IMG/VR virus record: IMGVR_UViG_3300045988_121070 | Strand: one strand, 5' to 3' | DNA length: 64,000 bases | Source of the DNA: a virus | Shown here: positions 1 to 64,000 of the stretch, in pieces | Layout: the number at the start of each line of letters is the position of its first letter | How positions within the stretch are numbered: the stretch's first letter is position 1 | The notes under the pieces: generated by a model | Seen by the model: the letters and a program-made list of their open reading frames with translations, nothing else | What the model was told of the DNA's origin: nothing | The model's database searches: none | Program-made: the position numbers and the translations under genes

Positions 1-56
1 CCCATGACGGCGGCAGCGCCTGCTAACATAGCAGACATGAGACTTTTCTTTTTCAT
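1..56 (-). CDS. partial CDS, N-terminal end only (MKKKSLMSAMLAGAAAVMG..., signal-peptide-like); the rest lies beyond the window start
   Basis: ATG at 56-54 on the minus strand; basic n-region followed by an Ala/Leu-rich stretch; truncated by the window edge. Confidence 0.3.
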   Translation of the reverse strand, partial: MKKKSLMSAMLAGAAAVM

Positions 57-77
57 TGTTATTTGGCGTTTTTAGGA

Positions 78-148
78 CCCAGCGGAAAACCGCTGGGCAC
101 GTTGGTTATTTATGACGGCGATGCAATCGCCTAACAATTAACGAAACA
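78..148 (+). repeat. composite palindromic element (hairpin B 78-97, hairpin A 117-131, tail TAACAATTAACGAAACA)
   Basis: cccagcgg-aaaa-ccgctggg and ggcgat-gca-atcgcc stems; same family as more than 40 other loci in the window. Confidence 0.85.
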
Positions 149-153
149 GAGAC

Positions 154-1356
154 CTAAGCCTTTTTTGAGGCATCCTTTTTTGCAGCCTTCTTAGCTGCTT
201 TCTTTTCGGCTTTCTTAGCCTCGCGAGCGGCACGTTCAGCCTCCAATTTCGGTTTGATGTTCTTTTCGCAATCCTCTTTGGCAGCTTCGAGGATGGGGAG
301 GTAAGTCTTTGCTTCCTCTTCACCAATCAGTTCTACCAATTCCTGATAGCGAGCCGTCATCGTCTCGATGCGCTTAGGCGTGTTATCCTTATCTTTACGC
401 TGGAGGTATTTCACGATATCATCGACAGCCTTTTTCTTAGCTTCCGCCTTTTCGCGAGCCTCCTTCTGTACGGGGTCAGACTCTTTAATCATTTCGATAA
501 CCTTAGCCTTGAAAGCCTCCTGGTTCTCCACCTTATCCCAATAGGGTCGAAGCGTAGTGCGGAGCGCCTTTGGATCGACCTTCTGAGCCTCGATAGACGC
601 ACGGAAAGCCGTGTCCTCCTTCAGGCGCACATATACCGTGGCCATTTCGTTGTCAACACGCTCATAAATGCCCTCCACCTGTTTAGTGAGGCGGATAGCT
701 TCTTCCGCATACGGAGCCACCTCCTGTTCAGGTTTGCCGGCGAGAGCCAGAGCCTTAGCCGTAGCGTCGGCATCCTCCTGACGAGTGCGCAAGTCGCGAA
801 TCGTCTCGATAGCATTAGCGAGGTCTGGTGACATCAGCCACTTCAGCTGGTCGAGGTGCAGCATAGTACCACCACCCATAGAGCCAGCCACTGTCTCAGG
901 AGCGGCAGCGTCGATGGTTGGGATGTCCGCCTTTTTACCGAAAAGCGTATCTTCGGCAGCCTCACGTTCCTGGCGTTCCTTTTCGGCAGCGAGGGCACGA
1001 GCAGCAGCTTCCTCCTTAGTGGGGCGGCCCACATGCGATGCGAGGAGAGCAGGGTCGGTGAGATCCACGGCAGGCACCGATGTCTTCAAGTCAGCGGTAA
1101 TCTTATCCGCATAGCGGCGGATGAGTTTCTTACGAGAAGCGTAGTCTTTGAAGCGCAGCGCCTCATTGACGAAAGCACGGCAGAAGGGGAAAGCAGCCAT
1201 GAGGTTCAGTCCCTTCTCGATCTGTTCACGTATGCCGGACGTGATGTTTCCCGCCTTTTCGATGACCGGCAGGTGTTCGGCATACCAGTTCTGGTAATCA
1301 GCGAGCCACGCCTTGCGTTCCTCTGCTGACATCTGGGTGAAATTTTTTGTATTCAT
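154..1356 (-). CDS. hypothetical protein, coiled-coil rich, with Lys/Ala-rich C-terminal tail (AKKAEKKAAKKAAKKDASKKA)
   Basis: 400-aa ORF co-oriented with the head genes; the tail resembles histone-H1-like DNA-binding repeats. Confidence 0.6.
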   Translation of the reverse strand: MNTKNFTQMSAEERKAWLADYQNWYAEHLPVIEKAGNITSGIREQIEKGLNLMAAFPFCRAFVNEALRFKDYASRKKLIRRYADKITADLKTSVPAVDLTDPALLASHVGRPTKEEAAARALAAEKERQEREAAEDTLFGKKADIPTIDAAAPETVAGSMGGGTMLHLDQLKWLMSPDLANAIETIRDLRTRQEDADATAKALALAGKPEQEVAPYAEEAIRLTKQVEGIYERVDNEMATVYVRLKEDTAFRASIEAQKVDPKALRTTLRPYWDKVENQEAFKAKVIEMIKESDPVQKEAREKAEAKKKAVDDIVKYLQRKDKDNTPKRIETMTARYQELVELIGEEEAKTYLPILEAAKEDCEKNIKPKLEAERAAREAKKAEKKAAKKAAKKDASKKA

Positions 1357-1522
1357 ACTACCTTTGTTTTTAGGCTGCTGTGCTGCAGCAGCATACTAAA
1401 CATTTAACACGATGCAAAAATAGGGGAAAATTTTTTGGAGGTGGGGACAAAAAAAAGGGATGGCGATACAATCGCCTTACAAAAGAGGGGACGAAAACCC
1501 AGCGGGGGGAATCGTTGGGCGC

Positions 1523-1558
1523 AAAAAAAAGTCCTACCGATTGCGGTAGGACCTTTTT
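1523..1558. terminator. bidirectional intrinsic terminator (A8, 9-bp stem, 4-nt loop, T5)
   Basis: gtcctaccg (1531-1539) pairs with cggtaggac (1544-1552), flanked by A8 and T5; lies just downstream of the 1581..2156 gene. Confidence 0.7.
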
Positions 1559-1580
1559 ATGAGGTGAAAACCCTAAATAA

Positions 1581-2156
1581 TTAAGGGTTCTGTGTTTGAG
1601 CAGGATTAGCAGAAGCCAGGAGTGAATCCCAACCATCGTCAGGAGCAGTGACATAGAGGTTGTCATACAATACACCATTGAGGTGGAACTCCAGTGTAGT
1701 CTGACGGTCATCAGAAGTAGCAGCGCCCGTGTCGGACTTAATACCACCCTGTTCAGCCTTTACGCGGCGGTTAGGATCGTACATAATCTGCGTGTCGCCG
1801 GTGTTGCCATCAGGAACGATGATACCGATATTCAGATTGTTCAATGCACGAGACAGCTCAGAGGTCTTCTTATTGACCGCCTCGATGATAGCATTGTAGG
1901 TGAGGTTATAGCCACCGTTGGGACCCTGGCTCTCACCTTGGATCTGCTGGCTCTCATCCTTCAGGTCGAACTTATAGAGACCCTTACCTGACTTGAACGT
2001 AGGCACAGAGTAAGTATTACCCGTCAATTTGAGTGGTGTGAGGAGGTCAGACTTCACGAAGTAGTAAGCCACCGCAGAGGTACCACCGATATTCTCCAGG
2101 CAATTTTCCTCGTTCAGGTAGTTGTCGAGGTTAGGGCATGTTACTGTATCAGCCAT
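1581..2156 (-). CDS. putative virion structural protein (gene immediately after the capsid gene)
   Basis: 191-aa ORF; position between the capsid gene and a strong terminator. Confidence 0.5.
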   Translation of the reverse strand: MADTVTCPNLDNYLNEENCLENIGGTSAVAYYFVKSDLLTPLKLTGNTYSVPTFKSGKGLYKFDLKDESQQIQGESQGPNGGYNLTYNAIIEAVNKKTSELSRALNNLNIGIIVPDGNTGDTQIMYDPNRRVKAEQGGIKSDTGAATSDDRQTTLEFHLNGVLYDNLYVTAPDDGWDSLLASANPAQTQNP

Positions 2157-2235
2157 AATCTTGAAATTTTAATATTTGACGTTTAGTGTTTATAAGTACC
2201 CAGCCGAGAGCGGCTGGGCACTATGAGAGAGGAGA

Positions 2236-3513
2236 TTACGCGTTAGGAGCGAAGAATGCGGTGATAGCCATCGGCATACCTGTTGCTGTGATAGAGATCT
2301 CAGTGTCAGTCTTGCCGTTGCTCCAAGAGACAAACTTCTGGTTATCGCCAGGAACAGCCTTCAGCGTTACGATAGCGTTAGGAGCGAAGTCCAGAGGAGT
2401 ATTGTAAGCCTCTCCGTTGACCTGTACGGTACCCGTACCATCGATGCTTACCACGAGCTTAGAGTTCTCGTAGTCGCCATTGATGACGTTCTCAGCAATC
2501 GAGCCGTCGCTGATAGCGAAGACAGAAGCCAATGGGTTGAAGATACGAGTGCCCTGAATAGACTGAATCTGGAAGATTACATCCTGAGCATCCTCGTCGC
2601 TACCGAACTGTACCTTAACAAAAGTCTGATTGTTTTCAGAGTCAACTCCATACTGGAGGTTGTTAGGAATAGTTGCCATGAGGCGAGTTCCTACACCCCA
2701 AGCATCAGACGGACAGAACTCTACGCGAGGCATCTCAGGCACGGTGAAGTTGCCGTTAGGCAGGTAAGTCACCTTAGAGTTTCCGTGATACTTGTTAGAG
2801 TAGCCCTGTGCGATGTAGATACCACGCAGGATGTCACAGTGGAGCTTCACTACCTTCTGCTGGCGCAGACGAGCATCCCACTTCGTGTACCATTCAAGAA
2901 CGGTGTCGAAAGGAGTAGAGTCGTGAGCGTCGGTAGGAACACCGATAGCGTCGCAAGGAATGAGGTTGCCGTTGGTCTCGCTGATGATACCATCTGCGAT
3001 GTCGTGAGCGATGTCGGTGTGGAAACCGTCATAGAGCGAGAGCTTCTGCTTTGCCTCGTCAGGATCATCCTCATACTCCATGTTACCGAAGAAGAGGTTA
3101 GACTTCAGATCCTCGGCATAAGACTTCAGGATGGCCTCACATGCGACAGTAGAGAGAGGATAGTCGCCACCGGCCTTGCCATCGGTACCAAAGACAGTCT
3201 CAACATAGTTGTCGATATTGTCACGGTAACGGTTCCAAGTCAGCTTTGCGACCAGGGTGCGCTCCTTCAAGAAACCAATCTTGTTCTCCACAGGTGTACC
3301 CACCTTCTTACGACGGGTAGTGCCACCCTTACGGACGAGCAGATGGTCAGTTTTCTTGTACTGAACGCCAGAAATTACCTGAATGCCGAGGCGGTCGAGC
3401 AACTCAGGATCTTCGTAGGCAGGACCCATAACGATCTGCTTACCTACTTGCTCGGCTACGTGAGTCAGTGCCTCACGTCCGATGAACTCAGGTGCGTTGT
3501 TGTTGTTAGGCAT
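2236..3513 (-). CDS. putative major capsid protein with C-terminal Ig-like decoration domain
   Basis: 425-aa ORF directly downstream of the protease-scaffold gene; the C-terminal ~75 aa (VTLKAVPGDNQKFVSWSNG...ITAFF) look like an InlB-B-repeat/Ig-like module. Confidence 0.55.
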   Translation of the reverse strand: MPNNNNAPEFIGREALTHVAEQVGKQIVMGPAYEDPELLDRLGIQVISGVQYKKTDHLLVRKGGTTRRKKVGTPVENKIGFLKERTLVAKLTWNRYRDNIDNYVETVFGTDGKAGGDYPLSTVACEAILKSYAEDLKSNLFFGNMEYEDDPDEAKQKLSLYDGFHTDIAHDIADGIISETNGNLIPCDAIGVPTDAHDSTPFDTVLEWYTKWDARLRQQKVVKLHCDILRGIYIAQGYSNKYHGNSKVTYLPNGNFTVPEMPRVEFCPSDAWGVGTRLMATIPNNLQYGVDSENNQTFVKVQFGSDEDAQDVIFQIQSIQGTRIFNPLASVFAISDGSIAENVINGDYENSKLVVSIDGTGTVQVNGEAYNTPLDFAPNAIVTLKAVPGDNQKFVSWSNGKTDTEISITATGMPMAITAFFAPNA

Positions 3514-3550
3514 AACTTTGATTTTTTAAAGGGTTAATAATTTGGAAATT

Positions 3551-5188
3551 TTACGCATTGATTTTTGCCATGTACTCCTTGCGGATGCGGGCATTCTCCA
3601 GAGGTGACTTTGTGTGGTCGTAAGCAGGCATACCACCCTCGGCCTTCTGTTCCTCGGCACCCTGGCCGTTGTTAGCAGGAGAGCCAGCAGGTACAGCAGC
3701 AGCAGCCGTTGTCAGTTGCTCAATCTGTCCCTTCTGGTCGGTGATGGTCTGATTAGCGGCGGCCAGTTGGTCCTTAACCTCCTTCAGTTCCTTTTCAGCC
3801 TTCTCGCGAGCAGCAATCTCAGCATTGAGTGCAGTGGTGTGCTCCTCTTTGAGCGTGTTGACAGCTTGCTCGTGTGCATCGTTCAATTCCTTCTCACGAG
3901 CAGAGACGGCATCTTTCTTAGTAGTCTCGGCCTGGCTGACTTGTGTCTTCAGACCCTCGATCAGTTTCAGAGCATCCGCCTTTTCAGTGGCGTTAGTCTC
4001 AAGTGTCTGGTTGAGTGCTTCGAGCATGTCGGGCACGAAGTGAGCGCCCTCAGCGTCCACTACCAGCTCAGGTACACCGCAAGCGGTGGCAATTTTTTCA
4101 TACTGTTTCATATTCTCATTGTTTAAGGGGTTGTTCTTTTCTCCCTCGGTGGCAGAACCACCGAGCACAGTGGCATCCGTGGCAGGAGTGGCAGCGGTGG
4201 CAGCTTCGGCTGCTGGTGCAGGTTCCTGTTCGGGTACATCATCTTCAGGAGCAACGGGAGCCACACGTTCGATAGGCTGTGCGGTGCCGTTGGCTACCTC
4301 GAAAGCACGGGTGATAACCTCTCCGAGTGTCATCTGGCCATCGCAGAGGATGCCCTTGACCTTTTCAGCCTCGAAGACCTTACCATGGATATGCTCATCC
4401 TTAGCAGCAGGAAAAGCCTTTTGGATGTCCGAGCGGAACTGTACGCCATCCTCCTTCAGTTCGTCGATGAGCACCTTATCATTCTTCGGGTCATCGGCGA
4501 GGTCACGATACCATTTGTTTTTGTCGTAGGACTCTGGATCGTAAAGTTCGTGGAACGTCTCGTTGGTGTATTTGTTGGTCGTACCGTTCTTTTCTGTGTA
4601 GAACACAGCCATGACACCGATAGAGCCAAACATGTCTTTGGGGTGCATGTAATACACCTCGTCACACTGAGAAGCCAGGTACATGGCAGCAGAGGCACAG
4701 AGACCATCGACGAAAGCATACACTTTCTGTCCGCGTTCGTGTGCATAGTCGATAGCCTGCTTAAAGTCGTTGATAGCCCAAGCGGAGCCACCAGGCGAGT
4801 TAATGACAAAGACATGTGCCTTACAGAACTCGTTATTAGCAGCCTCCATGAGCCAGTCGCGCAGATCCATCGAGCCATAGGAGCAGGCACCACCTTCGCG
4901 GGTGATAGGACCGGCCACCGGCATGACATTGACGAAAGGCGCATCCATGTCCTCCATCCACCAGCGGCTTTCTACCTTGCCTTGCTCAGTCACCTGGTAC
5001 TCCTTGATTTCGGGAGCGGCATCCTCGGCAGACTTGATGAGCTGCATGGCGTATGGCTTTTTCTTTTTGTCGAACTCCAAAGCGACGTGACCATTCAGGT
5101 TCTGTTCCCACATGGTACGAGAACCATGCACGTATTCCGGCATGATCATCCACTTCTTCGTTGACAGGATTTCTAATAGTCCATTCAT
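3551..5188 (-). CDS. prohead protease (S49/SppA-ClpP family) fused to a coiled-coil scaffold region
   Basis: VINSPGGSAWAINDF and GLCASAAMYLAS...GSIGV motifs; Ala/Pro linker followed by a long coiled-coil C-terminus, as in lambda gpC/Nu3. Confidence 0.8.
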   Translation of the reverse strand: MNGLLEILSTKKWMIMPEYVHGSRTMWEQNLNGHVALEFDKKKKPYAMQLIKSAEDAAPEIKEYQVTEQGKVESRWWMEDMDAPFVNVMPVAGPITREGGACSYGSMDLRDWLMEAANNEFCKAHVFVINSPGGSAWAINDFKQAIDYAHERGQKVYAFVDGLCASAAMYLASQCDEVYYMHPKDMFGSIGVMAVFYTEKNGTTNKYTNETFHELYDPESYDKNKWYRDLADDPKNDKVLIDELKEDGVQFRSDIQKAFPAAKDEHIHGKVFEAEKVKGILCDGQMTLGEVITRAFEVANGTAQPIERVAPVAPEDDVPEQEPAPAAEAATAATPATDATVLGGSATEGEKNNPLNNENMKQYEKIATACGVPELVVDAEGAHFVPDMLEALNQTLETNATEKADALKLIEGLKTQVSQAETTKKDAVSAREKELNDAHEQAVNTLKEEHTTALNAEIAAREKAEKELKEVKDQLAAANQTITDQKGQIEQLTTAAAAVPAGSPANNGQGAEEQKAEGGMPAYDHTKSPLENARIRKEYMAKINA

Positions 5189-5212
5189 ACTTTTGCGAAT
5201 TAAATTCTACGG

Positions 5213-5220
5213 CAAAGGTA
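5213..5220 (-). promoter_or_regulatory. Bacteroidota-type -7 box TACCTTTG
   Basis: plus-strand caaaggta, 25 nt upstream of the ATG at 5188. Confidence 0.5.
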
Positions 5221-5283
5221 TTGAATGCGTGTGATGAGAATGGGTGTGTTTTTCGAGGTGAAATGAGCGTTTTAGGGGAGGAC

Positions 5284-5427
5284 GGCGATAAAATCGCCTA
5301 ACAATAAACGAAACAAGGGCGGAGAGGCCCAGCACTAAAGTGCGGAGAACGAGAACGAAAAAGCCCCACCGAAAACGGCGGGGCGGGGTGGTAGGAGCGG
5401 GAATGGTCAACGGGCGAACCGCTGGGC
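5284..5427 (+). repeat. composite palindromic element cluster (hairpin A 5284-5298, tail, three B-type hairpins including 5364-5383)
   Basis: ggcgataaaatcgcc + taacaataaacgaaaca; ccccaccgaaaacggcgggg has an A.C mismatch on the plus strand that becomes a G.U wobble in minus-strand RNA. Confidence 0.8.
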
Positions 5428-5448
5428 ACCCTATACATTATATATATA

Positions 5449-5940
5449 TTAAGAGGTAGTGAGGGTGACGGGGTGAGACATCGAGAGCACCTTCACTTTC
5501 AGGAGGACGGACGAATTGGCTGACAGCTGTTCGTCGAGATCGATAGTGCTGCTGTTTGGCAATGCGTAGGACATATCCCTTGTGCCATCAGCATGAGTGT
5601 AAACACAGTGGAAGTCATGGCCTTGTAGTGCGTCAACAGCCCTTTCTGCAAGGGTTTTGTCATTTTTCATCGGGATTTGGAGGTCGTGCTTATAGACCGT
5701 TCCTGCCTGTTGGCGAGCCGTTGTCACCTTCAGGTTCGGGTTGTCGGATAATTCCGCCTCGTTATCGTCAGCAACAGACAGCGCCACCGACAGTGCCGGT
5801 GTGCCAGAGAAGAAGTTGTTTTCCACCAGCGACTGAATGTTGATGTTTGGCGGAATGGGAATAGAACATTGTGATGCCGGATAGATGTCGATGCGAACGA
5901 TATCATCCAGGCGCGACTCGCGGCAATTTTTTTCGTTCAT
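5449..5940 (-). CDS. hypothetical protein
   Basis: 163-aa ORF, co-oriented, bounded by repeat elements. Confidence 0.5.
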   Translation of the reverse strand: MNEKNCRESRLDDIVRIDIYPASQCSIPIPPNINIQSLVENNFFSGTPALSVALSVADDNEAELSDNPNLKVTTARQQAGTVYKHDLQIPMKNDKTLAERAVDALQGHDFHCVYTHADGTRDMSYALPNSSTIDLDEQLSANSSVLLKVKVLSMSHPVTLTTS

Positions 5941-6075
5941 ACTTTTACTTTTTTTATGGGGTTATAACTCATCTGCAAGAGAACGTGACACGTTGTCAAC
6001 ATAAAAAACACGAAAATAGGGTTGTTTTTAATATTTTTTGTTGTATGATTTTGACATTTTTTACATTGAAAATTC

Positions 6076-6816
6076 TTATTTCTCATCATCATATTTAGGC
6101 AGTCCACCATAGCGCTCGTGTTTGTCGATGCGAGTAATGAGATCGTTGCCGATGATGGTAGGGTCCTGGACCAATCTCTTAGCCTCCTGTTTCCAGCGGT
6201 AGGACAGGCGGCGCAAGCCCTCGCGTTCGTTCTGGTTGTGCGACACAGGTATGTCGTATTCCATGAGAAAGCGCTCCAGTATTTCTACATTCGAGCGTTC
6301 GATATGATTTGCCTTTGCAAAAATCTCATTTTTTTCCACAAAGTCCATGTAACGGCGGATGAAGTTATTACGCAATATCTGGCGCAGTTGGTTAGCCGCA
6401 CGAGTATCGAGCGTGTAGGACTTGCTGATGCGTTGCACCCGTCCATCGATGAACACCTCACGCGGAACAGAGATACACAGGAACTCGTAAGCCTCCGTCT
6501 TTGTTTTGTTGGGCAGGCGTTCGAGGGTGCATATCTCGGCATAGGTTAGATAGTCGTCAGGATTGCGATTGATGATTGGTTTGCCACCGTTAGGCAGTCG
6601 GCCACGGAGCATGTTCTGCCATGAAGACTGAGAGTAACAAGAGGCACGATGCTGTTGTGCTTCAGGCACGATACGCAGTCCATTGGTGAGCACCACATAT
6701 TCCTCAGTATATTGTGAAAACTCGATAGGTGTGGTCATCGGTAGCGACTGACCATCGCCGACAGAGCGCATGAAAGCAGCGACATATTTAGATGTGCGCA
6801 GGTAGATGTTTGCCAT
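6076..6816 (-). CDS. hypothetical protein
   Basis: ORF trimmed to the ATG at 6816 (MANIYL...); the track start at 6837 is TTG and overlaps the -7 box caaaggta at 6835-6842. Confidence 0.55.
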   Translation of the reverse strand: MANIYLRTSKYVAAFMRSVGDGQSLPMTTPIEFSQYTEEYVVLTNGLRIVPEAQQHRASCYSQSSWQNMLRGRLPNGGKPIINRNPDDYLTYAEICTLERLPNKTKTEAYEFLCISVPREVFIDGRVQRISKSYTLDTRAANQLRQILRNNFIRRYMDFVEKNEIFAKANHIERSNVEILERFLMEYDIPVSHNQNEREGLRRLSYRWKQEAKRLVQDPTIIGNDLITRIDKHERYGGLPKYDDEK

Positions 6817-6870
6817 AATTCCAATTTTATAATGCAAAGGTAAGACCCGCTGACCAAATCAGCGGGCACC

Positions 6871-7710
6871 CTATTCTTCTTCTTCGATTTTCAGTTTCAG
6901 TTCGTCACGGGTGATGTATTCGTTGCAGACAGCAGCAGGGAGGTAGGTATGGACGGTGAACGGATTAGCAGCCACGATGACCAATGTCTCACGGTTGTTA
7001 GCGCCCACCTCAGTCTGTGTGTCTTTCTTGATCCATGCGGTGACGATAGAACGAGCATCCTTGATGTCGTGTGCCCAGCAGACAAACTTACGTTTCTTGA
7101 CCCAGGCTTCTTTATTGTTGGTACCATCCACCCACATGTCAGCACGGGCATAGGTAGCCTGTACCTTGAACGGCATCTTTACAGGTGCATCCTTATCCTT
7201 TTCCAATGCCTCCTTTTCAGCCTGGATGTCAGCAGCTGTACGTCCGATGAAGGTGAGGTTGTCGAGCATTTCCACATCAAGGATATGGAATGAGGAAACA
7301 TGTTCGCCAAAGACCTCTTCTGTGGCACCCTCGGTGTAGTCGGTGGCAAGGTCGATAGCCTGGCGCATAGACTCCGCACGGCAGATAACCACACCCGTCT
7401 TAGAGCCGGATGACTTCATGGTGACTTTGACATGCACGAGGCGATAGAACTGGCGCAGTTCCTCGGCGCGTCCTGGAGTATTGGTGACGACGATTTCCTT
7501 GATGCCGTACTCCTCGATGTCCTTTACCATTTCAGAGTCCACGCGGGAGTCACGGTCATAGAGCACCTGGCTACGTTCGATGCTGATGATTTCCTGTGTG
7601 TCTTCATCCACAAAGTCCTCCATCCATTTCTTGCAGACATGTTCTGCGAGGAACATACCGATGCCGTCCTTTGGTGCGACGGTCTTTTTGAGATAATCTT
7701 TTCTGAGCAT
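6871..7710 (-). CDS. hypothetical protein
   Basis: 279-aa ORF followed by a B-type hairpin. Confidence 0.55.
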   Translation of the reverse strand: MLRKDYLKKTVAPKDGIGMFLAEHVCKKWMEDFVDEDTQEIISIERSQVLYDRDSRVDSEMVKDIEEYGIKEIVVTNTPGRAEELRQFYRLVHVKVTMKSSGSKTGVVICRAESMRQAIDLATDYTEGATEEVFGEHVSSFHILDVEMLDNLTFIGRTAADIQAEKEALEKDKDAPVKMPFKVQATYARADMWVDGTNNKEAWVKKRKFVCWAHDIKDARSIVTAWIKKDTQTEVGANNRETLVIVAANPFTVHTYLPAAVCNEYITRDELKLKIEEEE

Positions 7711-7755
7711 AACTGTTATTATTAGGACCCAGCCGAGAACGGCTGGGAGGGGTTG

Positions 7756-7917
7756 CTATTCCTTGTTGCGGTGGCAGAATGCCTCACACCACATACGGCG
7801 GTTGACTGTTTCGCCCGTTGTGGGGCAGAAATAGCCACGCGGTTTTTTCGGTTCGCTGTTGGCGCATGTGGTGCAGTTGGTCGTTTCGGACCATCCATTG
7901 ACTATTGTTTCATTCAT
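7756..7917 (-). CDS. small Cys-rich (zinc-finger-like) protein, 53 aa
   Basis: MNETIVNGWSETTNCTTCANSEPKKPRGYFCPTTGETVNRRMWCEAFCHRNKE; its ATG overlaps the stop of the upstream gene (ATGAATGA). Confidence 0.4.
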   Translation of the reverse strand: MNETIVNGWSETTNCTTCANSEPKKPRGYFCPTTGETVNRRMWCEAFCHRNKE

Positions 7918-8299
7918 AGAGTTTCTTCATTGCGTTACCCAATTCCTGTATGGCGGAAATGGTTTTTGTTATGGGTTTCTCGTTGGGAGAATCAGCGAGC
8001 ACTATTTTTTTCTGACAGAAGTCGGCAACGGCTTTTTCGAGACATGCGCCACGCGAAGTTTCGTAGTCTTTCATCAGATAGATAGCCTTGCAGAAGAATG
8101 CGAGGATCATGCAGTCGATGAATACCTGGAAACGATAAGGCATGATAGAGAAGAGCGGCTGGAACCAGCCGAACATCGTGGTAGGATTGACGGGTGTGTA
8201 GCCCAAGCAAAACACGATGTATTCTGCCATTCCAAAGCGATCCAGATAGTCGGTAGTGCCGGTGATGGGACCTGAGATATAGATACGGGGACGTTTCAT
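7910..8299 (-). CDS. DUF4406-like (nucleoside 2-deoxyribosyltransferase-like) protein
   Basis: N-terminal RIYISGPITG... and later ETSRGACLE resemble the IYIAGPmtG / S.Ga..E pattern of that family. Confidence 0.45.
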   Translation of the reverse strand: MKRPRIYISGPITGTTDYLDRFGMAEYIVFCLGYTPVNPTTMFGWFQPLFSIMPYRFQVFIDCMILAFFCKAIYLMKDYETSRGACLEKAVADFCQKKIVLADSPNEKPITKTISAIQELGNAMKKLYE

Positions 8300-8694
8300 A
8301 GAGACATATCTTTAGACATTAACATAGAGAGACCAGCAACAATATCAAGAGCAGCTTCCATCATCTGTACGCCACCATGCAGGATTTGTGTGTAATAGGA
8401 AAGTTCCTTAAACTCTGGTGTATCTTTATCCATTGTTTTCAGTTTCTCAGCCATCTGCTTCAATGCAGTTGTAAGGAAACTTTTAGGCACTGATATATCC
8501 TTTAGGCATAGACTCAGTTGGCAGACATACATCAAGTAATCTGGCTTTGGCATAGAGACTGCAGGCTGCTGTTCTTTCAGCCGTTTGTAGTCTTGCAGCC
8601 AGGAGGCGAGTTGAGCATGGTCTAAGCCACACTCAGAGTCGGCGAGGATGTCGGCTTCGTCTATGCAGTGTTGTATTGCTTCGTCGAGTGTCAT
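8296..8694 (-). CDS. hypothetical protein
   Basis: 132-aa ORF with a 4-nt overlap to the next gene. Confidence 0.5.
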   Translation of the reverse strand: MTLDEAIQHCIDEADILADSECGLDHAQLASWLQDYKRLKEQQPAVSMPKPDYLMYVCQLSLCLKDISVPKSFLTTALKQMAEKLKTMDKDTPEFKELSYYTQILHGGVQMMEAALDIVAGLSMLMSKDMSL

Positions 8695-8701
8695 TGTTAT
8701 C

Positions 8702-8929
8702 TTATTTAGGGCAGCGATAGTATCGCTGCATACGGGACAATATTTTGTTTGTTTCTATCTCCAGTAGGTTAGCGACAGCCTGGTCACGAGTGGTAGCATA
8801 GCGAAAACGCTGTTTGCATCGCGAGCACTCGTAAAAGTGCTGTGTCTTTTTGTCGTAGTGGTGTACTTCGATAGGATGCAGCTTGTGACCGAGGATGATA
8901 CAGAGAACACGATGCCAATTCATATCCAT
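8702..8929 (-). CDS. small Cys/His protein; its 3' end runs into a palindromic element
   Basis: 75-aa ORF; hairpin A + CATACGGGACA at 8711-8741 encodes the last residues (RMQRYYRCPK). Confidence 0.45.
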   Translation of the reverse strand: MDMNWHRVLCIILGHKLHPIEVHHYDKKTQHFYECSRCKQRFRYATTRDQAVANLLEIETNKILSRMQRYYRCPK

Positions 8930-9072
8930 GTATGACCATTAAAAGTTCTCGTAAAAACATGCGCGACACCATCAGGGTCGTAATAAAGTTTATACATCAC
9001 ATCGCCTTTTTGTGGCTTTGATGGCAGAACAGGTACATGGTACCCAGCAGGAGTCGTTACAAAATTACACAT
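8920..9072 (-). CDS. small hypothetical protein, 50 aa
   Basis: ATG at 9072 (MCNFVTTPAGYHVP...), fills the gap between neighbouring genes. Confidence 0.3.
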   Translation of the reverse strand: MCNFVTTPAGYHVPVLPSKPQKGDVMYKLYYDPDGVAHVFTRTFNGHTWI

Positions 9073-9073
9073 A

Positions 9074-9397
9074 TTATCTTATTTTTATACCTAAGTTACA
9101 TTCACCTGTAAAGATGCTGTTGACGCTGTTGTGCGAACATTCGGAACACATGGCACCATCGTCGTCTGGGAACGGACAGCCGAGAGAGGCGAGGTCTTTG
9201 CGCTCGATACCAGCATAAGGGTCGAAGCCCTTGCTGTTAATGCAGTGCTGAGTAGCGGGGTCGTCAGCGATTTCTTTGTCAGCACAGTGTGAACAGAGTT
9301 CGTGCGTATCATCGACCCACCAGCAATTACCATGTGTCGGGTTGTGACAGGGGTCGGTGTCTGTGCATCCGCATATTTTACATACTCCGTATGGCAT
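9074..9397 (-). CDS. Cys-rich hypothetical protein
   Basis: 107-aa ORF with multiple CxxC/CxC clusters. Confidence 0.5.
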   Translation of the reverse strand: MPYGVCKICGCTDTDPCHNPTHGNCWWVDDTHELCSHCADKEIADDPATQHCINSKGFDPYAGIERKDLASLGCPFPDDDGAMCSECSHNSVNSIFTGECNLGIKIR

Positions 9398-9400
9398 ATT

Positions 9401-9890
9401 TTATCGATTTAGAATTAGATATTTACCTTGTATCGAGGATTGGCACAGGCGAGCGTCTGCTTCATAGCCGAAGGCGACGAGGACAGAACCGAAGAATGGG
9501 GAGCCGGTGGTGCCGTCTGGCTGAATGAACCTGATGCGGTGGCGCATGAAGATCAGCGACTTTGCCTTGGGGAAGATGACTTCCTGAAAGAGTAGGTTAT
9601 CAACCTGGTTCTTCAGTAAGGCGATACCATTGTTATGCTCTGCCAACTTCTCAACGAATGGACGCAGTAGGGAGCGGCTATATGGCGGGTTCATAAAGAC
9701 CAGTGCCGAGGAAGGCCATTCCTGAGCAAGCCCGTTTTGCTCCTTATTATACGATAGTGGCGCTATCTGATAGGGGGGGGGTAATTGGCGAACATGGGTC
9801 CAAATCAAATGGCCCCAACTCATCGATAACCCACTTTGGTGTGTACCACTCATCGGAACTTACTACGGGATTGCGCTGTGTCTTGTTCAT
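9401..9890 (-). CDS. phage Dam-family N6-adenine DNA methyltransferase, frameshifted at a 9-nt homopolymer
   Basis: MNKTQRNPVVSSDEWYTPKWVIDELGPFDLDPCSPI... in one frame and ...NGLAQEWPSSALVFMNPPYSR in the next; the frames join if the run at 9773-9781 (G9 on plus) is 8 nt. Confidence 0.75.
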
Positions 9891-9893
9891 TGC

Positions 9894-10115
9894 TTATCTT
9901 GAATTATAAAGTGTGAAAGTATCTGGAATAAAGTGGCAGAAGACCACTTGTTTTTTCTCGTCACAGCCGCCATAAAACGGGCAATCGTACTCCAACCACG
10001 AGCCGACATGAACTAAAGTCGGTCCTATTTTGCAGGTGTCACAAGTAGCCTTCATCCCATGCGGACAGGGAGTCTTACTACTTTTAGATTTCATCTTAAA
10101 CTTTATCTCCTCCAT
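9894..10115 (-). CDS. small Cys-rich protein
   Basis: 73-aa ORF. Confidence 0.45.
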   Translation of the reverse strand: MEEIKFKMKSKSSKTPCPHGMKATCDTCKIGPTLVHVGSWLEYDCPFYGGCDEKKQVVFCHFIPDTFTLYNSR

Positions 10116-10350
10116 TCTCTTTTACTTCATCAGGATTGTAGGGTTGGCCACAGAAAGGGCAATACTTCGGATAGAGGTTAATGTCCTTTGGGTTCTTCGC
10201 ACGAGAGCCATCCCTTTTGCTGGGATAGTAATAACCAGTAACGACCATACGAGCGGTGCCGTCACTCATCAGCGCATAGTTAGCAAGAGCAGAGTCATTG
10301 AATTTCTCCTTCAGTTGCTTATTCCAGTTGTTAATACAATTACATGCCAT
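10096..10350 (-). CDS. small zinc-ribbon-like protein
   Basis: 84-aa ORF with CNC...CPFC. Confidence 0.45.
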   Translation of the reverse strand: MACNCINNWNKQLKEKFNDSALANYALMSDGTARMVVTGYYYPSKRDGSRAKNPKDINLYPKYCPFCGQPYNPDEVKENGGDKV

Positions 10351-10597
10351 AATTTTTGCGTAAAAATTTGTCTAAGGATGCGAGAGAATTTTCTATTATA
10401 ATGATAACGATAGCCAATGCGCCAAAAAGACTGATGAAAGGAAGACAGGCAATCATCCAATCTCTCATATATGAAGAATGGAGGCGCTGACCATTTTTAA
10501 CCAGGCGAGAAATCTTCACAAGCTGGAATACTGATACTATAAGCATCGGTATCAAACAGCCGTAGAAGAGAATATCAAAAAACAAATCTTTCGTCAT
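10340..10597 (-). CDS. small membrane protein (2 predicted TM helices)
   Basis: two hydrophobic stretches, FFDILFYGCLIPMLIVSVFQLV and MIACLPFISLFGALAIVIIII. Confidence 0.5.
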   Translation of the reverse strand: MTKDLFFDILFYGCLIPMLIVSVFQLVKISRLVKNGQRLHSSYMRDWMIACLPFISLFGALAIVIIIIENSLASLDKFLRKNYGM

Positions 10598-11186
10598 TTT
10601 TACTTAGGAGTTTGAAGGTGTAGGCCACGACTGTAGGGTTGCTTTCCCAGGTGCCTTTGCCACAGATACTGTTGAACATGTCGGCGAATGCTTCGCGGGG
10701 GTTACAGTGGACGTAGTGGAAGATATGGACGTGGTACTTACCGTTAGCGAGACGCTTACGTTTGATGTCTATCCAGGTATAGTCGCCCTCTTCGCCCGTT
10801 TCGAGGTTCCGGCATGGAACGTCACCATGAACGATACCCTCACGCATGATGTCGGCATCAGATATATCCTGAAGGAGCTGGTTGCGCTTCTCGATGATTT
10901 CTATACGATGCTGCATCAGTTCTGGACGCACGTAGAGTTTGTTTTCCCAGCCAGGGTGACGGGTAGGGTCTTCACAATCGAGTTCACGTTTTAGGCGATT
11001 GAGGTAGGCTTGTTTCTCTACATCAGGAAGACCGCGATAGATGAAACCGTAGGCTTCGGAAATAGCCAGGACTTCGCCCACGTCATACTGGCGATCTGTA
11101 GTCAGTCGGCGTGTGTTGTCCTTCAGTCCCTCAATGATAAGTTGGGTGAGAGCCTGACGGAAACGGATAGAGCGTAACTTATTCAT
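10575..11186 (-). CDS. hypothetical protein
   Basis: 203-aa ORF. Confidence 0.5.
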   Translation of the reverse strand: MNKLRSIRFRQALTQLIIEGLKDNTRRLTTDRQYDVGEVLAISEAYGFIYRGLPDVEKQAYLNRLKRELDCEDPTRHPGWENKLYVRPELMQHRIEIIEKRNQLLQDISDADIMREGIVHGDVPCRNLETGEEGDYTWIDIKRKRLANGKYHVHIFHYVHCNPREAFADMFNSICGKGTWESNPTVVAYTFKLLSKNDERFVF

Positions 11187-11746
11187 TGCTTTATCTTTTG
11201 CAGGCGTTCGTCAATAAATTCGAGGTCATCATCATGGTATGTCATACCATTCTCGGTGTTGTGCCACATATTATAGTATGTGGTGTGGAAGAAGTCGATG
11301 GGGTGATCATCGACCAGCACTTCCTCGTCGGTATCGATGACACGGGCACGGATTTTGGGCCAATCCTTTTTATGTGCCATGCGACGCATCCAGTCCTCGT
11401 GTTTCTGACGGATAGACTCAGGATTGCGCCACTTGCATTCGTCGCAGCGGTAGTGGCCCATTCCGTCGCAAGAGCCTTCAGGCGTACCTTTTTCGTAATC
11501 GTCACAGTCGAAGTCATCGGCAGGCGATGCCAGTACCCGCTGGTTATCTTTGCCAAAAGAGGGCTGCTGAATAATCATTACCTTGGGAGCCAGTTTGCTC
11601 ATGCCTTGCATGAAGCTGGTCATTACAGGCATAGGGCATGGTTCATTAGACATCCGTCGGATGTTGACCATAGCAAGGCTTTTGCCTTCGTCCTCTGTCA
11701 CAAGGTCGAGCGCTATATAGACGCGATAGTTTTTCTTGTTTGCCAT
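11183..11746 (-). CDS. hypothetical protein
   Basis: 187-aa ORF with a 4-nt overlap downstream. Confidence 0.5.
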   Translation of the reverse strand: MANKKNYRVYIALDLVTEDEGKSLAMVNIRRMSNEPCPMPVMTSFMQGMSKLAPKVMIIQQPSFGKDNQRVLASPADDFDCDDYEKGTPEGSCDGMGHYRCDECKWRNPESIRQKHEDWMRRMAHKKDWPKIRARVIDTDEEVLVDDHPIDFFHTTYYNMWHNTENGMTYHDDDLEFIDERLQKIKQ

Positions 11747-11748
11747 TG

Positions 11749-11994
11749 TTAATTCTTTAATATGAGCCGGAGAGCGAAAAGGGCGTTACCAGCATCGCCT
11801 ACACGGACTACTTCGTTATATACTCGTTCAAGACTTCGAGGATTGACCTCTTTAAACTTGTTCATTTCAGGGACGGTCAGTTTGTGACCTGCAATCGTAG
11901 CGATTTTGAAGATCATGGCGGTGCGGCTGAGACCGTTGCCTGCAAAGGGTGATTTTGCCCCCCCCTGATGCTTGGATGTTTGAAATATATTCAT
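11749..11994 (-). CDS. hypothetical protein carrying an in-frame 8-nt homopolymer
   Basis: 81-aa ORF; C8 at 11958-11965 (sense G8-CAAAA) encodes QGGA. Confidence 0.45.
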   Translation of the reverse strand: MNIFQTSKHQGGAKSPFAGNGLSRTAMIFKIATIAGHKLTVPEMNKFKEVNPRSLERVYNEVVRVGDAGNALFALRLILKN

Positions 11995-12049
11995 GGGATT
12001 TTGAGGTTTTAAAGTCGCGATAAAATCGCGACATACAAGAAACGGGACA

Positions 12050-12412
12050 TTATTCGACTGGAATTACATTGGTAATGTCGTAGGCTTCACCACCTTTGCC
12101 AAAATCAACAGAGACACAACGGTCAGGACCACACCAGAAAACACCTGTATCGGCGAGAGTACCACGTTGTTTGCCAACCATGACCTTTTGACCTTTGCTT
12201 AACTTGCCGAACCATCGCTGTTGGAGAGTTTTACTCCAGATGACTTCAAGGCGTTTGCCGCTATGGTCGTAGTGTACTGCCATGCCACCGAAGGTTGGTT
12301 CAAGAGCTTCTACCTTTTCGACGATCTGACGTTTAGAGAGGACAACATCAAAGTCCAGTTTTGCCAGTAGTGCATCTGGCAGTTTTTTACGAATTGCTGT
12401 TATAGGTTCCAT
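12050..12412 (-). CDS. hypothetical protein
   Basis: 120-aa ORF. Confidence 0.5.
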   Translation of the reverse strand: MEPITAIRKKLPDALLAKLDFDVVLSKRQIVEKVEALEPTFGGMAVHYDHSGKRLEVIWSKTLQQRWFGKLSKGQKVMVGKQRGTLADTGVFWCGPDRCVSVDFGKGGEAYDITNVIPVE

Positions 12413-12413
12413 A

Positions 12414-13181
12414 TTAAAATAATGTTTGTTGTGATAATTCTATTTTGATATTCTTCTCAGCCATTGCGAAATACTCAGGATGAATTTCAAAGCCAATGTA
12501 ATGGCTTTTCTCCTTGATAGCTGCTATGGCTGTTGTTCCGCTACCTATGAAAGGGTCGAGAATTACCCCCCCCCGTGGCACGAAAAAATGTATGAGCGTC
12601 TGAGGTAAAAGAAGCGGGAATGCTGCCCGATGCTTACCTTTGTGGTTCTTTCCAATTCTCAACACATTGGATAGTTTACCACGTTCAGCGTTCAATAGAG
12701 GAAACTGGCGGCCTTTACAGTCGTGCTTATCGAAAGCGATGATAAATTCATACTCACAGTTGAGCACTCCTGAGTGCATGGCCGGTTCAGACGATTTCTT
12801 ATCCCAGATAAGGATATCACGGATGCGGTCAGCATAGTGGCCAAAGATTTTCATCAGAGCCACCTTATTACCTGTTATCATCATTATGTTATAGAAGACA
12901 GGTCCATTGCTGACACGTAACATTTCGTCGATACACTGACATTGCCAGTTGAAATAGTCATCCATTGACATTGCATCATTCACACGGTTGTCGTAACGAT
13001 TAGCAGGGAGGCCGGTATAACCAAACGTCTCTCCTTTCGTCCATTTGGTATATTTACCAGAATGGATGCGTAGGCCGAAGTTATAAGGCGGTGAAGTGAT
13101 AACAGCATTTACGCTGTTATCCTCCATCTGCCTCATTCCTTCGAGACAATCCATGTTGTATATGGTGTCAATGTTCATCAT
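12414..13181 (-). CDS. beta-class N4/N6 DNA methyltransferase (SPPY motif, possibly N4-cytosine)
   Basis: VITSPPYNFG (motif IV) then PRGGVILDPFIGSGTT (motif I); start trimmed to MMNIDTIYNMDC at 13181; C9 run at 12566-12574 is in frame and encodes RGGV. Confidence 0.85.
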   Translation of the reverse strand: MMNIDTIYNMDCLEGMRQMEDNSVNAVITSPPYNFGLRIHSGKYTKWTKGETFGYTGLPANRYDNRVNDAMSMDDYFNWQCQCIDEMLRVSNGPVFYNIMMITGNKVALMKIFGHYADRIRDILIWDKKSSEPAMHSGVLNCEYEFIIAFDKHDCKGRQFPLLNAERGKLSNVLRIGKNHKGKHRAAFPLLLPQTLIHFFVPRGGVILDPFIGSGTTAIAAIKEKSHYIGFEIHPEYFAMAEKNIKIELSQQTLF

Positions 13182-13182
13182 A

Positions 13183-14010
13183 TTACTTCTGCTCTTCAGG
13201 AATTGGTTTGAAGACCAGGGCCGACCATAGCGCAGCGAATTGGCGACCAGCGTATTTCGCAAGTTCGCTCGATTTGAAGGCCAGGCGAGCGCCGAAGCAC
13301 GCGTTCGAGCGCGAGAAACCGAGACTCGAGTCCGCAGCCGAAAGACCGCAGCGCGCACCGCTAGCCGCGAGACCCCCGACGATCAGCAGCTGTGCCTTAT
13401 CATCCTCACTCATTTCGTCTATCTCCTTCTGGGTATAGAGGTAGAAGTAAGGATAGTAGCGATATTCATCCTCAGTGAATTGTGGCACCCATCCTTCATT
13501 GAGGGCATAGGTGATGATGCGGAGCTGGATGTAAGCAAGCAGGTCAGGTGTACGTGGCGAATTAAACCAGAGGTCTATCATCAGTTCGTTAGCCAGTTTG
13601 TCGCCAGCCTGAGCACGGCGATTGAGGTCATTGCAAGCATCCTCAAAGGTCTTGATGCGTTCTGTGACGGGGCGGTTGTCTGGAGTTTCTGTTTCATCCG
13701 CAGGTATGATGCAAGACCAATCCTCTGCCAAAATATCCTCCCATGAGGGAATGTAGTAGGTGGCAGAAGCCGGTGTTTTACCGTCGTCTGTGAAGGTAAT
13801 CATAATCACCTGGTCGTGGTAGGATATTTCGCCACTTCCAACGGTGCTAATCTTTGGTTTGATAGATGCTGGCAGGGATGTCATCTTTGGCACCACATCC
13901 TTTGCTATACATTGGGGGATCTGCATGACGATTTCCTGATTGTCATGCCACGTAGAACGGGAGGCATGGCCACCCTTTTTCAGACATTCAATAACTGCTG
14001 GAAAATTCAT
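13183..14010 (-). CDS. DUF2829 (Tad2-like) N-terminal domain fused to an unknown C-terminal domain
   Basis: MNFPAVIECLKKGGHASRSTWHDNQ...YYIPSWEDILAEDWSCI fits the DUF2829 pattern; start trimmed to the ATG at 14010 because the upstream codons translate a hairpin element. Confidence 0.5.
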   Translation of the reverse strand: MNFPAVIECLKKGGHASRSTWHDNQEIVMQIPQCIAKDVVPKMTSLPASIKPKISTVGSGEISYHDQVIMITFTDDGKTPASATYYIPSWEDILAEDWSCIIPADETETPDNRPVTERIKTFEDACNDLNRRAQAGDKLANELMIDLWFNSPRTPDLLAYIQLRIITYALNEGWVPQFTEDEYRYYPYFYLYTQKEIDEMSEDDKAQLLIVGGLAASGARCGLSAADSSLGFSRSNACFGARLAFKSSELAKYAGRQFAALWSALVFKPIPEEQK

Positions 14011-14029
14011 ATTACTTTTGGTTATTAGA

Positions 14030-14085
14030 CCCCGCCGTTCTCGGCGGGGCATGGGTTATTGTTTTGTATCGGCGACAGAATCGCC
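14030..14085 (-). repeat. composite palindromic element, the only clearly inverted copy
   Basis: ccccgccg-ttct-cggcgggg (14030-14049) and ggcgacagaatcgcc (14071-14085); the latter lies inside the 3' end of the radical-SAM gene (LGDSVADTKQ). Confidence 0.7.
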
Positions 14086-14886
14086 GAGCACACTGTTATG
14101 TAGATCGGGACAGATAGACCAATCACGGCAGAAGCGGCGGATAGACTCTTTCCAAAGGATGCGGAAGTTGTGCTCTTTGGAGAGGCGCTGCACTTCACGG
14201 ATGAAGCGCTCGCACTGGGCGGAGTCGTAGCGTTTCTTGCTGTAAGGAGAGAGTAGGCCAATGCGGAACTCCTGGCAGTCGGAGGCAATGGTGCGGATGA
14301 TTGCCAGTGAGGAAACGAAGTCGATGACCGGCTCCATGCTGGCAAAGGTGCGGAACTGCATCTTTGAGAGATAGATAAGTGCTGTCTGACGCGATACGTT
14401 AGCCGGAGCACCAGGTTCGAGTTCGTCGTGGCCGGTGAGTGTGAAGCCGATGGTGAGGAGGTCACGGTGTGCATAGAGTGTGCCCATTACCCAATCCTCA
14501 CGTACCCACCATGTAGCCTTGGTGAGGATGATGACGGGCACCTGTTGGCTGAAGGCATATTCTATGCAGCTCAGGGTGAGCGTGATTTCCTCACGCAGCA
14601 TCGGGTCTGTTGAGAAAGAAAAGAACAGCCCGCCATCGGCGGTAATCTGGTCACGATATTTATCAAGTTCTTGGCAGAAAAGATGATACGCTTTCTTAGG
14701 ATCACCACCGAGTAGGGCCTTAATCTCTGGCACATCCTTACCGAGAGTATGGCCAAACACACCACGCTTACAGTAGCAGTAGGTACAGGAATGAGAGCAG
14801 CCGTTGTAGAGGTTGCAAGCCCATGTGCTGTATTCTGCAGCAGCACCGTTAGGGCGGTAGATGGCGAGGTTCTTTGTTTTACTCAT
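14056..14886 (-). CDS. radical SAM protein (SplB/DNA-photolyase-like class)
   Basis: ACNLYNGCSHSCTYCYCK contains the CxxxCxxC cluster motif. Confidence 0.75.
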   Translation of the reverse strand: MSKTKNLAIYRPNGAAAEYSTWACNLYNGCSHSCTYCYCKRGVFGHTLGKDVPEIKALLGGDPKKAYHLFCQELDKYRDQITADGGLFFSFSTDPMLREEITLTLSCIEYAFSQQVPVIILTKATWWVREDWVMGTLYAHRDLLTIGFTLTGHDELEPGAPANVSRQTALIYLSKMQFRTFASMEPVIDFVSSLAIIRTIASDCQEFRIGLLSPYSKKRYDSAQCERFIREVQRLSKEHNFRILWKESIRRFCRDWSICPDLHNSVLGDSVADTKQ

Positions 14887-14934
14887 TTATCATAATTATT
14901 ATTATATTGCAGTGGATATAACGCATCCATATAC

Positions 14935-15394
14935 TTAACTTTCGGCGGTTTGGCGAGCCTTTTCGCAGACGAAAATCAGTGCTTGTTTGAGGACACCTGT
15001 TGCTGTTTCCCACTGACGTTGCAGTGCGTTGATAGCCACTTTCTTCTCGTGTTTGAGGTCATAGATTTTCTTCTGCATATTGATGTCATTAAGTTGCATC
15101 TGATGATCGAGATTGTGCATTTCCTGACGCAGTGCTAATGCTTTTTCGCGCTCATCGGGTGTGCCACCAGAGGGCAGTTGTGACCGTTTGAGGTCGATAA
15201 GGCAGATGATGCGGTTGCGTTCTACCTGCTGTTCGGTACGGACGTTGAACACGTCATTGTCGCACTTGGTGCGGATCTGCATGATAGCTTCATCACGGTA
15301 GGTATTGACTTTACCAAACCATGCTCGTACTTCTTCCTCGGAGAGCTGTTTCAGGTCTTCCAGGGGGGGGGTAATTTACGAAATTTTGTTCCAT
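14935..15394 (-). CDS. hypothetical coiled-coil protein, frameshifted at a 9-nt homopolymer
   Basis: MEQNFVNYPP (ATG at 15394) joins LEDLKQLSEEEVRAWFGKVNTYRDEAIMQIRTK... only if the run at 15363-15371 (G9 on plus) is 8 nt. Confidence 0.55.
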
Positions 15395-15453
15395 TGTTGT
15401 AAGATATTAAGAAATTGATACTATTGAGAGCCAGCCGAGAGCGGCTGGGCACT

Positions 15454-16386
15454 CTATACAAGCGTAGCTGCTTCTCCGGCATAGATGCGCATGGCCGGAA
15501 GAATGGCATCGTGAATGAGTTGAGCAGCGATGTGGGCATTAGGATGCGGTTTGCCTGTCTCTCCAGTAAGACGGAGGCGCATGATGTTACGCCACTCGAA
15601 GACGTTATAGGTGTAGGCGACGCGTGTTCCAGCGTCGAGTACCAGAAATCCTCGTGCATCCTGAGCAGGAAGACCGAGTAAAAGGGCGAGTTTATAGGCC
15701 CATTCGCTACACTTCCACATGACACGGGCCAACAGTCGCTTAGACCAGTGAGCGCACTGGAACCAATGCGGCAGACAGATGGTAATACCACCCTTTTTGC
15801 CGAAGTTGACATAGCGGGTAGATTGTTCTGCGATGTTGTTGGGCGATGTGCGGTTTAGTTCACGGCTGGTAGATATCTGCGTGGTGACGCAAACCGTATA
15901 ACGCACCAGGTTCATAGCTGCTGGGAAATTATCAGACGTAGCGTGTTCGACGAACTGCTGGAGTGTCACCTCGTATGGACGCAGCTTTTCTTCGATGCTG
16001 GGACTATCCATGAGATACTGGATGTTGGTGCTGATATAATAGCAGCGTGTCTTTGCCTTTTTATCCTTATGATAGCGGATGCCCACATAGGGTGTGTTTG
16101 TGAGGACCGTAAAGAGCCAAAGCGGTGGTTGAGAGGACGCTTTCTTACCACCATTGCTGGGTGTAGCGTTAGTCAGTTCTGAAGGAACAACATCAGAAAT
16201 AATGAAGTAACGTGATCCATGTCTGAACATCGACAGATGGTTACGTTTCTTCAACATTTCGCAGAACTCTTCTGCGGTTTTCTTGCCGCCTTCAGAGGCA
16301 TAGCAGAGACGGGCAGCCCGTGCTACCTGTTCGTGCCAGTCTTCAGGAGCCGGCCAAAGTTCGACTGATGGTTTGATGAGATACAT
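15454..16386 (-). CDS. thyX: ThyX-like flavin-dependent thymidylate synthase
   Basis: ARLCYAS...NHLSMFRHGSRYF and STSRELNRTSPNNIAEQSTRY resemble the ThyX core and its RHR-type motif region; divergent. Confidence 0.6.
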   Translation of the reverse strand: MYLIKPSVELWPAPEDWHEQVARAARLCYASEGGKKTAEEFCEMLKKRNHLSMFRHGSRYFIISDVVPSELTNATPSNGGKKASSQPPLWLFTVLTNTPYVGIRYHKDKKAKTRCYYISTNIQYLMDSPSIEEKLRPYEVTLQQFVEHATSDNFPAAMNLVRYTVCVTTQISTSRELNRTSPNNIAEQSTRYVNFGKKGGITICLPHWFQCAHWSKRLLARVMWKCSEWAYKLALLLGLPAQDARGFLVLDAGTRVAYTYNVFEWRNIMRLRLTGETGKPHPNAHIAAQLIHDAILPAMRIYAGEAATLV

Positions 16387-16393
16387 ATTTTAT

Positions 16394-17386
16394 TTATCTG
16401 AGAGTTATGCCCACTTCCTTACACCTGGCAAAGAAATAGTTGATGGTGATGGTTGTGGGATTGTTGTTGTAATCGAATTTGCGCTGACAGTCGGTAGCGT
16501 TATACTTAGAGCTGATGGCAGACACACGATGGAAGAACTTACTACCCCATGGTTCAGGGAGTGTGGCCAGTGACATGCCGAGACGAATCCATACGTCGTA
16601 ATCGTTGGTGATATCGGTGTGTGTCAGTTCCAGTTTCTGCACCAGGCGCTCCACCTTATTGATAAGATCATCGTCCGTCTCGATGCGCTGTGTATAGACA
16701 GCAGCTTTCGGTGCCAACATCTGTTCGCCGAGGTCCACTCCAGAGTACGGAATGGCGTTGACGTTGATGTATGGCTTATCGTCGTAGGAGGCGAAGCGGA
16801 TGCGCGTGGTGTCAGCACATTTGCGGTCGAGTGTGATGCCGAGAGCACCATATTCGCGGATGAGTGCGGCAAACTGTTGGCGATGGTATTGCGGGTATGC
16901 CAGCGGTATGAGAGCGAAATAGCCCGTTCCTGAGCATGACTTCATCAGCAGTGCCACCTCTGGGCGGTGTCGGAGTGTGCGCAGGATAACCTTCATGTCA
17001 GCGAGCGACTGGTTATCCTGGTGATCGATGTCGATGCAAAGGAAGCCTGTGTGTTGCTGCAGATGAGCCTGGCGGCGCGACACATTCTCATAGCGCTGGT
17101 ATTTCTCATTCCACACCTCGCGAAGTTCAAAGAGGCCGGACAATGTGGCTCCAGGCAGGAGCGTCTTCGTCTGGCGGTAGTCATCCCGTGCCTTTGCCTC
17201 CTTTTCGCCATACTGAGCCACCATCGCCCTCAGTTTTTCGACCACAGGTTTCCAGCGGTCCGTCAGACAGAACTCGCGGATGGTCATCTGCTGGATGATC
17301 TCGCCAGTTTCCATGTCAACGAATCGCCCATAGTTGTCATGGGCATCAGTATAGACAGAGCAGAGAACGTCGAACGGGTCAGTCAT
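16394..17386 (-). CDS. BT4734/VirE-N-like (primase-associated) domain protein
   Basis: LCIDIDHQDN...SCSGTGYFALIP...DRKCADTTRIRFASYD pattern. Confidence 0.4.
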   Translation of the reverse strand: MTDPFDVLCSVYTDAHDNYGRFVDMETGEIIQQMTIREFCLTDRWKPVVEKLRAMVAQYGEKEAKARDDYRQTKTLLPGATLSGLFELREVWNEKYQRYENVSRRQAHLQQHTGFLCIDIDHQDNQSLADMKVILRTLRHRPEVALLMKSCSGTGYFALIPLAYPQYHRQQFAALIREYGALGITLDRKCADTTRIRFASYDDKPYINVNAIPYSGVDLGEQMLAPKAAVYTQRIETDDDLINKVERLVQKLELTHTDITNDYDVWIRLGMSLATLPEPWGSKFFHRVSAISSKYNATDCQRKFDYNNNPTTITINYFFARCKEVGITLR

Positions 17387-17389
17387 ACC

Positions 17390-17776
17390 TTATTTATTTT
17401 TATAATAGCGGTGGGTTAAAGCCCAGAACCATTCTACGGTGATATTGAGGAACCATGCTCCGAATAAGCCGGTACCAAAGAGCCAGAACGAGCGCCAGAA
17501 CATGAACGAGAGGCCGAAGGCGGTAGCAGCCATCAGCAGCTGTAAGCAGAACTCGGTAAAGTAGTCCTTTGCGAAATAACTGTGTCGCCAGCGCCATTCC
17601 TTTTCGTTGGAGGGGTCTTTGGCGAACTGAATCGTGATGCAGCCCACTGTTGAGAATGCTCCGAGGATGAGTCCGACAATGAATGAAGCACCCTGGATGA
17701 ATGGATGTTGCCATAGGAATATACCGATGATGGCGGAGAGGAATACCCAGTTGAGTAGGATGAGATAATGTTTCAT
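17390..17776 (-). CDS. membrane protein (about 4 TM helices)
   Basis: 128-aa hydrophobic ORF; -7 box TAATTTTG (plus-strand caaaatta, 17805-17812) 29 nt upstream. Confidence 0.55.
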   Translation of the reverse strand: MKHYLILLNWVFLSAIIGIFLWQHPFIQGASFIVGLILGAFSTVGCITIQFAKDPSNEKEWRWRHSYFAKDYFTEFCLQLLMAATAFGLSFMFWRSFWLFGTGLFGAWFLNITVEWFWALTHRYYKNK

Positions 17777-18549
17777 ATCTAAGATTATATTTGTTATTTT
17801 GGCGCAAAATTAAAGATAAACTTTGATTTTACAAAATAAAATACCAATTATTTTCTGATTTGATATAAGTTTTAACACTTCCGAGGGAGATTTTTCCCTG
17901 AACGAGGAGATTTTCTTCCTTGAACTATCAAAATAACTTTTTGCAGCCCCATCCATCGGAACATGCAAGGTTGAAATTCGGGTAAAAAGTCGTGGAGAGT
18001 TACGGAAAGTTGTCAAAAAGACGTTTTGTTTTTCGTGTAAGTCGCTGATATTCATAGTGTTATTATGGTAAAAGTTATTTTACCACCTTTTTCTTCAAAC
18101 TTTAGCGCATACAGGAGAAAAATAGAAATTCAGAAATAACACTGAAAAGGAGCAAAACACGCCGCTTAACTGCTAACCCCGTTCCCCCACAACTTATTGA
18201 TACTCAAAGGAGAAAGCGGAGCTTTCGCTTTATTGCTCAATCACTTTTAGGGTGCGGGATTTTATTTTTTCTCCAAAAGAATTTTTCGCAAAATTAGGAT
18301 GAGGTATGCCAAAATAATGTCATTTTGACTTTTTGGAGGGAGAAAATGGGCGCGAGGTGCGGTAGATAGGGAGAAGTGAGGGAGAATGATGCCATCCTTG
18401 AAATTACTTTTGCCGTCACTGAGGGGTGCGGGGTGGATAGATAGACCCAGCCGAGAACGGCTGGGAGTGGCTGAAGAGTCCTGGCCGCTATGACATAGCG
18501 ACATACAGAACGGGAGCGGGAAAATAATTAGAAAATAGTGGCGAGAAAG

Positions 18550-18581
18550 TTTGCGTATGTCGCGGAAAATGATTATCTTTG
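18550..18581 (+). promoter_or_regulatory. Bacteroidota-type promoter (TTTG at 18550-18553, 20-nt spacer, TATCTTTG at 18574-18581)
   Basis: matches the -33 TTTG / -7 TAnnTTTG consensus and spacing. Confidence 0.45.
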
Positions 18582-18587
18582 CACCAT

Positions 18588-18727
18588 AGATTAAATTGGG
18601 GTAATATGCGCCTTTTGTCGCTATATGGAAGATAGCGGCGTTGCCGCTATGAATGATACCACCGTAGGTGCCCGCCAGTGACACCGACACTGACACAGCG
18701 CCCAGCCGAGAACGGCTGGGCTTTTTG
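18588..18727 (+). ncRNA. candidate small RNA (~140 nt) between the promoter and a hairpin-plus-T-run terminator
   Basis: no ORF longer than 9 codons; internal hairpin gtcgctat/atagcggc with a G.U pair; terminator cccagccgagaacggctggg + cttttt at 18701-18726. Confidence 0.35.
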
Positions 18728-18975
18728 ATTAGTAACGAGCCACAGGGAGAGTACGGAGAGGATATTACCAACAGAGCGCGGAGGTGGCGATACAATCGCC
18801 ACACAATAGACGAAACGGGGAGAGAGAATAATTGTAAAGAACGCCAGAAAGGGCGCGAGAGAGAATATTACCAACGGAGCGCAAGAGAGGATATTAGTAA
18901 AGGCGGTGGCCGTGCTTCACAGCACAGCCACCGAACGAAAGAATTACCGACAGAGCGGTAGTACAAGATGTATCT

Positions 18976-20229
18976 CTACTTAAAGCGGGAGAGGAGCAGG
19001 GTACTATTGGTACCACCGAAGCCGAAGGCGTTGCAGAGAATGGTCTGTAACGGGGTGATGGTTGGCGCTGTTGGAATGCGCAGAGCTGCTGCCGTCTCGT
19101 CAGGGTGCTGGAGGTTGATGTGAGGCGTTACGAATCCGCCTTGCATCTGTATCAGGGCATATACTACCTGGGACACGCCGGACATCCAGCATTCGTGGCC
19201 GGTGAGGGCCTTTGTGCTGATGACAAAGGGACGGCTATCACCATTTGCAGCGGCATAGCCACTACCTACGGAAAAGAGGCGGCGGATGGCTTCTGCCTCG
19301 GCGCGGTCGCCATCTGGGGTCGATGTGGCGTGAGCCATGATAGCGGAGATACCAGGACCCAGCGGAGAACCGCTGGGCACAGTGGCGGCAGACAGAGCGG
19401 CGAGCATAGAGCGGTAGATAGCATCAGCGGAGGGTGTTGCGAGGTCGGGACTGGTGGTGAAGCCGTAGCCTTTGACCGTGGCCAAGGGTTTGCGATTGCC
19501 CATAGCGGCATGGGCTGCTGTTTCGAGAATGACGCAGGCAGCACCACCAGAAGGCACGAGGCCGTCGCGGTCGCGGTCGAATGGTCGTGATGCAGCGGTG
19601 GGGTTGTCGGTGCGGTGACTGAAGATGCCGAGCGCATCAAAGGAGGTATAGGCATGTAGGCCCACTTCCTGAGCGCCCACCACTATGCAGCAGTCGAGTT
19701 TGCCGGACTGGATAAGCGAATGAGCGAGACCGATAGCATGACCGCCACCGGCGCAGGCTGCAGAGACGGTAAAGGAGAGACCACCGATGCCAAAGATAGA
19801 AGCCAGCGACATAGAGACCGAGCTGTTGAGTGTGCGGAACACCATGCCGGCACCGAGTCGGCGCGAGTCATGGTATTCAGCCATGATAGCCTCTGTCTCA
19901 GCGAGGGCACCAGCGGTGCTGTCATTGCTAACAATAAGTCCGCAGCGGTAGAGGTCGGCCACTGGAGCCATAGCAAGCGCTTCCTTCATGGCCATGTAGC
20001 CATATTCGCCTGGTTCGGAGAGAGTGATGCGCTGTGAGCGTCGCAATCCCTGAGCTTTGATGTCAGGACGCGGGACGATACCCGTGAGGGGTGACTGGTA
20101 GCCGTAGGCGGTACGCTCAGGATCGATGCCGATGCCACTCTTTCCGAGACGGAGAGACTGAGCCACCTCCTGAACGGACTGGCCGATGCAGGACCAGATG
20201 CCCATGCCCGTGATTACTGTGCGTCGCAT
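18976..20229 (-). CDS. fabF: beta-ketoacyl-ACP synthase I/II (FabF/FabB-like, Cys-His-His triad)
   Basis: VSAACAGGGHAIG (Cys), AHATSTPDGD (His), TKALTGHECW (His), NAFGFGGTNSTLL; in-frame hairpin element at 19358-19377 encodes PSGSPLG. Confidence 0.85.
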   Translation of the reverse strand: MRRTVITGMGIWSCIGQSVQEVAQSLRLGKSGIGIDPERTAYGYQSPLTGIVPRPDIKAQGLRRSQRITLSEPGEYGYMAMKEALAMAPVADLYRCGLIVSNDSTAGALAETEAIMAEYHDSRRLGAGMVFRTLNSSVSMSLASIFGIGGLSFTVSAACAGGGHAIGLAHSLIQSGKLDCCIVVGAQEVGLHAYTSFDALGIFSHRTDNPTAASRPFDRDRDGLVPSGGAACVILETAAHAAMGNRKPLATVKGYGFTTSPDLATPSADAIYRSMLAALSAATVPSGSPLGPGISAIMAHATSTPDGDRAEAEAIRRLFSVGSGYAAANGDSRPFVISTKALTGHECWMSGVSQVVYALIQMQGGFVTPHINLQHPDETAAALRIPTAPTITPLQTILCNAFGFGGTNSTLLLSRFK

Positions 20230-20477
20230 AGGCTGGGTTTTTGTTCGATGATAGAACGGATGAGGTCACGCAAGGTATGCGTGTTCTTTGCATTCGTCAT
20301 ATCGAGTTTGACGTTAAAGTTTGTTTCGCACATCATAATGAAGTCCACGATGTCGATAGAGTCGAGGTTGAGATCTTCGTGAAGATTGTCGTCGAGGTGA
20401 ATATCCTCGGCGGGAGGCATGTTGTCGAAATGGGCTGTCAGGAGCGCCACGATGCGAGGGAAAAGTTTTTCTTCCAT
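20214..20477 (-). CDS. acpP: acyl carrier protein
   Basis: 87 aa, acidic, LNLDSIDIVDFIMMCE (DSxD phosphopantetheine-Ser motif); 16-nt overlap with the ketosynthase start. Confidence 0.75.
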   Translation of the reverse strand: MEEKLFPRIVALLTAHFDNMPPAEDIHLDDNLHEDLNLDSIDIVDFIMMCETNFNVKLDMTNAKNTHTLRDLIRSIIEQKPSLCDAQ

Positions 20478-20508
20478 GATTTGATGAATTTATGAATTTA
20501 TGAATGAC

Positions 20509-20571
20509 GGCGATTAAATCGCCTGGCAATAGACGAAACAGAGCAGCGAGACCCAGCCGATAACGGCTGGG
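20509..20571 (+). repeat. composite palindromic element (A 20509-20523, tail CAATAGACGAAACA, B 20552-20571)
   Basis: ggcgattaaatcgcc ... cccagccgataacggctggg. Confidence 0.85.
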
Positions 20572-20578
20572 CATGTGG

Positions 20579-23500
20579 CTAACCTTTCCAGAGGCGGTCG
20601 CCGGAGTTGCGGCGCATGAAGTTAGCGCCATCCTGAGACTCCTGCGTGATGCCACCACGTCCGTATTTATTGACATGGAGGCCGTTGCGCTTGATAGCCA
20701 GCATGACGGCGGTAAACTCGGAGAGCGTAGAACGGAGGCCGTCGATATCCTCTTTGGTGATGGTGTTGTCCGACGGAGAACCGTCGGGAGTGGTGGTGCC
20801 ATCAGTGCCGAGGAAATCAGAGAGGTTGCCTTCGTCGTAGGTGCGGTAGGCATGGCCATTTGAGTAGTTTTTGTCGAACTTCACGATAGCCGCGAGGAGG
20901 TCGGGACGAGCCATCTGCATGGCAGCCGTCGTTTCGCGTCCAATCACCATTTCTGGGCCACGTTCTCCGACGAGAGACGGTTGACCGTTGACCATGGTCG
21001 CTATGGGCGATGTGACGAGACCCGTCTGCAGTTGTGGTACCTGGCGAGCCTGATAGACATAGCCATCCGTACCGAGGACGGGTGTGCGGTCGCCACCATA
21101 GCCAGCGGGCGAACCGCTGGAAGCGGGTGTAGCAGAGGGAGAGTAGCCGGATGGAGAGGGACTTCCGGCGGAAGAACCGCCGGACACACTCTGGACGTTA
21201 CCACTGTCATAGGTGAGCATACCAGTGGCGAGTTTGACGTTAGGAGTTGCAGCATCAGCGCCACCACTCTCGTCACCACCAAAGGCGAGTCCGATAGCCC
21301 ATGATAGCAATCCCATCAACAAGGCGGTGATGACACCGATGAGCGGAATACCCCACCATCCGAGGGTGCCAATGATCTTAGCAGCACCACCAGCGATACC
21401 GAGACCCACCTTACCAGTGGTAGCCCCCGCTTCCTCTGCCAGTTCGGTAGCATTCGAGGTAGAGTGCTGTGTGAGGCGGGCAGCATCGCCCGTTGCCTGA
21501 GCCGTGAGCATCAGCGTCTGGTAGAGTTGCTGTATCTGCAACATCGTAGCCTGGTGCATGGTCTCGTCGGCTTCTTCCTGACGATAGTAGAGCTGCTTAG
21601 TGACGCGACGTGTGAGGTCTTGTGCGATGAGTTGCAGAGACATCTTCACATACGACTTCAGCATATCCTTCAGGAGGTCTTTGAATTTGACATCCGACTG
21701 TTCGGTGTCGTAGATCATATTACCCAGCGACTCCCCTACCCCTTCAGCGAACGTGTTAAGCGGTTCAGAGAAGTTTTGGAGGAGAGACACGCGCTCTTGG
21801 AACTTACGTGCCACCGAGTCGGCCATTTCAGACTGAGCCTCCATCATCTGACGTTTAGCATCCGTCAGCTGCTGTTCAGAGATTTTATCCTGTTCACGCA
21901 GACGCGCCATATCCTCATAATAGAGACGGGCGCGTTCAGCCAGCAGGCGATAGCGCAAGATTTCAGGGTCAGAATCCATATTCCAGGACATGCCCATCTG
22001 CTGTCCCACGTTCTTATCCGACTCGAAGCGTTGCGTATCGCTGTTGATGGTTGACAGCTGCTGTGTCGATTTGTCGATACTCTGAATGGTAGGATTGTTA
22101 TTGAAAACAAAATCCGCACGGCGCTTTGCCTCGTCGTAGGCTTTCTTCTGAGCATCCGTATAAGCATCCGAGTATTCAATCAGTTTCTGGTAGAACACCT
22201 TGAACTGGTCGGCAGACATGTTGAGCAGCGAAGAAAGGCCCGTACCAGCGAGATATGACTTATACTCTTTACCGAAGAGGATGGTAAGCACCTTATCCGG
22301 CGCATCCTCACTATTCGCATCGACAGAGAGCAGTTCCACGATGTTTTCGCGAGTAGCGGTGAAAGCCTTTTGCCACTGAGCGGTGCGGTCGTCGATGAAC
22401 TGCTGGATAGCCTCGTTATTACCCTTCTGCGACCACCCCATCATCTGAGCGATCTGTTCGGAAGTCAATTCGGCGACACCAAACTGTTCCATCTGGTTCT
22501 CGTAGTCGAGGTTGACCTTCCCCGTATAGTTCTTTTCCAGGAGCACCTTCTGACGGTCCTGGTAAGCCTTATTCTGCTGGTTGGCGTTTTTCAATTCGTT
22601 TTCTGTAGCCTTACGCCATATCTGATCGAGCAATACAGAACCATTCTGTCCCAACTCCTTAGAAAGCGTGGTAATCATGTCCTTCAGTTTCTCGACATCA
22701 TTATGGATAATGTTATCGAGCAGCTGCGTGGACTGATTTGTGCCGTCAGCAGACAGCGGTTCGTAGAGGTCGTTAAGCATCGACTGGCGGAACTGTGCCC
22801 AATCGTTCTCAGTACCCGCAATCGCCTGACGGACGTTAGCCAGTGCATTGTTCATGCGGATTGTCATGCCGTCCACCAGTTTCTTCTGGAGTTCAGAATC
22901 CATGCCCGTCTTTGTCGCCATTTCCGTGATGGCAGCAATCTGACGCTCGTAGTAATTCTTGACGTTATCGACAATCGCCTGAGCCTTGCCCTGTTCCTCT
23001 CTCATTTCCTGACGGAGCGCCTTGCGACGGGCTGCCTCTTCCGCCTTACGGCGACGTTCTGCCTCCTTATCGGGTGCATCGTTATCAAGAGCACCAGGAG
23101 ACTCGTCTTCGGTGGCGGTAACGAGATCGTCTTCAAACGGCTTCCACTTTTTGTTGACGCGGTTCATGGCGTTGGTAGCCGAGTAAGCCTGCGTAGCATA
23201 ACGGGTGGCAGCATAAAGCATCCGTTCGGCCTGGGTAAGGGCGCGGGTGTTGTTGGCACGGACCTCATTTGGTGTAAGTGTGCTTTCAGGACCGCTATTC
23301 ATTCGCATGTCGCGAACATAGCCATGCACATCGAACCATTCCGTCGGTGACTTGCTGGAACGAGACTTGTAAGCATCAGCGGCTATTTCGCCATTGACAC
23401 CCAGTTTCCTTGCCAGGTCCTTGTTGATTTCTTCAACAGACTTGCCGGCTTTCTGCATATCATCGACATAGGCTTTGAGCCATGTGCCGTTGTAGGGAGA

Positions 23501-26395
23501 GCCACCCGCCACGTTATCGTATTCCGTGAGGCGGTCGGCAGACCATCCGACACGAGGAGCCACCTGAGAGGTAATGTCCTTTTCCTTCATCTGAAGGGCG
23601 ATCTTCGCACGGAGTTGCTTCACCACCTCCTTGTAAGCCTTTGCTACATCATAGGCAGTAGATTTTTCGGTGAGCATCTTCGAGAGATACTGGCCATACT
23701 CCTTGTTAAAGTTACGAATAGCAGCCGCACGTTGACGTGAGCCGTTGGCTGCTTCGTCGATAGCCTTCTTAAAGCGTTTCAGACGGTCATCAGCGATGGC
23801 AAACTCACGGTTGAAGTCAGACATCGTGCTATTGAAGCCCTGCATCCATGTAGTAGCCTTTTGTCCGCTCTTAATGACAGAACCGATAGCAATAGCGAGG
23901 CCCGTCAGAAGCGAGATACAGAGACCGATGACATTCATCTTCTGAGCCGTGTTCAGAGCGTGCCATGCAGCCACAAGTCCCTTAGTCTGGAGCGTGGCCA
24001 ATACCGAAGCCTTACCCATGAGACCGATAGACGATGCCAAACCGATGATAGCCACCGAAGCACCCTTGAAGAGCAATCCCGTAAGAATAGCCGGCAGGAG
24101 TGCGAGGAGTATCTTCAATTCAGCAGCAATCAGTCCGAGGAGGTTTTTCATTATCCACATGGAAGCCTCGTTGGAAGTCATGGACTTTGAGAGGTCGTAC
24201 CATGCCTGGGCCATCTGTTTTACCATATCGACACCCTCTGGGTTGGTGAAAGCCTTTGCCCAGAGGTTATTACCCTTTTCGAGGATAGCGTTAGCAGTGT
24301 CCTGTTTCAGAGCATACTCATTGGTGAGAGACGTTGCCTCTGCGAAAGCCTCGTTAGACTCTTCGACATGCGCACGGACCGTATCGACATTCTTAGACAT
24401 GGTAGCCATGACACCGATAAGGCGCTGACCTTCAGAGCCGAGGTCTTTCCAGATGTTGCCGAGGGCATTCATGTTACCCTTTTCACGCATCTTTTCCATT
24501 ATCTGAAGAATGGCCTCCATTGCCTTACCCTGTTGGAAAAGGTTATTGATTGTGCCCTTCTCCATGTTCAACTGCTGTTCGATGAGATTATGGTTGGTTT
24601 GCAGCGACGTGAAGAGTTTACCGAATGCCGTGGCCGCTACTTCAGGAGCCTGGCCGAGCGCATCGGCAGCAGAGCCGAGTGCCAGCAGTTCTGGCGTAGT
24701 GATGCCCGTGATGCGGGAAAGACCCGTGAGGCGTTTAGCGAAGTCAACGATATGTGTTCCTGATGCAGTAGAAGTGGCCGACAGTTGGTTGATAGCCGAG
24801 CCGACAGACAGCATGGAGCGTTCGACACCCAGTTTGGGGATAAGTCCCATGGTATCGACGAGTTTGGAAATTTGCAAGAGGCTGTCATCGCCGAGGTCGT
24901 CGGAGAGCGCCACCTTTACCTGGTCGGCAGCACGGACGAAAGCCGACATACCTTCGACACCATACTGTCCAAAGCCCATTTTACCACCCTGGTAGGCGAG
25001 GTCGGCGAGATCCTGCACCGTAGAGCGCGTGTTTATCTTAGCCAGGCTTTCAGACAATTCGTTGACCTCCTTGGTGGCGAGGCCCGTCACCTTACGGATG
25101 TCTGCGAGTTGGTCAGAATAAGCCAGGTTGCTTTGCAGCATCCCCTGCAGTTTCTGCTGGGCGATAGAAAACAGTTGGAAGACACCGAAGTACATGGAGA
25201 TATTGCGAAACGTCGTTTTCCATGCAGACCCCTGACGGTTGATAGCGCCGGTGGTACGTTCTATTTCCCCACGTATGGCTGCCAGCTGCTTCTGTTTGTC
25301 GATATACTGCTGTTGGTCGCGGTTGAGTTTAGCCATTTCCGTCTCTAACTGCTTTGCCGCCTTTTGGAGTGTTTCGAGCGGAGCCTTGCGGAGGTTAGCC
25401 GGCTGGAGGAGGTTGCCGATATCAACCAGTTCGTGATCAACACCCGCGAGGATGTTTTGCAGCTGCTTCATCTGTTCGTTGAGTTTCTTGCGGGCCGTAT
25501 CGCCTGTGCCGAGGTTGCTCAACTTACGCTGTATCTCATCGATGGCAGCTTTTATTTCCTTTGGTGAGAACTTTTTAGGATCGAGGATGATATTGTCAGC
25601 CTTCTGCTGGAGTTGGTCGGTGGTGAGTTCTATCTGTTTCTCCTTACCCGCGATAGCATCCAGTTGGTCGTCACACTTCTTCAGTTCAGCATTGATGCGC
25701 TCGATCTCAGCAGCCACGTTGCCGGAAGCGGGGAGGATGCCACCTTTGCCCAACTGGTCACGATAACTGGCGAGGTTGGCACGAGCAGAGCGGAGCGCAT
25801 CAGCAGAAGCCCCACCACCACTGATTGTAGCGACAGCGCGGCGAGCCTGTTCGTTTTGCAGTTGATGAAGGATATTGACCTGCGACTGATAGGCGCTGCT
25901 GGTTTTCTGTGTAGAAGCCACCAACTGCTTCTGCTGATTGATGGCGCGTTGCAACCAGGAATCCGTCTGTGTGGAGAGTTCGCCCATGTGCTTTTTGATG
26001 TTCAGCATTTCGCCCTGCATGACCTTGATTTGGTCGGTGATAGCCTTATATTTCTGGCGCAGTTCTTCGAGTTTAGGGCTACTCTCGCTGGTGCGTGACA
26101 TTTCCTTTTTGACCTGACGAAGCGCCTGGTTCAGTTGAGACAGCGACGCATTAGAGAGGTTGGTAATGACCTTCTCCACCTTTTTCATGTCCGCCTCCTG
26201 CTGTTTGATGAGCGCACGGAGGTCGGCCATTTCCTTTTGCAGTTTCTGGGCACGTTGTGCGCCCGTTGCTGTGGAAGTGTTGATGGCATTATACGCCTTT
26301 TCCAGGCGCGACAGTTCGTTGCGCATGGCTTTGACGGCTGCTACTGGTTGTGCGGAGTCCGCACTGATCTTGATGTATATCTGTTTATCGGCCAT
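20579..26395 (-). CDS. tail tape measure protein
   Basis: 1938 aa; long N-terminal coiled coils, TP901-type TMP core (LADIRKVTGLATKEVNELSESL...QISKLVDTMG), internal TM segments, Gly-rich C-terminal part; hairpin-element-like segment near 21100-21125 (SSGSPAG). Confidence 0.9.
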   Translation of the reverse strand: MADKQIYIKISADSAQPVAAVKAMRNELSRLEKAYNAINTSTATGAQRAQKLQKEMADLRALIKQQEADMKKVEKVITNLSNASLSQLNQALRQVKKEMSRTSESSPKLEELRQKYKAITDQIKVMQGEMLNIKKHMGELSTQTDSWLQRAINQQKQLVASTQKTSSAYQSQVNILHQLQNEQARRAVATISGGGASADALRSARANLASYRDQLGKGGILPASGNVAAEIERINAELKKCDDQLDAIAGKEKQIELTTDQLQQKADNIILDPKKFSPKEIKAAIDEIQRKLSNLGTGDTARKKLNEQMKQLQNILAGVDHELVDIGNLLQPANLRKAPLETLQKAAKQLETEMAKLNRDQQQYIDKQKQLAAIRGEIERTTGAINRQGSAWKTTFRNISMYFGVFQLFSIAQQKLQGMLQSNLAYSDQLADIRKVTGLATKEVNELSESLAKINTRSTVQDLADLAYQGGKMGFGQYGVEGMSAFVRAADQVKVALSDDLGDDSLLQISKLVDTMGLIPKLGVERSMLSVGSAINQLSATSTASGTHIVDFAKRLTGLSRITGITTPELLALGSAADALGQAPEVAATAFGKLFTSLQTNHNLIEQQLNMEKGTINNLFQQGKAMEAILQIMEKMREKGNMNALGNIWKDLGSEGQRLIGVMATMSKNVDTVRAHVEESNEAFAEATSLTNEYALKQDTANAILEKGNNLWAKAFTNPEGVDMVKQMAQAWYDLSKSMTSNEASMWIMKNLLGLIAAELKILLALLPAILTGLLFKGASVAIIGLASSIGLMGKASVLATLQTKGLVAAWHALNTAQKMNVIGLCISLLTGLAIAIGSVIKSGQKATTWMQGFNSTMSDFNREFAIADDRLKRFKKAIDEAANGSRQRAAAIRNFNKEYGQYLSKMLTEKSTAYDVAKAYKEVVKQLRAKIALQMKEKDITSQVAPRVGWSADRLTEYDNVAGGSPYNGTWLKAYVDDMQKAGKSVEEINKDLARKLGVNGEIAADAYKSRSSKSPTEWFDVHGYVRDMRMNSGPESTLTPNEVRANNTRALTQAERMLYAATRYATQAYSATNAMNRVNKKWKPFEDDLVTATEDESPGALDNDAPDKEAERRRKAEEAARRKALRQEMREEQGKAQAIVDNVKNYYERQIAAITEMATKTGMDSELQKKLVDGMTIRMNNALANVRQAIAGTENDWAQFRQSMLNDLYEPLSADGTNQSTQLLDNIIHNDVEKLKDMITTLSKELGQNGSVLLDQIWRKATENELKNANQQNKAYQDRQKVLLEKNYTGKVNLDYENQMEQFGVAELTSEQIAQMMGWSQKGNNEAIQQFIDDRTAQWQKAFTATRENIVELLSVDANSEDAPDKVLTILFGKEYKSYLAGTGLSSLLNMSADQFKVFYQKLIEYSDAYTDAQKKAYDEAKRRADFVFNNNPTIQSIDKSTQQLSTINSDTQRFESDKNVGQQMGMSWNMDSDPEILRYRLLAERARLYYEDMARLREQDKISEQQLTDAKRQMMEAQSEMADSVARKFQERVSLLQNFSEPLNTFAEGVGESLGNMIYDTEQSDVKFKDLLKDMLKSYVKMSLQLIAQDLTRRVTKQLYYRQEEADETMHQATMLQIQQLYQTLMLTAQATGDAARLTQHSTSNATELAEEAGATTGKVGLGIAGGAAKIIGTLGWWGIPLIGVITALLMGLLSWAIGLAFGGDESGGADAATPNVKLATGMLTYDSGNVQSVSGGSSAGSPSPSGYSPSATPASSGSPAGYGGDRTPVLGTDGYVYQARQVPQLQTGLVTSPIATMVNGQPSLVGERGPEMVIGRETTAAMQMARPDLLAAIVKFDKNYSNGHAYRTYDEGNLSDFLGTDGTTTPDGSPSDNTITKEDIDGLRSTLSEFTAVMLAIKRNGLHVNKYGRGGITQESQDGANFMRRNSGDRLWKG

Positions 26396-26407
26396 AGGAG
26401 GTAGATA

Positions 26408-26932
26408 TTAGAATTGGAACACGAGTGGTGGCAGGTCTTCAATATCACGGAACACCTCTACGGAGAGTTCGCGTCCGTAGAAGTCTTCGTAATAGCGCTG
26501 CATACGAGAGGCGACATGACGTGCCTCCATCATTATTGAGGGTCGGCTTGTTTCGCCCATAACGGCGAGCCACTGGCGCACATAGCGGCGGTTGTGGCGA
26601 GCCTTGCGGTCGCGGCGTACCACGTCGAGCGGTCGGCCACCGACAGTACCCATATCGACAAAGCGGAGGTAGTCACGGAAACCGAGGCTGATTGCTTCGT
26701 GGCCAGGGGTGGCATCGATGCGCGAGGTGAACGAGCGAGCACCTTTGCCGGTGGCATACCATCCGCCATGGTCTTTGCGGTACTCGTTGACCTTACGGAA
26801 GCCAGGGTAGATTTCCGTTGGGAAGACGTGCTGTGTCTGCATGTTCGCCTGGAGTGCTTGCACGGCATCCATGGCAAAGCGGCGCAGAACCACGTTCGGG
26901 CGACGCATTGGTTTTTCGAGTTGTGCTGCCAT
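26408..26932 (-). CDS. hypothetical protein in the tail-assembly-chaperone position
   Basis: 174-aa ORF directly upstream of the tape measure gene; -7 box TATCTTTG (plus-strand caaagata, 26951-26958) 19 nt upstream. Confidence 0.45.
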   Translation of the reverse strand: MAAQLEKPMRRPNVVLRRFAMDAVQALQANMQTQHVFPTEIYPGFRKVNEYRKDHGGWYATGKGARSFTSRIDATPGHEAISLGFRDYLRFVDMGTVGGRPLDVVRRDRKARHNRRYVRQWLAVMGETSRPSIMMEARHVASRMQRYYEDFYGRELSVEVFRDIEDLPPLVFQF

Positions 26933-27064
26933 ATAATGCTTATTTTGTTACAAAGATACAAAGAAGCGGCAGCGAGGACGGGACAAAGAGACTTTGGAGG
27001 GACGGTGATAAAATCGCCTTGCAATAGACGGAACAAAAAACCGCTGGCAGAACCAGCGGGAACA

Positions 27065-27307
27065 CTAAAAGAAGTATTCGATAAGGAGGACGGTTTTGGG
27101 GTAGTGAGCGAGAGAGAGGATGTCTTCAGGCAGCTGCATGGCATCGTAGCGGGTGTTTAGGGTGCAAGCGACACCTCCTGATGCTACGTTGACGGGGACT
27201 ATTTGCCCCCCCCCCCTAAACAGCCTTGGAGGTGCGGAGGTAGTTTGGGAAAGCGGGAGAGCTGTCATGCTATGACAGCATACGGAACGACTTTTCTTAT
27301 AGGTCAT
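27065..27307 (-). CDS. TRD-like cassette M12 (intact as sequenced)
   Basis: MTYKKSRSVCCHSMTALPLSQ..RGGGQIVPVNVASGGVACTLNTRYDA...LLIEYFF; C11 at 27206-27216 is in frame; hairpin element 27261-27290 embedded; paralog of M3. Confidence 0.55.
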   Translation of the reverse strand: MTYKKSRSVCCHSMTALPLSQTTSAPPRLFRGGGQIVPVNVASGGVACTLNTRYDAMQLPEDILSLAHYPKTVLLIEYFF

Positions 27308-27550
27308 ATTCAATAAATACACATTGGGATGTTTCGCCGGCCATTAGAGCAGAAGCGACACGGCCATCCTCCTTGACACGAGCACGGCGGAGTTTGGAGG
27401 TAGGGTAAGCCATATCGAAGACCCCATTGGGGAGGCATTCGATATATCCGCTTTCGGTGGCCTGGCGGACTTGGAGCACGATTTGCCCCCCCTATTGGCG
27501 ATGGTAAGGAACGGGCGACGCAGTTCATAGTGATGGACGTTAGAACTCAT
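27297..27550 (-). CDS. TRD-like cassette M11 (broken; needs an 8-nt run)
   Basis: MSSNVHHYELRRPFLTIANRGG | QIVLQVRQATESGYIECLPNG...GRVASALMAGETSQCVFIEYDL; C7 at 27486-27492. Confidence 0.5.
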
Positions 27551-27715
27551 ATTCAATCAAGACATAAGGAGTGGTGTTATACATGCCTGTATCGGAATCT
27601 TTGCCAATACCCCCCCTGAAAACGAGGTAATGGTGTTGCAGATCTGCTTCAAGTTGTAACGGAGAACCAGACCTTTCGTATCACGAATCCAGCCGATGAA
27701 GTTATAGGTTGTCAT
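27540..27715 (-). CDS. TRD-like cassette M10 (broken; needs an 8-nt run)
   Basis: MTTYNFIGWIRDTKGLVLRYNLKQICNTITSFSGG | GIGKDSDTGMYNTTPYVLIEYEF; C7 at 27610-27616. Confidence 0.5.
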
Positions 27716-27848
27716 ATTCTATCAGGAGGCAATGAGGACATTTATAATCAGTAGCACGAAGTGCCGGAGAGACCAAAAGCCATTTGCCCCCCCCTGACTT
27801 CCATTCAAAAGCGTGGGATAAAGGATGAACGCCTACCTTATAAATCAT
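27702..27848 (-). CDS. TRD-like cassette M9 (intact as sequenced, 48 aa)
   Basis: MIYKVGVHPLSHAFEWKSGGGKWLLVSPALRATDYKCPHCLLIEYDNL; C8 at 27787-27794 is in frame (translated codon by codon). Confidence 0.5.
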   Translation of the reverse strand: MIYKVGVHPLSHAFEWKSGGGKWLLVSPALRATDYKCPHCLLIEYDNL

Positions 27849-27991
27849 ATTCTATCAGGATATACCCCCCCCCCATTTGCGGCCAACACCGTTTGGACGA
27901 TGCCGGCAGTACCTTGAACATTACCATCAAAACCATTACGGAAGGTATCGTAATATAGGTTCCCAATACGAAGGATGTTGCTATAAATCAT
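27838..27991 (-). CDS. TRD-like cassette M8 (broken; needs a 9-nt run)
   Basis: MIYSNILRIGNLYYDTFRNGFDGNVQGTAGIVQTVLAANGGG | YILIEYDL; C10 at 27865-27874. Confidence 0.5.
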
Positions 27992-28282
27992 ATTCGATAA
28001 TTACATTATTGACGTGAGCGGTGATGATTGTAGCAGAGGGGTTACGAAAATAATTACAGACGAGTTCGGGCACCCCCCCATCTTAGCATCCTGACGGTAG
28101 AAACGGAGGTCGCCATTCGGGAGCCAGTGAGCAGCGATGATATCACGGCGAGAAAGACCAAGCCGAGAACGGCTGGGAGTGGTGGCGGAGGAACCAGCGG
28201 GGGAACCGCTGGACGCTGTGGAATTGGGGGCTGCGATAGTATCGCAGCATACGGGACAATCTACAATTCTCTTTCTATCCAT
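27981..28282 (-). CDS. TRD-like cassette M7 (broken; needs an 8-nt run)
   Basis: MDRKRIVD[CPVCCDTIAA..PSRSRLGL]SRRDIIAAHWLPNGDLRFYRQDAKMGG | VPELVCNYFRNPSATIITAHVNNVIIEYDL; C7 at 28073-28079; palindromic element 28158-28260 embedded in frame. Confidence 0.5.
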
Positions 28283-28556
28283 ACGAGGTTATCTTTTTGC
28301 ACGGAGGTGATGGTGTTTGTGACTTGGGCGGAACCGAGTTCGATAACTTGGTGAAAGTTGCGGTCAGCATGAGCACCACGGAATGAGAGGCAGTCGAGGT
28401 CACGATTAACCTGCGAACATATACGGACAGAAGCGGCACGGCTGTCTGGGTCTCGGTCGTAGAGGTAGGTCATGGTTTGCCCCCCCTACCTCGGCTTGCT
28501 GAGATACGGACTTTGGCCATGTCTGCGGACGGTTCAGTATCTTTAATCAAGAGCAT
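28261..28556 (-). CDS. TRD-like cassette M6 (broken; needs an 8-nt run)
   Basis: MLLIKDTEPSADMAKVRISASRGRGG | QTMTYLYDRDPDS...GSAQVTNTITSVQKDNLVWIEREL; C7 at 28480-28486; paralog of M5. Confidence 0.5.
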
Positions 28557-28722
28557 ATTCTACTAATAAGAGGTTATCTTTCTGAATGCCAGTGATAGTG
28601 TTAGAGCAGCCATCGGTTGCAGGGAGCAAAAAACGGTCGGAGAAACGGCAATGCCCCCCCCTATCTCCGTAGATACGGCGCACGGCTTTTGCGTGAGCGG
28701 TGCGGACAGCACGGAGGATAGA
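28543..28722 (-). CDS. TRD-like cassette M5 (in frame but with no start codon of its own)
   Basis: ...ILRAVRTAHAKAVRRIYGDRGGHCRFSDRFLLPATDGCSNTITGIQKDNLLLVEYALD; C8 at 28654-28661 is in frame; separated from the core ORF by two hairpin elements (28725-28779) and a frame change. Confidence 0.4.
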   Translation of the reverse strand, partial: SILRAVRTAHAKAVRRIYGDRGGHCRFSDRFLLPATDGCSNTITGIQKDNLLLVEYALD

Positions 28723-28783
28723 AGCCCCACCGAAAACGGCGGGGAGTGACGGCTTAGACCCGCTGGGAGAACCAGCGGGCACA

Positions 28784-30465
28784 CTAACCTTTGGCACGGA
28801 TGGCTGCGATTTCTTCATCAGAGAGTTTGTGATCGGTGACGGTGTAGTAAATCTTAGCGGCAGCATCCGTCTCGTTTTTGGAGAGGAACTTTATCACGCT
28901 GTCCGGCTTCAGGAAGAACTTTTCACTAACCTCCTCTTCGAGAATGTCAGCGATGCAGGTGGTGAGTTCAAAGGGACGCGGGAACTCATACTGCGTATCG
29001 CCGAGGATATCCTGACGGATGGAGATCATATAGACCCGTTCGCGGTTCTGAGCTACGCCATAGTGTTTGCTGTTCAGAATGCCAAACTTCGTTTTCTTCT
29101 CACGTTTCTCTTTGCCCCAGGGGTAAGGGAATGACGGTGCGAGGAAGTTGACATAGCCATGTTTCTCCAGTAGGGCGCACCATTCTTTGAAGTCGGGCAT
29201 GTTGACGCTGTTAATGAGGGCAGAGACATTTTCCTGAAGGAGGATTTTCGGGCGCATCTGTTCAACAGCCTTTTCGGTGTACCAAAGGACTGCAGAGCGG
29301 GTGTCAGAGCCTTTTTTGATGCCCGCACGTTTTCCCGCCTGACTGATGGACTGACAGGGCGTGGAGTAAGTCAAGAAATCGATGTCAGCATCCGAGAGGT
29401 CGCTCCAGTCACATTTGGTCATGTCGCCCCTATTGAGGGAGGCATACTGCGGGAAGAGCAAGTTATGAGCAACCACGGCAGGCTGTTCATTGATTGGCCT
29501 TTTGCTTTCGGGGTCGAACTCAGCCCATGCCACGAGTTCATAGGCGAAATCAGGATAACGCTCACGGAGCATGTCAAAGGCTATGCACTGGGAGTCATAG
29601 CCAGAGCAAAGCGTAACCACCTTCAGAGGCTGTTCGCAGAAATTGCGAGACATCTGGAAAGTGGGTAGCGCAAACATATCCTGCACTTCACCAGGTATGC
29701 GGCGGTCGGTGGGGAATAAAAAAGCCTCGTAGATATACATGAGGACATCGCAGACGATTGAATTGCCAGCGAGCTTGTAGTGGTTGGAGTTGGAGATTAT
29801 CTGCACGGGGCCAAAACGCTCTTCGGTTTTGGCGGCCTTGATTTTTTCGTAAGCAAGGGTGTAGTTCTGACGGAGGAGTTCTATTTCCTCGGCATCATCA
29901 TCCTCTTCATCCCCAGCGACGGAATCACTGGGCACAGTATCTGGAGCATCTGCAGGTGCTTCGTTTTCTTCATCTGAGGGAGGTGTTTCGAGGCTTTCCA
30001 AAGAATCGCGGAAGGCTTCTTCTACTTCTTTCATTGTTGCCGAGGGTTCCAAACCGAACACGCTTAACTCATTATCGACATCAACGAAAGCGGTGTATGA
30101 CTTTTGTTCAGTAGCCATCAACTGAGAAATCTGGCGTTCAGGAACGCCCATTAGCCTATAGCATTCGGGGGGGGGTAAGTTTTCGGATGTCGAAGTACCT
30201 CACGGGGTGCTTCGGATCCTTTTTGCCCTGGAGGTCAGGGTGGTTGTCGGGATAAATTTTTGCAATCATACGCTCTTTATGTTTAATATCAAATCTTTCT
30301 TCACAAACAAAATAATGATTACGGGCAGAGATACCCGCCAGAATCGTTACAGCGATGCCATGATGCGACCGCTGATTATAGGTGTCGAGCATTTCGCCGT
30401 GAAAGTTCGGTCGCCATTGCCCCCCCCCTAATCATGGCATTCAGCCGAGAATTAAAATGGTTCAT
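28784..30465 (-). CDS. circularly permuted DNA (cytosine-5) methyltransferase with order TRD(M4)-IX-acidic linker-X-I..VIII; broken by two 1-nt frameshifts
   Basis: MNHFNSRLNAMIRGG | QW..SHHGIAVTILAG..VRYFDIRKLTPP | ECYRLMG (IX), HYKLAGNSIV (X), VTLCSGYDS (I), AEFD (II), YSTPCQSISQAG (IV), LLQENV (VI), QNRERV (VIII). The runs C9 at 30420-30428 and G9 (plus) at 30167-30175 must each be 8 nt for a single ~559-aa product. The intact ORF 28784..30151 alone lacks the TRD and the first half of motif IX. Confidence 0.8.
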
Positions 30466-30650
30466 AAGTCATATTCTATTAAAACGACAGTCATTGGGAA
30501 GTGTGCAAGCGTCAGGATATTCGTAGGTCCGACAGCATCGTAACGAGTGGTAAGGGTAGCAGCGCAGCCGTCGGCTGTGACATTGACAGGAGCGATTTGC
30601 CCCCCCCTGGTAGTGCGGAATGCACCGATGTTTGTTATCTTACAGATCAT
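30462..30650 (-). CDS. TRD-like cassette M3 (intact as sequenced)
   Basis: MICKITNIGAFRTTRGGQIAPVNVTADGCAATLTTRYDAVGPTNILTLAHFPMTVVLIEYDL; C8 at 30600-30607 is in frame. Confidence 0.55.
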   Translation of the reverse strand: MICKITNIGAFRTTRGGQIAPVNVTADGCAATLTTRYDAVGPTNILTLAHFPMTVVLIEYDL

Positions 30651-30849
30651 ATTCAATCAATACGCCAGTGGCACCACGAGTGGTTTTTAGAAGAAAATTA
30701 GCGACACTACTTTTCTGATACTGAGCTTTGATGGTTCGACATACCCCCCCCTGATAAGCGTTAATAAGCCCCAGCCGAGAACGGCTGGGAGTGGTGTTTT
30801 TTTGAGCTGCGATGGTATCGCAGCATACGGGACACTTTTCATAGGTCAT
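30640..30849 (-). CDS. TRD-like cassette M2 (intact as sequenced)
   Basis: MTYEK[CPVCCDTIAAQKNTTPSRSRLGL]INAYQGGVCRTIKAQYQKSSVANFLLKTTRGATGVLIEYDL; C8 at 30744-30751 is in frame; palindromic element 30770-30834 embedded. Confidence 0.55.
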   Translation of the reverse strand: MTYEKCPVCCDTIAAQKNTTPSRSRLGLINAYQGGVCRTIKAQYQKSSVANFLLKTTRGATGVLIEYDL

Positions 30850-30987
30850 ACTCGATGAGAATTTTGGGTTTGTCTGTATCGTGGCCATTGCCCCCCCTGC
30901 GAGACAGAGGGCGATACCTTTTGGGGACACCACTATGCCGTTTTGGGAAGGGCTATAACGACCGAGGATGATAGGACGTGTGACCAT
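30839..30987 (-). CDS. TRD-like cassette M1 (the run length decides between a separate cassette and an M1-M2 fusion)
   Basis: MVTRPIILGRYSPSQNGIVVSPKGIALCLAGG...; with the C7 at 30891-30897 as sequenced it reads through into the M2 frame (115-aa ORF 30640..30987); with 8 nt it ends GGGNGHDTDKPKILIEYDL + TGA. Confidence 0.5.
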
Positions 30988-30988
30988 A

Positions 30989-31177
30989 TTACAAGAGTAG
31001 GATGATGACGATAATCAACAGCACGGCAAAGGTGCGAGAACGACGGGGGCGGATGTCGCCACGGATGTAGGACTTTGTGGAGATCCTGGTGGGTGACGGG
31101 AGTGGACGCTTGATGTCGTAGGGATCGATGCGTTCGAGTCGTCGGGGGTCGTGGTTCTTTTTCTTCTGATGCTTCAT
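30989..31177 (-). CDS. small basic protein with a C-terminal hydrophobic tail
   Basis: 62-aa ORF, ...RSRTFAVLLIIVIILLL. Confidence 0.35.
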   Translation of the reverse strand: MKHQKKKNHDPRRLERIDPYDIKRPLPSPTRISTKSYIRGDIRPRRSRTFAVLLIIVIILLL

Positions 31178-31590
31178 TCGTGATTGGACTGGGTGGCGGA
31201 CCAGCGGAGGTTAGAGAAATGATTATTGGTGCGGTTGCCATCGATGTGGATGACGTGGGGAAGGTTGTCGGGGTTAGGGACAAAGGCTTCTGCCACGAGG
31301 CGATGCACCTTAAAGTTCTTACCAGCGAGACGGACACGGCGATAGCCTTTGCCGTTGAAAGATGCTATCTCCTTGCAGAGAGCGCCAGGACTCGATGGAG
31401 AACCATCGAGCACGTTGGCTGTAGGAGCTGATAGGACACGGCCATCTTTCGCAATGAAATAGGATGTGCGGCCATGCTGGAAGAAGCAGGCCACCTCTAT
31501 ACGGTGAGTAACACCAGGACAGTTGGTGACACAGCCCTCATCAGCAACAAGTGACTTTGCGATAAAATCACAGTTATACATCTTATCCAT
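31174..31590 (-). CDS. HNH homing-endonuclease-like protein
   Basis: HRLVAEAFVPNPDNLPHVIHIDGNRTNNHFSNLRW (HNH_3-type); its ATG overlaps the dUTPase stop (TAATG). Confidence 0.75.
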   Translation of the reverse strand: MDKMYNCDFIAKSLVADEGCVTNCPGVTHRIEVACFFQHGRTSYFIAKDGRVLSAPTANVLDGSPSSPGALCKEIASFNGKGYRRVRLAGKNFKVHRLVAEAFVPNPDNLPHVIHIDGNRTNNHFSNLRWSATQSNHE

Positions 31591-32024
31591 TACTTTGTGC
31601 CGGTATGTCCGTAACCGCCATCGCCACGTTCGGTATCGTCGAGGACTGTCACGGGGTTCCACTCTGCCTGTTCGTAGGATGCGATAACCAGTTGGGCAAT
31701 GCGTTCGCCGTCGGCAATCTCGAAGGGGATGTTGCTTAGATTGATGAGCAGCACACCGATTTCACCACGATAGTCGGCATCGATCGTGCCTGGTGCGTTG
31801 AGCACGGTGATACCATGTTTGAGAGCGAGGCCGGAGCGTGGGCGCACCTGAGCCTCGTAGCCTGCAGGGAGTGCGATATACAGGCCGGTGGGGACTAACA
31901 CACGCTCCATGGGTTGCAGGACGATAGGCTCTGTGATGTTCGCACGAAGATCCATGCCGGCAGACTGAGCTGTGGCATATTCGGGAAGTGGGTGGTGGGA
32001 GTTGTTGATGATATCTATTTTCAT
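31590..32024 (-). CDS. dut: dUTP diphosphatase
   Basis: [36 protein letters not shown] and a GGYGHTG tail: the five canonical dUTPase motifs; start trimmed to MKIDIINN. Confidence 0.92.
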
Positions 32025-32070
32025 AATTTTTGCGGTTAGGACCCAACGGGGAAACCGCTGGGCACAGTGG

Positions 32071-33219
32071 TTATTCCAGGGACATGGGCATACAGAGTTC
32101 GAGGAGAACGGAGTTGTCGGCATCCTCTTTGAGGAGGAGTGGGCGGTTAGGTGCTGACAGTTCTACGCGCACGTTATCGGTGCTGATGTTGCCGAGTAGG
32201 TTCATCAGTTGCGAAGCCTTGATGCCTATGGCGAAGTTATCGGGTAGTGTCAGCGGGTTCTCCACCTCGGCGAGTGTCAGGTTCTCGGAAGCGGACTTTG
32301 AGAAGTCGATGTCGGCAGCAGATAGGTTGACAAACATGCCATCCTTAGAGAACTTAACCATGTTGGATGCGTCGGAAGCCATGAGTTGCACACGTTTGAG
32401 GGCACCCATGAATGAGGCCACCGGCAGGACGGCATGGTAGGGATTTTCCTTGGGGATGACTGAGTTGTAATTAGGATAACGCTGTTCGATGTCGCGGATG
32501 GTGAATGATATATCGCCGGCACGTAGGCATACATGCTTACGGTCGAACAGCACTTCAATCTCCTCTACGCCGAGGAATGGAGTCTGCAGAGAGCCGACGA
32601 TGGTGTTTGGAATAAGGATGACCGCCTTTTCGCCCGTGAGGAACGGTACACCATGGAAGTATTCATACTTATAGAGCGAGTGTCCGTCAGATCCGACGAA
32701 TACCACCTTATCGTCGAGCACGTCGAGTGCCACAGCAGCCATCTGAGGACGCAGTGTGTCATTGAACGAAGTACATCCGCTTGCAGCCTTGACTGCAGGA
32801 AAAAAAATGTTAGCAGGTACGACAAACGATGTTGTTGGGTCGGTGACATCCGCCACCTTGGGGAACTCGGCAGACTCCTCGATAGGTACAGACACCTGTC
32901 CGCTCTGATAGATGACTGTGGCGAGGTGGCGCTCCAGGTCGATGTCGAACGTCACGGGCTGTTCAGGCAGAGAGCCGAGCAGTGGGATGATGTCGGCAGC
33001 AGGCAGGCAGAACGGATGGAACATATCGCCGGACTCCATGAGGATGCCCACCGGCATGGTGAGGGCGTTTTCCTGTGAGGAGCCAGTGATGAAGAACTTA
33101 TCACCCACCTGTGTAAAGAGGTGGTTGGTGAGGATGGGAAGGCTACATTTGCGCTGGATGACTGAGCCGGTAGCCTTCAGGATGCGGAGCAGTTCGCGGG
33201 ATGATACGTTGAATTTCAT
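32071..33219 (-). CDS. dnaN: DNA polymerase III beta sliding clamp
   Basis: 382 aa; [35 protein letters not shown]... is a typical DnaN N-terminus with three-domain length. Confidence 0.8.
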
Positions 33220-33236
33220 AATCTTTTTTATTAGGG

Positions 33237-33333
33237 CAGCGATGGAATCGCTGCATACAAGAAACGGGACATTGGGGACCCCGCCGAGAACGGCGGGGGG
33301 GGGTGGCTATAGCCCAGCGGTTTCCCCGCTGGG
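33237..33333 (+). repeat. composite palindromic element (A 33237-33255, tail CATACAAGAAACGGGACA, B 33279-33298 extended to a G9 run at 33295-33303, reversed B-type hairpin 33313-33333)
   Basis: direct reading of stems and loops. Confidence 0.8.
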
Positions 33334-33341
33334 CGCTGGTT

Positions 33342-33941
33342 TTAGAAGGGGAGGTCTTCGTCGGTGGCAGCGCCAGAGAACGGGTCGTAGTCGGACGATG
33401 CCGGAGCCGAGTAGCCTGCTACTCCCTGCGAGACAGGTGCGGAGCTGTTGCGTGGCTGTTGGCTGTTCTGGTCTTCGACGAGGTAAGAGTCGCCCATCTG
33501 GTAAGGCATAAGCATCGAGATAGCACGGGAGAGGTCGGTGCCCTGTGTATCGGATTGGTCTTTCCATTCAGGATGTTCGCTGATGACACGCGCTTTGAGT
33601 GCGGCGCGGATCTTGGTGCGCTTCTCTTCGGGGAGCGTGTAAGCCACCTGATAGGCAGGTACATTGTAGAGCGTGATATCTTCGCCTTTGCGCATGAGTG
33701 ACTGTTTCACTGCATCGATGTACTTACCATTGCACGAGCGCTGGATGAAGTTGAGGAAAGCACGGATGCCAGAAGCATTGCGCTTGCCCTCGTCGCGGTT
33801 ATCCTGCTGCACCTCTATGCCGTTGATGCCGGCAGGGATGAAGATGCCAGGGATGGGTTTGCCACCCTCGGTGAGTGTGAGGTTTAGAAACCTGGCACCG
33901 ATGAAGGTGCCGATGTCAACTGAAAATCTGTAACGAGCCAT
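33342..33941 (-). CDS. ssb: putative SSB-like protein with a canonical acidic C-terminal tip (DEDLPF)
   Basis: 199 aa; disordered Gln/Ser-rich linker followed by ...SGAATDEDLPF; sits between the clamp and primase genes; the N-terminal fold is not recognisable by eye. Confidence 0.5.
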   Translation of the reverse strand: MARYRFSVDIGTFIGARFLNLTLTEGGKPIPGIFIPAGINGIEVQQDNRDEGKRNASGIRAFLNFIQRSCNGKYIDAVKQSLMRKGEDITLYNVPAYQVAYTLPEEKRTKIRAALKARVISEHPEWKDQSDTQGTDLSRAISMLMPYQMGDSYLVEDQNSQQPRNSSAPVSQGVAGYSAPASSDYDPFSGAATDEDLPF

Positions 33942-33967
33942 AATTTCACTTTTAAGTTAATATTTAA

Positions 33968-36900
33968 TTAAAATGGTAAATCCTCTTCGGGTTGCTGGGT
34001 GCTGGCAGCAGAACTGCCAGCCACAGTGGTAGCGGTGGCTGCGGAGGTGGTGCGCTTACGCTGACGGCCATCGAGGTAAGAGCGCCAGCGCTGCTGTTCC
34101 TCTTCGGTGAGTACAACCACGTTGCCGTTGTCGTCGGTGATTGGTGCTGGGTCGGGCTTAGACAAGAATGCCTCGTAGTCCTTCATCAGTTCATCGTTGT
34201 TGGCGGGGATAGTATCTTTGCCGGAGCGGTAGAAATATACCGCATGTTCGGTGCGTACCAATTCGCGGATCTGCTTTGGAGCAATCGTTGCATCCTCCTC
34301 CCACTCGCGTCCCTCGAAGTAGCGGCGCGTACACCATGCCTGGTGCGCGAAGTAGTTGGTCTGTTCCGCCTTTTTGAGTACCTTGCCATCCGCTTTCTTG
34401 AAGAGCTGTGGCGGGTTCATCAGAATGCCGGCAGTCTCGCAGTAGTCGAGTATGCGGCGCTTGAAAGCCTTGGGAGAGAACGAGTCCGTCTTATTCTTTG
34501 ATGCCTCGGCAAAGTCGGACTTGTATTCTTCCAGCATCGAATCGAGATCGACGGGAACACCATAGACATGTTCCTGAGCGAAGAACACACGAGCGAAACG
34601 CAGGAACGCCTCTCCGAGTGACTGTGTGAGGGTACGCTGTTCCATGTACTTTTTCTGAGCATCTACCTTCTCATCGTAGCGCATGACAAACTGCACGGCG
34701 AGGGCGCATATCATGGCAATCTGGTTACGGGAGGTGGCAGAGAGTTTTTCGGGAGAAACAGCGTTGAAGTCCGGCATGATGTCGGAGATATAGCGAGCCG
34801 CTTTGTTCTTCATTATGTTTTGTCCGCAAAAGCGGTGTGAGAAACCACCGAGACAGACACGGCGCATGGTAGAGTCGTCGAGGTCGTGAAGCGGATAGTT
34901 AGACGTGACTACATGGCCAGGACCCTCAGACAAAGGAATAGTGATGCGGTCCTTATACATATAGCGCACGGAGAAATCGCCGGTTGTGAGGTTGTAGAGC
35001 TTACCGAAGTCGAGTGAGGCATCCACATCCTCCCAATGGACGATGCGGTGCTTGTGGTGTTGATACTCAGCCAGGTTAGCCGAGAACTCCTTATTACTAA
35101 TGAGGTCGCGTCCGTTGATGTTCAGGATATGCGCTGCACAGCCCGCGAAGATACGCACGAAGGTTGACTTACCAGAGCCACCCTCGGCACGGTTGGCAGC
35201 CGACACCACATTCTCGATGAGATAAGAGATACAGTTAGACTTCGAGTCGCGGTAGCGCCATAACATACGACCGAGGCAGAAGATGAGATTAGCAAAGCGG
35301 CAGTCCAATTCCATCTGTTCCTCAGACGAGAACTGCTTACCATCGTGGATGAGACGCTGTTCCTGTTCCCATTCCTCGTTTGCGAAACCACGGATGACAC
35401 GCAGTGTAGGCCACATTTCATCCTCATGCTTACCCTTCCAATCGACGAGCCAGCGATGCGACTGTGCCCATAGCGCCAGGTCGTTTTTATCCTGTTCCAG
35501 TTGGGAGAGCGTATAGAGCGGTTTGCCGTTATCATCCTTTTCCGCCTCCTTATTCTTGATAACCTCTAAGCGACGGCGATATTCGGGGTTCTCCGAAATC
35601 TCGAAAGGCAGGTCTTTAAGCGGTGTGATATTCCAATGCAGCTTCTCTCCACGTTCCACATTGAAGTCTATCTGGTCGTAAGGGAGCAGCGTTATCTCGT
35701 TCTCCGTGATGCGGAGCGCACCATTCTCGTAGAAGAAATGTTCGATGTGGCGACCATAGCCCTCGTTATAGTTCATCTTAACAGCAGGCAGCGAGGCAAT
35801 CGTCTTCTCGTTGATCTCCTTGTTAGCACGGAGCACCGACTGCACCATCAACTCGTATTCATCAGGAAGTCCAGGACGCGCATCGTTGAGTTGACGGGCA
35901 TACTCCTTTAGGTGTTCGATGGTGGCCTGCACCATAGACTGCGGGTCCAGTTCGTCGGCAAACGGGCCATCGATATGCACATAGCGTCCTATTTTATCCG
36001 GCTCATCGGGTCGCACGTCGCGGGCATAGCCAGCAGAAGCCATGAACTCCCATAGCGTAGCCGGATTGATGGTATAGTACACCTCCTTCACCATGCCGTT
36101 CTTATCCCTTTTCTCTTTGCGCTCGAAGGGGTCGCTGCTGAGAGCCGACGTGATACATGATGAGAAGAGGCGGTTGATGTCCTCATCGTTCTGGAACGCC
36201 TCACGCGGCAGCATGTGATACGCCAGGAAGAAGTCGCGTACCGTCTGTACTGGGTGGCAGAAGAGGCGAGGGAAATAGAGGTGTGCCCTATCCGTCATCG
36301 TCTCTGGCAGTTGGGCACGAAGCACGTCACGGTAGCGACAGCTGATGTCGCGGGCGCGAAGCGTCTGTTTGGTGTCAGAGGCGAAGAGTGTGTAGATGTT
36401 GTCCGCGAAGCGGTGCATCTTATTATAGTGGATGCTGGAGAAAGGCACGTCGCCATAAGGGAAGCAGACGTGGTACCAGCGAGAACCGAACTGTTTGGGG
36501 TAAGTATGGCGCAATGCCGTGAGGTGGTAGTAAGTAGCGATGGCATCCTGAGCCGAGGTACAATAAATGATGGCACGAGCCTTGATGTCCTTATCGCGGA
36601 TAGGCACATCTGTCAGTTCCATTTTCGGGTTGCCGTTCTTATCGCTGGACTCCTGCCACTCCTGTTTTACCTCAGTAACCCGTTCGTTGGGGTCGAGTTC
36701 CTGAATGGCCTTACGGACACCCGTTGTGTCGGAGGTGCGCAGTTCGACAGCGCGGAGAAATACCTTATCGCCTGCCAGCCAACGGCTAACCTTAGCGGTG
36801 GTATGTTCCTCAGTAGTAGAGAACACCATAGGCGGTTGTTCCTCGATAGCCGGACGGAATATAGAGCCACAATCCTCGCGCTCATCATCAGCGAGAGCCA

Positions 36901-37615
36901 CAAAGATAGGGTTCCAGGGTGTAGATATCAGCACCTCAGACTGCGGTTCTCCCTGACGCGAGACAGCAGGCAGCGTAACCTTGCCGACCGCATAGACGTG
37001 GAAGTCCTGCTGTATCATTGACGGGTGGAAATGCCAGTCAGCATCCTTGTTTGCCGTGTCGAAGCCATACTGTTCGATGCCGTCACGCGAGAGCCATGTG
37101 GTGCAACCGAGAGCAGCGAGATCCTGCGGTGTAAAGTCCGTCTTAGGCTCGAACGTCAGTACCTCTTGTGGTCGTAAAGCCGTCTCGCGGTAGTCACGTT
37201 TCAGCAGCTGTGGCCATTTCTCCTGAATCTCCTCACGAGTATGTCCCATTTGTTCTGCCAGTCCGAGGCAGGCATGTCGGAGGTCTTCGCCCACACAGAT
37301 GAACGTCTGTGGAGCGTGAGCATCCTTACGCCACCAGTAACCGAGGCCCTTCATCGCTGCAAACAGTTCGATAGCCCCATAGCCACCCCGTCGTGTCTTG
37401 GTACAGAACCAGTATTCGACAGGTTTGCCATAGAGACCACCACGACGGCGGTGGTAGATGATGAAGTGCGGGGTGGATTTCCCGCTGGCAGGAGCACCCT
37501 TACAGAACGGACACCAGCAAGCCGTCTGTCCCTCCTCAGTCTGCTGGTCGGCAGGCTGTATGAGGAGGTTCAGCGGTAATGCTGCAAGTTCGTCTATGAG
37601 TGGGTCGTAGATCAT
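33968..37615 (-). CDS. DNA primase-helicase (zinc-finger primase N-terminus, P-loop SF3/D5-like helicase)
   Basis: CWCPFCKG...HFIIY zinc motif; Walker A NRAEGGSGKSTF; 1215 aa; C-terminus ...QQPEEDLPF. Confidence 0.75.
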   Translation of the reverse strand: MIYDPLIDELAALPLNLLIQPADQQTEEGQTACWCPFCKGAPASGKSTPHFIIYHRRRGGLYGKPVEYWFCTKTRRGGYGAIELFAAMKGLGYWWRKDAHAPQTFICVGEDLRHACLGLAEQMGHTREEIQEKWPQLLKRDYRETALRPQEVLTFEPKTDFTPQDLAALGCTTWLSRDGIEQYGFDTANKDADWHFHPSMIQQDFHVYAVGKVTLPAVSRQGEPQSEVLISTPWNPIFVALADDEREDCGSIFRPAIEEQPPMVFSTTEEHTTAKVSRWLAGDKVFLRAVELRTSDTTGVRKAIQELDPNERVTEVKQEWQESSDKNGNPKMELTDVPIRDKDIKARAIIYCTSAQDAIATYYHLTALRHTYPKQFGSRWYHVCFPYGDVPFSSIHYNKMHRFADNIYTLFASDTKQTLRARDISCRYRDVLRAQLPETMTDRAHLYFPRLFCHPVQTVRDFFLAYHMLPREAFQNDEDINRLFSSCITSALSSDPFERKEKRDKNGMVKEVYYTINPATLWEFMASAGYARDVRPDEPDKIGRYVHIDGPFADELDPQSMVQATIEHLKEYARQLNDARPGLPDEYELMVQSVLRANKEINEKTIASLPAVKMNYNEGYGRHIEHFFYENGALRITENEITLLPYDQIDFNVERGEKLHWNITPLKDLPFEISENPEYRRRLEVIKNKEAEKDDNGKPLYTLSQLEQDKNDLALWAQSHRWLVDWKGKHEDEMWPTLRVIRGFANEEWEQEQRLIHDGKQFSSEEQMELDCRFANLIFCLGRMLWRYRDSKSNCISYLIENVVSAANRAEGGSGKSTFVRIFAGCAAHILNINGRDLISNKEFSANLAEYQHHKHRIVHWEDVDASLDFGKLYNLTTGDFSVRYMYKDRITIPLSEGPGHVVTSNYPLHDLDDSTMRRVCLGGFSHRFCGQNIMKNKAARYISDIMPDFNAVSPEKLSATSRNQIAMICALAVQFVMRYDEKVDAQKKYMEQRTLTQSLGEAFLRFARVFFAQEHVYGVPVDLDSMLEEYKSDFAEASKNKTDSFSPKAFKRRILDYCETAGILMNPPQLFKKADGKVLKKAEQTNYFAHQAWCTRRYFEGREWEEDATIAPKQIRELVRTEHAVYFYRSGKDTIPANNDELMKDYEAFLSKPDPAPITDDNGNVVVLTEEEQQRWRSYLDGRQRKRTTSAATATTVAGSSAASTQQPEEDLPF

Positions 37616-37623
37616 ACCAAATA

Positions 37624-38262
37624 TTATGCGGGGTCAGGGAGAAGAGAGAAGCACTGCCATACAGACCAGGAGGTGCGGAGGCAGTCGTAAACGGCATTGT
37701 GGACGTTGCCATCGCCCGTATATTTAGGCAGGGCCTCGTAGATCTTAGAATGGTCGGCCAATGCCTCTTCGTTGGCAGCGAAATGGCTACCTATCTCGGC
37801 AATGAATGTACGAGCATCGCGATAGTTGTGGTATGGGACAGGGAAGCGCTCTTCGAGGTTGTAGGTGCGCAATATGGTGCGCAAAACGCTGATATCGAAG
37901 TCGGAGCCTTGTGCCCAGAGGCAGAGCATGTCAGACTGCGTGGCCGTTTTTACCTCGTTGAGCCATTCGATGAAGTTAGAAAACACCTCCTGCAGCGGAT
38001 AGCATTCGCCAGAGAGCACTTCGGCCTTTACCTCTTCCGGCTTTTCAGCCCACCACTTCACGGTAGATGGTGAGAAGTCGAACCCGTCGGCTACGCAAGA
38101 GCGGATATCCACCTTGCACTCGAACGGAGGGATATTGATGGGAAACAACTCGTCAGCAGAGGACGCATGGCGATTGAAAACAACAGCAGCTATCTGTACG
38201 ATGGCAGCATTGGAAGCCAATGACAGGCTTTCGAGGTCGAATGTAATATCAATCAGTTTCAT
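37624..38262 (-). CDS. DEDDh 3'-5' exonuclease
   Basis: ITFDLESLS (DxE), WAQGSDFDISVL, NVHNAVYDCL (H-x4-D). Confidence 0.7.
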   Translation of the reverse strand: MKLIDITFDLESLSLASNAAIVQIAAVVFNRHASSADELFPINIPPFECKVDIRSCVADGFDFSPSTVKWWAEKPEEVKAEVLSGECYPLQEVFSNFIEWLNEVKTATQSDMLCLWAQGSDFDISVLRTILRTYNLEERFPVPYHNYRDARTFIAEIGSHFAANEEALADHSKIYEALPKYTGDGNVHNAVYDCLRTSWSVWQCFSLLPDPA

Positions 38263-38305
38263 ATTTTTACTTTTAGTACCCAGCCGAGAACGGCTGGGAC
38301 GGTTG

Positions 38306-38695
38306 CTATACGTTTAGGAACTTATCAATGGTAAGCCAATGGACTGAGCAGGGATGATGACGATGGAACGCTGCATCGATAAGTATGCGCATATCGTCCA
38401 GGCTGCAGAAGTGGTAGTTTGGTTCACAGAGTTTCACTGCCATGCGCCAATACCCCTTACCATTACGTTTGATGGTGTCATGCTCTTCGGTGATGACCAC
38501 CTGACGGGCGATACCATTGCCATTGCCGATGAGGAAACGGAACACATCAGATAGCAGACGATGCGAAGCCCCACGAAAAAGGAAGAAAAGTTGTTCCTCG
38601 TTGGGACCCCGAAAGTCTGTTGTTGCCGCTATGATAAGATGTCTGCGACGGTCTTTCAGCGGTCTGCCTGGTTTCCTTCGACATGGTTGTCTCAT
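38306..38695 (-). CDS. hypothetical protein with a basic N-terminus (RRKPGRPLKDRRR)
   Basis: 129-aa ORF. Confidence 0.45.
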   Translation of the reverse strand: MRQPCRRKPGRPLKDRRRHLIIAATTDFRGPNEEQLFFLFRGASHRLLSDVFRFLIGNGNGIARQVVITEEHDTIKRNGKGYWRMAVKLCEPNYHFCSLDDMRILIDAAFHRHHPCSVHWLTIDKFLNV

Positions 38696-39165
38696 TATGT
38701 CTCACTTATGGCAGCTGCTTCACGTTCAAACTCCTGTAGGATGGTGAGTATTCCCACCCGTTCGTAGTCCGCCCAATCGTCGTTGGAGAACTTATTGATG
38801 ACGGAGTTTGACCCCATGCCGAGTGTGTTCATGTGTTCCATGAACAGTTTTTTCATGCCGATGGTCATGCCGAGCATACGATAGAACACGCCTTTTCCGT
38901 TGACCATATCATCGGGTGTAGGCTGAGACATATCCAGGTTGGGCGGAAAGATCTCCTCCTGATGTTGTGAGAGGAAGTCGCGCTTGATCTGGTCGATGCC
39001 TTTCAGTTCCCACTCCTTAAACCCAAAGCGGAAAAAGCGGTTGTAGGCCAGTCCCCACTTCATTTCATGGCGAAGCATGACCTCTGCCAACTGTTTTTTC
39101 TGAGTTGGTGTGAGGTCGTCGCACTGGAGGTGTGCCTCTGGCTGTTGTAACTTCTCAATAATCAT
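38695..39165 (-). CDS. hypothetical protein (first gene of the long minus-strand block)
   Basis: trimmed to the ATG at 39165 (MIIEKLQQ...) because the track TTG start overlaps the -7 box TACCTTTG (plus-strand caaaggta, 39199-39206). Confidence 0.5.
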   Translation of the reverse strand: MIIEKLQQPEAHLQCDDLTPTQKKQLAEVMLRHEMKWGLAYNRFFRFGFKEWELKGIDQIKRDFLSQHQEEIFPPNLDMSQPTPDDMVNGKGVFYRMLGMTIGMKKLFMEHMNTLGMGSNSVINKFSNDDWADYERVGILTILQEFEREAAAISET

Positions 39166-39371
39166 GTTGAACTTTGAAATATTTTTTGTAATTTTGCGCA
39201 AAGGTATAAATTTTAATTTGAAAAATCAAAGATTATATTAGTTTTTGTTAGAAATTTAACATTTTGATAAAATTTGATGTCAGTTTTTGGCGTTTATAAA
39301 TTAAAGATTATATAAGGTATGAATGACGTGTGAGACTACTTCTATTGTTAAATAAACATAAATAATTAGTT

Positions 39372-40166
39372 ATGGACTACAGTTTCAATTATGGTTTTCT
39401 GCGAGAGTTCAAAGAGGCCAACAAGTTATCGAAGAAAGACCTGTTAGAGGCATTAGGGAGTTCAGATTATACGGGTATCAACAGATGGCTGGACGGGAAG
39501 ACTCCTATCCATGTCACGGCGATGCTCAGGTTGTGTAACTACTATAACATACCGATGAGCGGTTTTTTCTTCGACGGTGACGGAAGAAGTGTGCTGACCA
39601 TTGAGCAGCCCACCAAGGATAGTCAGACGATGCCAACGGACGGTTACGGTATCGGCAGTGGTGCGGGAAAGAGCATCATTGAGACGCGGGTCACGGAGCG
39701 CCAGATAAGCAGCAGGGCACAGGCAAAAGCGGTGACGGCAGGGCTGGAGCGCAAGGAACGGCTGTTGAAGAGAAGAGTGCAGGAGGAGGGGGCTGTAGCA
39801 GCGGCAGAGCCACTGCCTGCGGAGAAGGCAGCACCTCAGCCGAGAACGGCTGGGAGTAGTGATGGTGGCGAAGCAATCACCCCACACGAAGCCCATGATG
39901 CAGACCATAGTAGCGAGAGTGAGAGCGAGGCTATACTGCGACTGCGTTTGGAGCATACCAGGGAGATTATCAAGTTGGAGCGTGAGCACCATGACCGCGA
40001 AGACCACATCAGGAGGGACTGTCAGGCGAGCATTGACGCGGAGCGCAATCGGCTGATGGATATTATAGAGCGGCAGAATGCCGAGTTGACGAAGTTCTAC
40101 CAAAGGAGTCACGGATGTGTGCCGATGATAGCGGCTGATAACGGGCCGGAGGGGAGCGAGAAGTAA
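39372..40166 (+). CDS. XRE/Cro-CI-type HTH regulator with a coiled-coil C-terminus
   Basis: LSKKDLLEALGSSDYTGINRWLDGKTPIHVTAMLRLCNYYNIP; divergent from the replication block across an AT-rich gap; palindromic element at 39835-39881 in frame (PQPRTAGSSDGGEAITP). Confidence 0.65.
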   Translation: MDYSFNYGFLREFKEANKLSKKDLLEALGSSDYTGINRWLDGKTPIHVTAMLRLCNYYNIPMSGFFFDGDGRSVLTIEQPTKDSQTMPTDGYGIGSGAGKSIIETRVTERQISSRAQAKAVTAGLERKERLLKRRVQEEGAVAAAEPLPAEKAAPQPRTAGSSDGGEAITPHEAHDADHSSESESEAILRLRLEHTREIIKLEREHHDREDHIRRDCQASIDAERNRLMDIIERQNAELTKFYQRSHGCVPMIAADNGPEGSEK

Positions 40167-40425
40167 CGGCGATGCAATCGCCTTGCAAAGGACGAGACAG
40201 AACCGCTGGAGAAACCAGCGGACACCCTGGTGGATAGAAAAACCGCCTGCTGTGTCATCGCGACAGGGCAGGCGGCAACCTTAAAATCTAATACCATGAA
40301 TTACATTCGATATTTAACCTTATGTCACAAAGTCACACTTGACGATGTTGCGGTATAAACTACTACTAAATACTAAAACAAATCATTTACTTAATAACTA
40401 AATTTTTAATCGTATGAGGTGAAGT

Positions 40426-41286
40426 TTAGTTGTCACGCTGGCGTTTGGCTGCATTCATGTTACAGATGAAATTTCCCTCGGTGGTGGGGTGCAGTCCCTC
40501 AGCATGGCAGGGGTACTCGGTACCAATGAAGAAAGTTTCACCATGCAGGAAGAATTGCGGAGTAACATTAAGCGTCACGCTGTGGCCGGTGGTAGCCGGT
40601 CGCATATCGAGCATCGCCATGAGGGGATAGATCTCTACGACGGGAAGAGCCTGGCGGTCTTTCTCAGCGCGGATAGCCTTGCGGAGCCACTGGGGGCAGT
40701 CGGCAGCGGTGTTGATGCGTGAACGACTGGGTGGCACAGCGGACTTTTTGCCAGCGGGAGAACCGCTGGGCGCACTATCATCGCCATAGAACTGAAGGAA
40801 AGAGACGAAGGTGTAGCGGGACATACGCTCATCGAGCGCATTCATGTCAGCCTTGCGGTCGCCGGTGCCTTTGAACTTAGCAATGGCAGCCCACTGGTCA
40901 AAGGTCTTCATCTGTTTAACTTCCTGCCAGGAGAGGTGCTTACGGGAGTAAGTCTTATCCCATGTATCGGATGGATGGAAGCGGTCATCGGGTATGATAA
41001 GCACGTCGGAGCGATACATGCAGTTAGGTTCGTAGAGATCGGTGCCCTCGGCATCCGTCAGTTTTTTACGCCACACACGAGTATCGGGTGTGCGGTCGAA
41101 GATGAGGTAATCTACCCCACCCTCAAAGTATTGCACAGGAGCCTCGTAAGACGAAGCGCCATACTTGCGAGCATAGTCATCAGCACGGGAAGCGGCACGG
41201 AGTACATTGTCCCAATATTTTTGGAGCTGCTTTCCGATGGTGCTATACATGTCGCACTGGTAGTAGTGTTTAATTTTTGACATCAT
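40426..41286 (-). CDS. hypothetical protein with embedded hairpin elements
   Basis: 286-aa ORF; SAPSGSPAGKKSAVPPSRSRI is encoded by B-type hairpins near 40700-40775. Confidence 0.5.
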   Translation of the reverse strand: MMSKIKHYYQCDMYSTIGKQLQKYWDNVLRAASRADDYARKYGASSYEAPVQYFEGGVDYLIFDRTPDTRVWRKKLTDAEGTDLYEPNCMYRSDVLIIPDDRFHPSDTWDKTYSRKHLSWQEVKQMKTFDQWAAIAKFKGTGDRKADMNALDERMSRYTFVSFLQFYGDDSAPSGSPAGKKSAVPPSRSRINTAADCPQWLRKAIRAEKDRQALPVVEIYPLMAMLDMRPATTGHSVTLNVTPQFFLHGETFFIGTEYPCHAEGLHPTTEGNFICNMNAAKRQRDN

Positions 41287-41355
41287 CTTAGTTTTTAGGG
41301 TTCTGCGATAGGAACACAGGATAAAAAAACGGTACTACTTTATTGTTTTCGGGGG

Positions 41356-41363
41356 CAAAGGTA
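41356..41363 (-). promoter_or_regulatory. -7 box TACCTTTG for the 40426..41286 gene
   Basis: plus-strand caaaggta; one half of a divergent promoter pair in an AT-rich gap. Confidence 0.45.
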
Positions 41364-41459
41364 CATAAAATTTTTGAGAAAAACGGATTTTATATTTGGG
41401 ATTTTCATAAAAATTACAAAATAAACCTTAGTTTTAATTTGTAATTATAAAATTATTTG

Positions 41460-41467
41460 TACCTTTG
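41460..41467 (+). promoter_or_regulatory. -7 box TACCTTTG (with a TTTG 18 nt upstream) for the plus-strand block
   Basis: 30 nt upstream of the ATG at 41497. Confidence 0.5.
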
Positions 41468-41496
41468 CCAAAGTTTATATAAGTTTTATCAACGAT

Positions 41497-41823
41497 ATGG
41501 GTAAGAAAAAGAAAGATGTTTTTGAAGAAGCCAAGGAAGAGGGCGCGTCGTTAGAGGATTTTGTCATCCCCCAGAAGATTGATGCGTTCGTGGATGCCTT
41601 TCAGCCAGTGGAAGAAGAGTCGGTGGCTACGCTATTCTTTGACGAGACGAAGTTGCGAACTTTCTTCAAAGCCTACCCCACAAAGTTAGGAGACCCGCTG
41701 ACGATTTATCTGAGCCGTCTGGAGGACAAAGGGTTTGTGATGCGCGTGGGCATGATGAATGAGCCTGCCATCTTTGTGACGGAGCGAGCTGTGGGCGGCG
41801 TAGCGCTGATAGACTCTATATAA
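41497..41823 (+). CDS. hypothetical protein
   Basis: 108-aa ORF, first in the plus block. Confidence 0.5.
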   Translation: MGKKKKDVFEEAKEEGASLEDFVIPQKIDAFVDAFQPVEEESVATLFFDETKLRTFFKAYPTKLGDPLTIYLSRLEDKGFVMRVGMMNEPAIFVTERAVGGVALIDSI

Positions 41824-41905
41824 TATAAACAAGGTGGCGATGCAATCGCCACATACAATTAAAAAAGAGCTGCCATGACGTAGCAGCACAAAGAACGGAA
41901 GACAG

Positions 41906-42343
41906 ATGGTAGTACACCGATTTATGAGTAATGAAGAGTGGCGACGGTTGCAAGCCGGACAGCTGCTGGTGAATGAGAGCAAGCACAGAGGCTTTCGTTC
42001 AGAGAGTCGTGGTTTTTGTTTTACAACGGATGATCCGAAAGAAGCCATCCACTACCTGAGCGGCAATGTCGATACGGATGTATGTGTAACGATGGAGGTG
42101 CCGGAGGGGATGCTTCGTAAAACAAAGGCCATTTACCGTGACCATAAGCAAGACATAAACATGATGGCGCTGCCTACCTGTCTGGATGACGTACCCCACC
42201 TGACGAAGACGGAATACTGCTGTACGCGGTACTCGCTGAAAAAAGTCAAGGTGATAGCATCGACGACAGAGTTTGCCGGTGTGCCTGGTATTAAAGAGAC
42301 GGCTGCCATGATGCGGGCGTTAGGGTACAGGAGAAACGGATAG
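41906..42343 (+). CDS. hypothetical protein
   Basis: 145-aa ORF. Confidence 0.5.
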   Translation: MVVHRFMSNEEWRRLQAGQLLVNESKHRGFRSESRGFCFTTDDPKEAIHYLSGNVDTDVCVTMEVPEGMLRKTKAIYRDHKQDINMMALPTCLDDVPHLTKTEYCCTRYSLKKVKVIASTTEFAGVPGIKETAAMMRALGYRRNG

Positions 42344-42410
42344 GAACGGCGAGGCAATCGCCGAACAATAAACGAAACAAGACCCAGCGCTGAAGCGCGG
42401 ACACAGAACG

Positions 42411-43226
42411 ATGATGACACTCAAAGAGGCATACGAACAATGGGGAAAACTGAAGGAACGGCAGACGCTCTATATCAAGACGCGGAATGCCTTTATGCAG
42501 GTGTGGAAGAAGTTGGACTTTTCCATTCCTTGTAAGGAGGTGACGCTGGCGGTGCTGAGAGAGGCCCTGGCAAAACGCGGACCTGTCTATGCAGAAGATA
42601 AAGTACGGGCGGCGAGCGTGATGGTGCATGTGCTGACCTTTGCCCATCAAGAGCAACCGCAAGAATGCCCCATGCCGAGGTTCGACTATAGTGCGCTACT
42701 GAAAGATGCAGAGACGATGCCTCTGCCTGCGGAAAAGGAGCAGAAAGAACGGAAAGCGTTAAAATTGGAACAGAAAAAGCCGAAATTGGAACGAAAAGTG
42801 TTAAAATCAGAACAAAATACGCCAGATATGGAACAAAGGAAACAAACACGGGTGACACCGAAGATACCCTACCAGGGTGAGCGAGACACGTTAGGAAGAA
42901 GTAAGAACCGAGCCAAGCGCAAGGTGGCACAGATAGATCCCTCGACGCTGAAGATTGTCAGGGTGTGGGACTCCATGGGTGCTGCAGAGAACGGGCTGGG
43001 CATCAGGAACGTCACCAGAGCTATTGATAAGAAGCGCATGGCTGGAGGGTTCTACTGGTGTGATGAAAAGGATGCTGCCACCTTTGAGCCGAGAGAAGAC
43101 ATGAGAGGGCGTAAGAGCGGACCGCTGAGAAACCAGCAGGAGCAGCGACAGAGCCACTGCCTACGGAACAAAAGACCAGCAAGGATGACGAAGACGTGGC
43201 GAATGCGCCAGAAGCCGAGGACATAG
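42411..43226 (+). CDS. hypothetical protein with a NUMOD-like HTH segment; its 3' end is possibly disrupted
   Basis: VAQIDPSTLKIVRVWDSMGAAENGLGIRNVTRAIDKKRMAGGFYWCDE resembles homing-endonuclease DNA-binding modules; the frame changes inside a repeat-derived segment near 43100-43150. Confidence 0.45.
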   Translation: MMTLKEAYEQWGKLKERQTLYIKTRNAFMQVWKKLDFSIPCKEVTLAVLREALAKRGPVYAEDKVRAASVMVHVLTFAHQEQPQECPMPRFDYSALLKDAETMPLPAEKEQKERKALKLEQKKPKLERKVLKSEQNTPDMEQRKQTRVTPKIPYQGERDTLGRSKNRAKRKVAQIDPSTLKIVRVWDSMGAAENGLGIRNVTRAIDKKRMAGGFYWCDEKDAATFEPREDMRGRKSGPLRNQQEQRQSHCLRNKRPARMTKTWRMRQKPRT

Positions 43227-43423
43227 CAAACGCTGTGGAGAGAGACATTGACGATTTTATCGGCGGGTTCGGACATGGGGCTGTGCAGCCTGGAAAAACG
43301 GCTGTTGCCCCTACCCTTTCGGAGTTTACGGATAAGGAGCTGATAGACGAAGTACAGAGACGTGGCTGGAAGGGTGACGTGACACTGAAGGTAGATAACG
43401 TAGAAGTAAAGATTACACTATAA
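43196..43423 (+). CDS. hypothetical protein, or the C-terminal continuation of 42411..43226
   Basis: the frame is open from about 43100 (ERTAEKPAGAATEPLPTEQK...); the GTG start in the track is doubtful. Confidence 0.35.
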   Translation: MANAPEAEDIANAVERDIDDFIGGFGHGAVQPGKTAVAPTLSEFTDKELIDEVQRRGWKGDVTLKVDNVEVKITL

Positions 43424-43437
43424 CTATCAATAGCGAT

Positions 43438-45171
43438 ATGGGAGGACTACATGACATCAAGAAAAAGGACTGGGAGCGGCTGTTGAAAAAGAACGGCTTT
43501 GTGCTCGACAGGACTAACAAGCACCATGTGTGGAAGCACCCTGACGGGCGAACGATACCCGTGGCCAACAGTGGGGTAAATCCGTGCATCGCCAGGAGAA
43601 TGGTCAAAGAGTTCCATTTGGAGGGTGCGCCCTTTGGATGGAGTGACCGCATAGAGAACACCGAGTCTGAGACCAAAGCGAAACCTACGACGCAGTGGCA
43701 GGATCAGTTGCAAAAGGCTCAGGTGGCTCTTGCTGAAAAGGAGGAGAAGAGCCTACGCGACTGGGAGCAGCAGGCGCTGGAAGCATCGAAACGCTACGAG
43801 GAACAGCAGCGGGAGGAGAAACCCGCCGGAGAACCGACGGGAGTGGTAGCGAGCAAGGCGACAGCTACCAGCGGTGGAACCGCTGGACGCAGTGAGAACG
43901 AGGAAGCAGCGGCAGAGCCACTGCCTACGGAGAAGAGCAGCCGAGAGACTCCAGCAATGAAACGCGGAGAGGCTGCGATGGTATCAAAGCATACGGGACA
44001 GAATAACGACTTTACCTTAGAAAACTTATATATGAATGATCAGAGACTAAAGAAATTCCACGAGTACCTTTGTGCGGTTGTGGAGTATTATCAGCAGAAC
44101 AAATCGCTGAAGAATTTTTCGGCACTGGCAAAACAGTACCAAGTGAAAGCCATTACGCAGGAGCAGTTCTACCAGAGTAAGTTGGATGAATTGAAGCCTG
44201 GTCAGAAACCCGACCGTCAGACATCGGATAAGATACGCATGATGATGGCGGAGGAGGACTTAAAGCGCCGGCAGAACATGTTGGCATCGTTCCTGAAGGC
44301 TCAGGAAGAACAGGATGCCGAGGGTGGTGTGATAGAAGCTGCTGAGGTAAAGATGCCTACGTTGGCAGAACGCATAGACACCTTCGAGGCACGGTTTGAC
44401 TTGTTAGGTCCTGTGTTCTCCACTATCATCGGTGAGGTGTATGACCGTTTCCGCAAGGAGTTTGGTGAGTCAACGAGTGACCTATTAGGCAGAGACAGTG
44501 CATCGGTGCGTCTGGATCCATGGCCATACATGAAAGACTGGGCCGAGTGTGTGGAATTTGACCTGACAAAGATGGTCTTTGACAAAGCAGAGCCGGAAGA
44601 GGTCAAAGCACTGTTGCCTACATGGAATGAGAAGATACTGCATGGTTATCTGACCTGGTTGTATGGCGGCAAAGACGGAAGACAGTTGAAGTTGCACTTT
44701 GACGAGCGTGGCAATGATGGTGGCGACAATGAGCAGCTGATAGAGTTGCTGCGTGACCAGGGCCTGCTGGAGAACATGCTCTTTGTGAAGTTAGAGTCGT
44801 GGAAAGGTGTTGCGCTGTGTGCTGCTATCTATCAGGATGCACCCGACGTGCTGATGGTTATCAATGAGGACACGGTGAAGTTCTATACCATAGAGGATAA
44901 CATCTGGTATTCGGCAGGAGGTGACACTATTATCAATCCTGAAAACAACTTAGGCTTTGGCGGTTATGGCACCCGTACCATCGTGGGTAAGTGTCTGCGT
45001 CAGATGCTGAATGATGAGAACCACAAGGCGGCACTCATGGAGCAGAAGAACGTGACGAAGCCGATGCGTGGTAAGCTGATGAATGACATCAACCATTACC
45101 GTGACATCTGGAACATGTATCACGAGGAATGGGAGAAGAAACGTAACAGTACGATGCTGGACTTTGGATAA
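43438..45171 (+). CDS. HicA-like N-terminal domain fused to a ~500-aa unknown region
   Basis: DWERLLKKNGFVLDRTNKHHVWKHPDGRTIPVANSGVNPCIARRMVKEF fits the HicA/YcfA pattern; repeat-derived low-complexity insert at 43810-44000. Confidence 0.5.
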   Translation: MGGLHDIKKKDWERLLKKNGFVLDRTNKHHVWKHPDGRTIPVANSGVNPCIARRMVKEFHLEGAPFGWSDRIENTESETKAKPTTQWQDQLQKAQVALAEKEEKSLRDWEQQALEASKRYEEQQREEKPAGEPTGVVASKATATSGGTAGRSENEEAAAEPLPTEKSSRETPAMKRGEAAMVSKHTGQNNDFTLENLYMNDQRLKKFHEYLCAVVEYYQQNKSLKNFSALAKQYQVKAITQEQFYQSKLDELKPGQKPDRQTSDKIRMMMAEEDLKRRQNMLASFLKAQEEQDAEGGVIEAAEVKMPTLAERIDTFEARFDLLGPVFSTIIGEVYDRFRKEFGESTSDLLGRDSASVRLDPWPYMKDWAECVEFDLTKMVFDKAEPEEVKALLPTWNEKILHGYLTWLYGGKDGRQLKLHFDERGNDGGDNEQLIELLRDQGLLENMLFVKLESWKGVALCAAIYQDAPDVLMVINEDTVKFYTIEDNIWYSAGGDTIINPENNLGFGGYGTRTIVGKCLRQMLNDENHKAALMEQKNVTKPMRGKLMNDINHYRDIWNMYHEEWEKKRNSTMLDFG

Positions 45172-45190
45172 ACCCTATAATACCTATAAT

Positions 45191-45325
45191 ATGAATAAGA
45201 CTATTGAGAACCAGATTATCTCTCTGCATAAAGAGGGCTGGAAAGTAGAGAACATCGCGAGCCTTGCCAAGGTGAAGCCGGCGAGAGTGAAAGCCATTCT
45301 TAGAGAGAAAAACCTGTTGATGTGA
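45191..45325 (+). CDS. small HTH-like protein, 44 aa
   Basis: MNKTIENQIISLHKEGWKVENIASLAKVKPARVKAILREKNLLM. Confidence 0.4.
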   Translation: MNKTIENQIISLHKEGWKVENIASLAKVKPARVKAILREKNLLM

Positions 45326-45923
45326 TGAGCGAGAATAAAGACTGGGTAGGTGGCAGAGCTTCGGTGTTCAAGACATTGGGGGCGAGTAACCACACGGACC
45401 ATGAACGTGCGTGGGGTGACTATTATGCCACCGAACCCAAAGCGACGGAATGGCTGCTGAAGTTGGAGCAGTTTGACGGTCCCATTCTGGAACCGGCATG
45501 TGGCGAGGGACATATCTCGAAAGTGCTGATTAGGGGGGGCAAAACGTCACTTCGCGAGACATCATCGACAGAGGCTATGGCGAGGTGGCCGACTTCCTGG
45601 CCATCGACAACCAGGAATGGAACGGGAACATCGTCACCAATCCGCCATACGCCTATGCTCAGGAGTTTGTGGAGAAGGCGCTGCAGATTATCCCAGACGG
45701 GAAAAAGGTGTGTATGTTTTTGAAGCTAACCTTTTTGGAGGGGAAGCAGAGAAAGCACCTTTTCAGGACCCAGCCACCTGCAAGGGTATGGGTGAGTTCG
45801 TCGAGACTGCTATGTGCCATGAATGGTGAGTTTGATAAGATCAGCGGGAGCGCTACGGCCTATGCCTGGTTTGTGTGGGTAAAGGGCTATAAGGGCGAGA
45901 CGGTGATTAAGTGGTTTAACTGA
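45325..45923 (+). CDS. N6-adenine DNA methyltransferase (motif I then NPPY), frameshifted at a G7 run
   Basis: EPACGEGHISKVLIRGG | QNVTSRDIIDRGYGEVADFLAIDNQEWNGNIVTNPPYAYAQEF; the frames join if the G7 at 45533-45539 is G8. Confidence 0.8.
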
Positions 45924-45968
45924 GGACGGCGATGCAATCGCCTTGCAACAAACGAAACATTGAGAGCT

Positions 45969-46136
45969 ATGGAAAATTTGATGTTACTCTGTCATGGGGA
46001 GCGCTGCCTGTTGAAGCAGAGCTGTGAGCGCTTTCAGCAGGCGACGGCATTCTGTCCGCAAAGGGCAAAAGACGATGAACCGACATTCGTTGACCACTGC
46101 GACGAAGAGGAGCGGGAGTTATATGTGACAAAATAA
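45969..46136 (+). CDS. small Cys-rich protein, 55 aa
   Basis: MENLMLLCHGERCLLKQSCERFQQATAFCPQRAKDDEPTFVDHCDEEERELYVTK. Confidence 0.35.
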   Translation: MENLMLLCHGERCLLKQSCERFQQATAFCPQRAKDDEPTFVDHCDEEERELYVTK

Positions 46137-46215
46137 GGCGGTTGAAAACTGCTTAATTTGACAAAAATGTAAAAATAAGACGGTTGAAAAGTGCTTAATA
46201 TGCCAAACAAAAAGG

Positions 46216-46398
46216 ATGAATAATAACGAGACGAGGATGCAGCGACTGGTGAGATTAACGACAATGGCAGGGAAACTCTATATGAGGGACCTGGTGGAGG
46301 TTTCGACGGTGAGCAACATCCATCTGAACAGATACCGGCAGCTGGCAACGGCAGCACGGGAGGAATGGAACAAGAATAAGAGAAGGAAGGCATGTTAG
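46216..46398 (+). CDS. small hypothetical protein
   Basis: 60-aa ORF overlapping the next start. Confidence 0.4.
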   Translation: MNNNETRMQRLVRLTTMAGKLYMRDLVEVSTVSNIHLNRYRQLATAAREEWNKNKRRKAC

Positions 46399-47201
46399 AA
46401 GTGAACCATATCTATGAGGGTGACTGCCTGGAACTGATGGCAGAAATAGCGGATGAGAGCGTGGATGCTATCATCTGCGATTTGCCTTACCAGGTGCTGC
46501 ATAAGGATAACCCGAATGCGCAATGGGACAGAATGATACCGTTTGAGCCTCTTTGGGCGCACTATGAGCGTATCATTAAGCCGAGGGGTGTGATTGTGCT
46601 CTTCGGGCAGGGAATGTTTACCAGCGACCTGATGCAGAGCAACAGGAAGTTGTGGAGATATAACCTGATATGGTACAAAGGACGCGGAACGGGGTTCCTG
46701 AATGCGAATAGGATGCCGATGCGCTGCCATGAGGACATCTGTGTATTCTATAAGCACCTGCCAGTGTATAACCCTCAGATGGGCATTGGTGAGCCGAACC
46801 ACTCGCAAGGGCGATGTGAGCAGCCGAGGAAGAACAGCTGCTATGGGAAGTTCAAGACGGGCAGGACGTATGACTATGATAAGCAGATCAGGAAGGTAGC
46901 CCCTACCCGACCGAACGAGAAATTTCCCCAGTCGATTATCTACATTCAGAAGGAGCACGAGACGACGGTGTATCATCCAACACAGAAGCCCGTGGATCTG
47001 CTTCGCTATCTGATTAGGACTTATACCAATTCGGGGGGGGTAATTTTAGACAATACGATGGGCAGCGGTACGACATGTGTTGCTGCCATCATGGAGAAAC
47101 GGAGGTACATAGGGATAGAGAAAGACCCGAAGTATTTTGCCGTGGCCGAGAAGAGAATAAAAGAAGCGGGGCGGTGGATGACGCTGGACTTCGAGGAATA
47201 A
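46392..47201 (+). CDS. beta-class N6-adenine DNA methyltransferase (DLPY)
   Basis: AIICDLPYQV (motif IV), HPTQKPVDLL, NSGGVILDNTMGSGTT (motif I); G8 at 47033-47040 is in frame and encodes SGGV. Confidence 0.85.
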   Translation: MLEVNHIYEGDCLELMAEIADESVDAIICDLPYQVLHKDNPNAQWDRMIPFEPLWAHYERIIKPRGVIVLFGQGMFTSDLMQSNRKLWRYNLIWYKGRGTGFLNANRMPMRCHEDICVFYKHLPVYNPQMGIGEPNHSQGRCEQPRKNSCYGKFKTGRTYDYDKQIRKVAPTRPNEKFPQSIIYIQKEHETTVYHPTQKPVDLLRYLIRTYTNSGGVILDNTMGSGTTCVAAIMEKRRYIGIEKDPKYFAVAEKRIKEAGRWMTLDFEE

Positions 47202-47248
47202 GACGATACCATCGTCTGACAATGGACGAAACATTAAATAATTGAAAA

Positions 47249-48076
47249 ATGAAAGAAGAGTACATGTATTGCCATCAGTGGTGGGTGGAGTCGGTGATAT
47301 GGAGGCTGGAATGCCAGGAAAGCGGTTTCGGTCCCGTTAGGGGACTGACAGTAGAGGAGTATGAGAAACTGAAGCCAGCAGTAGAGAAACTGACGGTGGA
47401 AGACTTCTGCATTATAAAGAAGCCTGGGCTGCATATAGCGGAACCCACGAAAGAAGATATACAGAAGCAGATTACCTATCTGAAGGAGCGGTTCAAGGAT
47501 TTGGAGGCGCATCCAGAGAAGTTGGGTAAGACAGCAAGGGATATCACCTATAAGGAAGAGGACTGGTGGCGACCGGCGAAGCCTGGTGATAAAAAGCCTT
47601 TCTTCGGGCGTGAAGGTTTATGGGGAAAACTATGGGAAATACCTACTGGTTTTTCTTACCTGAGCGCTGGCATCGATGGATGTGCCGGTCCGTCTGCCTT
47701 GGGCAGTATTCCTGGCAGGGTGATACAAGTGCCGGAGTATCTGAGGAAGGAATGGGCAGAAAGAATAAACGGATTAAAATGCACATTCATGGAAACGCAA
47801 GAAATAGACGATGAGAAGCTGATGGAGAATGCCATCGGGCTATGGGCTAAGACTGACGAACAGCTGGCGAGGGAGCATAAGATGCCGAAGACGCTGAAGG
47901 TAGAGATAGAACTGACGTACCCTGCTGGTGACTACTACTCTGCTAAGGATGCAGCGGAGTTTGTGAAAGAGAATATCCAGGACTGGCTGAATGCGAACCT
48001 GAGTGACGGGGACGATAGGCTGAGACTAATAAGAACAAGAGTGGAGAGTGAGAACTTTACGATAGAGTTGCGATAG
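47249..48076 (+). CDS. hypothetical protein
   Basis: 275-aa ORF. Confidence 0.5.
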   Translation: MKEEYMYCHQWWVESVIWRLECQESGFGPVRGLTVEEYEKLKPAVEKLTVEDFCIIKKPGLHIAEPTKEDIQKQITYLKERFKDLEAHPEKLGKTARDITYKEEDWWRPAKPGDKKPFFGREGLWGKLWEIPTGFSYLSAGIDGCAGPSALGSIPGRVIQVPEYLRKEWAERINGLKCTFMETQEIDDEKLMENAIGLWAKTDEQLAREHKMPKTLKVEIELTYPAGDYYSAKDAAEFVKENIQDWLNANLSDGDDRLRLIRTRVESENFTIELR

Positions 48077-48110
48077 ACGAAACAAGAATAATTCATAAAT
48101 TCATTAAGTT

Positions 48111-48557
48111 ATGGTACAGTTTACATTAAAAGAAGTGCAGGAGAAGACCTGCCAGGCTATTGAGCAACAAGAATGGGTGAAGAACCTATTGAAGCAGGTA
48201 GAAGCTGCTGCTGACGATGGTAAAACGAGAGTAGAACTGAACTTCAAGGGGACACCTGCTGAAAATTTGGGTGATGATTACCTGATGCTCATCGACTACT
48301 TTAACATGCGTGGTTTTGGTGTGAATGACGACAGCAAAGAAAACGTACTTACAGTAGTATGGGACCCTCGTCATCTTAGAGTGATCCATCCAATAGACCG
48401 TTTGGTTGCTGTGAATCAGAAGATGACGGAGGTGTTGTGTAACCTGACCAAGGCTATCTGTGAGGATGACGAGGAGAAGAAGGCTATACTCAAAGAGGAA
48501 ATGGATGCCATCATTGATAGTCTGCCTGAAGGATATAACTTTTTGGGGAGTTTTTAA
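48111..48557 (+). CDS. hypothetical protein
   Basis: 148-aa ORF preceded by ATTCATAA ATTCATTA leader repeats (48091-48106). Confidence 0.5.
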   Translation: MVQFTLKEVQEKTCQAIEQQEWVKNLLKQVEAAADDGKTRVELNFKGTPAENLGDDYLMLIDYFNMRGFGVNDDSKENVLTVVWDPRHLRVIHPIDRLVAVNQKMTEVLCNLTKAICEDDEEKKAILKEEMDAIIDSLPEGYNFLGSF

Positions 48558-48560
48558 GGG

Positions 48561-48953
48561 ATGAACACGAAACAAGAGGATAAAATCATCGAGCAGGCGC
48601 AGGAGATCCTGGAACGTAGGCAGGATGAGCGGGCGAGAATGTTTGCCGTTGAGCACGAGGTGAAAATCAGTGTGCAACGACTGGCCATGTATGCCTCCTA
48701 CTACCAGGGTGCCCGTGACATGGGGCAGAAGTTGATGGAGCGACTGATGACGGACTCTAAGCCCAAGGGTGAAGAGTGGGTGTATCTGGAAGCGGAATGG
48801 CGACTGTTTATGTCGTCGAAGCGTAACTGTCAGCTGTTCCTCGACGGCACGGATATAAGATACCGTAACCACGAGCGGGATAAAAAGGGTAAATTGATTA
48901 GGTGTGAGGCTTATTTCGTAGAACGTCATACAATATTTACTGAAGTTAAATAA
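48561..48953 (+). CDS. hypothetical protein
   Basis: 130-aa ORF. Confidence 0.5.
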   Translation: MNTKQEDKIIEQAQEILERRQDERARMFAVEHEVKISVQRLAMYASYYQGARDMGQKLMERLMTDSKPKGEEWVYLEAEWRLFMSSKRNCQLFLDGTDIRYRNHERDKKGKLIRCEAYFVERHTIFTEVK

Positions 48954-48967
48954 ATCATTTTAATTAT

Positions 48968-49540
48968 ATGATTATGGAACAGATATATCATCTTTACATC
49001 ACGCACAAATGCGGCCACAACTGCCCGCTATGTTGCAACAGACTCTATGATATAGACAAACTACCTGTAATTACCGTAGAGGATCTGAAACAAGCTCATA
49101 CGGTATGCCTCACTGGTGGCGACCCGTTCTACCTTCTGAGAGAGGAATTGATATCAATCGTTGACAGACTTCGCATCCACTATAAGAATATCCAAAAGAT
49201 ATACATCTATACCAGCGGAAAGATGCTGTGGATAGAAGGTGCATTTTCTCATTGGCACGAGCTGATGCAGACTGTCAGCGGTATCAATATAGCACCGAAA
49301 TACTATGGCGATTGGGACAGACTCGACTATCTTCTTCAACAGCCGAAATGGTTGGAAATGACGGCACAAACAGGCATGTCTAATCGCCTATACATCTTTG
49401 ATGACCAGTGGGACACATGGAACACCATCAGCAAGGATGTTACGCTACCGGCAACATGGCAGGTGATAGGGCGCAAATGGGATAAGGAGTTTAAGACTCC
49501 AGAGAATGAGCATTTTGTAAGACTACCTATATTATACTGA
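48968..49540 (+). CDS. small radical SAM protein (QueE/NrdG-sized)
   Basis: ITHKCGHNCPLCCN (CxxxCxxC) and CLTGGDPF. Confidence 0.7.
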   Translation: MIMEQIYHLYITHKCGHNCPLCCNRLYDIDKLPVITVEDLKQAHTVCLTGGDPFYLLREELISIVDRLRIHYKNIQKIYIYTSGKMLWIEGAFSHWHELMQTVSGINIAPKYYGDWDRLDYLLQQPKWLEMTAQTGMSNRLYIFDDQWDTWNTISKDVTLPATWQVIGRKWDKEFKTPENEHFVRLPILY

Positions 49541-49542
49541 TT

Positions 49543-49809
49543 ATGGGAAAGATAAATTTCAGTATCGCTATTGAGATACCAAACACGATAAGTCAGACTA
49601 TCTTTAACCTCGATGTGGTAGAAGCATGTCGAAAACTAAAAACAGGCGATGTGCTCTATGAACTGCGCGAGAAAAAACTACATCCTAATGGCGAACGTAG
49701 AAGCTGCAAGGGCGCTTTTGTAATGAGCGGTCAGATGCTTTGTCAGGACACAGATGGGTGGTGGCATAGACTAACAAAGGAACATTATCAAGAAATCATC
49801 AATTCATAG
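49543..49809 (+). CDS. hypothetical protein
   Basis: 88-aa ORF. Confidence 0.45.
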   Translation: MGKINFSIAIEIPNTISQTIFNLDVVEACRKLKTGDVLYELREKKLHPNGERRSCKGAFVMSGQMLCQDTDGWWHRLTKEHYQEIINS

Positions 49810-49816
49810 ATATATT

Positions 49817-50314
49817 ATGGTAGATTTTAAGAGACTGAGTAAGATTAACCAGGCTGCGGAGGAAGCGATAGCGGAAGAAGAGAAGCATCGCAGTCCGATG
49901 AGCAAGGATGAGAAGCGCGTAGCGCACTCTTTTTTCCATAGGGGTTCTATATGGGAGAGGAAGCAGAGTGAAGTAATTATCCACGAAAACCTTTGGTGGT
50001 GGGGTAAGTCGTTTACCATTATTGTCAATGGTGGTAAGGGTTCTGTGGTTCTGAGAATTGAGAATGAACGTCCTGATGCCGGTGGTATTTGTTCACTGAT
50101 AGTTCTGGAAGAGGAACGTCAGAAAGGCATGGGGACCAAGTTAATGAAGATGGTAGAGGAACTGGCAAAGAAGCAAGGATGTGAACAGATTTACCTCTGT
50201 GCCGCTAAGGGAACTTTCCTCATACCCTGGTATAGAAAGTTAGGGTTTGAGATTTACGACGAGAATCCTGAAGGTCAAGAGGGGTACGTGGTTAGTATGA
50301 ATAAAATGATATAA
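49817..50314 (+). CDS. GNAT-family N-acetyltransferase
   Basis: LIVLEEERQKGMGTKLMKMVEELAKKQGCEQIYL...WYRKLGFEI (Q/RxxGxG acetyl-CoA motif). Confidence 0.7.
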   Translation: MVDFKRLSKINQAAEEAIAEEEKHRSPMSKDEKRVAHSFFHRGSIWERKQSEVIIHENLWWWGKSFTIIVNGGKGSVVLRIENERPDAGGICSLIVLEEERQKGMGTKLMKMVEELAKKQGCEQIYLCAAKGTFLIPWYRKLGFEIYDENPEGQEGYVVSMNKMI

Positions 50315-50319
50315 AGGAT

Positions 50320-50703
50320 ATGAACGGATTTGCTTACTATAACCCCAATCCAAAAGGGCTTACAAACGCTTACGACTGTGTAGTACGAGCCTACACTTAC
50401 TTCTTTGGTGTTACATGGCACAAGGCTTTTTTCGATGCTATAAATTGGTGCGCCGAAAGAGGACTGGTAAGATGGAATTTTCCCAGCATCTACACACAAT
50501 ATCTGAAAGACAAAGGATATCAGCGTCACAGAGCGCCCAGAAAGGGCATAACGGTAGGACAATTCCGTGATGAGTTTGCAGACATAAATAAGACTTATAT
50601 CATATCAGGACCACATCATCTAACTATTATTGCCAAAAAGGACATTCTGGACTTAGGAGATTGCTCTGATATGGTGATGTTCGCATATTGGGAAAGACAA
50701 TAA
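50320..50703 (+). CDS. hypothetical protein (possible papain-like Cys-His fold)
   Basis: 127 aa; NAYDCVVRA ... GPHHLTII ... D pattern only. Confidence 0.4.
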   Translation: MNGFAYYNPNPKGLTNAYDCVVRAYTYFFGVTWHKAFFDAINWCAERGLVRWNFPSIYTQYLKDKGYQRHRAPRKGITVGQFRDEFADINKTYIISGPHHLTIIAKKDILDLGDCSDMVMFAYWERQ

Positions 50704-50722
50704 TTCATAAATTCATCAAATT

Positions 50723-50899
50723 ATGAGTAAGACGAAGATTTTAGCGCCTGGTGTGGAGGTGGCACAGGACACGGGAGAAGTGTTGCTGATGCGCTGTCCG
50801 AAATGCGGGAAAGAGAACTGGGCACCGAATGTGGCTCTGGGTATCTGTACGTGGTGCGGGTATGACGGGCACGAACTATTGAAGGAGGAAGACGTATGA
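50723..50899 (+). CDS. zinc-ribbon protein, 58 aa
   Basis: MSKTKILAPGVEVAQDTGEVLLMRCPKCGKENWAPNVALGICTWCGYDGHELLKEEDV; ATTCATAA ATTCATCA leader at 50703-50718; ATGA overlap with the next gene. Confidence 0.45.
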   Translation: MSKTKILAPGVEVAQDTGEVLLMRCPKCGKENWAPNVALGICTWCGYDGHELLKEEDV

Positions 50900-51255
50900 C
50901 GAAAGAAGAGAAAAAGGCGCTCATCGTTCAGATGAAGTTGGCAAAGAAAACTCCTGATGAACTGGCATCCATATATAAGGCGTGGGGCTATAAGTATAAG
51001 CCGGAATATTCGCTCTTTCTCCATGAAGTAGTGGTATCAAGTACAAAGCCGAGCTTTGTGGAGTACCTACTGGAAGTACGTGCCCAAGCATACTACACAC
51101 AGAGCCAGACTACATGTGATTATGCTTTTAAAGTGTTGGCATGTCTGATACATATTGCTGCCATCGAGCAGATAGAAACGCCCTTTGACCATGTGATCAG
51201 GAGTGATAAGGATTTTGAATGGAAGTTGAATAATTTACACTTTGAGAAGAAATGA
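50896..51255 (+). CDS. hypothetical protein
   Basis: 119-aa ORF. Confidence 0.5.
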   Translation: MTKEEKKALIVQMKLAKKTPDELASIYKAWGYKYKPEYSLFLHEVVVSSTKPSFVEYLLEVRAQAYYTQSQTTCDYAFKVLACLIHIAAIEQIETPFDHVIRSDKDFEWKLNNLHFEKK

Positions 51256-51743
51256 ATATATCAAAATTTAGAGGGAAAACGGCTGATGGCGAGTGGGTGT
51301 ATGGCTCACTCATCAAGGGTACAGCCACAAACGAAAAACATCCTGAAGGGTTTACCGTTGCCTTTATAGTGCCTGAATTACCATGTGCCAGTGAGCCATC
51401 GGACTTATGGACTGTCAAGATGTATCGCGTAGATCCTAACAGCGTGGGACAGTTTACCGGCTGTCTGGATAAGCATGGTAACGAAGTATATGAGGGGGAC
51501 ATTGTAGATGCCTGGAGTGCAGGAAGTCATTGTACGCATGGACTGGTACGGTTTGCAAGTTGCCATTTCTACATTCTGCTAAATGGCGAGAGCGGACCTA
51601 TTGGGCATTGGCATCTGGCACCCAGTCAATACACACAAAAAGATGAGCATCTGACGGTGGTTGGCAATGTAATAGACAATGCAGACATGGTAGCTGGATA
51701 TCTGAATTATTGCAAAGAACACCATCACGATTGGTTTGACTGA
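51252..51743 (+). CDS. YopX-family protein
   Basis: FRGKTADGEWVYG...SVGQFTGCLDKHGNEVYEGDIV...LTVVGNVIDN. Confidence 0.7.
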   Translation: MNISKFRGKTADGEWVYGSLIKGTATNEKHPEGFTVAFIVPELPCASEPSDLWTVKMYRVDPNSVGQFTGCLDKHGNEVYEGDIVDAWSAGSHCTHGLVRFASCHFYILLNGESGPIGHWHLAPSQYTQKDEHLTVVGNVIDNADMVAGYLNYCKEHHHDWFD

Positions 51744-51810
51744 TAGGGTTGCGATAGAATCGCAACATACAAGAAACGGAACATTCACCAATTCATTAAA
51801 ACATTAAATT

Positions 51811-52683
51811 ATGGGTATAAATAAATTCAAATGGGATGTAAACTGTTGTGATGGGATATATAACTCATTCGACGTACACTTTACATCAGCCTGCGACAAC
51901 CGATGTAGGCATTGCATTGATATGAAGTACCAGGGTAAAGGTATTATAAAACCAGACCCGAAAGCAATAGCACAAACTATCATCGACCATTCAAACGGTT
52001 TCGATGATGTGTTATTCCTCGGAGGTGAACCATGTTTATATCTGGATGAACTTTACGACTGCATCTGTAGAATTAAGGCAGCGACTAATCTAAAATGCTT
52101 TGTTACAACATCAGTTCCTAAGACATGCTATACAAATTATTCTGTATTTCTACGAATATTAGAAATATTGGACGGCATGAATCTATCAGTACAACACTAC
52201 CGAGAGGATGTTGCAGACGAAATACGTTGTGTAAAGTCAACCTTTGACAGACAAAAATTCTATTCAGAATTACCCATGAAAGGAAAGATGCGCATCAATC
52301 TAAACATTGTCAAACCGTATCTATATAAGCGTGAAGATCTGTTAGCCTGTCTAAAGCACTACGATGACATGGGTTATAGAGAAATAAAACTCTCAGAAAT
52401 CCAACACGGCACCGAGCACTTCGTATCTTTCGAGAAGACATTAGGCATGAAGATGAAATCACCATTTGCCTACGGCTGTCAACAATGGGTGGATATGCGC
52501 CCATACATACCTGGGTACAAAGGCCGTCTGCTACTTAAACGATCATGCTTCCTCTGCGAGGAGACCTTAAAAGCCAGTTTTATGGACGGCATGAAGGTTA
52601 TGCGCAAATATCTGTTACGGCCACAAAAAGGCCATTATGCAGTAGTATATGAAGATGGCTCACTTGCTAACGGGTGGGTATAA
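51811..52683 (+). CDS. radical SAM protein
   Basis: FTSACDNRCRHCID (CxxxCxxC), VLFLGGEPCL. Confidence 0.75.
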   Translation: MGINKFKWDVNCCDGIYNSFDVHFTSACDNRCRHCIDMKYQGKGIIKPDPKAIAQTIIDHSNGFDDVLFLGGEPCLYLDELYDCICRIKAATNLKCFVTTSVPKTCYTNYSVFLRILEILDGMNLSVQHYREDVADEIRCVKSTFDRQKFYSELPMKGKMRINLNIVKPYLYKREDLLACLKHYDDMGYREIKLSEIQHGTEHFVSFEKTLGMKMKSPFAYGCQQWVDMRPYIPGYKGRLLLKRSCFLCEETLKASFMDGMKVMRKYLLRPQKGHYAVVYEDGSLANGWV

Positions 52684-52707
52684 GTTTAACTTTTTAATTT
52701 CAAGATT

Positions 52708-52896
52708 ATGTGGACGAGATTGTTAAGAGACCTGATGCTTCAGGTGACGTTAAAAATGGGACATTGCAGTGATGGCGGCGGTGGCGGATGGGGTCATTGC
52801 GGCGGCAGCGAGACACTTTATCGCAAGATAGGCAGCGGCCATTGTGCCACCTATGAGCCTGTCAATCGAGGCGGACACACGGGACATTGTTATTAA
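52708..52896 (+). CDS. small Gly/His/Cys peptide with four GHC repeats (candidate radical-SAM substrate)
   Basis: MWTRLLRDLMLQVTLK-MGHCSDGGGGGWGHCGGSETLYRKIGSGHCATYEPVNRGGHTGHCY; starts 24 nt after the radical-SAM stop. Confidence 0.45.
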   Translation: MWTRLLRDLMLQVTLKMGHCSDGGGGGWGHCGGSETLYRKIGSGHCATYEPVNRGGHTGHCY

Positions 52897-52916
52897 ATTC
52901 TTATATCATTATAATT

Positions 52917-53060
52917 ATGGCTTTTTGCAAAAAACGTGGTGTGGAAATAAGCGGTCCGAACTGCATGGGATGTTACCAATGTAATGAAGAAAAATCAGAA
53001 ACTCTTAGAAACTTATATGCAAGTTGTATAAGAATAATGAACGAACCTGATAAACAATGA
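52917..53060 (+). CDS. small Cys-rich peptide, 47 aa
   Basis: MAFCKKRGVEISGPNCMGCYQCNEEKSETLRNLYASCIRIMNEPDKQ; ATGA overlap with the next ORF. Confidence 0.35.
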   Translation: MAFCKKRGVEISGPNCMGCYQCNEEKSETLRNLYASCIRIMNEPDKQ

Positions 53061-53284
53061 AAACAATACATGAAATGGCTGTAGAGTATGGGGAAAAACA
53101 CCAAGGCACCTGCAATATCGAGGATTTCGAGGCAGGAGCTTTGGCTGTGGTCCTTATTTTCTTCAAGATAGATCAAGAGTCTTTCGATGACAACGCTCTG
53201 TCTTGTGCCGTAGAAAATGCTATAGGAGATTTAACAATAGATTATTCGTATGAAGAACTTAAAGCCAGGAATGCTGACGTATGA
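53057..53284 (+). CDS. hypothetical protein
   Basis: 75-aa acidic ORF. Confidence 0.4.
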   Translation: MKTIHEMAVEYGEKHQGTCNIEDFEAGALAVVLIFFKIDQESFDDNALSCAVENAIGDLTIDYSYEELKARNADV

Positions 53285-53867
53285 TTTAGCAGACGTGCCG
53301 GCATTTGATACGACGAAGGTGTATCTAATTAAGCCGTCGATAGACCACCCTATTGTGCCTGGGCAGCCGGTGCCGATGTCGAACGTAATAGAGCTGCATA
53401 ACGTCAAGGTGACTCCTTCTGTCTTTATAGAGCCAGAAATGGTAGCGCCGAAAGTGGAGGTGCCAAAGGAGCCTTTTAGCATAAGCGTGAATGTGAAGCA
53501 CTACTTCAGTAAAGCGGATAAGAAGAGGATTAAGAGAATGTTCTTTAAAAAGGTGCGATTGCCGAGGAAGTTGAAGAAGGCGTATAGAAAGATGACTATC
53601 CGCGACATGGATCCACATGTGGAACTGGGAGGTGAAAAGAATGGTAACGACGTGAAAATTACCATGAGCAGTTATCTGGGCATGAAGCATGGCTATAAGC
53701 GCACGAAGTGGGTTAATAAGGCTTTCTGCCACTTTAAAAAGATGCACAAGGCATGGGAGGAGCGCACAACGAAGCAGATGCAGGAGTACATGAAGCAGCA
53801 GGCAGTGGAAATGGTTGTGACGAAAGAGCAACAGGTGCGGCTGGCGGACATGCTAAGGAAGAAATGA
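53250..53867 (+). CDS. hypothetical basic protein (start uncertain, alternative ATG at 53271)
   Basis: 205-aa Lys/Arg-rich ORF. Confidence 0.45.
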   Translation: MKNLKPGMLTYDLADVPAFDTTKVYLIKPSIDHPIVPGQPVPMSNVIELHNVKVTPSVFIEPEMVAPKVEVPKEPFSISVNVKHYFSKADKKRIKRMFFKKVRLPRKLKKAYRKMTIRDMDPHVELGGEKNGNDVKITMSSYLGMKHGYKRTKWVNKAFCHFKKMHKAWEERTTKQMQEYMKQQAVEMVVTKEQQVRLADMLRKK

Positions 53868-53914
53868 GGACGGCGATAAAATCGCCTGACAATAAACGAA
53901 ACAAAAATTGAGAC

Positions 53915-54916
53915 ATGCTGATAGGACTGGTGGACGTGGACGGACACGCCAAGAAAAAGAAATGGGGTGCAACGATATACCCCAACCTCGCACTCGCTAA
54001 GATAGCGAGGTACTGGAGAAATAGGGGGGGGCAAATTGAATGGGCCACTCCCATGAAGCATTACGACATCATATACATGTCAAAGGTGTTTAACTTTTCG
54101 CCTGACGATACCTATATATATAATGCCGACGAGATAGTGAAAGGCGGGACGGGCTATGACCCTACGAGCCAGTTGCCGGAGGAGATAGACCGTCTGCAGC
54201 CGGACTACTCGATATACCCCAACGTGCCGAAAGATACTGCCTACGGATTTCTGACGAGAGGATGCCCGAACAGGTGTAAGTGGTGTGTGGTGCCCAGAAA
54301 AGAGGGTGCCATACGTCCGTATATGGATGTAGATGAGATAGCCATTGAGGGCAGGCGAAAGTTGGTGCTGATGGATAACAACATCTTAGCGGCAGGCGAC
54401 TACTGCATGGAGCAGTTGGAGAAGATCATTGAGAGAGGGTATAGGGTGGACTTTAACCAGGCTCTCGATGCGCGACTGGTGACTGACGAGGTGGCACAGC
54501 TGCTGGCGAGGGTGAAATGGCTTGATAACAACCGCATCCGCTTTGGGTGTGACACGCACGGACAGATAGCGGAGTGTGAGCGGGCTATGGCGCTCATCAA
54601 CAAGTATGGCTTCACGGGGCAGTATTTCCTTTATACGATGCTGACGGATGACTTCAGGGAGTGTTACGAGCGGATAGTGTATTGGTGGCACAGAACGCAA
54701 GAGACGCGGGCCAATCATCATGGGAGGTACGTCTATCCCCATGCACAGCCCTACCGTGACCCGATGAATCCCAACCACCACATACCACAATGGCAAAAGG
54801 ACATGGCGGGATGGGTAAATAAGAAGGCGCACTTTGTGGCGCACTCGTTTGAGGACTTTGAGCCGAGGAAAGGGTTTAGGTGTAAGCAGTACCTGAGAGA
54901 GGCAGGGATAATATAG
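53915..54916 (+). CDS. radical SAM protein with an N-terminal extension, carrying an in-frame G8 run
   Basis: FLTRGCPNRCKWCVVPRKEG (CxxxCxxC); G8 at 54024-54031 encodes RGGQ. Confidence 0.7.
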   Translation: MLIGLVDVDGHAKKKKWGATIYPNLALAKIARYWRNRGGQIEWATPMKHYDIIYMSKVFNFSPDDTYIYNADEIVKGGTGYDPTSQLPEEIDRLQPDYSIYPNVPKDTAYGFLTRGCPNRCKWCVVPRKEGAIRPYMDVDEIAIEGRRKLVLMDNNILAAGDYCMEQLEKIIERGYRVDFNQALDARLVTDEVAQLLARVKWLDNNRIRFGCDTHGQIAECERAMALINKYGFTGQYFLYTMLTDDFRECYERIVYWWHRTQETRANHHGRYVYPHAQPYRDPMNPNHHIPQWQKDMAGWVNKKAHFVAHSFEDFEPRKGFRCKQYLREAGII

Positions 54917-54919
54917 GGC

Positions 54920-54985
54920 GGCGATGCAATCGCCGGACAATGGACGAAACAAACGAGAGGCCCAGCCGAGAACGGCTGGGCTTCT
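54920..54985 (+). terminator. composite palindromic element at the convergence point of the plus and minus blocks (A 54920-54934, tail, B 54961-54980 + cttctgtt)
   Basis: lies between convergent stops at 54916 and 54987; likely a bidirectional terminator. Confidence 0.55.
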
Positions 54986-54986
54986 G

Positions 54987-55604
54987 TTATTTGCATAGGA
55001 AGTAGCGGGCGACGAGGAAGATGAGGACACCGAGGATGCCAAAGAGGGCGATGTAACCCAGATGGAGGACTAAGCCATCCCACCACGACTGAATGCGGGA
55101 GGGCGCTGGTTCTTTATATGATTGCTGATTGAGGGAGTCGAGCCAGTTGACCTGTTGGAGCATGTAGAGGGCTTCTGAGAGGGAGTCGGTACGGGCCGTT
55201 TCCTGTGATAGCTGCTGTTGGAGAGCAGAGATCTGTTGCTCGTAGCGGAGTTCTGTCTGGCGGGAAAGGTTGCGGTCGATGGTGCGGTTTTCCTGACGTA
55301 CCTCACGGCCAAGGGAGTCGAGGTAGGTAGTGACGGACTCCTGAATGCGCTCAGTGGACTGTTCCTGTGTGGACTGCTGGGCGGTGATGCGAGCCTGCAT
55401 CTGGGAGAAGAGGGAGTCGTAGCGGGAGAGCTGCTGTAACATGGCTGCATACTGGACTTGCAAGGCACGGAGGCTGTCACCTTCGCTATGGGTGACAGTG
55501 GTGGTGGCGGTGCGAGACGTTGTGCAGGAGAGCACGGAGAAGACACAGAGGGCTGCTATCATATAGCAGCACACGAAACGAGGGAAGAGTGATTTTTTTG
55601 ACAT
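54987..55604 (-). CDS. candidate unimolecular spanin (N-terminal lipoprotein signal, coiled coil, C-terminal TM anchor)
   Basis: MSKKSLFPRFVCCYMIAALCVFSVLSC... lipobox-like LSC; Gln-rich coiled coil; ...LVLHLGYIALFGILGVLIFLVARYF; -7 box TACCTTTG (plus-strand caaaggta, 55631-55638). Confidence 0.4.
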   Translation of the reverse strand: MSKKSLFPRFVCCYMIAALCVFSVLSCTTSRTATTTVTHSEGDSLRALQVQYAAMLQQLSRYDSLFSQMQARITAQQSTQEQSTERIQESVTTYLDSLGREVRQENRTIDRNLSRQTELRYEQQISALQQQLSQETARTDSLSEALYMLQQVNWLDSLNQQSYKEPAPSRIQSWWDGLVLHLGYIALFGILGVLIFLVARYFLCK

Positions 55605-55834
55605 GGCTATAATTGCTTTGATTACTGAGGCAAAGGTAGGGAGAATGGGCGAGAACATGGGGACAAAGAAGGAGACGGCGATGGAATTGCCGAGCAAGAG
55701 ACGAAGCGAGACCCAGCGCTAAAGCGCGGGGCATAGAACGAAAAGCCCCACCGAGAACGGCGGGGAGTAGTGGAGGGGTTCATGGTCGCTATGGCATAGC
55801 GACATGCCAAACAAAGGGGTAAAAAAGCGTAACT

Positions 55835-57304
55835 TCAGGGCAGGCGGTACTGGATTTTAGAGCGGGGGAAGTATTTGCGCACAAGAGAAAACCAGAAGTC
55901 CTGATAGATGCCTTTGGCGATGGTGTTGCCCTGGTCGTCGGTGGTAGGTTCTATCTGGTCGAAGATTTCCTTGCCGGCGAGGGCGACGGTGAGTGTGTGA
56001 GTTTCTTCGTCGTAGCGCTCGATGTTGATCTGACGAGCGCGGAGAGGGGTCTGTGCGCTGAGTTCCTGCATCAGCGAACGCCACCTACTTTCTGCCTGCT
56101 GCTGGACGAAGAGGTCGTACTGACGTTTGCGCTCTACCTCCAAACGGCGAGCCTCGTTGGTCTTATTCTTGACCCATGTCTGCAGGAGGGTGAGGACATA
56201 TTCGGCTACATGGTCTGGCTGTGTCTTCTCCACCTGGCGGCGCACATCATCATAGGCATAGTTGCAGAAGTCGTCGAGCCAGTCGTCAGCAACATCTTTA
56301 GCCACTTCGAGGAGGTCATAGGCATGGAGGTCGGACCACTGACGAGTAAGGGCATTGATGAGTGCCTGTATCTGGTTGTGGCGCTTGCGTTCCTGTTCGC
56401 GTTCGATGCCGAGGGCACCAGGGACAATGACAAACTCGATATGGGTAGGATTTCCCTTTTTGCGCCCATCCTTATAGAGCGGTTCGTAGGTGAAAGAGAA
56501 GTCTATTTTGCGGTCAGCAGAGAACGTATCCATTTCGGCCTTAGAAGGATCGAGAATGAGTTTCTTGACCTTTGAAAACTTATGGAAAGGATTGTCGGTA
56601 GGTTTGACATCGGGCTTCTCGGCCTTATGAGTGGCGACATAGGTAGCATCGTCGATGCCGAGAAATTCGCAGAGTTCGGGGTACTCCACCTCGTTACGTC
56701 CTTTGTACTTGAAGGTGGAGAGATAGATATAGATGCGCGGTGTGCGCTGTTTCTTAGAGAACTGGGCTATGCGGGCGATATGGTCAGTATAGCCACGATC
56801 CATAGAGAGGAAATCGTTGACATTCTCCTTATCCATCTTGACACGGATTTTGCCGGTGCGCCAGCCATTATCAGAGGTAGGCATTTCGATGCGAGAGAAG
56901 AGCGAGGCGAAGACATAGACGGTCTTATTGCCCTTTTTCTTCGGGTAGCCTATCTTCATGCTTACGAGGTCGCCGAGTGCCTGAGCCAGTTCGGGATAGT
57001 GGCCAGGAGTAACACCCAGGTCACGAGCCTCGATCTCGAAGTCAACGGAGGTATTCATTTCCTCTGGTGCAAATAGAGGAAGCCAGAGCTGCTGGTTTTT
57101 TTGGTGTTCGGAGGCAGAATAGGCGATGCGGTCCTGCAACTTTTCGAGTACACCCATGAGGACGCGCTGGTGCATGAGGGAGAAGTCGCCTGCCACCTGA
57201 GCATAGACTTTTGGATTGTAGATCCATTTCTGGTCGCGGAGTTCGCGGATGATGCTATTGTCAGACTTGATGAGCTGCTGCATCTTATCAGTTTTCTTTG
57301 CCAT
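55835..57304 (-). CDS. plasmid-type replication initiator (Rep_3-like, two winged-helix halves)
   Basis: DFSLMHQRVLMGVLEKL ... FEIEARDLGVTPGHYPELAQALGDLVSMKI ... RIYIYLSTF...ELCEFLGI; iterons directly upstream. Confidence 0.6.
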   Translation of the reverse strand: MAKKTDKMQQLIKSDNSIIRELRDQKWIYNPKVYAQVAGDFSLMHQRVLMGVLEKLQDRIAYSASEHQKNQQLWLPLFAPEEMNTSVDFEIEARDLGVTPGHYPELAQALGDLVSMKIGYPKKKGNKTVYVFASLFSRIEMPTSDNGWRTGKIRVKMDKENVNDFLSMDRGYTDHIARIAQFSKKQRTPRIYIYLSTFKYKGRNEVEYPELCEFLGIDDATYVATHKAEKPDVKPTDNPFHKFSKVKKLILDPSKAEMDTFSADRKIDFSFTYEPLYKDGRKKGNPTHIEFVIVPGALGIEREQERKRHNQIQALINALTRQWSDLHAYDLLEVAKDVADDWLDDFCNYAYDDVRRQVEKTQPDHVAEYVLTLLQTWVKNKTNEARRLEVERKRQYDLFVQQQAESRWRSLMQELSAQTPLRARQINIERYDEETHTLTVALAGKEIFDQIEPTTDDQGNTIAKGIYQDFWFSLVRKYFPRSKIQYRLP

Positions 57305-57305
57305 A

Positions 57306-57747
57306 GTTACGAAGATTTACCCCTTAAATGACTGGTTGCTATGACACAGCAACATGCACGGACGGGGGAGAGTTACGGAAAATGACCCCTTACGGAAGAG
57401 TTGCGATGGTAGCACAACATAGAGAACAACTGGGAGAGAGTTACGGAAAATGACCCCTAACGAAGAGAGTGGCCGGAAATGCACCCCACCGTTACCAGGA
57501 ACAGCCCCAAGGTTACGGAGAATGCCACCGAAGGCTACGGAGAAATACCCCACCGAAACGGCAGAAAGCCAGTATTTACGGGGGTTGCGAGCCAATGGAG
57601 GGCGCAGGTAATTATATATTCTTATAATCATATAAAAGAAAATTTATCAATACTATATAATAAATAAAGATATATATCAAGTTTAGGGGTAAAAAAGCGT
57701 AACCCTATGGGGATAAGGAACGTAATTTAGGGGTAAAAAAGCGTAAC
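57306..57747. promoter_or_regulatory. iteron-type replication origin: five direct GTTACG-N7-ACCCC-like repeats, a 76-bp AT-rich block, two inverted copies
   Basis: direct copies at 57306, 57372, 57440, 57512, 57534; AT-rich 57608-57683; inverted ggggtaaaaaagcgtaac at 57686-57703 and 57730-57747; an eighth copy at 55816-55833. Confidence 0.6.
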
Positions 57748-57763
57748 CTATACCCCACCCCAC

Positions 57764-58108
57764 TCAGACGGGATGCCGTTCGCAATACTCCTGAATGGCC
57801 TGTGCCACGATGTCGCCGATGGAGGTACGCTGTCCGGCAAAATACTTCATGCGGTTCAGTTTCTCATAGATTGAGAGCGGTACACGCGTCTGGACGTTCT
57901 TCAGCGGTTCGGTGTTGAGCGTGGAGAAAACACCGACGGAGGTGCCCGATGCTGACGCAGTGGGAGCGGGGGCAGCGGGAGAACCACTTGGAGCGGGTTC
58001 GGCAGACTCAGCACGGACGGAGGACATGATCTGCTCGTGTTCCTCGATAGCGGGGGAACCGGCAACGATGGACTTCTTAGAAGTCTTTTTGAATGATTTG
58101 ACAGCCAT
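57764..58108 (-). CDS. ribbon-helix-helix (ParG/CopG-like) partition or repressor protein
   Basis: C-terminal ...RVPLSIYEKLNRMKYFAGQRTSIGDIVAQAIQEYCERH; disordered N-terminus partly encoded by a hairpin-element-like segment (PSGSPAAP); directly downstream of parA. Confidence 0.5.
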   Translation of the reverse strand: MAVKSFKKTSKKSIVAGSPAIEEHEQIMSSVRAESAEPAPSGSPAAPAPTASASGTSVGVFSTLNTEPLKNVQTRVPLSIYEKLNRMKYFAGQRTSIGDIVAQAIQEYCERHPV

Positions 58109-58110
58109 AA

Positions 58111-58974
58111 TTATTCGGGATTTTGGGTTTTGATGAGTTCGGAAACGAAGTCGCGGTAGTCGTGAGAGGCGGTACATTCGGGGGCATAGGTGAAGATATC
58201 CTCATGCTGGAACTGGCTTTCGCCTACCTTGACACACTGACGTATGCGCGTCTTAAAGATAGTGGTGTCGTACTGGTCGCGGAGGTAGTCGGTAGTCTCA
58301 CGAGCCAGTCGGGTGCGCTCGTCGGCCATGACAATGAGCAAGCCCCGCATATCGAGGTCGGCATTGAGTTTGCGCTTGACATTCTTGTAGGCTTCGACCA
58401 TGCGGCCAATGCCATCGACTGAGAGCGAGCCGAGCTGCACGGGGATGATGACACCAGAGGCGGCAGCGAGCGCGTTGAAGGTGAGTTCGGAGAGTGCGGG
58501 GGCACAATCGATAAGCACATAGTCGAAGGTGTCTTCAATGTATTCGCCATCGAGTGCCTTTGCACCGAGGTAGAGGTGGTCCATGTCGAAGATGTCATTG
58601 CCAAAGAGTGACGAGAGCACCAGCTTGGACTGCATCTGACGATGGAGGTCAGGGTCGATGTCGGACAGTCCAGCAGAGGCAGGGACATAATAGAGACCCT
58701 TGCGAGACTGATAGACAGGCAGGTGGTTGTTGTCGCCATCGCGGAGCGCATCGGCTACGGTGAGAGTGGTGAGGTTCTTAGCGTGGTACTCCTTCATCTT
58801 ATCGCGCCAGCCGAGGAGGGAAGAAAGATTGCCCTGCGGGTCGAGATCGATGCAGAGAATGCGCAGACGGCTGTTGCGCCGAAGAAGACCGGCAGCGACG
58901 TTCTGAACGGTGGTGGTTTTGGCTACCCCACCCTTGTTGTTGGCGAATGCCAGGATTTCTTTAATACGTGCCAT
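58111..58974 (-). CDS. parA: ParA/Soj-family partition ATPase
   Basis: deviant Walker A NNKGGVAKTTT, LLVLIDCAP-like DYVLIDCAPAL; -7 box TAACTTTG (plus-strand caaagtta, 59003-59010). Confidence 0.85.
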   Translation of the reverse strand: MARIKEILAFANNKGGVAKTTTVQNVAAGLLRRNSRLRILCIDLDPQGNLSSLLGWRDKMKEYHAKNLTTLTVADALRDGDNNHLPVYQSRKGLYYVPASAGLSDIDPDLHRQMQSKLVLSSLFGNDIFDMDHLYLGAKALDGEYIEDTFDYVLIDCAPALSELTFNALAAASGVIIPVQLGSLSVDGIGRMVEAYKNVKRKLNADLDMRGLLIVMADERTRLARETTDYLRDQYDTTIFKTRIRQCVKVGESQFQHEDIFTYAPECTASHDYRDFVSELIKTQNPE

Positions 58975-59050
58975 AATGATTTGTTTTTTAGTATTTCTGT
59001 TGCAAAGTTAATCTTTAATTTTGAATTGACAAAATAAAATTGTTATTATT

Positions 59051-59106
59051 TTATGAATTTATGAATATATGAATGTATGAATTGATGAAATTATGAAATT
59101 TTGTGA
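59051..59106. repeat. seven tandem 8-bp units (TTATGAAT-like) upstream of parA; candidate centromere or operator
   Basis: ttatgaat ttatgaat atatgaat gtatgaat tgatgaaa ttatgaaa ttttgtga. Confidence 0.6.
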
Positions 59107-59138
59107 TTTTTGAGGTGCTCTATAACGACATATAGGGG

Positions 59139-59957
59139 CTAACGGTGGCCATAGTCTTCGGGAGCTATACCCTGGGCGGCATTATTGGCGGTGGCCTCCT
59201 TGATGGTGCGTATCATGCCATAGTCGGCAGCGCCTTGTGGCGCTTTGGAGTGAAGCAGATCGGGGCGACGGCTGGGGTCAATGAAGGTATGACCGAGGCC
59301 ACGTTTGCGAGGCATCCAGGGACGGAGGTCGGGATCGTAAGGGTCAATCCAGGAATCGAGGGGTTGGATATCTGAGAACTGAGAGGCACGAGCACGACGA
59401 TCGGCGCGGTCGTAGATATTCTGTGCCCACTGCATCATGGAGTCGAGCGTGGCGAGGATGCCATTGTCGCCGAGCCATTCGGGATCTTCATCAGGAAGCG
59501 GCTGGAGGCAGCCTACGAGTTCGAGATAGACATTAAGACCAGGCACCTTGCAGACGATGCGCGGCTCATCGAGTTCTTCGTCATAGACACGTCCCTGCTG
59601 TTCGATGAGCTGACGGATGGTGATGTCCTGACGGTCGGCCTCGATACGATTGCGGAACGCCTGCTGGCGCTGCTGGAGGTATTCGACGCGGGACTGTTCC
59701 TCACGTTCGGCCATGGCCACCAGTTTAGGGTTGTCGGTGCGTCCGGCAGCTGCTGCTGTCTTGAAGCCGTGGATCTTGCAAGTGATATAAGGCGGACGGG
59801 TGCTGATGATGCAGTCGCCGAGGTCGGAACGCTGCTGATACTTAGTGACGATGAAGGGTGCATGGAACTGCATACCCGACATGAAGTGCTGACTATACTG
59901 TGAGAGTTCGCCATCCCAGATGGGGTTGGGCTGAACGGTGTTGAATTGATTTTCCAT
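59139..59957 (-). CDS. hypothetical protein
   Basis: 272-aa ORF. Confidence 0.5.
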   Translation of the reverse strand: MENQFNTVQPNPIWDGELSQYSQHFMSGMQFHAPFIVTKYQQRSDLGDCIISTRPPYITCKIHGFKTAAAAGRTDNPKLVAMAEREEQSRVEYLQQRQQAFRNRIEADRQDITIRQLIEQQGRVYDEELDEPRIVCKVPGLNVYLELVGCLQPLPDEDPEWLGDNGILATLDSMMQWAQNIYDRADRRARASQFSDIQPLDSWIDPYDPDLRPWMPRKRGLGHTFIDPSRRPDLLHSKAPQGAADYGMIRTIKEATANNAAQGIAPEDYGHR

Positions 59958-60005
59958 TGAATGATGATTTGATGAATTGATGAAATTTGTGATTTGGTAG
60001 GGTGG

Positions 60006-61640
60006 CTATACGCGGAGGGTGCCGGCTATGAGGGGCAGACAGAAGACGGCAGCACCCAGGACTACTGCACCAAAACAACAGAGGACTGCAGCACAGGCGA
60101 CAGTGGCGAGGACTGCGGCGGTGGTGCTATGGTGAGGAGTGGCGGGTTCCTCGGTGGGAGAACCACCGAGCGCTGTGGTAGGAGCGGCTTCTTCGTCAGA
60201 GGCGGCAGGGGTAGCGGGGGCGGGAGCTTCGTCGGAGAAGAGAGAGGGGGCGAGCCAGGCTTCTTCCTCTTCGTCATCGGTGGCGATAGTATCGCCACAT
60301 ACGGGACAATCGGCGGGGGCTTCGTCAGAGGCGGAAGATAAGGGGTTATTTTCCGTAACATTGTCCCCTACCCCAGCCGAGAGCGGCTGAGAGGGAGCGA
60401 CGGCAGAGCCATCGCCTACGGAGGAAACAGGAGCGCCGGCAGAGGCTATAACACGATAGACCTTGGGGGTAATGTCGTTTGACAGACCCACCTCGATGGT
60501 GGCACCTGGATAGATGCCGAGGTCGTTGGCTGTCTTCTCTGAATAGAGGGAGGCGGAATGTACTTCGCGGTAGAGGAGGGTCACAGAGTCGAAGTAGGCC
60601 ACGGGTGTACGCTTGCCACTCTTTCCGACCGTCACCTCTATGCGGCGGCAGGTGGTGATGGCCTTAGCGGGTGCGAACTTATAAGCGATAGAGCCGTGAG
60701 GATGGTGTGCGGTGGCACCGAGGGCGCGGAAATAGTCATCGTGCATGATGCGGAAGACGATACCATCAACGGGAAAGTCGAAAGCGGCACGTTCTGCCTC
60801 GCGTTTCTCCAGGAGCTGTTGAACATCGTCGAGGGTGTGGGCGGTCCATACTTCTGGACGGTGGATGAAGCAAAGGCGGTGGAGGAAGTCGAACTTATGC
60901 CAGGGGTAGCCGAGCGGGGTGCAAGAAAACTGAATCTGACTGCTGATAGCGTCGTCGATATAGGCATCCCAGGGGATGAAGTCGAGCATGGCGAGGTCGA
61001 TAGCGTCTGGTACAGACTGGTTGCAGAGAGCGGAAGCTGCTGTGCGGCAATCGGTGTAACGAGTGGAAAGGAGGTGGAGGTTGCGCTTGCTGCAGACAAT
61101 TTCGCCACGTACCTCGATACGACCGGCGAGGGAGTAGGTGGCACCCGTCTCGCGGAGCTGCTGAGGGATGGAGGGGATGCAGAGGGCATGGGCGGTGATG
61201 TCCTGCCCTACCCTACCATCGCCACGAGTGGCGGCGCTGATGAGTTGGCCATCCTGATATACGAGAGAGCATGAAATGCCGTCGTACTTCCACATGGCTA
61301 CGAGCTTGTAACCGCCAGTGTGGTTGTCGCCGGTGAGGGCGTTCATGCGCTGGTTGGTCTTGTTGATCCATGAAGCAACCTTCTGAATGTCCTGAGCCTT
61401 CTGACAGGAGAGCATGGGGGTGCGGTGAGCGATACGGCCATTGCCATTGAGGTCGGAGCCTACCTGCTGGGTGGGACTGTCTGGGAGGATGTGTGAGGGA
61501 TTGAGGCGTTCGTACTGCTCGATCTGAGCGACGAGGGCATCAAACTCGGCATCGCTCACAACGGGAGCGGATGCGACGTAGTACATGTGGGAGTAGTAGT
61601 TGGCGCGGCCAACGGCGTTGATGTAATCTGAATGTGTCAT
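60006..61640 (-). CDS. ligA: NAD-dependent DNA ligase (adenylation + OB domains) with a non-canonical low-complexity, hydrophobic C-terminus
   Basis: Ia domain YYVASAPVVSDAEFDALVAQIE, adenylation Lys in MWKYDGIS; no HhH/BRCT recognisable; palindromic element at 60279-60389 is in frame. Confidence 0.8.
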   Translation of the reverse strand: MTHSDYINAVGRANYYSHMYYVASAPVVSDAEFDALVAQIEQYERLNPSHILPDSPTQQVGSDLNGNGRIAHRTPMLSCQKAQDIQKVASWINKTNQRMNALTGDNHTGGYKLVAMWKYDGISCSLVYQDGQLISAATRGDGRVGQDITAHALCIPSIPQQLRETGATYSLAGRIEVRGEIVCSKRNLHLLSTRYTDCRTAASALCNQSVPDAIDLAMLDFIPWDAYIDDAISSQIQFSCTPLGYPWHKFDFLHRLCFIHRPEVWTAHTLDDVQQLLEKREAERAAFDFPVDGIVFRIMHDDYFRALGATAHHPHGSIAYKFAPAKAITTCRRIEVTVGKSGKRTPVAYFDSVTLLYREVHSASLYSEKTANDLGIYPGATIEVGLSNDITPKVYRVIASAGAPVSSVGDGSAVAPSQPLSAGVGDNVTENNPLSSASDEAPADCPVCGDTIATDDEEEEAWLAPSLFSDEAPAPATPAASDEEAAPTTALGGSPTEEPATPHHSTTAAVLATVACAAVLCCFGAVVLGAAVFCLPLIAGTLRV

Positions 61641-61697
61641 AATTGTTTTCTGTTTTTTAGTGAAACGGTGAATAACTGGGGGTGGTATAACGGGAGG

Positions 61698-62528
61698 TTA
61701 GTCGGAGATCATACAGTCGAGAGCGAGGGTGTAATTCCAAGTGTCGTATGAATAGTGAGAGACGTGGCGGTCTAACAGTTCGTAGTAGCTGATATCGTAA
61801 GTAGAAGTGCGGATAAACTCGTTATCGCCAACCTCTTTGTCTTCGATTTCCTTAACCTTCTCGAAGAGTGCATGGGCGGCCATGTCTTCAACCATTTCGT
61901 CAGATGCGGTCTCGCGGAGGAAGTCGGCATACTCTTTGAATGAGCCAAAGGTAAGGGCGTTGTCATCGCGATTTTCCAGGATATTCTGGAAGTCGTATAA
62001 CTCGTAGGCTGTGCCCTGAGACTCCCAGAGCTGCCAGCCATCCTTGCGACGGAGCGATACAACCTCTACGCCATAGAGTTCGGCCATACGTTCCATGCTC
62101 TCGAAGGTGGCATCCTTATCATTCAGGAGGACACAACCACGAAGGCCACGGGGATAGCCATTCATACCCTCTGTAATCTCGGCACACTCTAAATCGTAAT
62201 CGTCTGCAATCATGTCGCGGAGGTCGTAGCTGCTGGTGATGTAGTTGTCGGGGTCGATAGCCAGGCAAATGAAGTCATTACCACGGAAGAGCGTCCAGAT
62301 GTCACAGTCGGAGTGCTCAGAACGAAAATTCTGGTCGGCCACGTCTTCGTCATCGTCGGCGGTATTGTAAGCCAGAAGAGACAGGCGGAGTTCGCGGAAG
62401 TCGTCTTCAGAAGTATAGGCACCACCCTCGGAGCTGTTGGCTACCATGTAGTAAGGAACAGAACCACCCTGACGAATGGTATTCAAAACTGCGTTTACCA
62501 CTTTATAAAAATCTGCTGAATGTTTCAT
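61698..62528 (-). CDS. acidic hypothetical protein
   Basis: 276-aa ORF, Asp/Glu rich; ATGAAT-type leader repeats at 62541-62572. Confidence 0.5.
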   Translation of the reverse strand: MKHSADFYKVVNAVLNTIRQGGSVPYYMVANSSEGGAYTSEDDFRELRLSLLAYNTADDDEDVADQNFRSEHSDCDIWTLFRGNDFICLAIDPDNYITSSYDLRDMIADDYDLECAEITEGMNGYPRGLRGCVLLNDKDATFESMERMAELYGVEVVSLRRKDGWQLWESQGTAYELYDFQNILENRDDNALTFGSFKEYADFLRETASDEMVEDMAAHALFEKVKEIEDKEVGDNEFIRTSTYDISYYELLDRHVSHYSYDTWNYTLALDCMISD

Positions 62529-62578
62529 AGTTGTATGTTTTAATGAATTGATGATTTGATGAATGTATGAATGAATAA

Positions 62579-62995
62579 TTAGATTTGCCAGCGGTTTTCG
62601 AGGTAGTCCCAGATGGCTTTTGCATCGAGGTCAGTCAGTGACTGCCAGTTGCGGGCTGCATCCTGTTCGCGCTCAAAGTCGGCACGGTCATTCGCCAGGC
62701 ACTTGTTATAGGCTTCGAGGTCTTCGGGATCTGCATCGTCGCCAGGCTCATCGTCGGCCCATGAGCTAAACAGGTTCTCCCACTCATCGAAACTGGTAAC
62801 GTCTGTACCCAGCGTTACTAACGACAGAGCTGCATCGAGCAACAGTCGGGCGTAGTCTTCTTCTGTCTCAAAAGAGCACTCAGTATTGACTGCATCAGAT
62901 AGCACGAAGTGGCCACGTTCTAACGCTACGGTCATGGTGTCGCCCTGAACGGTGACTTCCAGTTGGTTGTTGAAATTGTCGATTGTTACTTTCAT
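62579..62995 (-). CDS. small highly acidic hypothetical protein
   Basis: 138-aa ORF; -7 box TATCTTTG (plus-strand caaagata, 63057-63064). Confidence 0.5.
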   Translation of the reverse strand: MKVTIDNFNNQLEVTVQGDTMTVALERGHFVLSDAVNTECSFETEEDYARLLLDAALSLVTLGTDVTSFDEWENLFSSWADDEPGDDADPEDLEAYNKCLANDRADFEREQDAARNWQSLTDLDAKAIWDYLENRWQI

Positions 62996-63232
62996 ATTCT
63001 TTGTTTATTTGTGAGGGCTGACCCTCGGTTATACATATTGTTTATGTTTTACGTTGCAAAGATACGAATATATTTTGATACTACCAAATATTTTTCGAGA
63101 AAAATTTGATTTTTGGCGAAAATTTTTTGTTTTAGGGGAAATTTCCCGCTATTTTCCGCTATTTTCCGCTACGGTCGCTATGACATAGCGACATACGGAA
63201 CAGGCCCAGCCGAGAACGGCTGGGAGTGGTGG

Positions 63233-63577
63233 CTACTGGGCAGGATGTGTGGCAGCCCAGTAGTCGGCAGCTGCTTGGAGGCAGTCGCGGAGAATGGCGG
63301 CGACATGCTGGTAGTTCTGGCGGGTGATGGGGATGGTGGGGTGCTCATCGGAACCACCACCGGCCTGAATAGCCACGAAGTCGGTGCGCCCTGAGACGGT
63401 GGCTACTCCCCCACCCCGCTTGTTGAGCGCTTCGAGAATGAGGGAGCGTTGAGAGTCGGGTGTGGGGATAATCTGGACGTTCATCCAGGGGTATTCGTTG
63501 GCGGTGAGCAACGGGTACTGATGGCCGTGGTCGCCGGTGGCTGTGGAGAGGGTGAATGTGTAGGGATAGTGTGACAT
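63233..63577 (-). CDS. hypothetical protein
   Basis: 114-aa ORF flanked by B-type hairpins (63205-63224, 63596-63615). Confidence 0.45.
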   Translation of the reverse strand: MSHYPYTFTLSTATGDHGHQYPLLTANEYPWMNVQIIPTPDSQRSLILEALNKRGGGVATVSGRTDFVAIQAGGGSDEHPTIPITRQNYQHVAAILRDCLQAAADYWAATHPAQ

Positions 63578-63632
63578 GATGTTTTCTGATTTAGTCCCAG
63601 CCGAAAGCGGCTGGGAGGTGTGGATATTATGA

Positions 63633-64000
63633 TTAGGCAGCCCAGGGAATGTCTGCCAACTTTTCGGGACAATAGTTTTTAATGAGTGCTAAGAACCAGC
63701 CTCGCTGTTTAGGGTCAGAGAGGAAGCCAGACCACCCTTCTTCTTTCGTCTGTGTGAAATAATCGATGTGGTCGATATCTTCACCATGGTAAAGACAGTT
63801 CGCCACGTTTTCTGCTTCATCGTTACCATCGTCTGTGTCTTCATCGTAAGGCTTCAGACCGGCATAGACATCCAGCAGGCGTGTCGCGGACTCGTCAGGT
63901 TCCCACTCGTCATACTCTGTGCCATCTTCATCGATGACCTGGCATAGCGTCTCAGCAAAGAAGAAAGTCAGCGGCTTGTCACTTAGGACCTCGATAGTGC
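63633..64000 (-). CDS. partial CDS (C-terminal part; the N-terminus lies beyond the window end), acidic
   Basis: frame open from the window edge to TAA at 63635-63633: ...PYDEDTDDGNDEAENV...QRGWFLALIKNYCPEKLADIPWAA. Confidence 0.45.
   Translation of the reverse strand, partial: TIEVLSDKPLTFFFAETLCQVIDEDGTEYDEWEPDESATRLLDVYAGLKPYDEDTDDGNDEAENVANCLYHGEDIDHIDYFTQTKEEGWSGFLSDPKQRGWFLALIKNYCPEKLADIPWAA

Follow-up and report, generated by a model that had tools for sequence, protein, structure and literature searches.

REPs supply stop codons and are found inside open reading frames (ORFs) as well as between co-directional or convergent ones, and REPs of the CGTC type lack a transposase of their own (PMC3733652). 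For Y1 transposases, the substrate is the lagging-strand template, and Bacteroidetes-specific subclasses of these enzymes exist (PMC6006769). We analysed 64 kb (the window) of the approximately 104-kb composite genome of an uncultured phage of Prevotella host type, and found about 65 copies of two small hairpin repeat families of approximately 31-50 nt, 27 of family A and about 38 of family B, located both between genes and in frame within genes (Table 1). In family A, a stem of 6-8 bp closes a 3-nt loop and is followed by the tail ACAA..ACGRRACA; family B combines a GC stem of 7-9 bp with a loop of AGAA type, and its flanks read TTAGGA / CAC(N)GTGG. The original prediction of more than 40 hairpin copies was real but understated. 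It had described a single composite element; because A and B were each found alone and in either order (A-tail-B and B...A), we treat them as two separate families, and their stems are unrelated.

The copies are far above chance expectation. The hairpin B pattern CCCAGCSG-N4-CSGCTGGG, with up to 2 mismatches, was observed 18 times against 0.07 expected, and B k-mers such as AGCCGAGA were one-sided (17 on the plus strand, 0 on the minus strand). For family A, GCGATnnnATCGC was present at 17 sites, and the tail motif ACGRRASA was counted 40 times on the plus strand and twice on the minus strand. Covariance models R1 (A) and R2 (B) were used to scan both strands with filters off. R1 recovered 26 full-length A copies (31-49 bits), all on the plus strand, plus a weak one at 43968; its minus-strand matches were mirror images of the bare stem only (20 bits or less). 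R2 matched about 38 B copies on the plus strand, and on the minus strand only 14018, 33312 and the mirror of 18695. The scores of the seeds are partly circular, since both models were built from plus-strand copies chosen by eye; independent support comes from a strand-neutral hairpin scan and the k-mer scan. From an earlier list of 27 A loci, 25 were recovered, while 43972 was weak (18.7 bits) and 39864 too degenerate to detect; the list lacked a copy at 55548-55587 (41.5 bits).

Table 1. Family A and family B copies in the window, with covariance model scores (R1 for A, R2 for B).
Position	Strand	Score (bits)	Element and context
111..150	+	R1 44.4	A1 (GGCGAT-gca-ATCGCC + TAACAATTAACGAAACA tail), 5 nt past stop of minus gene 154..1356
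1456..1495	+	R1 37.7	A1, tail degenerate
5278..5317	+	R1 48.6	A1; different hairpin in its place in L045/L024
8707..8741	+	R1 39.6	A2, short tail ATACGGGACA; 16 nt upstream of minus gene 8296..8694 start
12010..12049	+	R1 39.0	A2, long tail
18480..18519	+	R1 30.9	A2, stem CGCTAT..ATAGCG
18780..18819	+	R1 47.6	A1
20503..20542	+	R1 42.5	A1; orthologous site in L015/L008 without copy
26998..27037	+	R1 39.7	A1, stem with T.G
27257..27291	+	R1 32.7	A2, stem GCTGTCAT..ATGACAGC
28226..28260	+	R1 39.4	A2, in frame (CPVCCDTIA), minus ORF 28001..28282
30802..30836	+	R1 34.4	A2, in frame (CPVCCDTIA), minus ORF 30640..30987
33232..33271	+	R1 41.6	A2, long tail; 16 nt upstream of sliding-clamp gene start
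40162..40201	+	R1 42.0	A1, immediately past stop of plus gene 39372..40166
41830..41869	+	R1 37.2	A2, between plus genes; B hairpin at same site in L021/L040/L013
42342..42381	+	R1 41.1	A1, between plus genes
43968..44007	+	R1 18.7	A, degenerate, within plus gene 43438..45171 (HicA fusion)
45922..45961	+	R1 44.9	A1, between plus genes
47196..47235	+	R1 37.3	A1, overlaps stop of plus N6/N4 methyltransferase gene
51744..51783	+	R1 40.8	A2, long tail, between plus genes
53866..53905	+	R1 49.4	A1, between plus genes; L004 lacks 17 nt of hairpin (deletion)
54914..54953	+	R1 48.7	A1, convergent gene junction
55548..55587	+	R1 41.5	A2-like, in frame in lipoprotein signal peptide (RFVCCYMIAAL)
55671..55710	+	R1 39.4	A1, stem with G.T
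55781..55820	+	R1 33.9	A2-like
60276..60310	+	R1 36.6	A2, in frame (CPVCGDTIA), NAD ligase C-terminal linker
63170..63204	+	R1 34.4	A2, B element next
72..109	+	R2 42.1	B; compensatory G/C swap in stem relative to orthologues
2193..2230	+	R2 34.2	B, between minus genes
4139..4177	+	R2 32.0	B, stem CTCGGTGG, in frame (ATVLGGSATEG), protease linker
5358..5395	+	R2 23.7	B, CCCCACCG/CGGCGGGG variant, A.C mismatch
6840..6878	+	R2 21.7	B-like, stem CCCGCTGA
7722..7759	+	R2 39.9	B, 17 nt upstream of minus gene 6871..7710 start
14024..14061	+	R2 21.3 on -, 12.3 on +	B, loop flipped (TTCT), flanks +; orthologues AGAA
14062..14100	+	R2 22.1	B variant TCGGCGA-cagaa-TCGCCGA + GCACACTG
15424..15461	+	R2 32.3	B
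18440..18477	+	R2 35.9	B
18695..18732	+	R2 30.7	B, terminator-like (stem of 9 bp, T run); L012 with flipped loop; L015/L008 without copy
19352..19389	+	R2 43.5	B, in frame (ATVPSGSPLGPG), ketosynthase; 8-aa insertion relative to FabB
20546..20583	+	R2 33.4	B
20763..20800	+	R2 30.8	B, in frame, 1938-aa tail (tape measure-like) gene
21095..21133	+	R2 28.8	B, in frame, same 1938-aa gene
21158..21196	+	R2 26.9	B, in frame, same 1938-aa gene
27034..27072	+	R2 27.2	B
28152..28189	+	R2 37.8	B, PSRSRLG in ORF 28001..28282
28190..28225	+	R2 26.7	B, SSGSPAG in ORF 28001..28282
28721..28752	+		B, A.C-mismatch variant CCCCACCG-aaaa-CGGCGGGG (identified by sequence)
28753..28791	+	R2 34.5	B
30764..30801	+	R2 40.4	B, PSRSRLG in ORF 30640..30987
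31385..31422	+	R2 35.8	B, stem CTCGATGG, in frame, HNH endonuclease gene; L021 with compensatory changes
32036..32074	+	R2 30.4	B; orthologous spacer in L018 without entire unit
33273..33310	+	R2 34.6	B
33312..33334	+	R2 17.7 on -	B-type hairpin, loop flipped (TTTCC; GGGAA in L047)
33995..34033	+	R2 32.9	B, stem GCTGGCAG, in frame close to primase-helicase C-terminus
38273..38310	+	R2 34.1	B, 16 nt upstream of exonuclease gene start
39829..39866	+	R2 30.8	B, in frame (PQPRTAGSS), plus gene 39372..40166, + oriented even so
40196..40234	+	R2 26.6	B; 25 nt deleted in L026/L016
40744..40782	+	R2 31.7	B, in frame (PSGSPAG), minus gene 40426..41286
43816..43853	+	R2 26.7	B-like, plus gene 43438..45171
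43861..43899	+	R2 23.8	B-like, plus gene 43438..45171
54955..54992	+	R2 30.4	B, convergent junction; stem of 9 bp, T-rich run; L004 with flipped loop
55740..55777	+	R2 25.6	B, A.C-mismatch variant
60144..60182	+	R2 34.2	B, in frame (ALGGSPTE), ligase C-terminal linker
60366..60403	+	R2 19.4	B, in frame (PSQPLSAG), ligase C-terminal linker
63199..63236	+	R2 39.0	B, directly past A 63170-63204
63590..63627	+	R2 33.9	B, 17 nt upstream of minus gene 63233..63577 start; loop differs in L070

Both families are locked to one strand. Orientation in the window was 27:0 for A, and the approximately 38 B copies included only 2 loop flips. The locus reported earlier as inverted (14030-14085) has plus-oriented flanks (TTAGA...CAT) with only its 4-nt loop flipped, and its second hairpin (14062-14100) is a plus-oriented B variant. 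Across the composite genome and 39 related contigs no mixed orientation was found (170/170 for A, 212/214 for B); the two families were always co-oriented in these contigs, as were all elements in the pieces tiling the whole genome. As had been proposed, polarity follows the DNA strand and not transcription: A copies were all plus-oriented in spacers between plus-strand genes (5), plus-to-minus junctions (3), spacers between minus-strand genes (10) and minus-strand genes (6), and B copies also kept this orientation in plus-strand units (39829, 43816 and 43861 in the window; 4939 in L014). The same-strand rule holds in sense units, antisense units and one apparently untranscribed spacer; in L014, an A-B composite at 4400-4500 is flanked by two divergent TAnnTTTG promoter-like motifs. 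In every large contig, the strand carrying the elements had a positive GC skew, and local skew was scored positive at the flanks of 153/169 A copies (14 negative) and 168/199 B copies (28 negative). In contig L068, element orientation and the sign of the skew change together. Element orientation tracks the G-rich strand, whichever way the genes run.

Comparison of orthologous sites showed that relatives differ by presence or absence of copies and by in-frame insertions, and neither this nor the uniform orientation refutes the original prediction. The ketosynthase of P0009/L100 carries a clean in-frame insertion of a 33-nt A hairpin, for which a search found no donor copy, and the B copy in the window ketosynthase corresponds to 8 aa inserted when compared with FabB structures. 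One B unit of the window was missing from L018, L009 carried a 50-nt A+B insertion, and same-site A/B swaps and partial deletions were seen between close relatives. These comparisons show gain, loss, half-deletion and replacement by the other family at one site on a timescale of 3-15% divergence. Neither a conserved target site nor a duplication could be derived from the 3-5 clean events. The gap rate was 13-16% in the copies compared to 3% in other spacer DNA, the substitution rate was equal in both, and in-gene copies evolved at approximately the rate of third codon positions, showing that purifying selection acts on the copies no more strongly than on other spacer DNA. The in-frame readings expected in the ketosynthase (ATVPSGSPLGPG), the ligase (CPVCGDTIA and PSQPLSAG) and genes 39372..40166 (PQPRTAGSS) and 40426..41286 (PSGSPAG and PPSRSRI) were all present, as was ATVLGGSATEG in the protease; a copy attributed to an RHH gene (PSGSPAAP) was not located.

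Judged from sequence, the repeats may represent two families of REP/RPE-like, strand-specific single-stranded DNA (ssDNA) hairpin mini-elements in a Prevotella/Bacteroidales phage (or phage-plasmid) lineage, a reading that we place just short of probable. The lagging-strand-template use proposed here would resemble that of IS200/IS605 elements and REPs, although A and B lack several defining features of REPs. Recent substitutions, among which C>T is commoner on the minus strand, count against the ssDNA reading with regard to which strand is single-stranded during replication. Alternatively, the repeats may act as a polar replication signal, for example as priming sites, or as a packaging signal.

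Compensatory changes were found in 6/8 pairs of the A stem and 6/6 pairs of the B stem (91% and 96% paired cells, respectively), and 0/500 shuffles attained the observed covariation score for either family, showing that the stems are maintained via compensatory change. Hairpin-templated repair, not selection, could be the source of this covariation. Three B copies with an A.C mismatch (near 5374, 28727 and 55746) share the sequence CCCCACCG-RAAA-CGGCGGGG, an imperfect stem variant whose presence at all three loci suggests copies of a copy. Their potential G.U pairing had been taken as a hint of RNA-level folding; the excess of G>A over C>T among single-transition mismatches in plus-strand B stems (15 loci vs 3), however, matches the background bias in minus-strand genes (191 vs 56, roughly 3:1; hand-calculated binomial p about 0.3). 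A role as terminators alone was doubted from the start, and a T run follows the element on the plus strand in only 2/38 B and 0/26 A copies, so that just these two B copies look terminator-like.

With regard to a mobilizing enzyme, Pfam and PHROGs searches of approximately 130 ORFs from the window and the rest-of-genome pieces revealed no Y1/HUH transposase, Rep or relaxase, extending to the rest of the genome what had been noted for the window. Many of these ORFs matched nothing, which leaves room for a novel enzyme. The exact B 20-mer was found once per contig in 5-6 Prevotella/Bacteroidaceae MAG contigs, and 4 host-type matches were present among JGI metagenome contigs. The elements are no high-copy host REP family, and their rarity in host genomes means that a host REP system is not an obvious source.

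For the REP/RPE-like reading, we infer a mechanism in which the elements would be handled as ssDNA hairpins, and copies would for that reason be made, or survive, on one strand only. A strand-specific ssDNA enzyme would read the hairpin together with an unpaired 3' tail or flank; since the A and B stems are unrelated, either one enzyme reading both or two enzymes would be needed. The element strand would be the exposed one in a genome whose one-directional strand asymmetry could arise from unidirectional or rolling-circle replication. Once inserted, hairpins would be tolerated, with spacers and tolerant protein linkers as their habitats, and were probably co-opted as spacers between cistrons. 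These repeats come and go, yet share one G-rich strand, and so look like mini-elements that work or spread as ssDNA.

The palindromes belong to two hairpin families, A and B, whose stems are unrelated and either of which is also found alone. The A stem (6-8 bp, ending in (C/T)GAT) closes a 3-nt loop of any sequence and is followed by a conserved unpaired tail. It occurs as two subtypes with the consensus sequences GGAC-GGCGATnnnATCGCC-TnnCAAnnnACGAAACA (A1) and GG-GYNGCGATnnnATCGCNRC-ATAC(AAGAA)ACGGGACA (A2, with a short or a long tail), and the spacing between the hairpin and the ACGRRACA block of the tail is fixed in A1 and in the long-tailed A2 copies. The B stem is GC-rich and 7-9 bp long, mainly CCCAGCSG/CSGCTGGG and also CTCGGTGG, CCGACGG, CTCGATGG and GCTGGCAG; it closes a (G)AGAA loop and is flanked by T-TAG-GA on the 5′ side and by CAC(N)GTGG or AGTGG on the 3′ side. 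Both families are far more numerous than expected by chance or in shuffles, and compensatory changes were found at 6 of the 8 A-stem pairs and at 6 of 6 B-stem pairs, a score that none of 500 shuffles matched. When folded as single-stranded DNA (ssDNA), the hairpins adopt the expected structures, with the A tail left unpaired. Covariance models were seeded from plus-strand copies and run on both strands with filters off, with strand-neutral scans as the independent check. They returned 26 A matches of 31-49 bits and one weak match, all on the plus strand, and about 38 B matches on the same strand; minus-strand matches were limited to bare-stem mirror images and two copies with a flipped loop of 4-5 nt. 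About two-thirds of the copies are non-coding, and some 20 lie within ORFs. An imperfect stem, CCCCACCG/CGGCGGGG, is common to three loci, indicating that imperfect copies are propagated.

The restriction to one strand extends beyond the window. In 82 loci from 39 related contigs, collected by pattern scans of IMG/VR, all copies within a contig share one orientation (A 170/170; B 212/214, both exceptions being loop flips), and A and B are mutually co-oriented in each of the 39 contigs. Pieces of close relatives (L070, L014, L126, L025, L036, L002, and L057) tile the genome outside the window and are all co-oriented with it, so that the composite genome holds, by tally, roughly 42 A and 53 B sites on a single strand. 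The original prediction had placed one inverted element at 14030-14085; its flanks are plus oriented and its orthologues read AGAA, and the locus is a flipped loop with no inverted element. Exact reverse complementation of a 4-5 nt loop, with stem and flanks unchanged, distinguishes relatives of 95-98% identity at five window sites (listed in the table below), and these loop flips are small hairpin-mediated inversions.

The window is minus-coded at 1-39.2 kb and 55-64 kb, with a block of plus-strand genes at 39.4-54.9 kb in between; over the genome as a whole, minus-coded DNA makes up about 80%. Window A copies are placed in spacers between two plus genes (5), at junctions of plus and minus genes (3), in spacers between two minus genes (10), and within minus-strand genes (6). 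Plus-block copies come between a stop codon and the next start codon, hairpin first and tail second, and the minus block reads the same element backwards; the hairpins sit just past stop codons and 16-20 nt ahead of start codons. B copies are less frequent in plus-strand units, yet those found there (39829, 43816, and 43861 in the window; 4939 in L014) are still plus oriented, and L014 carries an A-B composite between two divergent promoter-like motifs. The direction of transcription does not determine how the elements are oriented.

Orientation does follow strand composition. Throughout the window the element strand shows positive GC skew irrespective of gene direction, as it does in every large contig. 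Of 169 A flanks scored for local skew, 153 were positive and 14 negative; for the 199 B flanks the figures were 168 and 28. In the distant contig L068, the skew sign and the element orientation flip together, as judged from two weak matches at a place where gene direction flips too. We also polarised recent substitutions between the window and contig 3300045988_102483, using 3300026549/3300038674 as the outgroup. In minus-strand genes, read on the plus strand, there were 191 G>A versus 56 C>T changes and 101 A>G versus 41 T>C changes. Coding-strand pyrimidine transitions are about 3 times as frequent, a mismatch with the simple expectation from a positive GC skew. Recent substitutions do not identify the plus strand as deaminated, and their spectrum points in a different direction from the long-term skew.

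Comparison of orthologous sites revealed extensive turnover. The A copy at 20509 and the B copies at 18700 and 32036 are missing at the orthologous site in relatives, half-elements stand in some relatives at A53872 and B40203, and the A2 copy at 41836 corresponds to a B copy in three relatives, a family swap also seen at site 5284. In P0009, the ketosynthase of a relative (94-97% identical), 11 extra residues (SVCGDGIATPS) come from a clean 33-nt insertion. This insert is a plus-oriented A2-type hairpin adjoining the resident B copy, and the resident copy in turn adds 8 residues that FabB crystal structures lack, just ahead of the catalytic His strand. No donor for the 33-nt insertion was found in the window or in 171 loci. 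In a related locus, L009, an A+B unit of 50 nt has been inserted at the stop codon of the ligase gene. The clean insertions show no evident target duplication, and no target motif emerges from the 3-5 clean events; a megablast census of indels among close relatives gave too few long indels inside HSPs to be useful. When the window was compared with relatives of 84-91% identity, mismatch and gap rates in spacers were 0.103 and 0.164 for A copies, 0.109 and 0.126 for B copies, and 0.109 and 0.031 for other spacer DNA. The corresponding rates within genes were 0.301 and 0.088 for A copies and 0.205 and 0.048 for B copies, and those at third codon positions were 0.230 and 0.004. These rates indicate high turnover with no extra purifying selection on single copies; the copies are mobile or at least short-lived. 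Past one stop codon, a lone tail, ACGAAACA, is the remnant of a 49-nt deletion relative to L065 that joined two adjacent A hairpins with GCGATAGA in common, which demonstrates recombination between neighbouring copies.

The window is phage DNA, and its features are collected in the table. The ParA gene suggests a phage-plasmid lifestyle. Several window genes are preceded by TAnnTTTG promoter-like motifs, which are typical of Bacteroidetes. A megablast search of the GenBank phage collection gave no match to the window, and a tblastn search with the primase-helicase yielded nothing closer than a Polaribacter phage, at about 20% identity; since GenBank phages give no close match, there is no annotated relative to compare. 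Metagenomes contain this lineage in great abundance, including many contigs of 100-107 kb, and public data sets offer hundreds of near-complete genomes of about 104 kb. The nearest contig, IMGVR_UViG_3300045988_102483 (103.7 kb), is collinear with the window and 95-98% identical, and others are about 86-90% identical.

Features of the window and their coordinates
Feature	Coordinates	Remarks
Head maturation protease	3551..5188	
Tail protein		1938 aa; PhageMin_Tail domain
DNA methyltransferases		C5 and N6/N4 types
Second primase-type protein	16394..17386	BT4734_N + PriCT_2
FabB-like ketosynthase with neighbouring acyl carrier protein (PP-binding)	18976-20477	Between tail gene and replication genes
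Sliding clamp	32071..33219	
D5-like primase-helicase	33968..37615	
HicA fusion protein		
ParA	58111..58974	
NAD ligase	60006-61640	
3′-5′ exonuclease, ThyX, radical-SAM proteins		
Loop-flip sites	18700-18721, 54960-54981, 14030-14049, 33312-33334, 63595-63616	
Lone A tail	48060-48090	Past stop of 47249..48076
Segment of ~117 bp	13276-13392	Near 3′ end of minus ORF 13183..14052
C/G homopolymer tracts	9773-54031	21 tracts of 7-11 C or G; densest 27206-30897
Tandem octamers ATGAATTT / TTTATGAA	20476-20505, 59050-59097, 62532-62570	3-6 copies; also L014 3960-3995; immediately upstream of start codons of minus genes 20214..20477, 59139..59957, 61698..62528
Iteron-like array ATTTTCCGCT	63090-63171	x3.1; beside AT-rich palindrome and A/B pair 63170-63236
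Iteron-like array of 21-nt TAGGGGTAAAAAAGCGTAACCC	57684-57748	x3; ~360 nt downstream of parA stop
Hairpin-spanning mechanical ORFs	7722-7898, 18262-18504, 26533-27144, 27310-27528, 55622-55783	Low-complexity Pro/Ser/Arg-rich translations

Several of these features are observations in their own right. It is unusual for a phage to carry an auxiliary pair such as the ketosynthase and its acyl carrier protein. Relative to FabB, a second insertion is present in the ketosynthase (10 residues, VGSGYAAANG region), 7 residues of which are absent in relatives of 88-92% identity. In the NAD ligase, a low-complexity linker of about 145 residues after the OB fold derives largely from A and B elements, and a hydrophobic, Cys-rich segment at the C-terminal end looks like a membrane helix. 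The segment of about 117 bp recurs at 80-85% identity in several related loci. L036 carries it twice, adjoining an RVT_1 gene (E = 3.9e-7; 2356-3699, 4044-4153, and 4512-4629), an arrangement that looks like a diversity-generating retroelement (DGR) with a variable repeat in the window. The C/G tracts read A-G(7-11)-CAA(A/T) on the coding strand and TTG-C(n)-T on the opposite strand. They track gene direction, unlike the hairpins, are concentrated among small methyltransferase-like ORFs, and could be slippage-prone. The tandem octamers vary in copy number among relatives. Both iteron-like arrays, the first of which is indel-polymorphic in relatives, are candidate origin or partition sites. The mechanical ORFs that span hairpins are probably not genes, and such repeats may mislead gene callers.

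Together, these data demonstrate two covarying hairpin families that are locked to one strand, independent of transcription, linked to GC skew, and subject to fast turnover that includes in-frame insertion into genes. We tentatively favour the view that they are selfish, strand-specific mobile elements, at slightly less than even odds. They would be mini-elements akin to REPs and to Rickettsia palindromic elements (RPEs), copied, or surviving, on one strand only, and the one-strand rule may reflect their handling in the form of ssDNA hairpins, in a genome whose strand asymmetry runs in one direction. Among the approximately 130 ORFs of the window and the tiling pieces, Pfam and PHROGs searches found no Y1/HUH transposase, Rep, relaxase, or integrase and no PF01797-type match, and many of these ORFs match nothing; PDB sequence searches with the ORFans returned no transposase. 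The lineage encodes a DGR-type reverse transcriptase and HNH endonucleases, with nothing linking either to the hairpins. Bacteroidetes have their own subclasses of Y1 transposase (PMC6006769), and CGTC-type REPs occur without a dedicated transposase (PMC3733652).

The host does not stand out as a reservoir. Exact matches to the B 20-mer were found in 5-6 Prevotella/Bacteroidaceae MAG contigs, singly or in short tandem arrays, between ordinary chromosomal genes, and a host-type flank variant had 4 matches in JGI metagenome contigs. In the host loci L083-L085, L092, and L098, the exact phage hairpin lies 12-15 nt past a stop codon with the sense-strand loop TTCT, in three tandem copies in L092. 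Its neighbours there include a glycoside hydrolase and a pectate-lyase-like lipoprotein, and a CapA-like protein and an M13 peptidase. A elements were absent from the host loci apart from L093, a contig of phage-like appearance. A host REP source was rejected on these grounds, B being rare in the host and A absent save for the phage-like locus.

The elements share many features with known small repeats. The ends of REP palindromes often provide stop codons, and REPs lie between co-directional or convergent ORFs, some being intragenic (PMC3733652). The phage repeats resemble them as short (20-40 nt), imperfect, GC-rich palindromes in high copy number (27 A and about 38 B in 64 kb), in their placement mainly between co-directional or convergent ORFs with some copies inside ORFs, in the supply of stop codons from the element end (TAG/TAA in the TTAGGA flank of B), and in the coexistence of several families per genome. 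They differ in that REPs reside in bacterial chromosomes and the carrier here is a phage genome. In addition, B has no GTAG/CGTC tag on its TTAGGA and CAC(N)GTGG flanks, A carries a long, conserved tail that is unpaired, the ORF searches detected no RAYT, and inverted pairs (BIME/REPIN) are absent from the window and the 39 contigs, where all arrangements are head-to-tail with loop flips only. GACG, the reverse complement of CGTC, stands at the stem foot of 7 of 13 A1 copies by count and of no A2 copy. RPEs, of about 100-150 nt, likewise insert palindromes in frame and add short peptides to loops or linkers without destroying the protein, as seen here in the ketosynthase (the 8 residues relative to FabB structures and the polymorphic 11), ligase, protease, HNH endonuclease, and tail protein. 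The present units differ in being 24-50 nt long, phage-borne, strictly confined to one strand in orientation, and apparently unrelated in sequence. In T4-type phages, PeSL cassettes are short stem-loops that flank genes in plastic regions and are tied to gene shuffling; they follow transcription and include a promoter, whereas the orientation here ignores transcription and copies are also intragenic. IS200/IS605 elements move as single strands by "peel and paste", with hairpins read on one strand, insertion into the lagging-strand template, and no target-site duplications (PMC6006769). Clean insertion without evident duplication is shared with these elements and with PATEs. Their orientation tracks replication direction; here it tracks the sign of the GC skew. 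They differ in having TnpA, not found here among the searched ORFs, a similar pair of subterminal hairpins bounding the unit, where A and B have unrelated stems and occur alone, and a target tetranucleotide, none being evident here from the 3-5 clean events.

A bolder account, which we regard as unlikely, is that the repeats form a genome-wide polar signal read in ssDNA, the A hairpin and tail being a recognition or start site for a phage primase or for a nicking or loading enzyme, that is, a multi-copy ssi system; or else that they are a phage-borne ssDNA mini-transposon whose enzyme lacks a recognizable HUH/Y1 domain. If true, the former would be a system not described for any dsDNA phage and the latter a new class.

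Its narrower form, a distributed replication signal in which A is a candidate ssi site for one of the phage primases on the exposed strand, we regard as slightly less probable still. The ssi signals of G4 type, ssiA/ssiB of RSF1010, and the sso of rolling-circle plasmids are strand-specific ssDNA hairpins with an unpaired start, read by a dedicated primase or RNA polymerase; in the G4-type and RSF1010 cases the primase recognizes the hairpin and begins synthesis a few bases to its 3′ side. A matches them in architecture only, and known ssi/sso sites occur once or twice per replicon at origins, against at least 40 copies here. Such a signal is consistent with the one-strand orientation over the whole genome in step with GC skew, with the unpaired A tail and its ACGRRACA block at a fixed distance from the hairpin, and with the persistence of the A consensus in a lineage only 67-77% identical. 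It also fits the presence of two primase-type genes, a sliding clamp, and NAD ligase, and a mean A spacing of about 2.4 kb. Many redundant sites would bear turnover, with selection acting on orientation and density and not on single copies. The spacing is irregular, however, with clusters of 3 in 270 nt and gaps of 6-7 kb, copies are conserved no better than adjacent spacer DNA, and in-frame insertions within enzymes look parasitic. The tail octamer outside A elements occurs 8 times on the plus strand and 0 times on the minus strand (Markov-3 expectations 4.9 and 3.1), and an independent Chi-like polar motif was rejected as not convincingly enriched. A polar signal thus accounts for the conserved tail and consensus but not for the in-gene copies or the lack of conservation.

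It is doubtful that the hairpins act only as RNA punctuation, as terminators or attenuators, processing sites, or 3′-end stabilisers, with their shared orientation a by-product of common descent, although this is probably a secondary role for some copies. The sites just past stops and 16-20 nt ahead of starts suit such a role, as does the same B hairpin between co-directional host genes in Prevotella MAGs. The B copies at 18700 and 54960, the sole ones followed by a T run on the plus strand, are at convergent or 3′ positions, and REPs can act in RNA (PMC3733652). Nevertheless, the A tail is equally well conserved whether the element reads as sense (plus block) or as antisense (minus block), B keeps the "wrong" orientation in plus-strand units, an A-B composite lies between divergent promoter-like motifs, and about 20 copies are inside ORFs. 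Canonical intrinsic terminators were rejected: a T run follows 2 of 38 B and 0 of 26 A copies on the plus strand, and a U run in the minus sense follows 2 B and 1 A. No Rfam family matches, the sole hit of a window scan being a chance-level RsmY (E = 0.15). B-stem mismatches are mainly G.U in minus-strand RNA, and three such copies had originally been read as a hint of RNA folding. This hint did not hold up: on the plus strand the stems show single G>A mismatches at 15 loci versus C>T at 3, and because outgroup-polarised substitutions carry the same bias (191 versus 56; hand-calculated binomial p ~ 0.3), the G.U excess is background substitution bias. N4-type hairpin promoters fit the stem and loop sizes of A but were rejected as well, since the central loop base, a conserved purine in those promoters, varies here and the A orientation would give antisense transcription in 80% of the genome; no giant virion RNA polymerase was found among the searched ORFs. 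DGR target hairpins, which combine a GC-rich stem and a 4-nt loop directly past a variable repeat, were likewise rejected, the VR-like repeat at 13276-13392 having no B hairpin downstream and the approximately 38 B copies lying elsewhere.

Even less probable are site-specific single-strand nicks, either HUH nic sites or T5-like interruptions confined to a single virion DNA strand, which the phage ligase would close. Relaxases and Rep proteins read a hairpin with a 3′ tail, and the one-strand restriction, the conserved unpaired 3′ block, and the encoded NAD ligase agree with such sites. Against this, no HUH or nickase candidate was found in the ORFs searched, known nick sites of T5 and LUZ24 type are short motifs without hairpins, and high turnover and in-gene copies are left unexplained. 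Finally, although CPVCGD resembles a zinc-knuckle half-site and linker-like peptides occur in several proteins, native protein motifs (CPxC zinc knuckle, Pro/Ser/Gly linkers) or compositional noise have a negligible probability and are refuted by the two-thirds of copies that are non-coding, palindrome covariation at the DNA level, counts far above shuffles, the single CxxC of the ligase, and a ketosynthase segment inserted relative to FabB next to a further, polymorphic 11-aa segment.

Small palindromic repeats such as REPs and RPEs are known from bacterial chromosomes, where they occur in both orientations, and how they spread is debated, especially for families that lack a transposase. Repeats of this kind, some of them in frame, are thus already known. 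What is new, as far as our searches reach, is their residence in a phage genome, the presence of two co-oriented families, an absolute and transcription-independent one-strand rule, and the lack of a detectable transposase; literature searches for an earlier account of these repeats or of this phage group returned nothing specific. For annotators, peptides of the CPVCGDTIA and PSGSPLG types in these phage proteins should be taken as repeat-derived. An abundant uncultured lineage with two fast-turnover families, in-frame insertion into enzymes, and a one-strand rule constitutes a natural experiment. In population metagenomes, insertion events could be observed in progress and their target sites defined, and the strand rule provides a direct way of asking whether the elements follow replication, be it through ssDNA transposition or as priming signals.

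Follow-up and report, generated by a model that had tools for sequence, protein, structure and literature searches.

Why does a phage carry long runs of G or C inside its DNA methylase genes, and why do so many of these runs leave their genes out of frame by a single base? The question is raised by an uncultivated rumen phage with a genome of roughly 100 kb, from which one stretch of 64,000 nucleotides was analysed here (the window). Our preferred answer, to which we give a probability of about three in four, is that the runs are hypermutable contingency loci, that TRD proteins act in trans on a shared methylase core, and that the phage hedges its bets against restriction in this way.

The 21 G/C runs of 7 nt or more that a preliminary description had reported were all recovered in the window, with exactly the same coordinates and lengths. 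Its count of eight runs of at least 9 nt was also correct, but its "about 14" of at least 8 nt proved to be 15. G and C run counts at lengths 2-5 (5080, 880, 181 and 29) fall about 5.5-fold per added base, and by extrapolation the window should hold about 1.2 runs of 7 nt or more. Order-1 and order-3 Markov simulations gave about four runs of at least 7 nt, about 12 of exactly 6 nt and about one of at least 8 nt, the last against 15 present, and the excess over chance described before is thus confirmed. The length distribution is bimodal: a single run of 6 nt is followed by 6, 7 and 6 runs of 7, 8 and 9 nt, with one run each of 10 and 11 nt. As had been claimed, 11 of the 20 genic runs are off frame by one base (those starting at 9773, 15363, 45533, 27486, 27610, 27865, 28073, 28480, 30167, 30420 and 30891); the others (11958, 12566, 47033, 54024, 27206, 27787, 28654, 30600 and 30744) are in frame.

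Five genes, each with a G/C run, are predicted to encode DNA methylases from Pfam and PHROG matches and motifs, in line with the earlier reading. No sixth emerged when every open frame of 80 aa or more was scanned for motifs and about 40 ORFs were scanned for family matches. Outside the C5-methylase array, the genes with tracts are the following:

9401-9890 (-), Dam-like methylase (PF05869 / phrog_111), split by its tract, C9 on the coding strand (9773..9781); OFF in the window, ON at C8
11749-11994 (-), 81-aa gene with a G8 tract (11958..11965) at codons 10-12; ON
12414-13358 (-), SPPY beta-class methylase with a G9 tract (12566..12574); ON
14935-15394 (-), 152-aa coiled-coil gene with a C9 tract (15363..15371) at codons 8-10; OFF, ON at C8 or C11
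45325-45923 (+), NPPY methylase with a G7 tract (45533..45539, IRGGQN) just past motif I (EPACGEG); OFF, ON at G8
46392-47201 (+), DLPY beta-class methylase with a G8 tract (47033..47040); ON
53915-54916 (+), radical SAM gene (phrog_9298, E 5e-98) with a G8 tract (54024..54031, RGGQI) at codon 37; ON

Restoring the frame restores a family match in the two OFF methylases: at C8 the Dam-like product matches phrog_111 DNA methyltransferases over residues 1-151 (E 7e-39), and at G8 the NPPY product matches phrog_799 over residues 3-199 (E 1e-62). The run encodes the GG of motif I in both beta-class methylases, SPPY (RGGVILDPFIGSGTT) and DLPY (SGGVILDNTMGSGTT), as first noticed in the preliminary description. 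Its statement that the 15363 run needs 8 nt holds with the gene starting at an ATG that precedes the run by 7 codons (MEQNFVNYPP-LEDL...). An open frame further upstream, considered as the start of the same gene, is spurious.

The remaining tracts lie in what had been called a C5-MTase array. This array is a circularly permuted core amid free-standing TRD mini-genes, an arrangement the preliminary description had missed. The core gene reads, in order, a fused TRD (U4), a 28-aa stub (MIAKIYP...VRYFD), motif IX (IRKLTPPECYRLMG), an acidic linker, motif X (GNSIVCDVL), motifs I-VIII and a stop. About 12 TRD mini-genes flank it, and each has a start codon, a stop codon and a poly-G switch to itself. 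Every cassette has a conserved IEY(D/E)-stop junction that contains the start codon of the next mini-gene, and all cassettes are direct repeats. The features are:

31174..31662 (-), HNH_3 homing-endonuclease-like gene (PF13392) adjoining the array, its position kept in relatives
30839..30987 (-), TRD mini-gene U1, tract 30891-30897 (G7); OFF, needs 8
30640..30849 (-), TRD mini-gene U2, tract 30744-30751 (G8); ON
30462..30650 (-), TRD mini-gene U3, 62 aa, tract 30600-30607 (G8); ON
28784..30465 (-), predicted C5-cytosine methylase (Pfam/PHROG matches), permuted IX-X-I...VIII, its frame interrupted at two points, by G9 at 30420-30428 and, within motif IX, by C9 at 30167-30175, each of which needs 8
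28760-28787, hairpin copy without a T run, directly after the core stop codon (family D15)
28543..28818 (-), TRD mini-gene D1, its start overlapping the 3' end of the core gene, tract 28654-28661 (G8); ON
28261..28520 (-), TRD mini-gene D2, tract 28480-28486 (G7; 7, 8 or 9 in relatives); OFF, needs 8
27981..28282 (-), TRD mini-gene D3, tract 28073-28079 (G7; 7, 8 or 9 in relatives); OFF, needs 8
27838..27991 (-), TRD mini-gene D4, tract 27865-27874 (G10; 7, 8 or 9 in relatives); OFF, needs 9
27702..27848 (-), TRD mini-gene D5, tract 27787-27794 (G8); ON
27540..27715 (-), TRD mini-gene D6, tract 27610-27616 (G7); OFF, needs 8
27297..27550 (-), TRD mini-gene D7, tract 27486-27492 (G7); OFF, needs 8
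27065..27307 (-), TRD mini-gene D8, a U3 paralogue, tract 27206-27216 (G11; G9 or G8 in relatives); ON
27041..27059 (-), intrinsic-terminator-like hairpin with a T6 tail, closing the cassette array

Related phages from independent samples have runs in matching positions whose lengths range over 6-11 nt, and the phase-variation reading proposed earlier is supported as far as sequence can test it; this variation is established between genomes and assemblies, contigs having been compared rather than single populations. Tract lengths among orthologues are 7, 8, 9 and 10 for SPPY; 7, 8, 9, 9, 11 and 7 for NPPY; 7, 8 and 9 for DLPY (about 20 contigs); 8, 10 and 7 for the 81-aa gene; 8, 8, 9, 10, 7, 8 and 11 for the coiled-coil gene; and 8, 9 and 9 for the radical SAM gene. 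The Dam-like tract is C8 in L008, and the core C tract measures 7, 8 or 9 nt in 14 genomes. The frame of the C5 gene reads through in the homologues P0001, P0002, P0004 and P0005. Ninety-five observations of array tracts in 14 genomes comprise one of 6 nt, 41 of 7, 38 of 8, 13 of 9 and one each of 10 and 11. Since tract length varies between phages, the set of readable methylation activities is not the same from one related phage to another. Array tracts are ON in 37 of the 95 cases, near the one-third expected without selection on state, which fits fast switching and fits weak function too. Indels concentrate in the tracts: nine of ten gapped blocks in 3.1 kb from four strains lie inside them (the tenth is a T run), as do all three internal indels in about 4.8 kb between L103 and L104, whose core proteins are identical.

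Homopolymers are classic error sites, and the frame-breaking lengths might be sequencing or assembly miscalls in a true genome with all genes intact. The window's tracts at 27206 (11) and 27865 (10) stand at the far end of what was observed, and many related contigs end near arrays. We nevertheless judge this very improbable, because separate sequencing runs of identical strains agree at every tract: L002 and L004, from separate runs, are 100% identical over 11.7 kb and agree at all 10 tracts, and L001 and L003, from two assembly pipelines, match over 14.8 kb with all 13 tracts in agreement. Between-strain length differences are consistent over many projects and assemblers. Three features speak of biology rather than error: tract placement is conserved within one functional class, tracts have taken the place of canonical codons, and lengths have a lower bound of 7. 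The long ORFs elsewhere (1938, 1215 and 545 aa) are intact, as had been stated.

That 11 of 20 genic tracts are off frame in the window, and that 4 of 14 genomes have an OFF core, would also suit decaying pseudogenes that the phage no longer needs. We find this scarcely credible. Substitution patterns indicate that purifying selection acts on the window's OFF genes both before and after the run, in the frames joined at the ON length, with a strong synonymous bias either side of every tested tract: S22/N9 before and S80/N33 after it in the Dam-like gene, S40/N5 and S80/N29 in the NPPY gene, and S20/N1 after the tract of the 81-aa gene. The D1-D8 cassettes give S64/N21 (codon positions 12/10/68), with S12/N0 in the ON frame for D1 and D7 each, and ten cassettes (U2, U3 and D1-D8) give S86/N89 in the ON frame against S17-19/N152-157 in wrong-frame controls. 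Strain alignments revealed no further indels or stop codons in these genes, and the same genes are in frame among close relatives.

Comparison with distant homologues indicates that the tracts are derived and recurrent, replacing canonical codons (GGC GAC). Distant beta-class methylases have G-D/E (GGCGAC) where the window's clade has GGGGGGG-GTA, and the SPPY position reads GGCGAC or GGCGAT in distant homologues. Distant radical SAM homologues have QGDEV in place of RGGQI and lack the tract, which is interrupted (GGGGAGGG, GGGGTGAG or GGGGTGGG) in four other orthologues. L006 and L014 have TCGCCGCCC and no tract in the Dam-like gene. The C tract of the core lies at RKLTPPECY in the window, but in the L073 lineage it lies at LMGVPPPQIE.

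Transcriptional slippage can occur on runs of 8-11 identical bases. It is conceivable that RNA polymerase or ribosomes slip on them in a programmed manner, such that the genes are always partly expressed and DNA variation is incidental; the array ON frequency near one-third looks as if the DNA state were weakly selected. However, the programmed slippage sites known to us keep one length and one out-of-frame layout, whereas length here varies from 6 to 11. Many relatives have in-frame lengths and the tracts come in several sizes, which makes obligatory programmed slippage quite unlikely. In the stand-alone methylases the commonest allele is the one in frame (G8 in 8 of 17 genomes for DLPY and ON in 8 of 12 for SPPY, one count per genome; ON in 10 of 14 for the core). 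Some lineages lock the tract by interruption (GGGGAGGG or GGGTGGG); DNA length must therefore matter.

The array design recurs where core identity is just 59-70% (L073, L075, L093, L094 and L103). In L094 and L103 the core ORF begins MIA(Q/K)..., 16-28 aa before motif IX and directly behind the stop of the last cassette. This stop, of a U2-like cassette, lies 12 nt ahead of the core start codon in L094, and a D6-type cassette lies immediately upstream of the TRD-less core in L103. Fifty-three of the best 120 core homologues start at exactly the MIA stub, and such cores lack recognition loops of their own. The U3 family counts 85 database homologues of 44-86 aa, mostly 62-63 aa; all 85 are free-standing, and none is found inside a larger protein. 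The U1 ON peptide together with motif IX gives a gapless, collinear alignment (E 0.003) to M.HhaI residues 237-287, the stretch of its recognition loops and motif IX. Pfam recognized none of the TRD cassettes, and U1 was the only one with a PDB sequence match; an AlphaFold model of one fused homologue (mean pLDDT 56.6) was too poor for use. From these sequence comparisons, TRD subunits acting in trans are the likely mechanism, although we know of no direct precedent for a 50-100-aa TRD that lacks motif IX and works in trans. The window's lineage could strictly do without action in trans, since U4 is fused to the core there. A distant relative from a cultured Muribaculaceae genome (L099) has an ancestral-looking form, a canonical-order multispecific enzyme with about six TRDs fused in tandem, broken by G12, G11 and C8 tracts.

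The U4 fusion also bears on the idea that the cassettes are a silent store (pilS / vls-like), copied or recombined into a single fused site upstream of motif IX. Strains differ in cassette content at the U2, U3 and U4 positions, the conserved junction repeats and hairpin modules could be recombination sites, and an HNH endonuclease gene always adjoins the array. Still, this is unlikely. Silent cassettes would need no start codon, stop codon or maintained frame switch. The U3 family holds its exact 62-aa ORF down to 56% identity, and both cassette halves are under purifying selection in the ON-joined frame. The stub-started cores offer no fused expression site, and simple recombination between direct repeats deletes cassettes rather than swaps them.

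Returning to contingency loci with TRDs in trans, we hypothesize that replication slippage adds or removes one G:C pair and shifts the frame, giving a heritable, reversible ON/OFF switch. The lineage would have installed tracts in every DNA methylase gene, one radical SAM gene and two small genes, and would have maintained them at a minimum of 7 nt. Circular permutation would give the core its own reading frame, free of interruption by recognition modules. Each TRD mini-protein may dock non-covalently between the core C terminus (the first half of the small domain) and the N terminus (motif IX). Each docked TRD would lend the shared core one specificity, specificities would switch independently, and in the window's lineage the C tract in motif IX would be the master switch for the core. 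If true, this amounts to a combinatorial, phase-variable methylome built from TRD subunits acting in trans. With tracts in every methylase gene, a population would hold genomes with different sets of active modification enzymes. Methylation guards against classical restriction-modification and exposes DNA to methylation-dependent (Type IV) restriction. Bet-hedging is the most probable benefit, the right combination of methylation presumably differing from host to host.

Experimental precedent for the restriction bet-hedging logic comes from agt of phage T2, a poly-A contingency locus that switches between restriction by TgvAB and restriction by McrA/BC (bioRxiv 10.1101/2025.10.21.683753). Poly-G tracts of 7-11 nt are also present in the receptor-binding genes of Fletchervirus.

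The flanks of the runs are more alike than the preliminary description had it. Among 68 distinct contexts compared, TA or CA directly follows the run in 59, reading the G strand. The contingency-locus account does not explain this strong Y-A consensus. The intergenic G9 at 33295-33303 is replaced by GGGGAGGGG in L001-L003, which rules it out as a conserved tract; it abuts or belongs to the stem of a hairpin, CCCCGCCG-AGAA-CGGCGGGG.

The window, with a G+C content of 50.4%, contains 21 G or C runs of 7–11 nt, all of them lying exactly where the preliminary description had placed them. Counts of G and C runs fall from 5080, 880, 181 and 29 at lengths of 2 to 5 to a single run of 6 nt, and stand at 6, 7, 6, 1 and 1 for lengths of 7 to 11. 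Because the counts bottom at length 6 and climb again at 7–9, the G/C runs are a sequence class apart and not the tail of the ordinary composition. Extrapolation of the decay gives ~1.2 runs of at least 7 nt and order-1 and order-3 Markov simulations give ~4, so that, as in contingency loci, homopolymers, 20 of the 21 within genes, are longer than chance (21 versus ~1–4 expected); the same simulations give ~12 runs of exactly 6 nt against the one present. No second peak is present in the length distributions of A and T runs of the window. As to strand, 17 of the 20 genic tracts carry G on the coding strand, and tracts follow gene orientation rather than GC skew, which is positive in 31 of 32 2-kb bins despite gene-orientation flips at ~39.3 kb and 55 kb.

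Family searches with Pfam and PHROG confirmed that five DNA methylases are encoded here and that each carries at least one run, the families matched being N6_N4_Mtase (beta class), Dam PF05869, phrog_799 and PF00145. A motif scan of all open frames of at least 80 aa, together with family scans of ~40 ORFs, found no sixth methylase. The five methylases (three of them named after a motif) and the other genes with a run are as follows:

9401–9890, minus strand: Dam-like methylase (PF05869, phrog_111)
11749–11994: 81-aa gene of unknown function, run 7–10 codons past the start
12414–13358, minus strand: beta-class SPPY methylase (PF01555)
14935–15394: 152-aa coiled-coil gene of unknown function, run 7–10 codons past the start
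28784–30465, minus strand: C5 methylase (PF00145)
45325–45923, plus strand: NPPY methylase (phrog_799)
46392–47201, plus strand: beta-class DLPY methylase (PF01555)
53915–54916: radical SAM gene (phrog_9298)

Frame states were assigned by setting each run to n−1, n and n+1 bases and taking as ON the frame that matches the gene family or the orthologues, any other length being OFF. By this measure, 11 of the 20 genic runs are one base off frame in the window, the same figure as in the preliminary description, and the ON length recovers full family matches of the tract-bearing ORFs. For the coiled-coil gene, whose tract at 15363 had been said to need 8 nt, orthologue alignment agrees: it puts the start 7 codons upstream and makes 8 or 11 the ON length. 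The run does encode the motif I GG in both beta-class methylases (GGVILD...GSGTT), and the recurrence of RGGQ is real as well, being found in the mutually unrelated NPPY methylase, radical SAM protein and five cassettes of the array around the C5 methylase. The intergenic G9 at 33295 was considered as a contingency locus and ruled out, since the run is not conserved in relatives. No structural gene in the window, which is part of the genome only, has a tract, the 1938-aa tape-measure gene included, and none of the window's ORFs places a tract in a receptor-binding or tail-fibre gene in the Fletchervirus manner. No res, hsdR or hsdS genes were found among the ~40 scanned ORFs, so the Type III or Type I context of a phasevarion is not seen there.

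No near relative was retrieved among GenBank phages by megablast of two 16–20-kb window pieces, and tblastn of the C5 core and of the 1215-aa primase-helicase against GenBank phages gave best identities of only 41% and 21%. The C5 core has 1027 homologues in metagenomes, carried by contigs of ~80–127 kb, and both near-identical and more distant loci were retrieved from them for comparison. The prediction that relatives would conserve run positions with varying lengths was borne out in this comparison of consensus sequences from different samples: every tract position is kept and lengths differ, i.e., length is polymorphic at conserved positions with conserved flanks, as in contingency loci. 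Among 95 array observations (13 tracts in 14 genomes), lengths of 7, 8 and 9 nt occur 41, 38 and 13 times, 10 and 11 once each, and a lone 6 is the only tract shorter than 7. Outside the array, the window and its orthologues have 8, 8, 10 and 7 nt at tract 11958 (81-aa gene), 9, 8, 8, 9, 10, 7, 8 and 11 at tract 15363, and 7, 8, 7, 9, 9, 11 and 7 at tract 45533 (NPPY methylase); tract 47033 (DLPY methylase) measures 7–9 nt in ~20 contigs. Exact-pattern scans for further tract alleles gave 3 viral and 7 metagenome matches.

Indels are confined to these positions almost completely. In a four-strain alignment (3.1-kb core plus downstream array), all of them fall in tracts except one in a T run, and between the related loci L103 and L104, with identical core proteins and 98% identical DNA, 3 of 3 internal indels are in G tracts. 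Assembly error, as a source of the frame-breaking lengths, is contradicted by their reproducibility: contigs L002 and L004, from separate sequencing runs, are 100% identical over 11.7 kb with all ten tracts included, and L001 and L003, from two pipelines, agree over 14.8 kb, whereas random miscalling would not reproduce in this way. The biological pattern of the tracts also speaks against error. Many related contigs (L087–L092 and L086) are only 1.7–4.9 kb long and end at or near cassette arrays, as would be expected if heterogeneity of the population within the arrays interrupts assembly.

Substitutions among strains, scored in the frame set by the ON length, bear on whether genes in the OFF state are decaying into pseudogenes. 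In the eight cassettes downstream of the C5 core (D1–D8), 64 synonymous changes stand against 21 non-synonymous, and 68 of 90 substitutions are at the third codon position. Over ten scored cassettes (D1–D8 plus the upstream U2 and U3), the ON frame gives 86 synonymous versus 89 non-synonymous changes, and the two wrong frames, used as a control, give 17–19 versus ~155. Two methylases that are OFF in the window behave alike on both tract sides: synonymous to non-synonymous counts are 40/5 and 80/29 for NPPY and 22/9 and 80/33 for Dam-like. The length toggles an intact ORF that, read in the ON frame, is under purifying selection before and after the tract, and this pattern of substitutions contradicts decay into pseudogenes.

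Homologues at a greater distance are without the tracts and have ordinary codons in their place. Distant beta-class methylases have GGC GAC/GAT (G-D) where the window clade has GGG GGG GTA (G-G-V), and distant radical SAM homologues have CAG GGT GAT GAA GTG (QGDEV) versus the clade's AGG GGG GGG CAA ATT (RGGQI). In some lineages the tract is interrupted, as GGGGAGGG, GGGGTGAG or GGGTGGG, and such an interruption locks it. The C tract of the C5 core lies within RKLTPPECY in the window lineage and within LMGVPPPQIE in the lineage of the related locus L073, and therefore arose twice. Frame-specific selection, codon replacement, locked tracts, repeated origin and the 7-nt floor together indicate that mutability itself is probably under selection. 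Obligatory programmed slippage, by which transcription or translation would decode tracts of any length, is contradicted by the varying lengths, the frequent in-frame alleles and the locked tracts, and some transcriptional slippage may act on top of the DNA variation.

Flanks were surveyed for all window tracts and six related loci (L073, L075, L040, L010, L025 and L060). Whichever strand codes, the G strand has T or C and then A directly after the run in 59 of 68 distinct contexts; position +2 after the run is A in 88% and A precedes the run in 57%. Since the reading frame of the run varies between genes, this G(n)-Y-A flank looks like a DNA-level rule. G(n)T motifs are reported to raise T-to-G mutation more than 1000-fold (PMC12344412).

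The core of the C5 methylase carries motifs I, IV, VI, VIII, IX and X (PF00145, E 6e-40), which in that order read TLCSGYDSQ, STPCQSISQAG, QENV, QNRERVYM, IRKLTPPECYRLMG and GNSIVCDVL. The 455-aa minus-strand ORF called by gene finders contains motifs I–VIII with motif X in its N-terminal part, and motif IX is found just upstream of that ORF, across the C9 tract at 30167–30175. In read-through homologues the order is target-recognition domain (TRD), 28-aa stub, IX, acidic linker, X, I–VIII and stop. With IX and X N-terminal to I–VIII, the core is by its motif order a circularly permuted enzyme of the M.BssHII kind. Among the best 120 of the 1027 core homologues, 120 of 120 cover the query, in which X precedes I–VIII, and 13 of 13 read fully keep the order.

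The same best 120 homologues differ in where they begin: 53 start at the stub, another 46 carry a TRD fused at the N terminus, and the remaining 21 begin past motif IX. In the window lineage, the TRD unit U4 is fused to the core when both tracts are ON. In loci L094 and L103, the core ORF starts with MIAQ or MIAK, 16–28 residues ahead of motif IX and 12–14 nt past the last cassette stop. Many cores start at the stub and are therefore without recognition loops of their own. AlphaFold2, applied to a fused homologue (P0005) with a 40-sequence alignment, gave a mean pLDDT of 56.6, with the TRD below 50.

Around this core lies an array of short units: U1–U3 upstream, U4 fused to the core and D1–D8 downstream, closed by a terminator at 27041–27059. 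Each unit ends in (L/V)IEY(D/E) with a stop within two codons. In the junction DNA (ATTGAATATGAYCTNTAA), the ATG of the next unit is in the +1 frame and TGA stops are in the third frame, and for each unit exactly one tract-length class yields an ORF from its own ATG to the next junction stop. In the window, U2, U3, D1, D5 and D8 are ON, seven units are OFF, and the core C tract is also OFF. The same design recurs where the core is only 59–70% identical (L073, L075, L093, L094 and L103). Each cassette having its own stop, the array does not encode tandem TRDs in one chain between VIII and IX as multispecific enzymes do, and there is no combination of tract lengths at which one frame runs unbroken across it.

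The units are, as far as can be predicted, target-recognition domains. The ON form of U1 joined to motif IX aligns without gaps to M.HhaI residues 237–287 (E 0.003), i.e., to two recognition loops followed by motif IX, and the GGG of the U1 tract falls on the YGGG of loop 2. Units other than U1 have a T(L/I)T... signature. Pfam matched no family to the ON-state cassette peptides, and a PDB sequence search with a chimera of U3 and motif IX found nothing, only the U1 chimera matching M.HhaI. A database search with U3 (62 aa) retrieved 85 homologues, down to 56% identity, all stand-alone and of 44–86 aa, mostly 62–63; in 0 of 85 is it a domain of a larger protein. This small protein is well conserved, the alignment consensus of the family being M..RGG..PVNVT..CAATLTTRYDAxGPTNILTLAHYPMTVVLxEYE.

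Several other ways of reading the array were considered. A single ORF made by read-through, +1 frameshifting or translational bypass was rejected: the junctions have no slippery motif in common, each junction leaves only one of the three frames open, and to cross it in that frame the TRD ahead of it would have to be translated out of frame. DNA inversion or a shufflon was rejected as well, all cassettes being in direct orientation and no invertase being seen among the scanned ORFs. For an intron or intein at the IEYD junction no supporting feature was found on inspection of the sequence.

G+C-rich hairpins of three kinds are repeated at the 5′ ends of certain cassettes and immediately past the core stop: CCCGCTGG-TTCTC-CCAGCGGG, CCCAGCCG-TTCT-CGGCTGGG and GCTGCGAT-ANN-ATCGCAGC, translated as PAGSPSG, PSRSRLG and CPVCCDTIAA. 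They lie at 28760–28787, 27041–27068, 28721–28751, 28154–28184, 30766–30796, 28230–28248, 30806–30824 and 27259–27288, and in some relatives (homologous protein P0015) the third is in frame between the fused TRD and the core. These hairpins could be attenuators, processing sites or recombination sites. An HNH_3 homing-endonuclease-like gene (31174–31662, minus strand) adjoins the array in all relatives examined, including those with 70%-identical cores.

We hypothesize that replication slippage would shift tract length at a high rate, so that each burst would consist of mixed genotypes. Such a mixture could be useful, since methylation blocks classical restriction and attracts methylation-dependent restriction. 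Each TRD mini-protein would dock between the C-terminal small-domain half of the core (...ADILEEEVSEKFFLKPDSVIKFL...) and the N-terminal motif IX, and would thereby supply one specificity. A frameshift in one TRD of a fused multi-TRD chain would destroy motifs IX–X; permutation of the core and detachment of the TRDs would be what permits independent switches. The predicted layout of free-standing TRD ORFs and TRD-less cores is compatible with a split C5 methylase, and C5 methylases split near the TRD do complement as fragments, as in M.AquI and engineered splits (PMC5944983). To the fullest reading of the C5 locus we give a probability of about one half: a permuted, TRD-less core would be programmed in trans by ~12 poly-G-gated free-standing TRD mini-proteins of 50–100 aa, with the core C tract as a master switch in some lineages, allowing up to ~2^12 combinations of 5mC target sets per genome by slippage alone, and permutation and detachment would have evolved to give each specificity a frame switch of its own with the catalytic chain left whole. 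Alternatively, the cassettes could be a silent store used by gene conversion; the replacement of cassettes observed between strains fits such a store, but a store does not account for each cassette having a start, a stop and a switch, for a 62-aa family of constant length or for the TRD-less cores.

A possible forerunner of the TRD-in-trans arrangement is found in L099, a cultured Muribaculaceae genome, where a distant homologue of canonical order has, like the multispecific enzymes of Bacillus phages, ~six TRDs in tandem in one chain before IX–X and is cut into three ORFs by G12, G11 and C8 tracts. The lengths of these tracts vary among Paramuribaculum, Lepagella, Bacteroides and other genomes, and window cassettes and L099 TRDs share sequence motifs by eye; the L099 form looks like the ancestral state. 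Chromosomal contigs L097–L101 (Lepagella muris, Paramuribaculum intestinale DSM 100749, Muribaculaceae Isolate-036 and MAGs assigned to Porphyromonadaceae and Bacteroides) carry canonical-order multispecific C5 methylases interrupted by 3–4 G/C tracts of 7–12 nt, of which positions match and lengths differ in L098–L100, L101 having the first two in common. In mobile elements of Bacteroidales, phase variation through repeats may therefore be more frequent than the inversion-centred literature searched would lead one to expect.

Phasevarions are best known from Type III modA, modH and similar genes of Haemophilus, Neisseria and Helicobacter, and poly-G methylases from Campylobacter and Helicobacter. 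The likeness to the window is a simple-sequence repeat in a methylase ORF whose length switches the gene and so varies the methylome. Phasevarions, however, are cellular and of Type III mod or Type I, whereas the genes described here are phage-borne, orphan and Type II-like (beta-class N6/N4, Dam-like PF05869 and C5), with no restriction partner found among the scanned ORFs; the presumed benefit is evasion of host restriction rather than control of a cellular regulon, and a single genome places several methylases together with a dozen specificity modules under switches. In the Campylobacter phages of the genus Fletchervirus, hypermutable coding-region G tracts of the same 7–11 nt range lie in receptor-binding protein genes, generate subpopulations and alter host range at adsorption (Sorensen et al. 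2021, Cell Rep 35:109214). The window's targets are instead DNA-modification genes, and the host phylum differs (probably Bacteroidota here). Contingency loci were described in T2 and T4, especially agt, where homopolymer toggling trades TgvAB sensitivity against McrA/BC sensitivity, and for Bordetella phage BPP-1 the same authors note a poly-G tract within a methylase gene (Gomez, Barrick and Waters 2025, bioRxiv 10.1101/2025.10.21.683753). T2 agt shares with the window a homopolymer in a phage DNA-modification gene and the same bet-hedging logic. The T2/T4 loci, on the other hand, are single, ordinary-looking poly-A runs of at least 6 nt, agt being a glucosyltransferase gene, in contrast to a dedicated, bimodal G/C tract class kept at 7 nt or more, present in all methylases and joined to a modular TRD array.

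The multispecific C5-methyltransferases of Bacillus phages (SPR, phi3T, rho11s and SPbeta) combine one core with several TRDs, each for one target. They resemble the window system in having several TRDs per core, a phage or mobile-element setting and, on the window's side presumably, broad anti-restriction protection, but hold all TRDs in one polypeptide between VIII and IX, unlike stop-separated mini-genes with switches of their own and a permuted core. Permuted C5 methylases (M.BssHII, M.Alw26I, M2.Eco31I, M.Esp3I and M2.BsaI) likewise have IX–X ahead of I–VIII, with the new N terminus placed in the variable region. In split or heterodimeric C5 methylases (M.AquI and M.EcoHK31I), polypeptides made separately and divided near the TRD come together as an active enzyme (PMC5944983), as core and TRDs would here. 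The known permuted enzymes nevertheless keep the TRD in the chain, and the known split ones are two fixed halves with the TRD in the half that has IX–X. Type I hsdS shufflons or epigenetic invertons, e.g., SpnD39III, also switch specificity stochastically by exchanging the recognition module on a constant catalytic subunit; they act by site-specific inversion between half-genes, with one specificity at a time (PMC7672463). Here, the changes would come from homopolymer slippage, the modules are co-oriented, and several could be ON together.

Methylase phase variation in bacteria, Fletchervirus poly-G tracts and T-even contingency loci, including one in a DNA-modification gene, are thus already known. 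The limited literature searched gave no description of an exchangeable set of TRD-only subunits, of a phage with every methylase under such a switch, or of free-standing TRD genes, each with its own switch, arrayed about a permuted core. Phage contingency loci were recognized only lately, in Campylobacter phages in 2021 and in T-even phages in 2025, and in the present lineage, abundant in rumen and gut metagenomes, the slippage switch is applied systematically, to every DNA methylase. This implies that phage methylomes in natural communities would vary from virion to virion, which bears on host-range prediction and on phage–host linking by methylation; the findings also bear on "frameshifted" genes in viral assemblies, usually thrown out as errors. 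If the trans-TRD model is true, this would be the first C5 methylase found in nature whose recognition subunits can be exchanged, a new enzyme architecture that could be a ready scaffold for programming cytosine methylation and would amount to a new way of reaching multispecificity.

Most relatives come from cow-rumen projects (PRJEB21624 and RUG bins). We infer a Prevotellaceae host because two full-length contigs were binned with Prevotellaceae and because the window has a BT4734-like primase domain and its relatives have HU-HIG and DUF3127 domains, which fit such a host. A 289-aa protein with a Tad2-like (anti-Thoeris) domain is encoded at 13183–14052 (minus strand), with the SPPY methylase on one side and a radical SAM gene on the other, and the 9–16 kb stretch, with its tract-bearing genes and these Tad2-like and radical SAM neighbours, looks like an anti-defence region. 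Three radical SAM genes are present (14056–14886, 51811–52683 and 53915–54916, only the last with a tract), as well as a ThyX-like gene (15454–16386) and a dUTPase gene (31590–32123); together they suggest that nucleotides or DNA are modified in further ways. At 18976–20477 (minus strand), just downstream of the tape-measure gene, the phage encodes an acyl carrier protein (PP-binding) and a ketoacyl synthase, which phages do not usually carry. Finally, a 577-aa protein with an N-terminal HicA-toxin domain (43438–45171, plus strand) and a ParA-type partition ATPase (58111–58974, minus strand) hint at a plasmid-like or carrier state.

Follow-up and report, generated by a model that had tools for sequence, protein, structure and literature searches.

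The window analysed here is a stretch of 64,000 nucleotides of viral DNA (IMG/VR record IMGVR_UViG_3300045988_121070). On its minus strand, positions 30987-27065 hold a circularly permuted C5-cytosine methyltransferase core together with 12 short cassettes of 48-100 codons, separated from one another by stop codons. One cassette, M4, is fused to the core; the other eleven are mini-genes with one TRD each. The cassettes end 3' in a conserved hydrophobic strand, E-Y-(D/E) and a stop. We know of no such layout of stop-separated TRD mini-genes described for the C5-methyltransferase class. Every coordinate given in the original prediction for this locus was checked and borne out, and the HNH gene that it placed about 190 bp upstream is an HNH_3 gene ending 187 bp from the array. 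The features, with the state of each homopolymer tract as sequenced, are as follows.

30839..30987, minus strand: M1 TRD cassette, HhaI-like '...GIALCLAGGGNGHDTDKPKILIEYDL'; G7 at 30891-30897, needs 8, OFF
30640..30849, minus strand: M2 TRD cassette, '...GGVCRTIKAQYQKSSVANFLLKTTRGATGVLIEYDL'; G8 at 30744-30751, ON; two dispersed hairpins in its N-terminal part (30806-30824 and 30770-30789)
30462..30650, minus strand: M3 TRD cassette, RGGQ...CAATLTTRYD...VVLIEYDL; G8 at 30600-30607, ON
28784..30465, minus strand: M4 (type-A TRD) and core; PF00145, alignment to M.HhaI chains
30420-30428, minus strand: G9 tract in the RGGQ of M4, needs 8, OFF
30167-30175, minus strand: sense-C9 tract in motif IX (TPPECYRLMG), needs 8, OFF
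28543..28818, minus strand: M5 TRD cassette, '...RRIYGDRGGHCRF...GCSNTITGIQKDNLLLVEYALD'; G8 at 28654-28661, ON; inserted hairpin in its N-terminal part (28759-28779)
28261..28556, minus strand: M6 TRD cassette, '...SRGRGGQ...VTNTITSVQKDNLVWIEREL'; G7 at 28480-28486, needs 8, OFF
27981..28282, minus strand: M7 TRD cassette, '...KMGGVPELVCNYFRNPSATIITAHVNNVIIEYDL'; G7 at 28073-28079, needs 8, OFF; hairpins in its N-terminal part (28230-28248 and 28194-28212)
27838..27991, minus strand: M8 TRD cassette, '...GIVQTVLAANGGGYILIEYDL'; G10 at 27865-27874, needs 9, OFF
27702..27848, minus strand: M9 TRD cassette, '...KSGGGKWLLVSPALRATDYKCPHCLLIEYDNL'; G8 at 27787-27794, ON
27540..27715, minus strand: M10 TRD cassette, '...ICNTITSFSGGGIGKDSDTGMYNTTPYVLIEYEF'; G7 at 27610-27616, needs 8, OFF
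27297..27550, minus strand: M11 TRD cassette, '...RGGQIVLQVRQATESGYIECLPNGVFDMAYPTSKLRRARVKEDGRVASALMAGETSQCVFIEYDL'; G7 at 27486-27492, needs 8, OFF
27065..27307, minus strand: M12 TRD cassette, M3 paralog, last in the array; G11 at 27206-27216, in frame (8+3); hairpin 27261-27279
27041..27059, minus strand: G+C-rich hairpin followed by a T run, a terminator-like end to the array

The fused gene reads TRD, linker MIAKIYPD..., motif IX, acidic linker, X, I, II, IV, VI and VIII. Its core matches PF00145 with E=8e-36, and alignment to M.HhaI chains gives the order IX, X, then IV-VIII, in agreement with the circular permutation that had been predicted. Because both of its tracts are one base from the length needed, the open M4-core ORF begins only at 30151 in this window, and with the core out of frame C5 methylation would be absent as sequenced. 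An intact 535-aa form (P0001), with C8, is found in the close relatives L001 and L006; the core is out of frame in 4 of the 6 close genomes.

Several lines of comparison identify the cassettes. By BLASTP, M1 residues 19-35 align to M.HhaI 241-257 and M2 matches a TRD segment of P0322 (E=2e-10). A profile of M11 matched 660 cluster representatives at E<=1e-3, and 9 of the 10 long hits tested were PF00145 enzymes in which the match fell in the variable region. In one of the related proteins, P0285, the catalytic part closely resembles this core (motif I 'ITLCSGYDSQ'), and the single TRD is M11-like and ends 'LIYVEE' directly before motif IX. Another, P0289 (672 aa), carries tandem M3-, M8-, M5- and M11-like TRDs in one chain, with M3 matching residues 265-291, M8 residues 316-352 and M5 residues 393-439. 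M5 also matches 29 other multi-TRD proteins, M6 matches TRD segments in 26 long proteins, and M8 matches the N-terminal TRD of P0271. Matches to TRD segments of covalent multi-TRD enzymes extend to M1, M2, M4, M6, M7, M9 and the type-B TRD of relatives. Profile searches of Pfam, PHROGs and PDB with single cassettes gave almost no matches, and AlphaFold2 models were of low confidence and lent no structural support (pLDDT below 50 in the TRD region of the fused enzyme; 52 for M11 alone). Judged by the homologies above, the cassettes are TRDs, related to the tandem ones in covalent multispecific C5-methyltransferases; the PF00145 match, the M.HhaI alignment and the TRD matches together uphold the predicted arrangement of TRD-like cassettes around a permuted core.

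Counting runs of 7 nt or more, the array has 13 homopolymer tracts (7-11 nt), 12 of sense G and one sense-C9. The G tracts lie in glycine-rich TRD motifs that are conserved, either R-G-G-Q or the G-G-G that follows a T-L core. There are 3.3 tracts per kb in the array versus 0.13 per kb in the remaining window, and shuffled versions of the region averaged 0.46 runs and never exceeded 4. In 12 long genes of the phage, GGG makes up 4.1% of Gly codons and none of 38 Gly-Gly dipeptides is encoded GGGGGG. Since GGG is rare elsewhere in the phage, the tracts in the array look selected at the level of codon choice. No G/C run of 6 or more was found in the gene for the covalent relative P0289.

As predicted, and confirmed on re-reading, M2, M3, M5, M9 and M12 are in frame here and the remaining units are one base off. 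Exact run lengths could include sequencing errors, while the tracts themselves and the stops cannot. Among six genomes that are 93-98% identical, length differs at 13 of 13 tracts, for example 7/8/7/8/7/6 in M1, 8/7/7/8/7/8 in M3, 7/8/9/7/7/7 in M6, 11/9/9/9/10/8 in M12 and 9/8/7/7/8/9 in the C run of the core. M9 has 8 here and 7 in the other five; M7 is in frame with G8 in L006, and M8 with G9 in L007. With swapped cassettes excluded, nearly all short indels among the close genomes fall within tracts, and the in-frame set is particular to each genome. About 31% of the tracts in the six genomes are in frame, a share that neutral length drift would also give. Such differences separate assemblies; high-frequency, reversible switching inside one clone is another matter. 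Three separate, related sequencing runs gave the same length at every tract covered, so switching is too slow to randomise consensus sequences.

Four methyltransferase genes outside the array also carry G/C tracts, three of them shown to vary in length among relatives, so tracts are not special to the array.

9773..9781, minus strand: C9 tract, frameshifts a Dam-family N6-adenine methyltransferase gene (ORF 9401..9853); 8 nt in L075
12566..12574, minus strand: G9 tract 'PRGGVILDPFIGSGTT' in an N6_N4 methyltransferase gene (12414..13358), in frame; no match in relatives by flank search
45533..45539, plus strand: G7 tract, puts a second Dam-like methyltransferase gene out of frame ('...EPACGEGHISKVLIRGG/QNVT...NPPY'); 7/8/7/9/7/9 in relatives
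47033..47040, plus strand: G8 tract 'SGGVILDNTMGSGTT' in an N6_N4 methyltransferase gene (46392..47201), in frame; 7-9 across 14 relatives

The tract in the Dam-family gene follows the same design principle as the array.

At the junctions, the ATG of the next cassette is embedded in the GAATATGA of the preceding E-Y-(D/E) codons, and the nine plus-strand CATATTC/CATACTC motifs that mark this arrangement are exactly where they had been reported. At internal junctions Tyr is encoded by TAT almost without exception (at least 77 junctions), whereas in 9 arrays the last cassette has TAC. M12, as the last cassette here, ends IEYFF with TAC and hence lacks an embedded ATG. Because genome-wide usage of the two codons is 50:50 (131:132), the embedded ATG looks selected from codon usage, and its overlap with the end of the preceding cassette suggests translational coupling. 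M5, thought to lack a start, does have one: ATG 28818 (MKKSQ...) lies within the codons for S-D-E-E, close to where the core gene ends 3', and is kept in relatives as MKKSP or MRKSP. The stops are TAA, TGA and TAG in the numbers 75, 21 and 17. When M1 is OFF, its ORF continues into M2 (115-aa ORF, 30640..30987).

Another 12 distinct loci, from independent metagenomes, share the stop-separated layout (L004, L005 and L013 repeat L003 or L011 and were counted apart). It persists in phages with a core identity of only about 70%, in which the cassette order is shuffled. M11-type cassettes also occur as free-standing proteins of about 84 aa, in 184 clusters. Among the 120 listed homologs, 58 called proteins start at the linker MIAKIYPD without a TRD, and in all three loci with such a core that were examined a TRD ending IEY-stop lies just upstream. 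An M10-type TRD stands directly upstream of a TRD-less core in L011 and L082 and is fused to the core in P0065 and P0095; type-B TRDs, too, are either fused or free-standing, depending on the phage. Among the listed homologs, the TRDs fused to the core belong to at least three types (A, B and M10). Near-identical genomes also differ where entire cassettes have been replaced, with the exchanged stretch ending sharply at a hairpin or an IEYDL junction: a different TRD replaces the M2 body in L001, L006 and L007, and a type-B TRD occupies the M4 slot in L002-L005.

Three other accounts of the locus were weighed. Frame defects that are mostly single-base homopolymer differences, the commonest sequencing error, and a core out of frame in most close genomes might indicate artefact or a dying multispecific gene. 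The stops between cassettes, however, lie outside homopolymers and are conserved at about 70% core identity; the tracts are created and kept by codon bias; their lengths agree in the three runs; and the protein database repeatedly holds both in-frame and out-of-frame forms. In pooled cassettes pN is 0.227 versus a pS of 0.696, and the pN/pS ratio is 0.39 for the parts upstream of the tracts and 0.23 for those downstream (about 0.3 in either case), by which measure the cassettes are functional coding sequence under purifying selection on both sides of the tracts. The decay offered as one explanation in the original prediction is thus refuted, and artefact and decay together are largely refuted and highly improbable. 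Recoding, in which RNA-polymerase slippage on the G runs and/or ribosomal frameshifting at the junctions bypasses the stops and frameshifts and yields one covalent multi-TRD enzyme regardless of DNA tract length, has in its favour that every cassette regularly lies in frame +1 relative to its predecessor and that covalent multi-TRD relatives exist; long homopolymers are also known to provoke transcriptional slippage. Yet no known slippery or shift-prone motif was found at the junctions, a stop precedes the ATG by two codons in the +1 frame of the M2-M3 junction, selection on the ATG points to initiation rather than shifting, DNA tract lengths vary between genomes, and the mixture of stops excludes a reassigned stop codon. 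We regard this account as quite improbable, while slippage in the transcript could add to a switch in the DNA.

A cassette library, also among the original explanations, would use only the core-fused TRD, the others being a reservoir from which recombination, guided by homology at hairpins, tracts and conserved junctions, fills the expression slot. The sharp-edged replacements, the shuffled order in distant relatives and the core fusion of types A, B and M10 in different phages fit such exchange, though on an evolutionary time scale only. Silent copies need no start, however, and selection on the embedded ATG is strong, the last cassette alone lacking it. Each cassette moreover keeps its own frame-switch tract, complete 84-aa M11-type ORFs occur in many metagenomes, the slot is without a TRD in many relatives, and just three fused types appear among the 120 listed homologs. 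As the whole explanation, a library is unlikely.

The locus is probably an operon for a modular phage C5-cytosine DNA methyltransferase, with one catalytic core and separately translated TRD proteins, and the combinatorial, tract-driven switching first suggested for it is favoured by the tract polymorphism, the purifying selection, the selected ATG and the TRD-less cores. Because many cores lack a TRD and the same TRD type occurs fused or free, we propose that free-standing subunits act in trans on one core, each with its own contingency switch, as the likely mode of action. C5-methyltransferases split in the variable region, natural and artificial, complement each other (PMC5944983, PMC3404938). 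Here, free TRD peptides would dock non-covalently on the core, probably via the shared C-terminal strand, and each docked TRD would direct methylation to its own target sequence. Polymerase slippage would alter tract length and so shift every gene into or out of frame on its own, with the tract in core motif IX as a master switch. A rationale comes from the agt gene of T2, where a poly-A contingency locus was shown to hedge between Type IV systems (bioRxiv 10.1101/2025.10.21.683753), and from the G/C tracts in the four other methyltransferase genes of the present phage. A phage population would thereby hold many methylation patterns at once, which may amount to bet-hedging between hosts with restriction enzymes that methylation blocks and hosts with Type IV enzymes that attack methylated DNA.

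The array is laid out as originally predicted, as a head-to-tail series of 12 short minus-strand units, and all nine plus-strand positions named for its CATATTC or CATACTC junction motif are exact. The features of the locus are as follows.

30987-27065, minus strand: array of twelve stop-separated TRD cassettes, M1 to M12
28784-30151, minus strand: ORF of the C5-methyltransferase core, to which cassette M4 (a type-A TRD) is fused
28818, minus strand: ATG of M5

Ten of the 11 stand-alone units end in a hydrophobic strand, E-Y and a few further residues (mostly D/E-x; EYALD in M5 and EYFF in M12) before the stop, the exception being M6 (...WIEREL). The next ATG lies within GAATATGA of the E-Y-D codons in 8 stand-alone units (GAGTATGA in M1). 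The ATG in the E-Y-D codons of M3 opens an ORF of 6 codons only, and M4 starts instead at an ATG overlapping the M3 stop. M5, previously described as lacking a start, does have an ATG, conserved in relatives, which falls within S-D-E-E codons close to where the core gene ends. Across related arrays, essentially every internal junction encodes its Tyr as TAT and thereby creates the ATG, whereas nine arrays have TAC in their last cassette; the embedded ATG is missing only after the last cassette. Since TAT and TAC occur genome-wide at 131:132, this pattern argues for selection of the embedded ATG to start translation.

Other ways of reading through the junctions were considered and rejected. Reassignment of a stop codon does not fit, because all three stops are in use. 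Programmed +1 frameshifting would call for a slippery motif, and none is present at the junctions; in addition, the +1 frame between M2 and M3 stops before the ATG. Nor do the out-of-frame cassettes appear designed to read into the next one, since only M1 does so, and M6, M7, M10 and M11 end early. With the 7-nt G run of M1, translation continues in the frame of M2 to give a 115-aa ORF joining the N-terminal part of M1 to M2 (30640-30987, minus strand). This fusion looks incidental, given that the other out-of-frame cassettes end early.

The core ORF matches PF00145 (Pfam, E=8e-36), and motifs I, IV (PCQ), VI (ENV), VIII (QxRxR), IX and X of the C5-cytosine DNA methyltransferases can be read directly in the sequence (LCSGYDS, TPCQSIS, ENV, QNRERV, RKLTPPECYRLMG and YKLAGNSIV). 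By phmmer, IV-VIII, IX and X align to the M.HhaI and M.MpeI chains. In P0017, a full-length relative from the database searches, residues 94-111 correspond to HhaI 271-288 (IX), 220-241 to 294-315 (X) and 336-511 to 53-204 (IV-VIII), an order that bears out the predicted circular permutation of the core. A large protein collection held 690 core homologs, among them 535-aa proteins 98% identical to the window gene with its C-run repaired, and 455-aa proteins cut off exactly like the gene in the window. Between motifs II and IV, the core homologs P0044, P0055, P0056, P0071, P0093 and P0097 carry an insertion of 40-90 aa that is charged and variable ('...KIDWKKFMEYGCE...'); the core gene of the window lacks it. 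Among GenBank phages, megablast gave no match to the array region and tblastn with the core gave only distant matches to the catalytic half, of at most 41%. No relative of the core was present in the 185,579 bacterial and archaeal genomes scanned, which thus offer no clue to a host or prophage.

Single cassettes, whether as sequenced or repaired, gave no Pfam match and only weak matches to PHROGs (M11 to a 'DNA methyltransferase' phrog, E=1.2e-3), and a profile search of the PDB with M1-type cassettes returned chance matches only; these null results are attributable to single cassettes being too short and too variable. BLASTP placed M1 residues 19-35 on the recognition loop of M.HhaI (241-257), a weak sign. 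What decided the matter was a search of 1.84 billion representatives with a profile built from 38 M11-type proteins, and the TRD homology surfaced only in this full-library search. It gave 660 matches, many of them 200-860 aa long; nine of the ten long matches tested by Pfam are PF00145 enzymes, with the match in the variable region, as expected from the original description of the cassettes as TRD-like. One such protein, P0285, closely resembles the window core in its catalytic part (motif I 'ITLCSGYDSQ'), though with the motifs in canonical order, and has a single M11-like TRD ending 'LIYVEE' a few residues before motif IX. Three others, the metagenomic proteins P0289, P0298 and P0306, are covalent multi-TRD enzymes. 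By local BLASTP, P0289 holds M3-, M8-, M5- and M11-like TRDs in tandem, and M1, M2, M4, M6, M7, M9 and the type-B TRD (found in the M4 slot of L002-L005) match inside related proteins. The cassettes thus share TRD homology with multispecific C5-methyltransferases, and comparison of sequences identifies them as TRDs. In single-chain AlphaFold2 models, it was precisely the TRD part of the fused enzyme that had low confidence, as did M11 modelled alone.

The array contains 13 tracts of at least 7 nt, comprising 12 sense-strand G runs, one per unit, and one sense-strand C9 in motif IX of the core. This amounts to 3.3 tracts per kb, while the window outside the array has 0.13 per kb, and the shuffled region yields a mean of 0.46 runs. 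The frame states first proposed hold: M2, M3, M5, M9 and M12 are in frame as sequenced, whereas M1, M6, M7, M10 and M11 (each with 7 nt, needing 8), M8 (10, needing 9) and the M4-core gene (G9 and C9, each needing 8) are one base off. In 12 long genes of the phage, GGG is the rarest Gly codon (4.1%) and GGGGGG encodes none of 38 Gly-Gly dipeptides, so the runs of the array appear to have been built and kept against codon preference. G/C runs of 6 nt or longer are absent from the gene for P0289, a covalent relative, so stops and tracts go together as one derived design. The two positions that the G runs take within the cassettes correspond to the two glycine-rich motifs of the M.HhaI TRD, GKGGQ, which contains Gln237, and SAYGGG. 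In HhaI, Gln237 fills the gap left by the flipped cytosine.

Array tract lengths differ between near-identical assemblies: among six genomes, 93-98% identical, all 13 tracts vary, within a range of 6-11 nt, and, replaced-cassette regions apart, short indels fall almost entirely in tracts. The C-run of the core measures 9, 8, 7, 7, 8 and 9 nt across the six. About 31% of tracts are in frame, and the in-frame set differs by genome, as the following list shows for the window and three related metagenomic loci.

Cassettes in frame
Window: M2, M3, M5, M9, M12
L001: M1, core, M6, M10, M11
L006: core, M2', M7, M10
L007: M3, M8, M10, M12

Three separate runs of one study gave identical lengths at all covered tracts, which argues both against random sequencing error and against extremely fast switching; the rate is not extreme. 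The tracts are like those of contingency loci, lying in coding sequence, differing in length between close relatives and setting the frame. The protein database likewise holds both in-frame and out-of-frame forms. For the M11 family these are an 84-aa form with G8, a form with an alternative-frame N-terminus reading R-G-G-G-Q, and a 60-aa truncated form that resembles the G7 ORF of the window as sequenced. In the M11-type clusters P0155-P0164, a recurrent form of 82-83 aa has the N-terminus MKPNDT...SLKSLRGGGQ, the product of translating the usual N-terminal DNA in a different frame, beginning at a second ATG. An ORF that includes the TRD body is thus still available in two of the three classes of tract length. 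Among the few indels outside G/C tracts is an extra A in M1 of L003 and L004, where an upstream A5 (A4 elsewhere; locus position about 5100, equivalent to 30923 in the window) shifts the frame of a cassette whose G8 is itself in frame.

Fifteen related loci from independent metagenomes were fetched, of which 12 are distinct (L004 and L005 repeat L003, and L013 repeats L011). All consist of stop-separated cassette arrays with G tracts, including those from phages whose core is only about 70% identical, and in the distant phages cassette order differs, with M8- and M10-type cassettes upstream of the core. For the M11 type alone, free-standing proteins about 84 aa long form 184 clusters, and JGI has named two of them cytosine methyltransferase.

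These loci bear on the explanations first offered for the array: phase variation with cassettes acting in trans on one core, a silent cassette library, or a decaying multispecific enzyme. Decay is ruled out by purifying selection on both sides of the tracts. For orthologous cassettes in the tract-corrected frame, pooled pN is 0.227 and pS 0.696, and pN/pS is 0.39 upstream of the tract and 0.23 downstream. A library gains something from whole-cassette swaps between near-identical genomes, with sharp edges at a hairpin or junction (the M2 body in L001, L006 and L007, M3 in L003, and the M4 slot in L002-L005), which indicate that recombination reshuffles the cassette set over evolutionary time. 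This part of the explanation stands. A purely silent library is disfavoured, however, by the selected starts, by a tract in every cassette and by the existence of cores without a TRD. Donors of the pilE/pilS type have no start and are unexpressed, whereas here an ATG is embedded at essentially every internal junction; the widespread complete M11-type ORFs of 84 aa also count against silent donors.

In 58 of the 120 best homologs the core begins at the linker MIAKIYPD, with no TRD, and in all three loci read around such a core (L011, L014 and L082) a TRD ending IEY-stop lies directly upstream. Individual TRD types occur in both states. The TRD of type B is joined to the core in P0003, P0013 and P0022 and free in L014, where it ends '...NMHYVVIEYDKL' before the stop; the M10 type is free in the window, L011 and L082 and fused in P0065 and P0095. 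As far as gene structure goes, these are split C5-methyltransferases, with catalytic and recognition parts in separate genes. A C5 enzyme lacking a TRD is unable to select its target, so these phages must either supply the TRD as a peptide of its own or attach it through recoding. We infer that the C-terminal strand shared by the cassettes is the element by which they would dock. Taken together, it seems to us somewhat probable that a TRD-less C5 core is programmed, in the manner of Type I systems, by a dozen interchangeable free peptides of 50-100 aa, each toggled by its tract, with a master tract on the core, and that the other methyltransferases of the phage are switched likewise, making the whole viral epigenome stochastic.

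Those other methyltransferase genes, two Dam-like (PF05869) and two N6_N4 (PF01555), each carry a G/C tract of 7-9 nt.

9401-9853, minus strand: methyltransferase gene
12414-13358, minus strand: methyltransferase gene
45184-45923, plus strand: methyltransferase gene
46392-47201, plus strand: methyltransferase gene

Two of the four are out of frame at the tract, and three of the four tracts vary among IMG/VR relatives; the tract at 12566 found no match there. The window has 21 G/C runs that reach 7 nt or more, and 17 of them fall within methyltransferase genes.

Several further runs were observed elsewhere. A sense-strand C9 (15363-15371) between ORFs 15351..15812 and 14935..15282 (minus strand), by a ThyX-type thymidylate synthase gene (15454..16386), appears to split one gene into two ORFs of different frames. 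A G9 at 33295-33303 (C9 on the gene strand), flanked by two dispersed hairpins, lies in a short intergenic region upstream of a DnaN-like clamp gene (32071..33219) and may be a spacing switch for expression. The G8 at 54024-54031, in ORF 53915..54916 (plus strand), encodes N-R-G-G-Q-I, a peptide context shared with M11, close to the N-terminus of a protein with weak similarity to radical-SAM proteins. Another G8 (11958-11965, minus strand) falls within a short ORF (about 80 aa); in relatives this run measures 7, 8 or 10 nt. ORF 13183-14052 (minus strand) has a Tad2-like (Thoeris anti-defence 2) domain (PF11195, E=5e-11), which indicates that the phage has anti-defence genes besides methyltransferases.

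The dispersed hairpins form a G+C-rich stem-loop family of three types: CCCAGCCG-AGAA-CGGCTGGG (13 copies), CCAGCGG-N5-CCGCTGG (10) and GCWGCGAT-N3-ATCGCWGC (4). They lie mostly between genes and nearly all in one strand orientation (positions 79, 2199, 7728, 18446, 18701, 19359, 20552, 27041, 28194, 28760, 30770, 33314, 38279, 40203, 54961 and 63205, among others). Several copies form in-frame insertions in M2, M5, M7 and M12, in each case in the N-terminal part. In one variant, changes in the two arms of the stem compensate each other (GCTGCGAT/ATCGCAGC against GCAGCGAT/ATCGCTGC). The hairpins may mark boundaries of cassette swaps; a role as array-specific recombination sites was rejected, since the family is spread across the whole window.

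Multispecific, permuted and split C5 enzymes and contingency loci are each already known. In the Bacillus phage enzymes M.SPRI, M.Phi3TI and M.Rho11sI, as in P0289, P0298 and P0306, one core likewise serves several TRDs, each with its own target. There, however, the TRDs lie in one polypeptide between motifs VIII and IX, each ending 'hhhEP' and running into the next, whereas a stop follows every cassette in all the related loci, and each TRD of the window has its own mini-gene, ending 'hhhEY(D/E)x-stop', overlapping the next ATG and carrying its own poly-G. The M4-core gene shares its motif order, including the circular permutation, with the type H enzymes M.BssHII, M.Alw26I, M2.Eco31I, M.Esp3I and M2.BsaI (PMC5944983). 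Those are single-chain enzymes of one specificity, whereas about half of the listed members of the window family have no fused TRD, and the window core has extra TRD genes on both flanks. M.AquI, M.EcoHK31I and engineered split forms of M.SssI, M.MpeI and M.HhaI draw their activity from separate polypeptides cut in or near the variable region; complementation of enzymes split there, both natural (M.AquI) and engineered (PMC3404938, PMC5944983), is a precedent for trans action. Split enzymes consist of two fixed halves with conserved motifs, whereas the detached piece here would be a TRD alone, of 48-100 aa and in many versions. A literature search found no such TRD-alone subunit shown for any C5 enzyme.

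Type I HsdS and the S subunits of Type IIB enzymes (BsaXI) are alike in working, with specificity in a separate, exchangeable protein and with shuffling or tracts changing the methylome. They serve N6-adenine methylation through large two-TRD subunits shuffled by invertases, whereas the array combines C5 chemistry with single-TRD peptides, and no recombinase was seen near it. In the Pfam searches no cassette showed homology to HsdS (Methylase_S) or to any family beyond PF00145-related context; the resemblance is functional only. Coding tracts that shift frame are also found in Type III mod phasevarions, Neisseria hsdS (NgoAV poly-G), T2 agt and the receptor-binding poly-G genes of Campylobacter Fletchervirus, and slippage at coding homopolymers produces mixed populations, read as bet-hedging (bioRxiv 10.1101/2025.10.21.683753; PMC9577141). 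Those loci usually have one tract per gene, turning a whole enzyme on or off, whereas the array has 13 tracts in a 3.9-kb operon; one tract per specificity module and one on the core make combinatorial specificity possible. The homopolymer contingency locus of T2 agt hedges between two Type IV restriction systems (bioRxiv 10.1101/2025.10.21.683753), which provides a tested rationale for switching DNA-modification genes. The original prediction held that no described enzyme has stop-separated, tract-interrupted TRD cassettes, and our literature search agrees, having found no description of free-standing or tract-bearing C5 TRD genes or of an array with a tract per specificity module.

On the prevailing view, a C5-methyltransferase needs a TRD within its own chain to recognize DNA. 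If the trans reading is true, detachable TRD peptides would change this picture, and would make available a set of small, ready-to-use specificity modules with which cytosine methylation could be programmed. The hypothesis lends itself to direct tests by standard cloning and mapping of 5mC. The family is common in metagenomes, where its protein clusters number in the hundreds, and has no close relative in the GenBank phage records searched. With 13 tracts in 3.9 kb and further tracts in four other methyltransferase genes, this would be the most elaborate viral contingency-locus system yet seen. The abundance of tracts points to population-level bet-hedging of the viral methylome between restriction enzymes that methylation blocks and those that depend on it, and one phage lineage could, if the reading is true, display thousands of methylomes.
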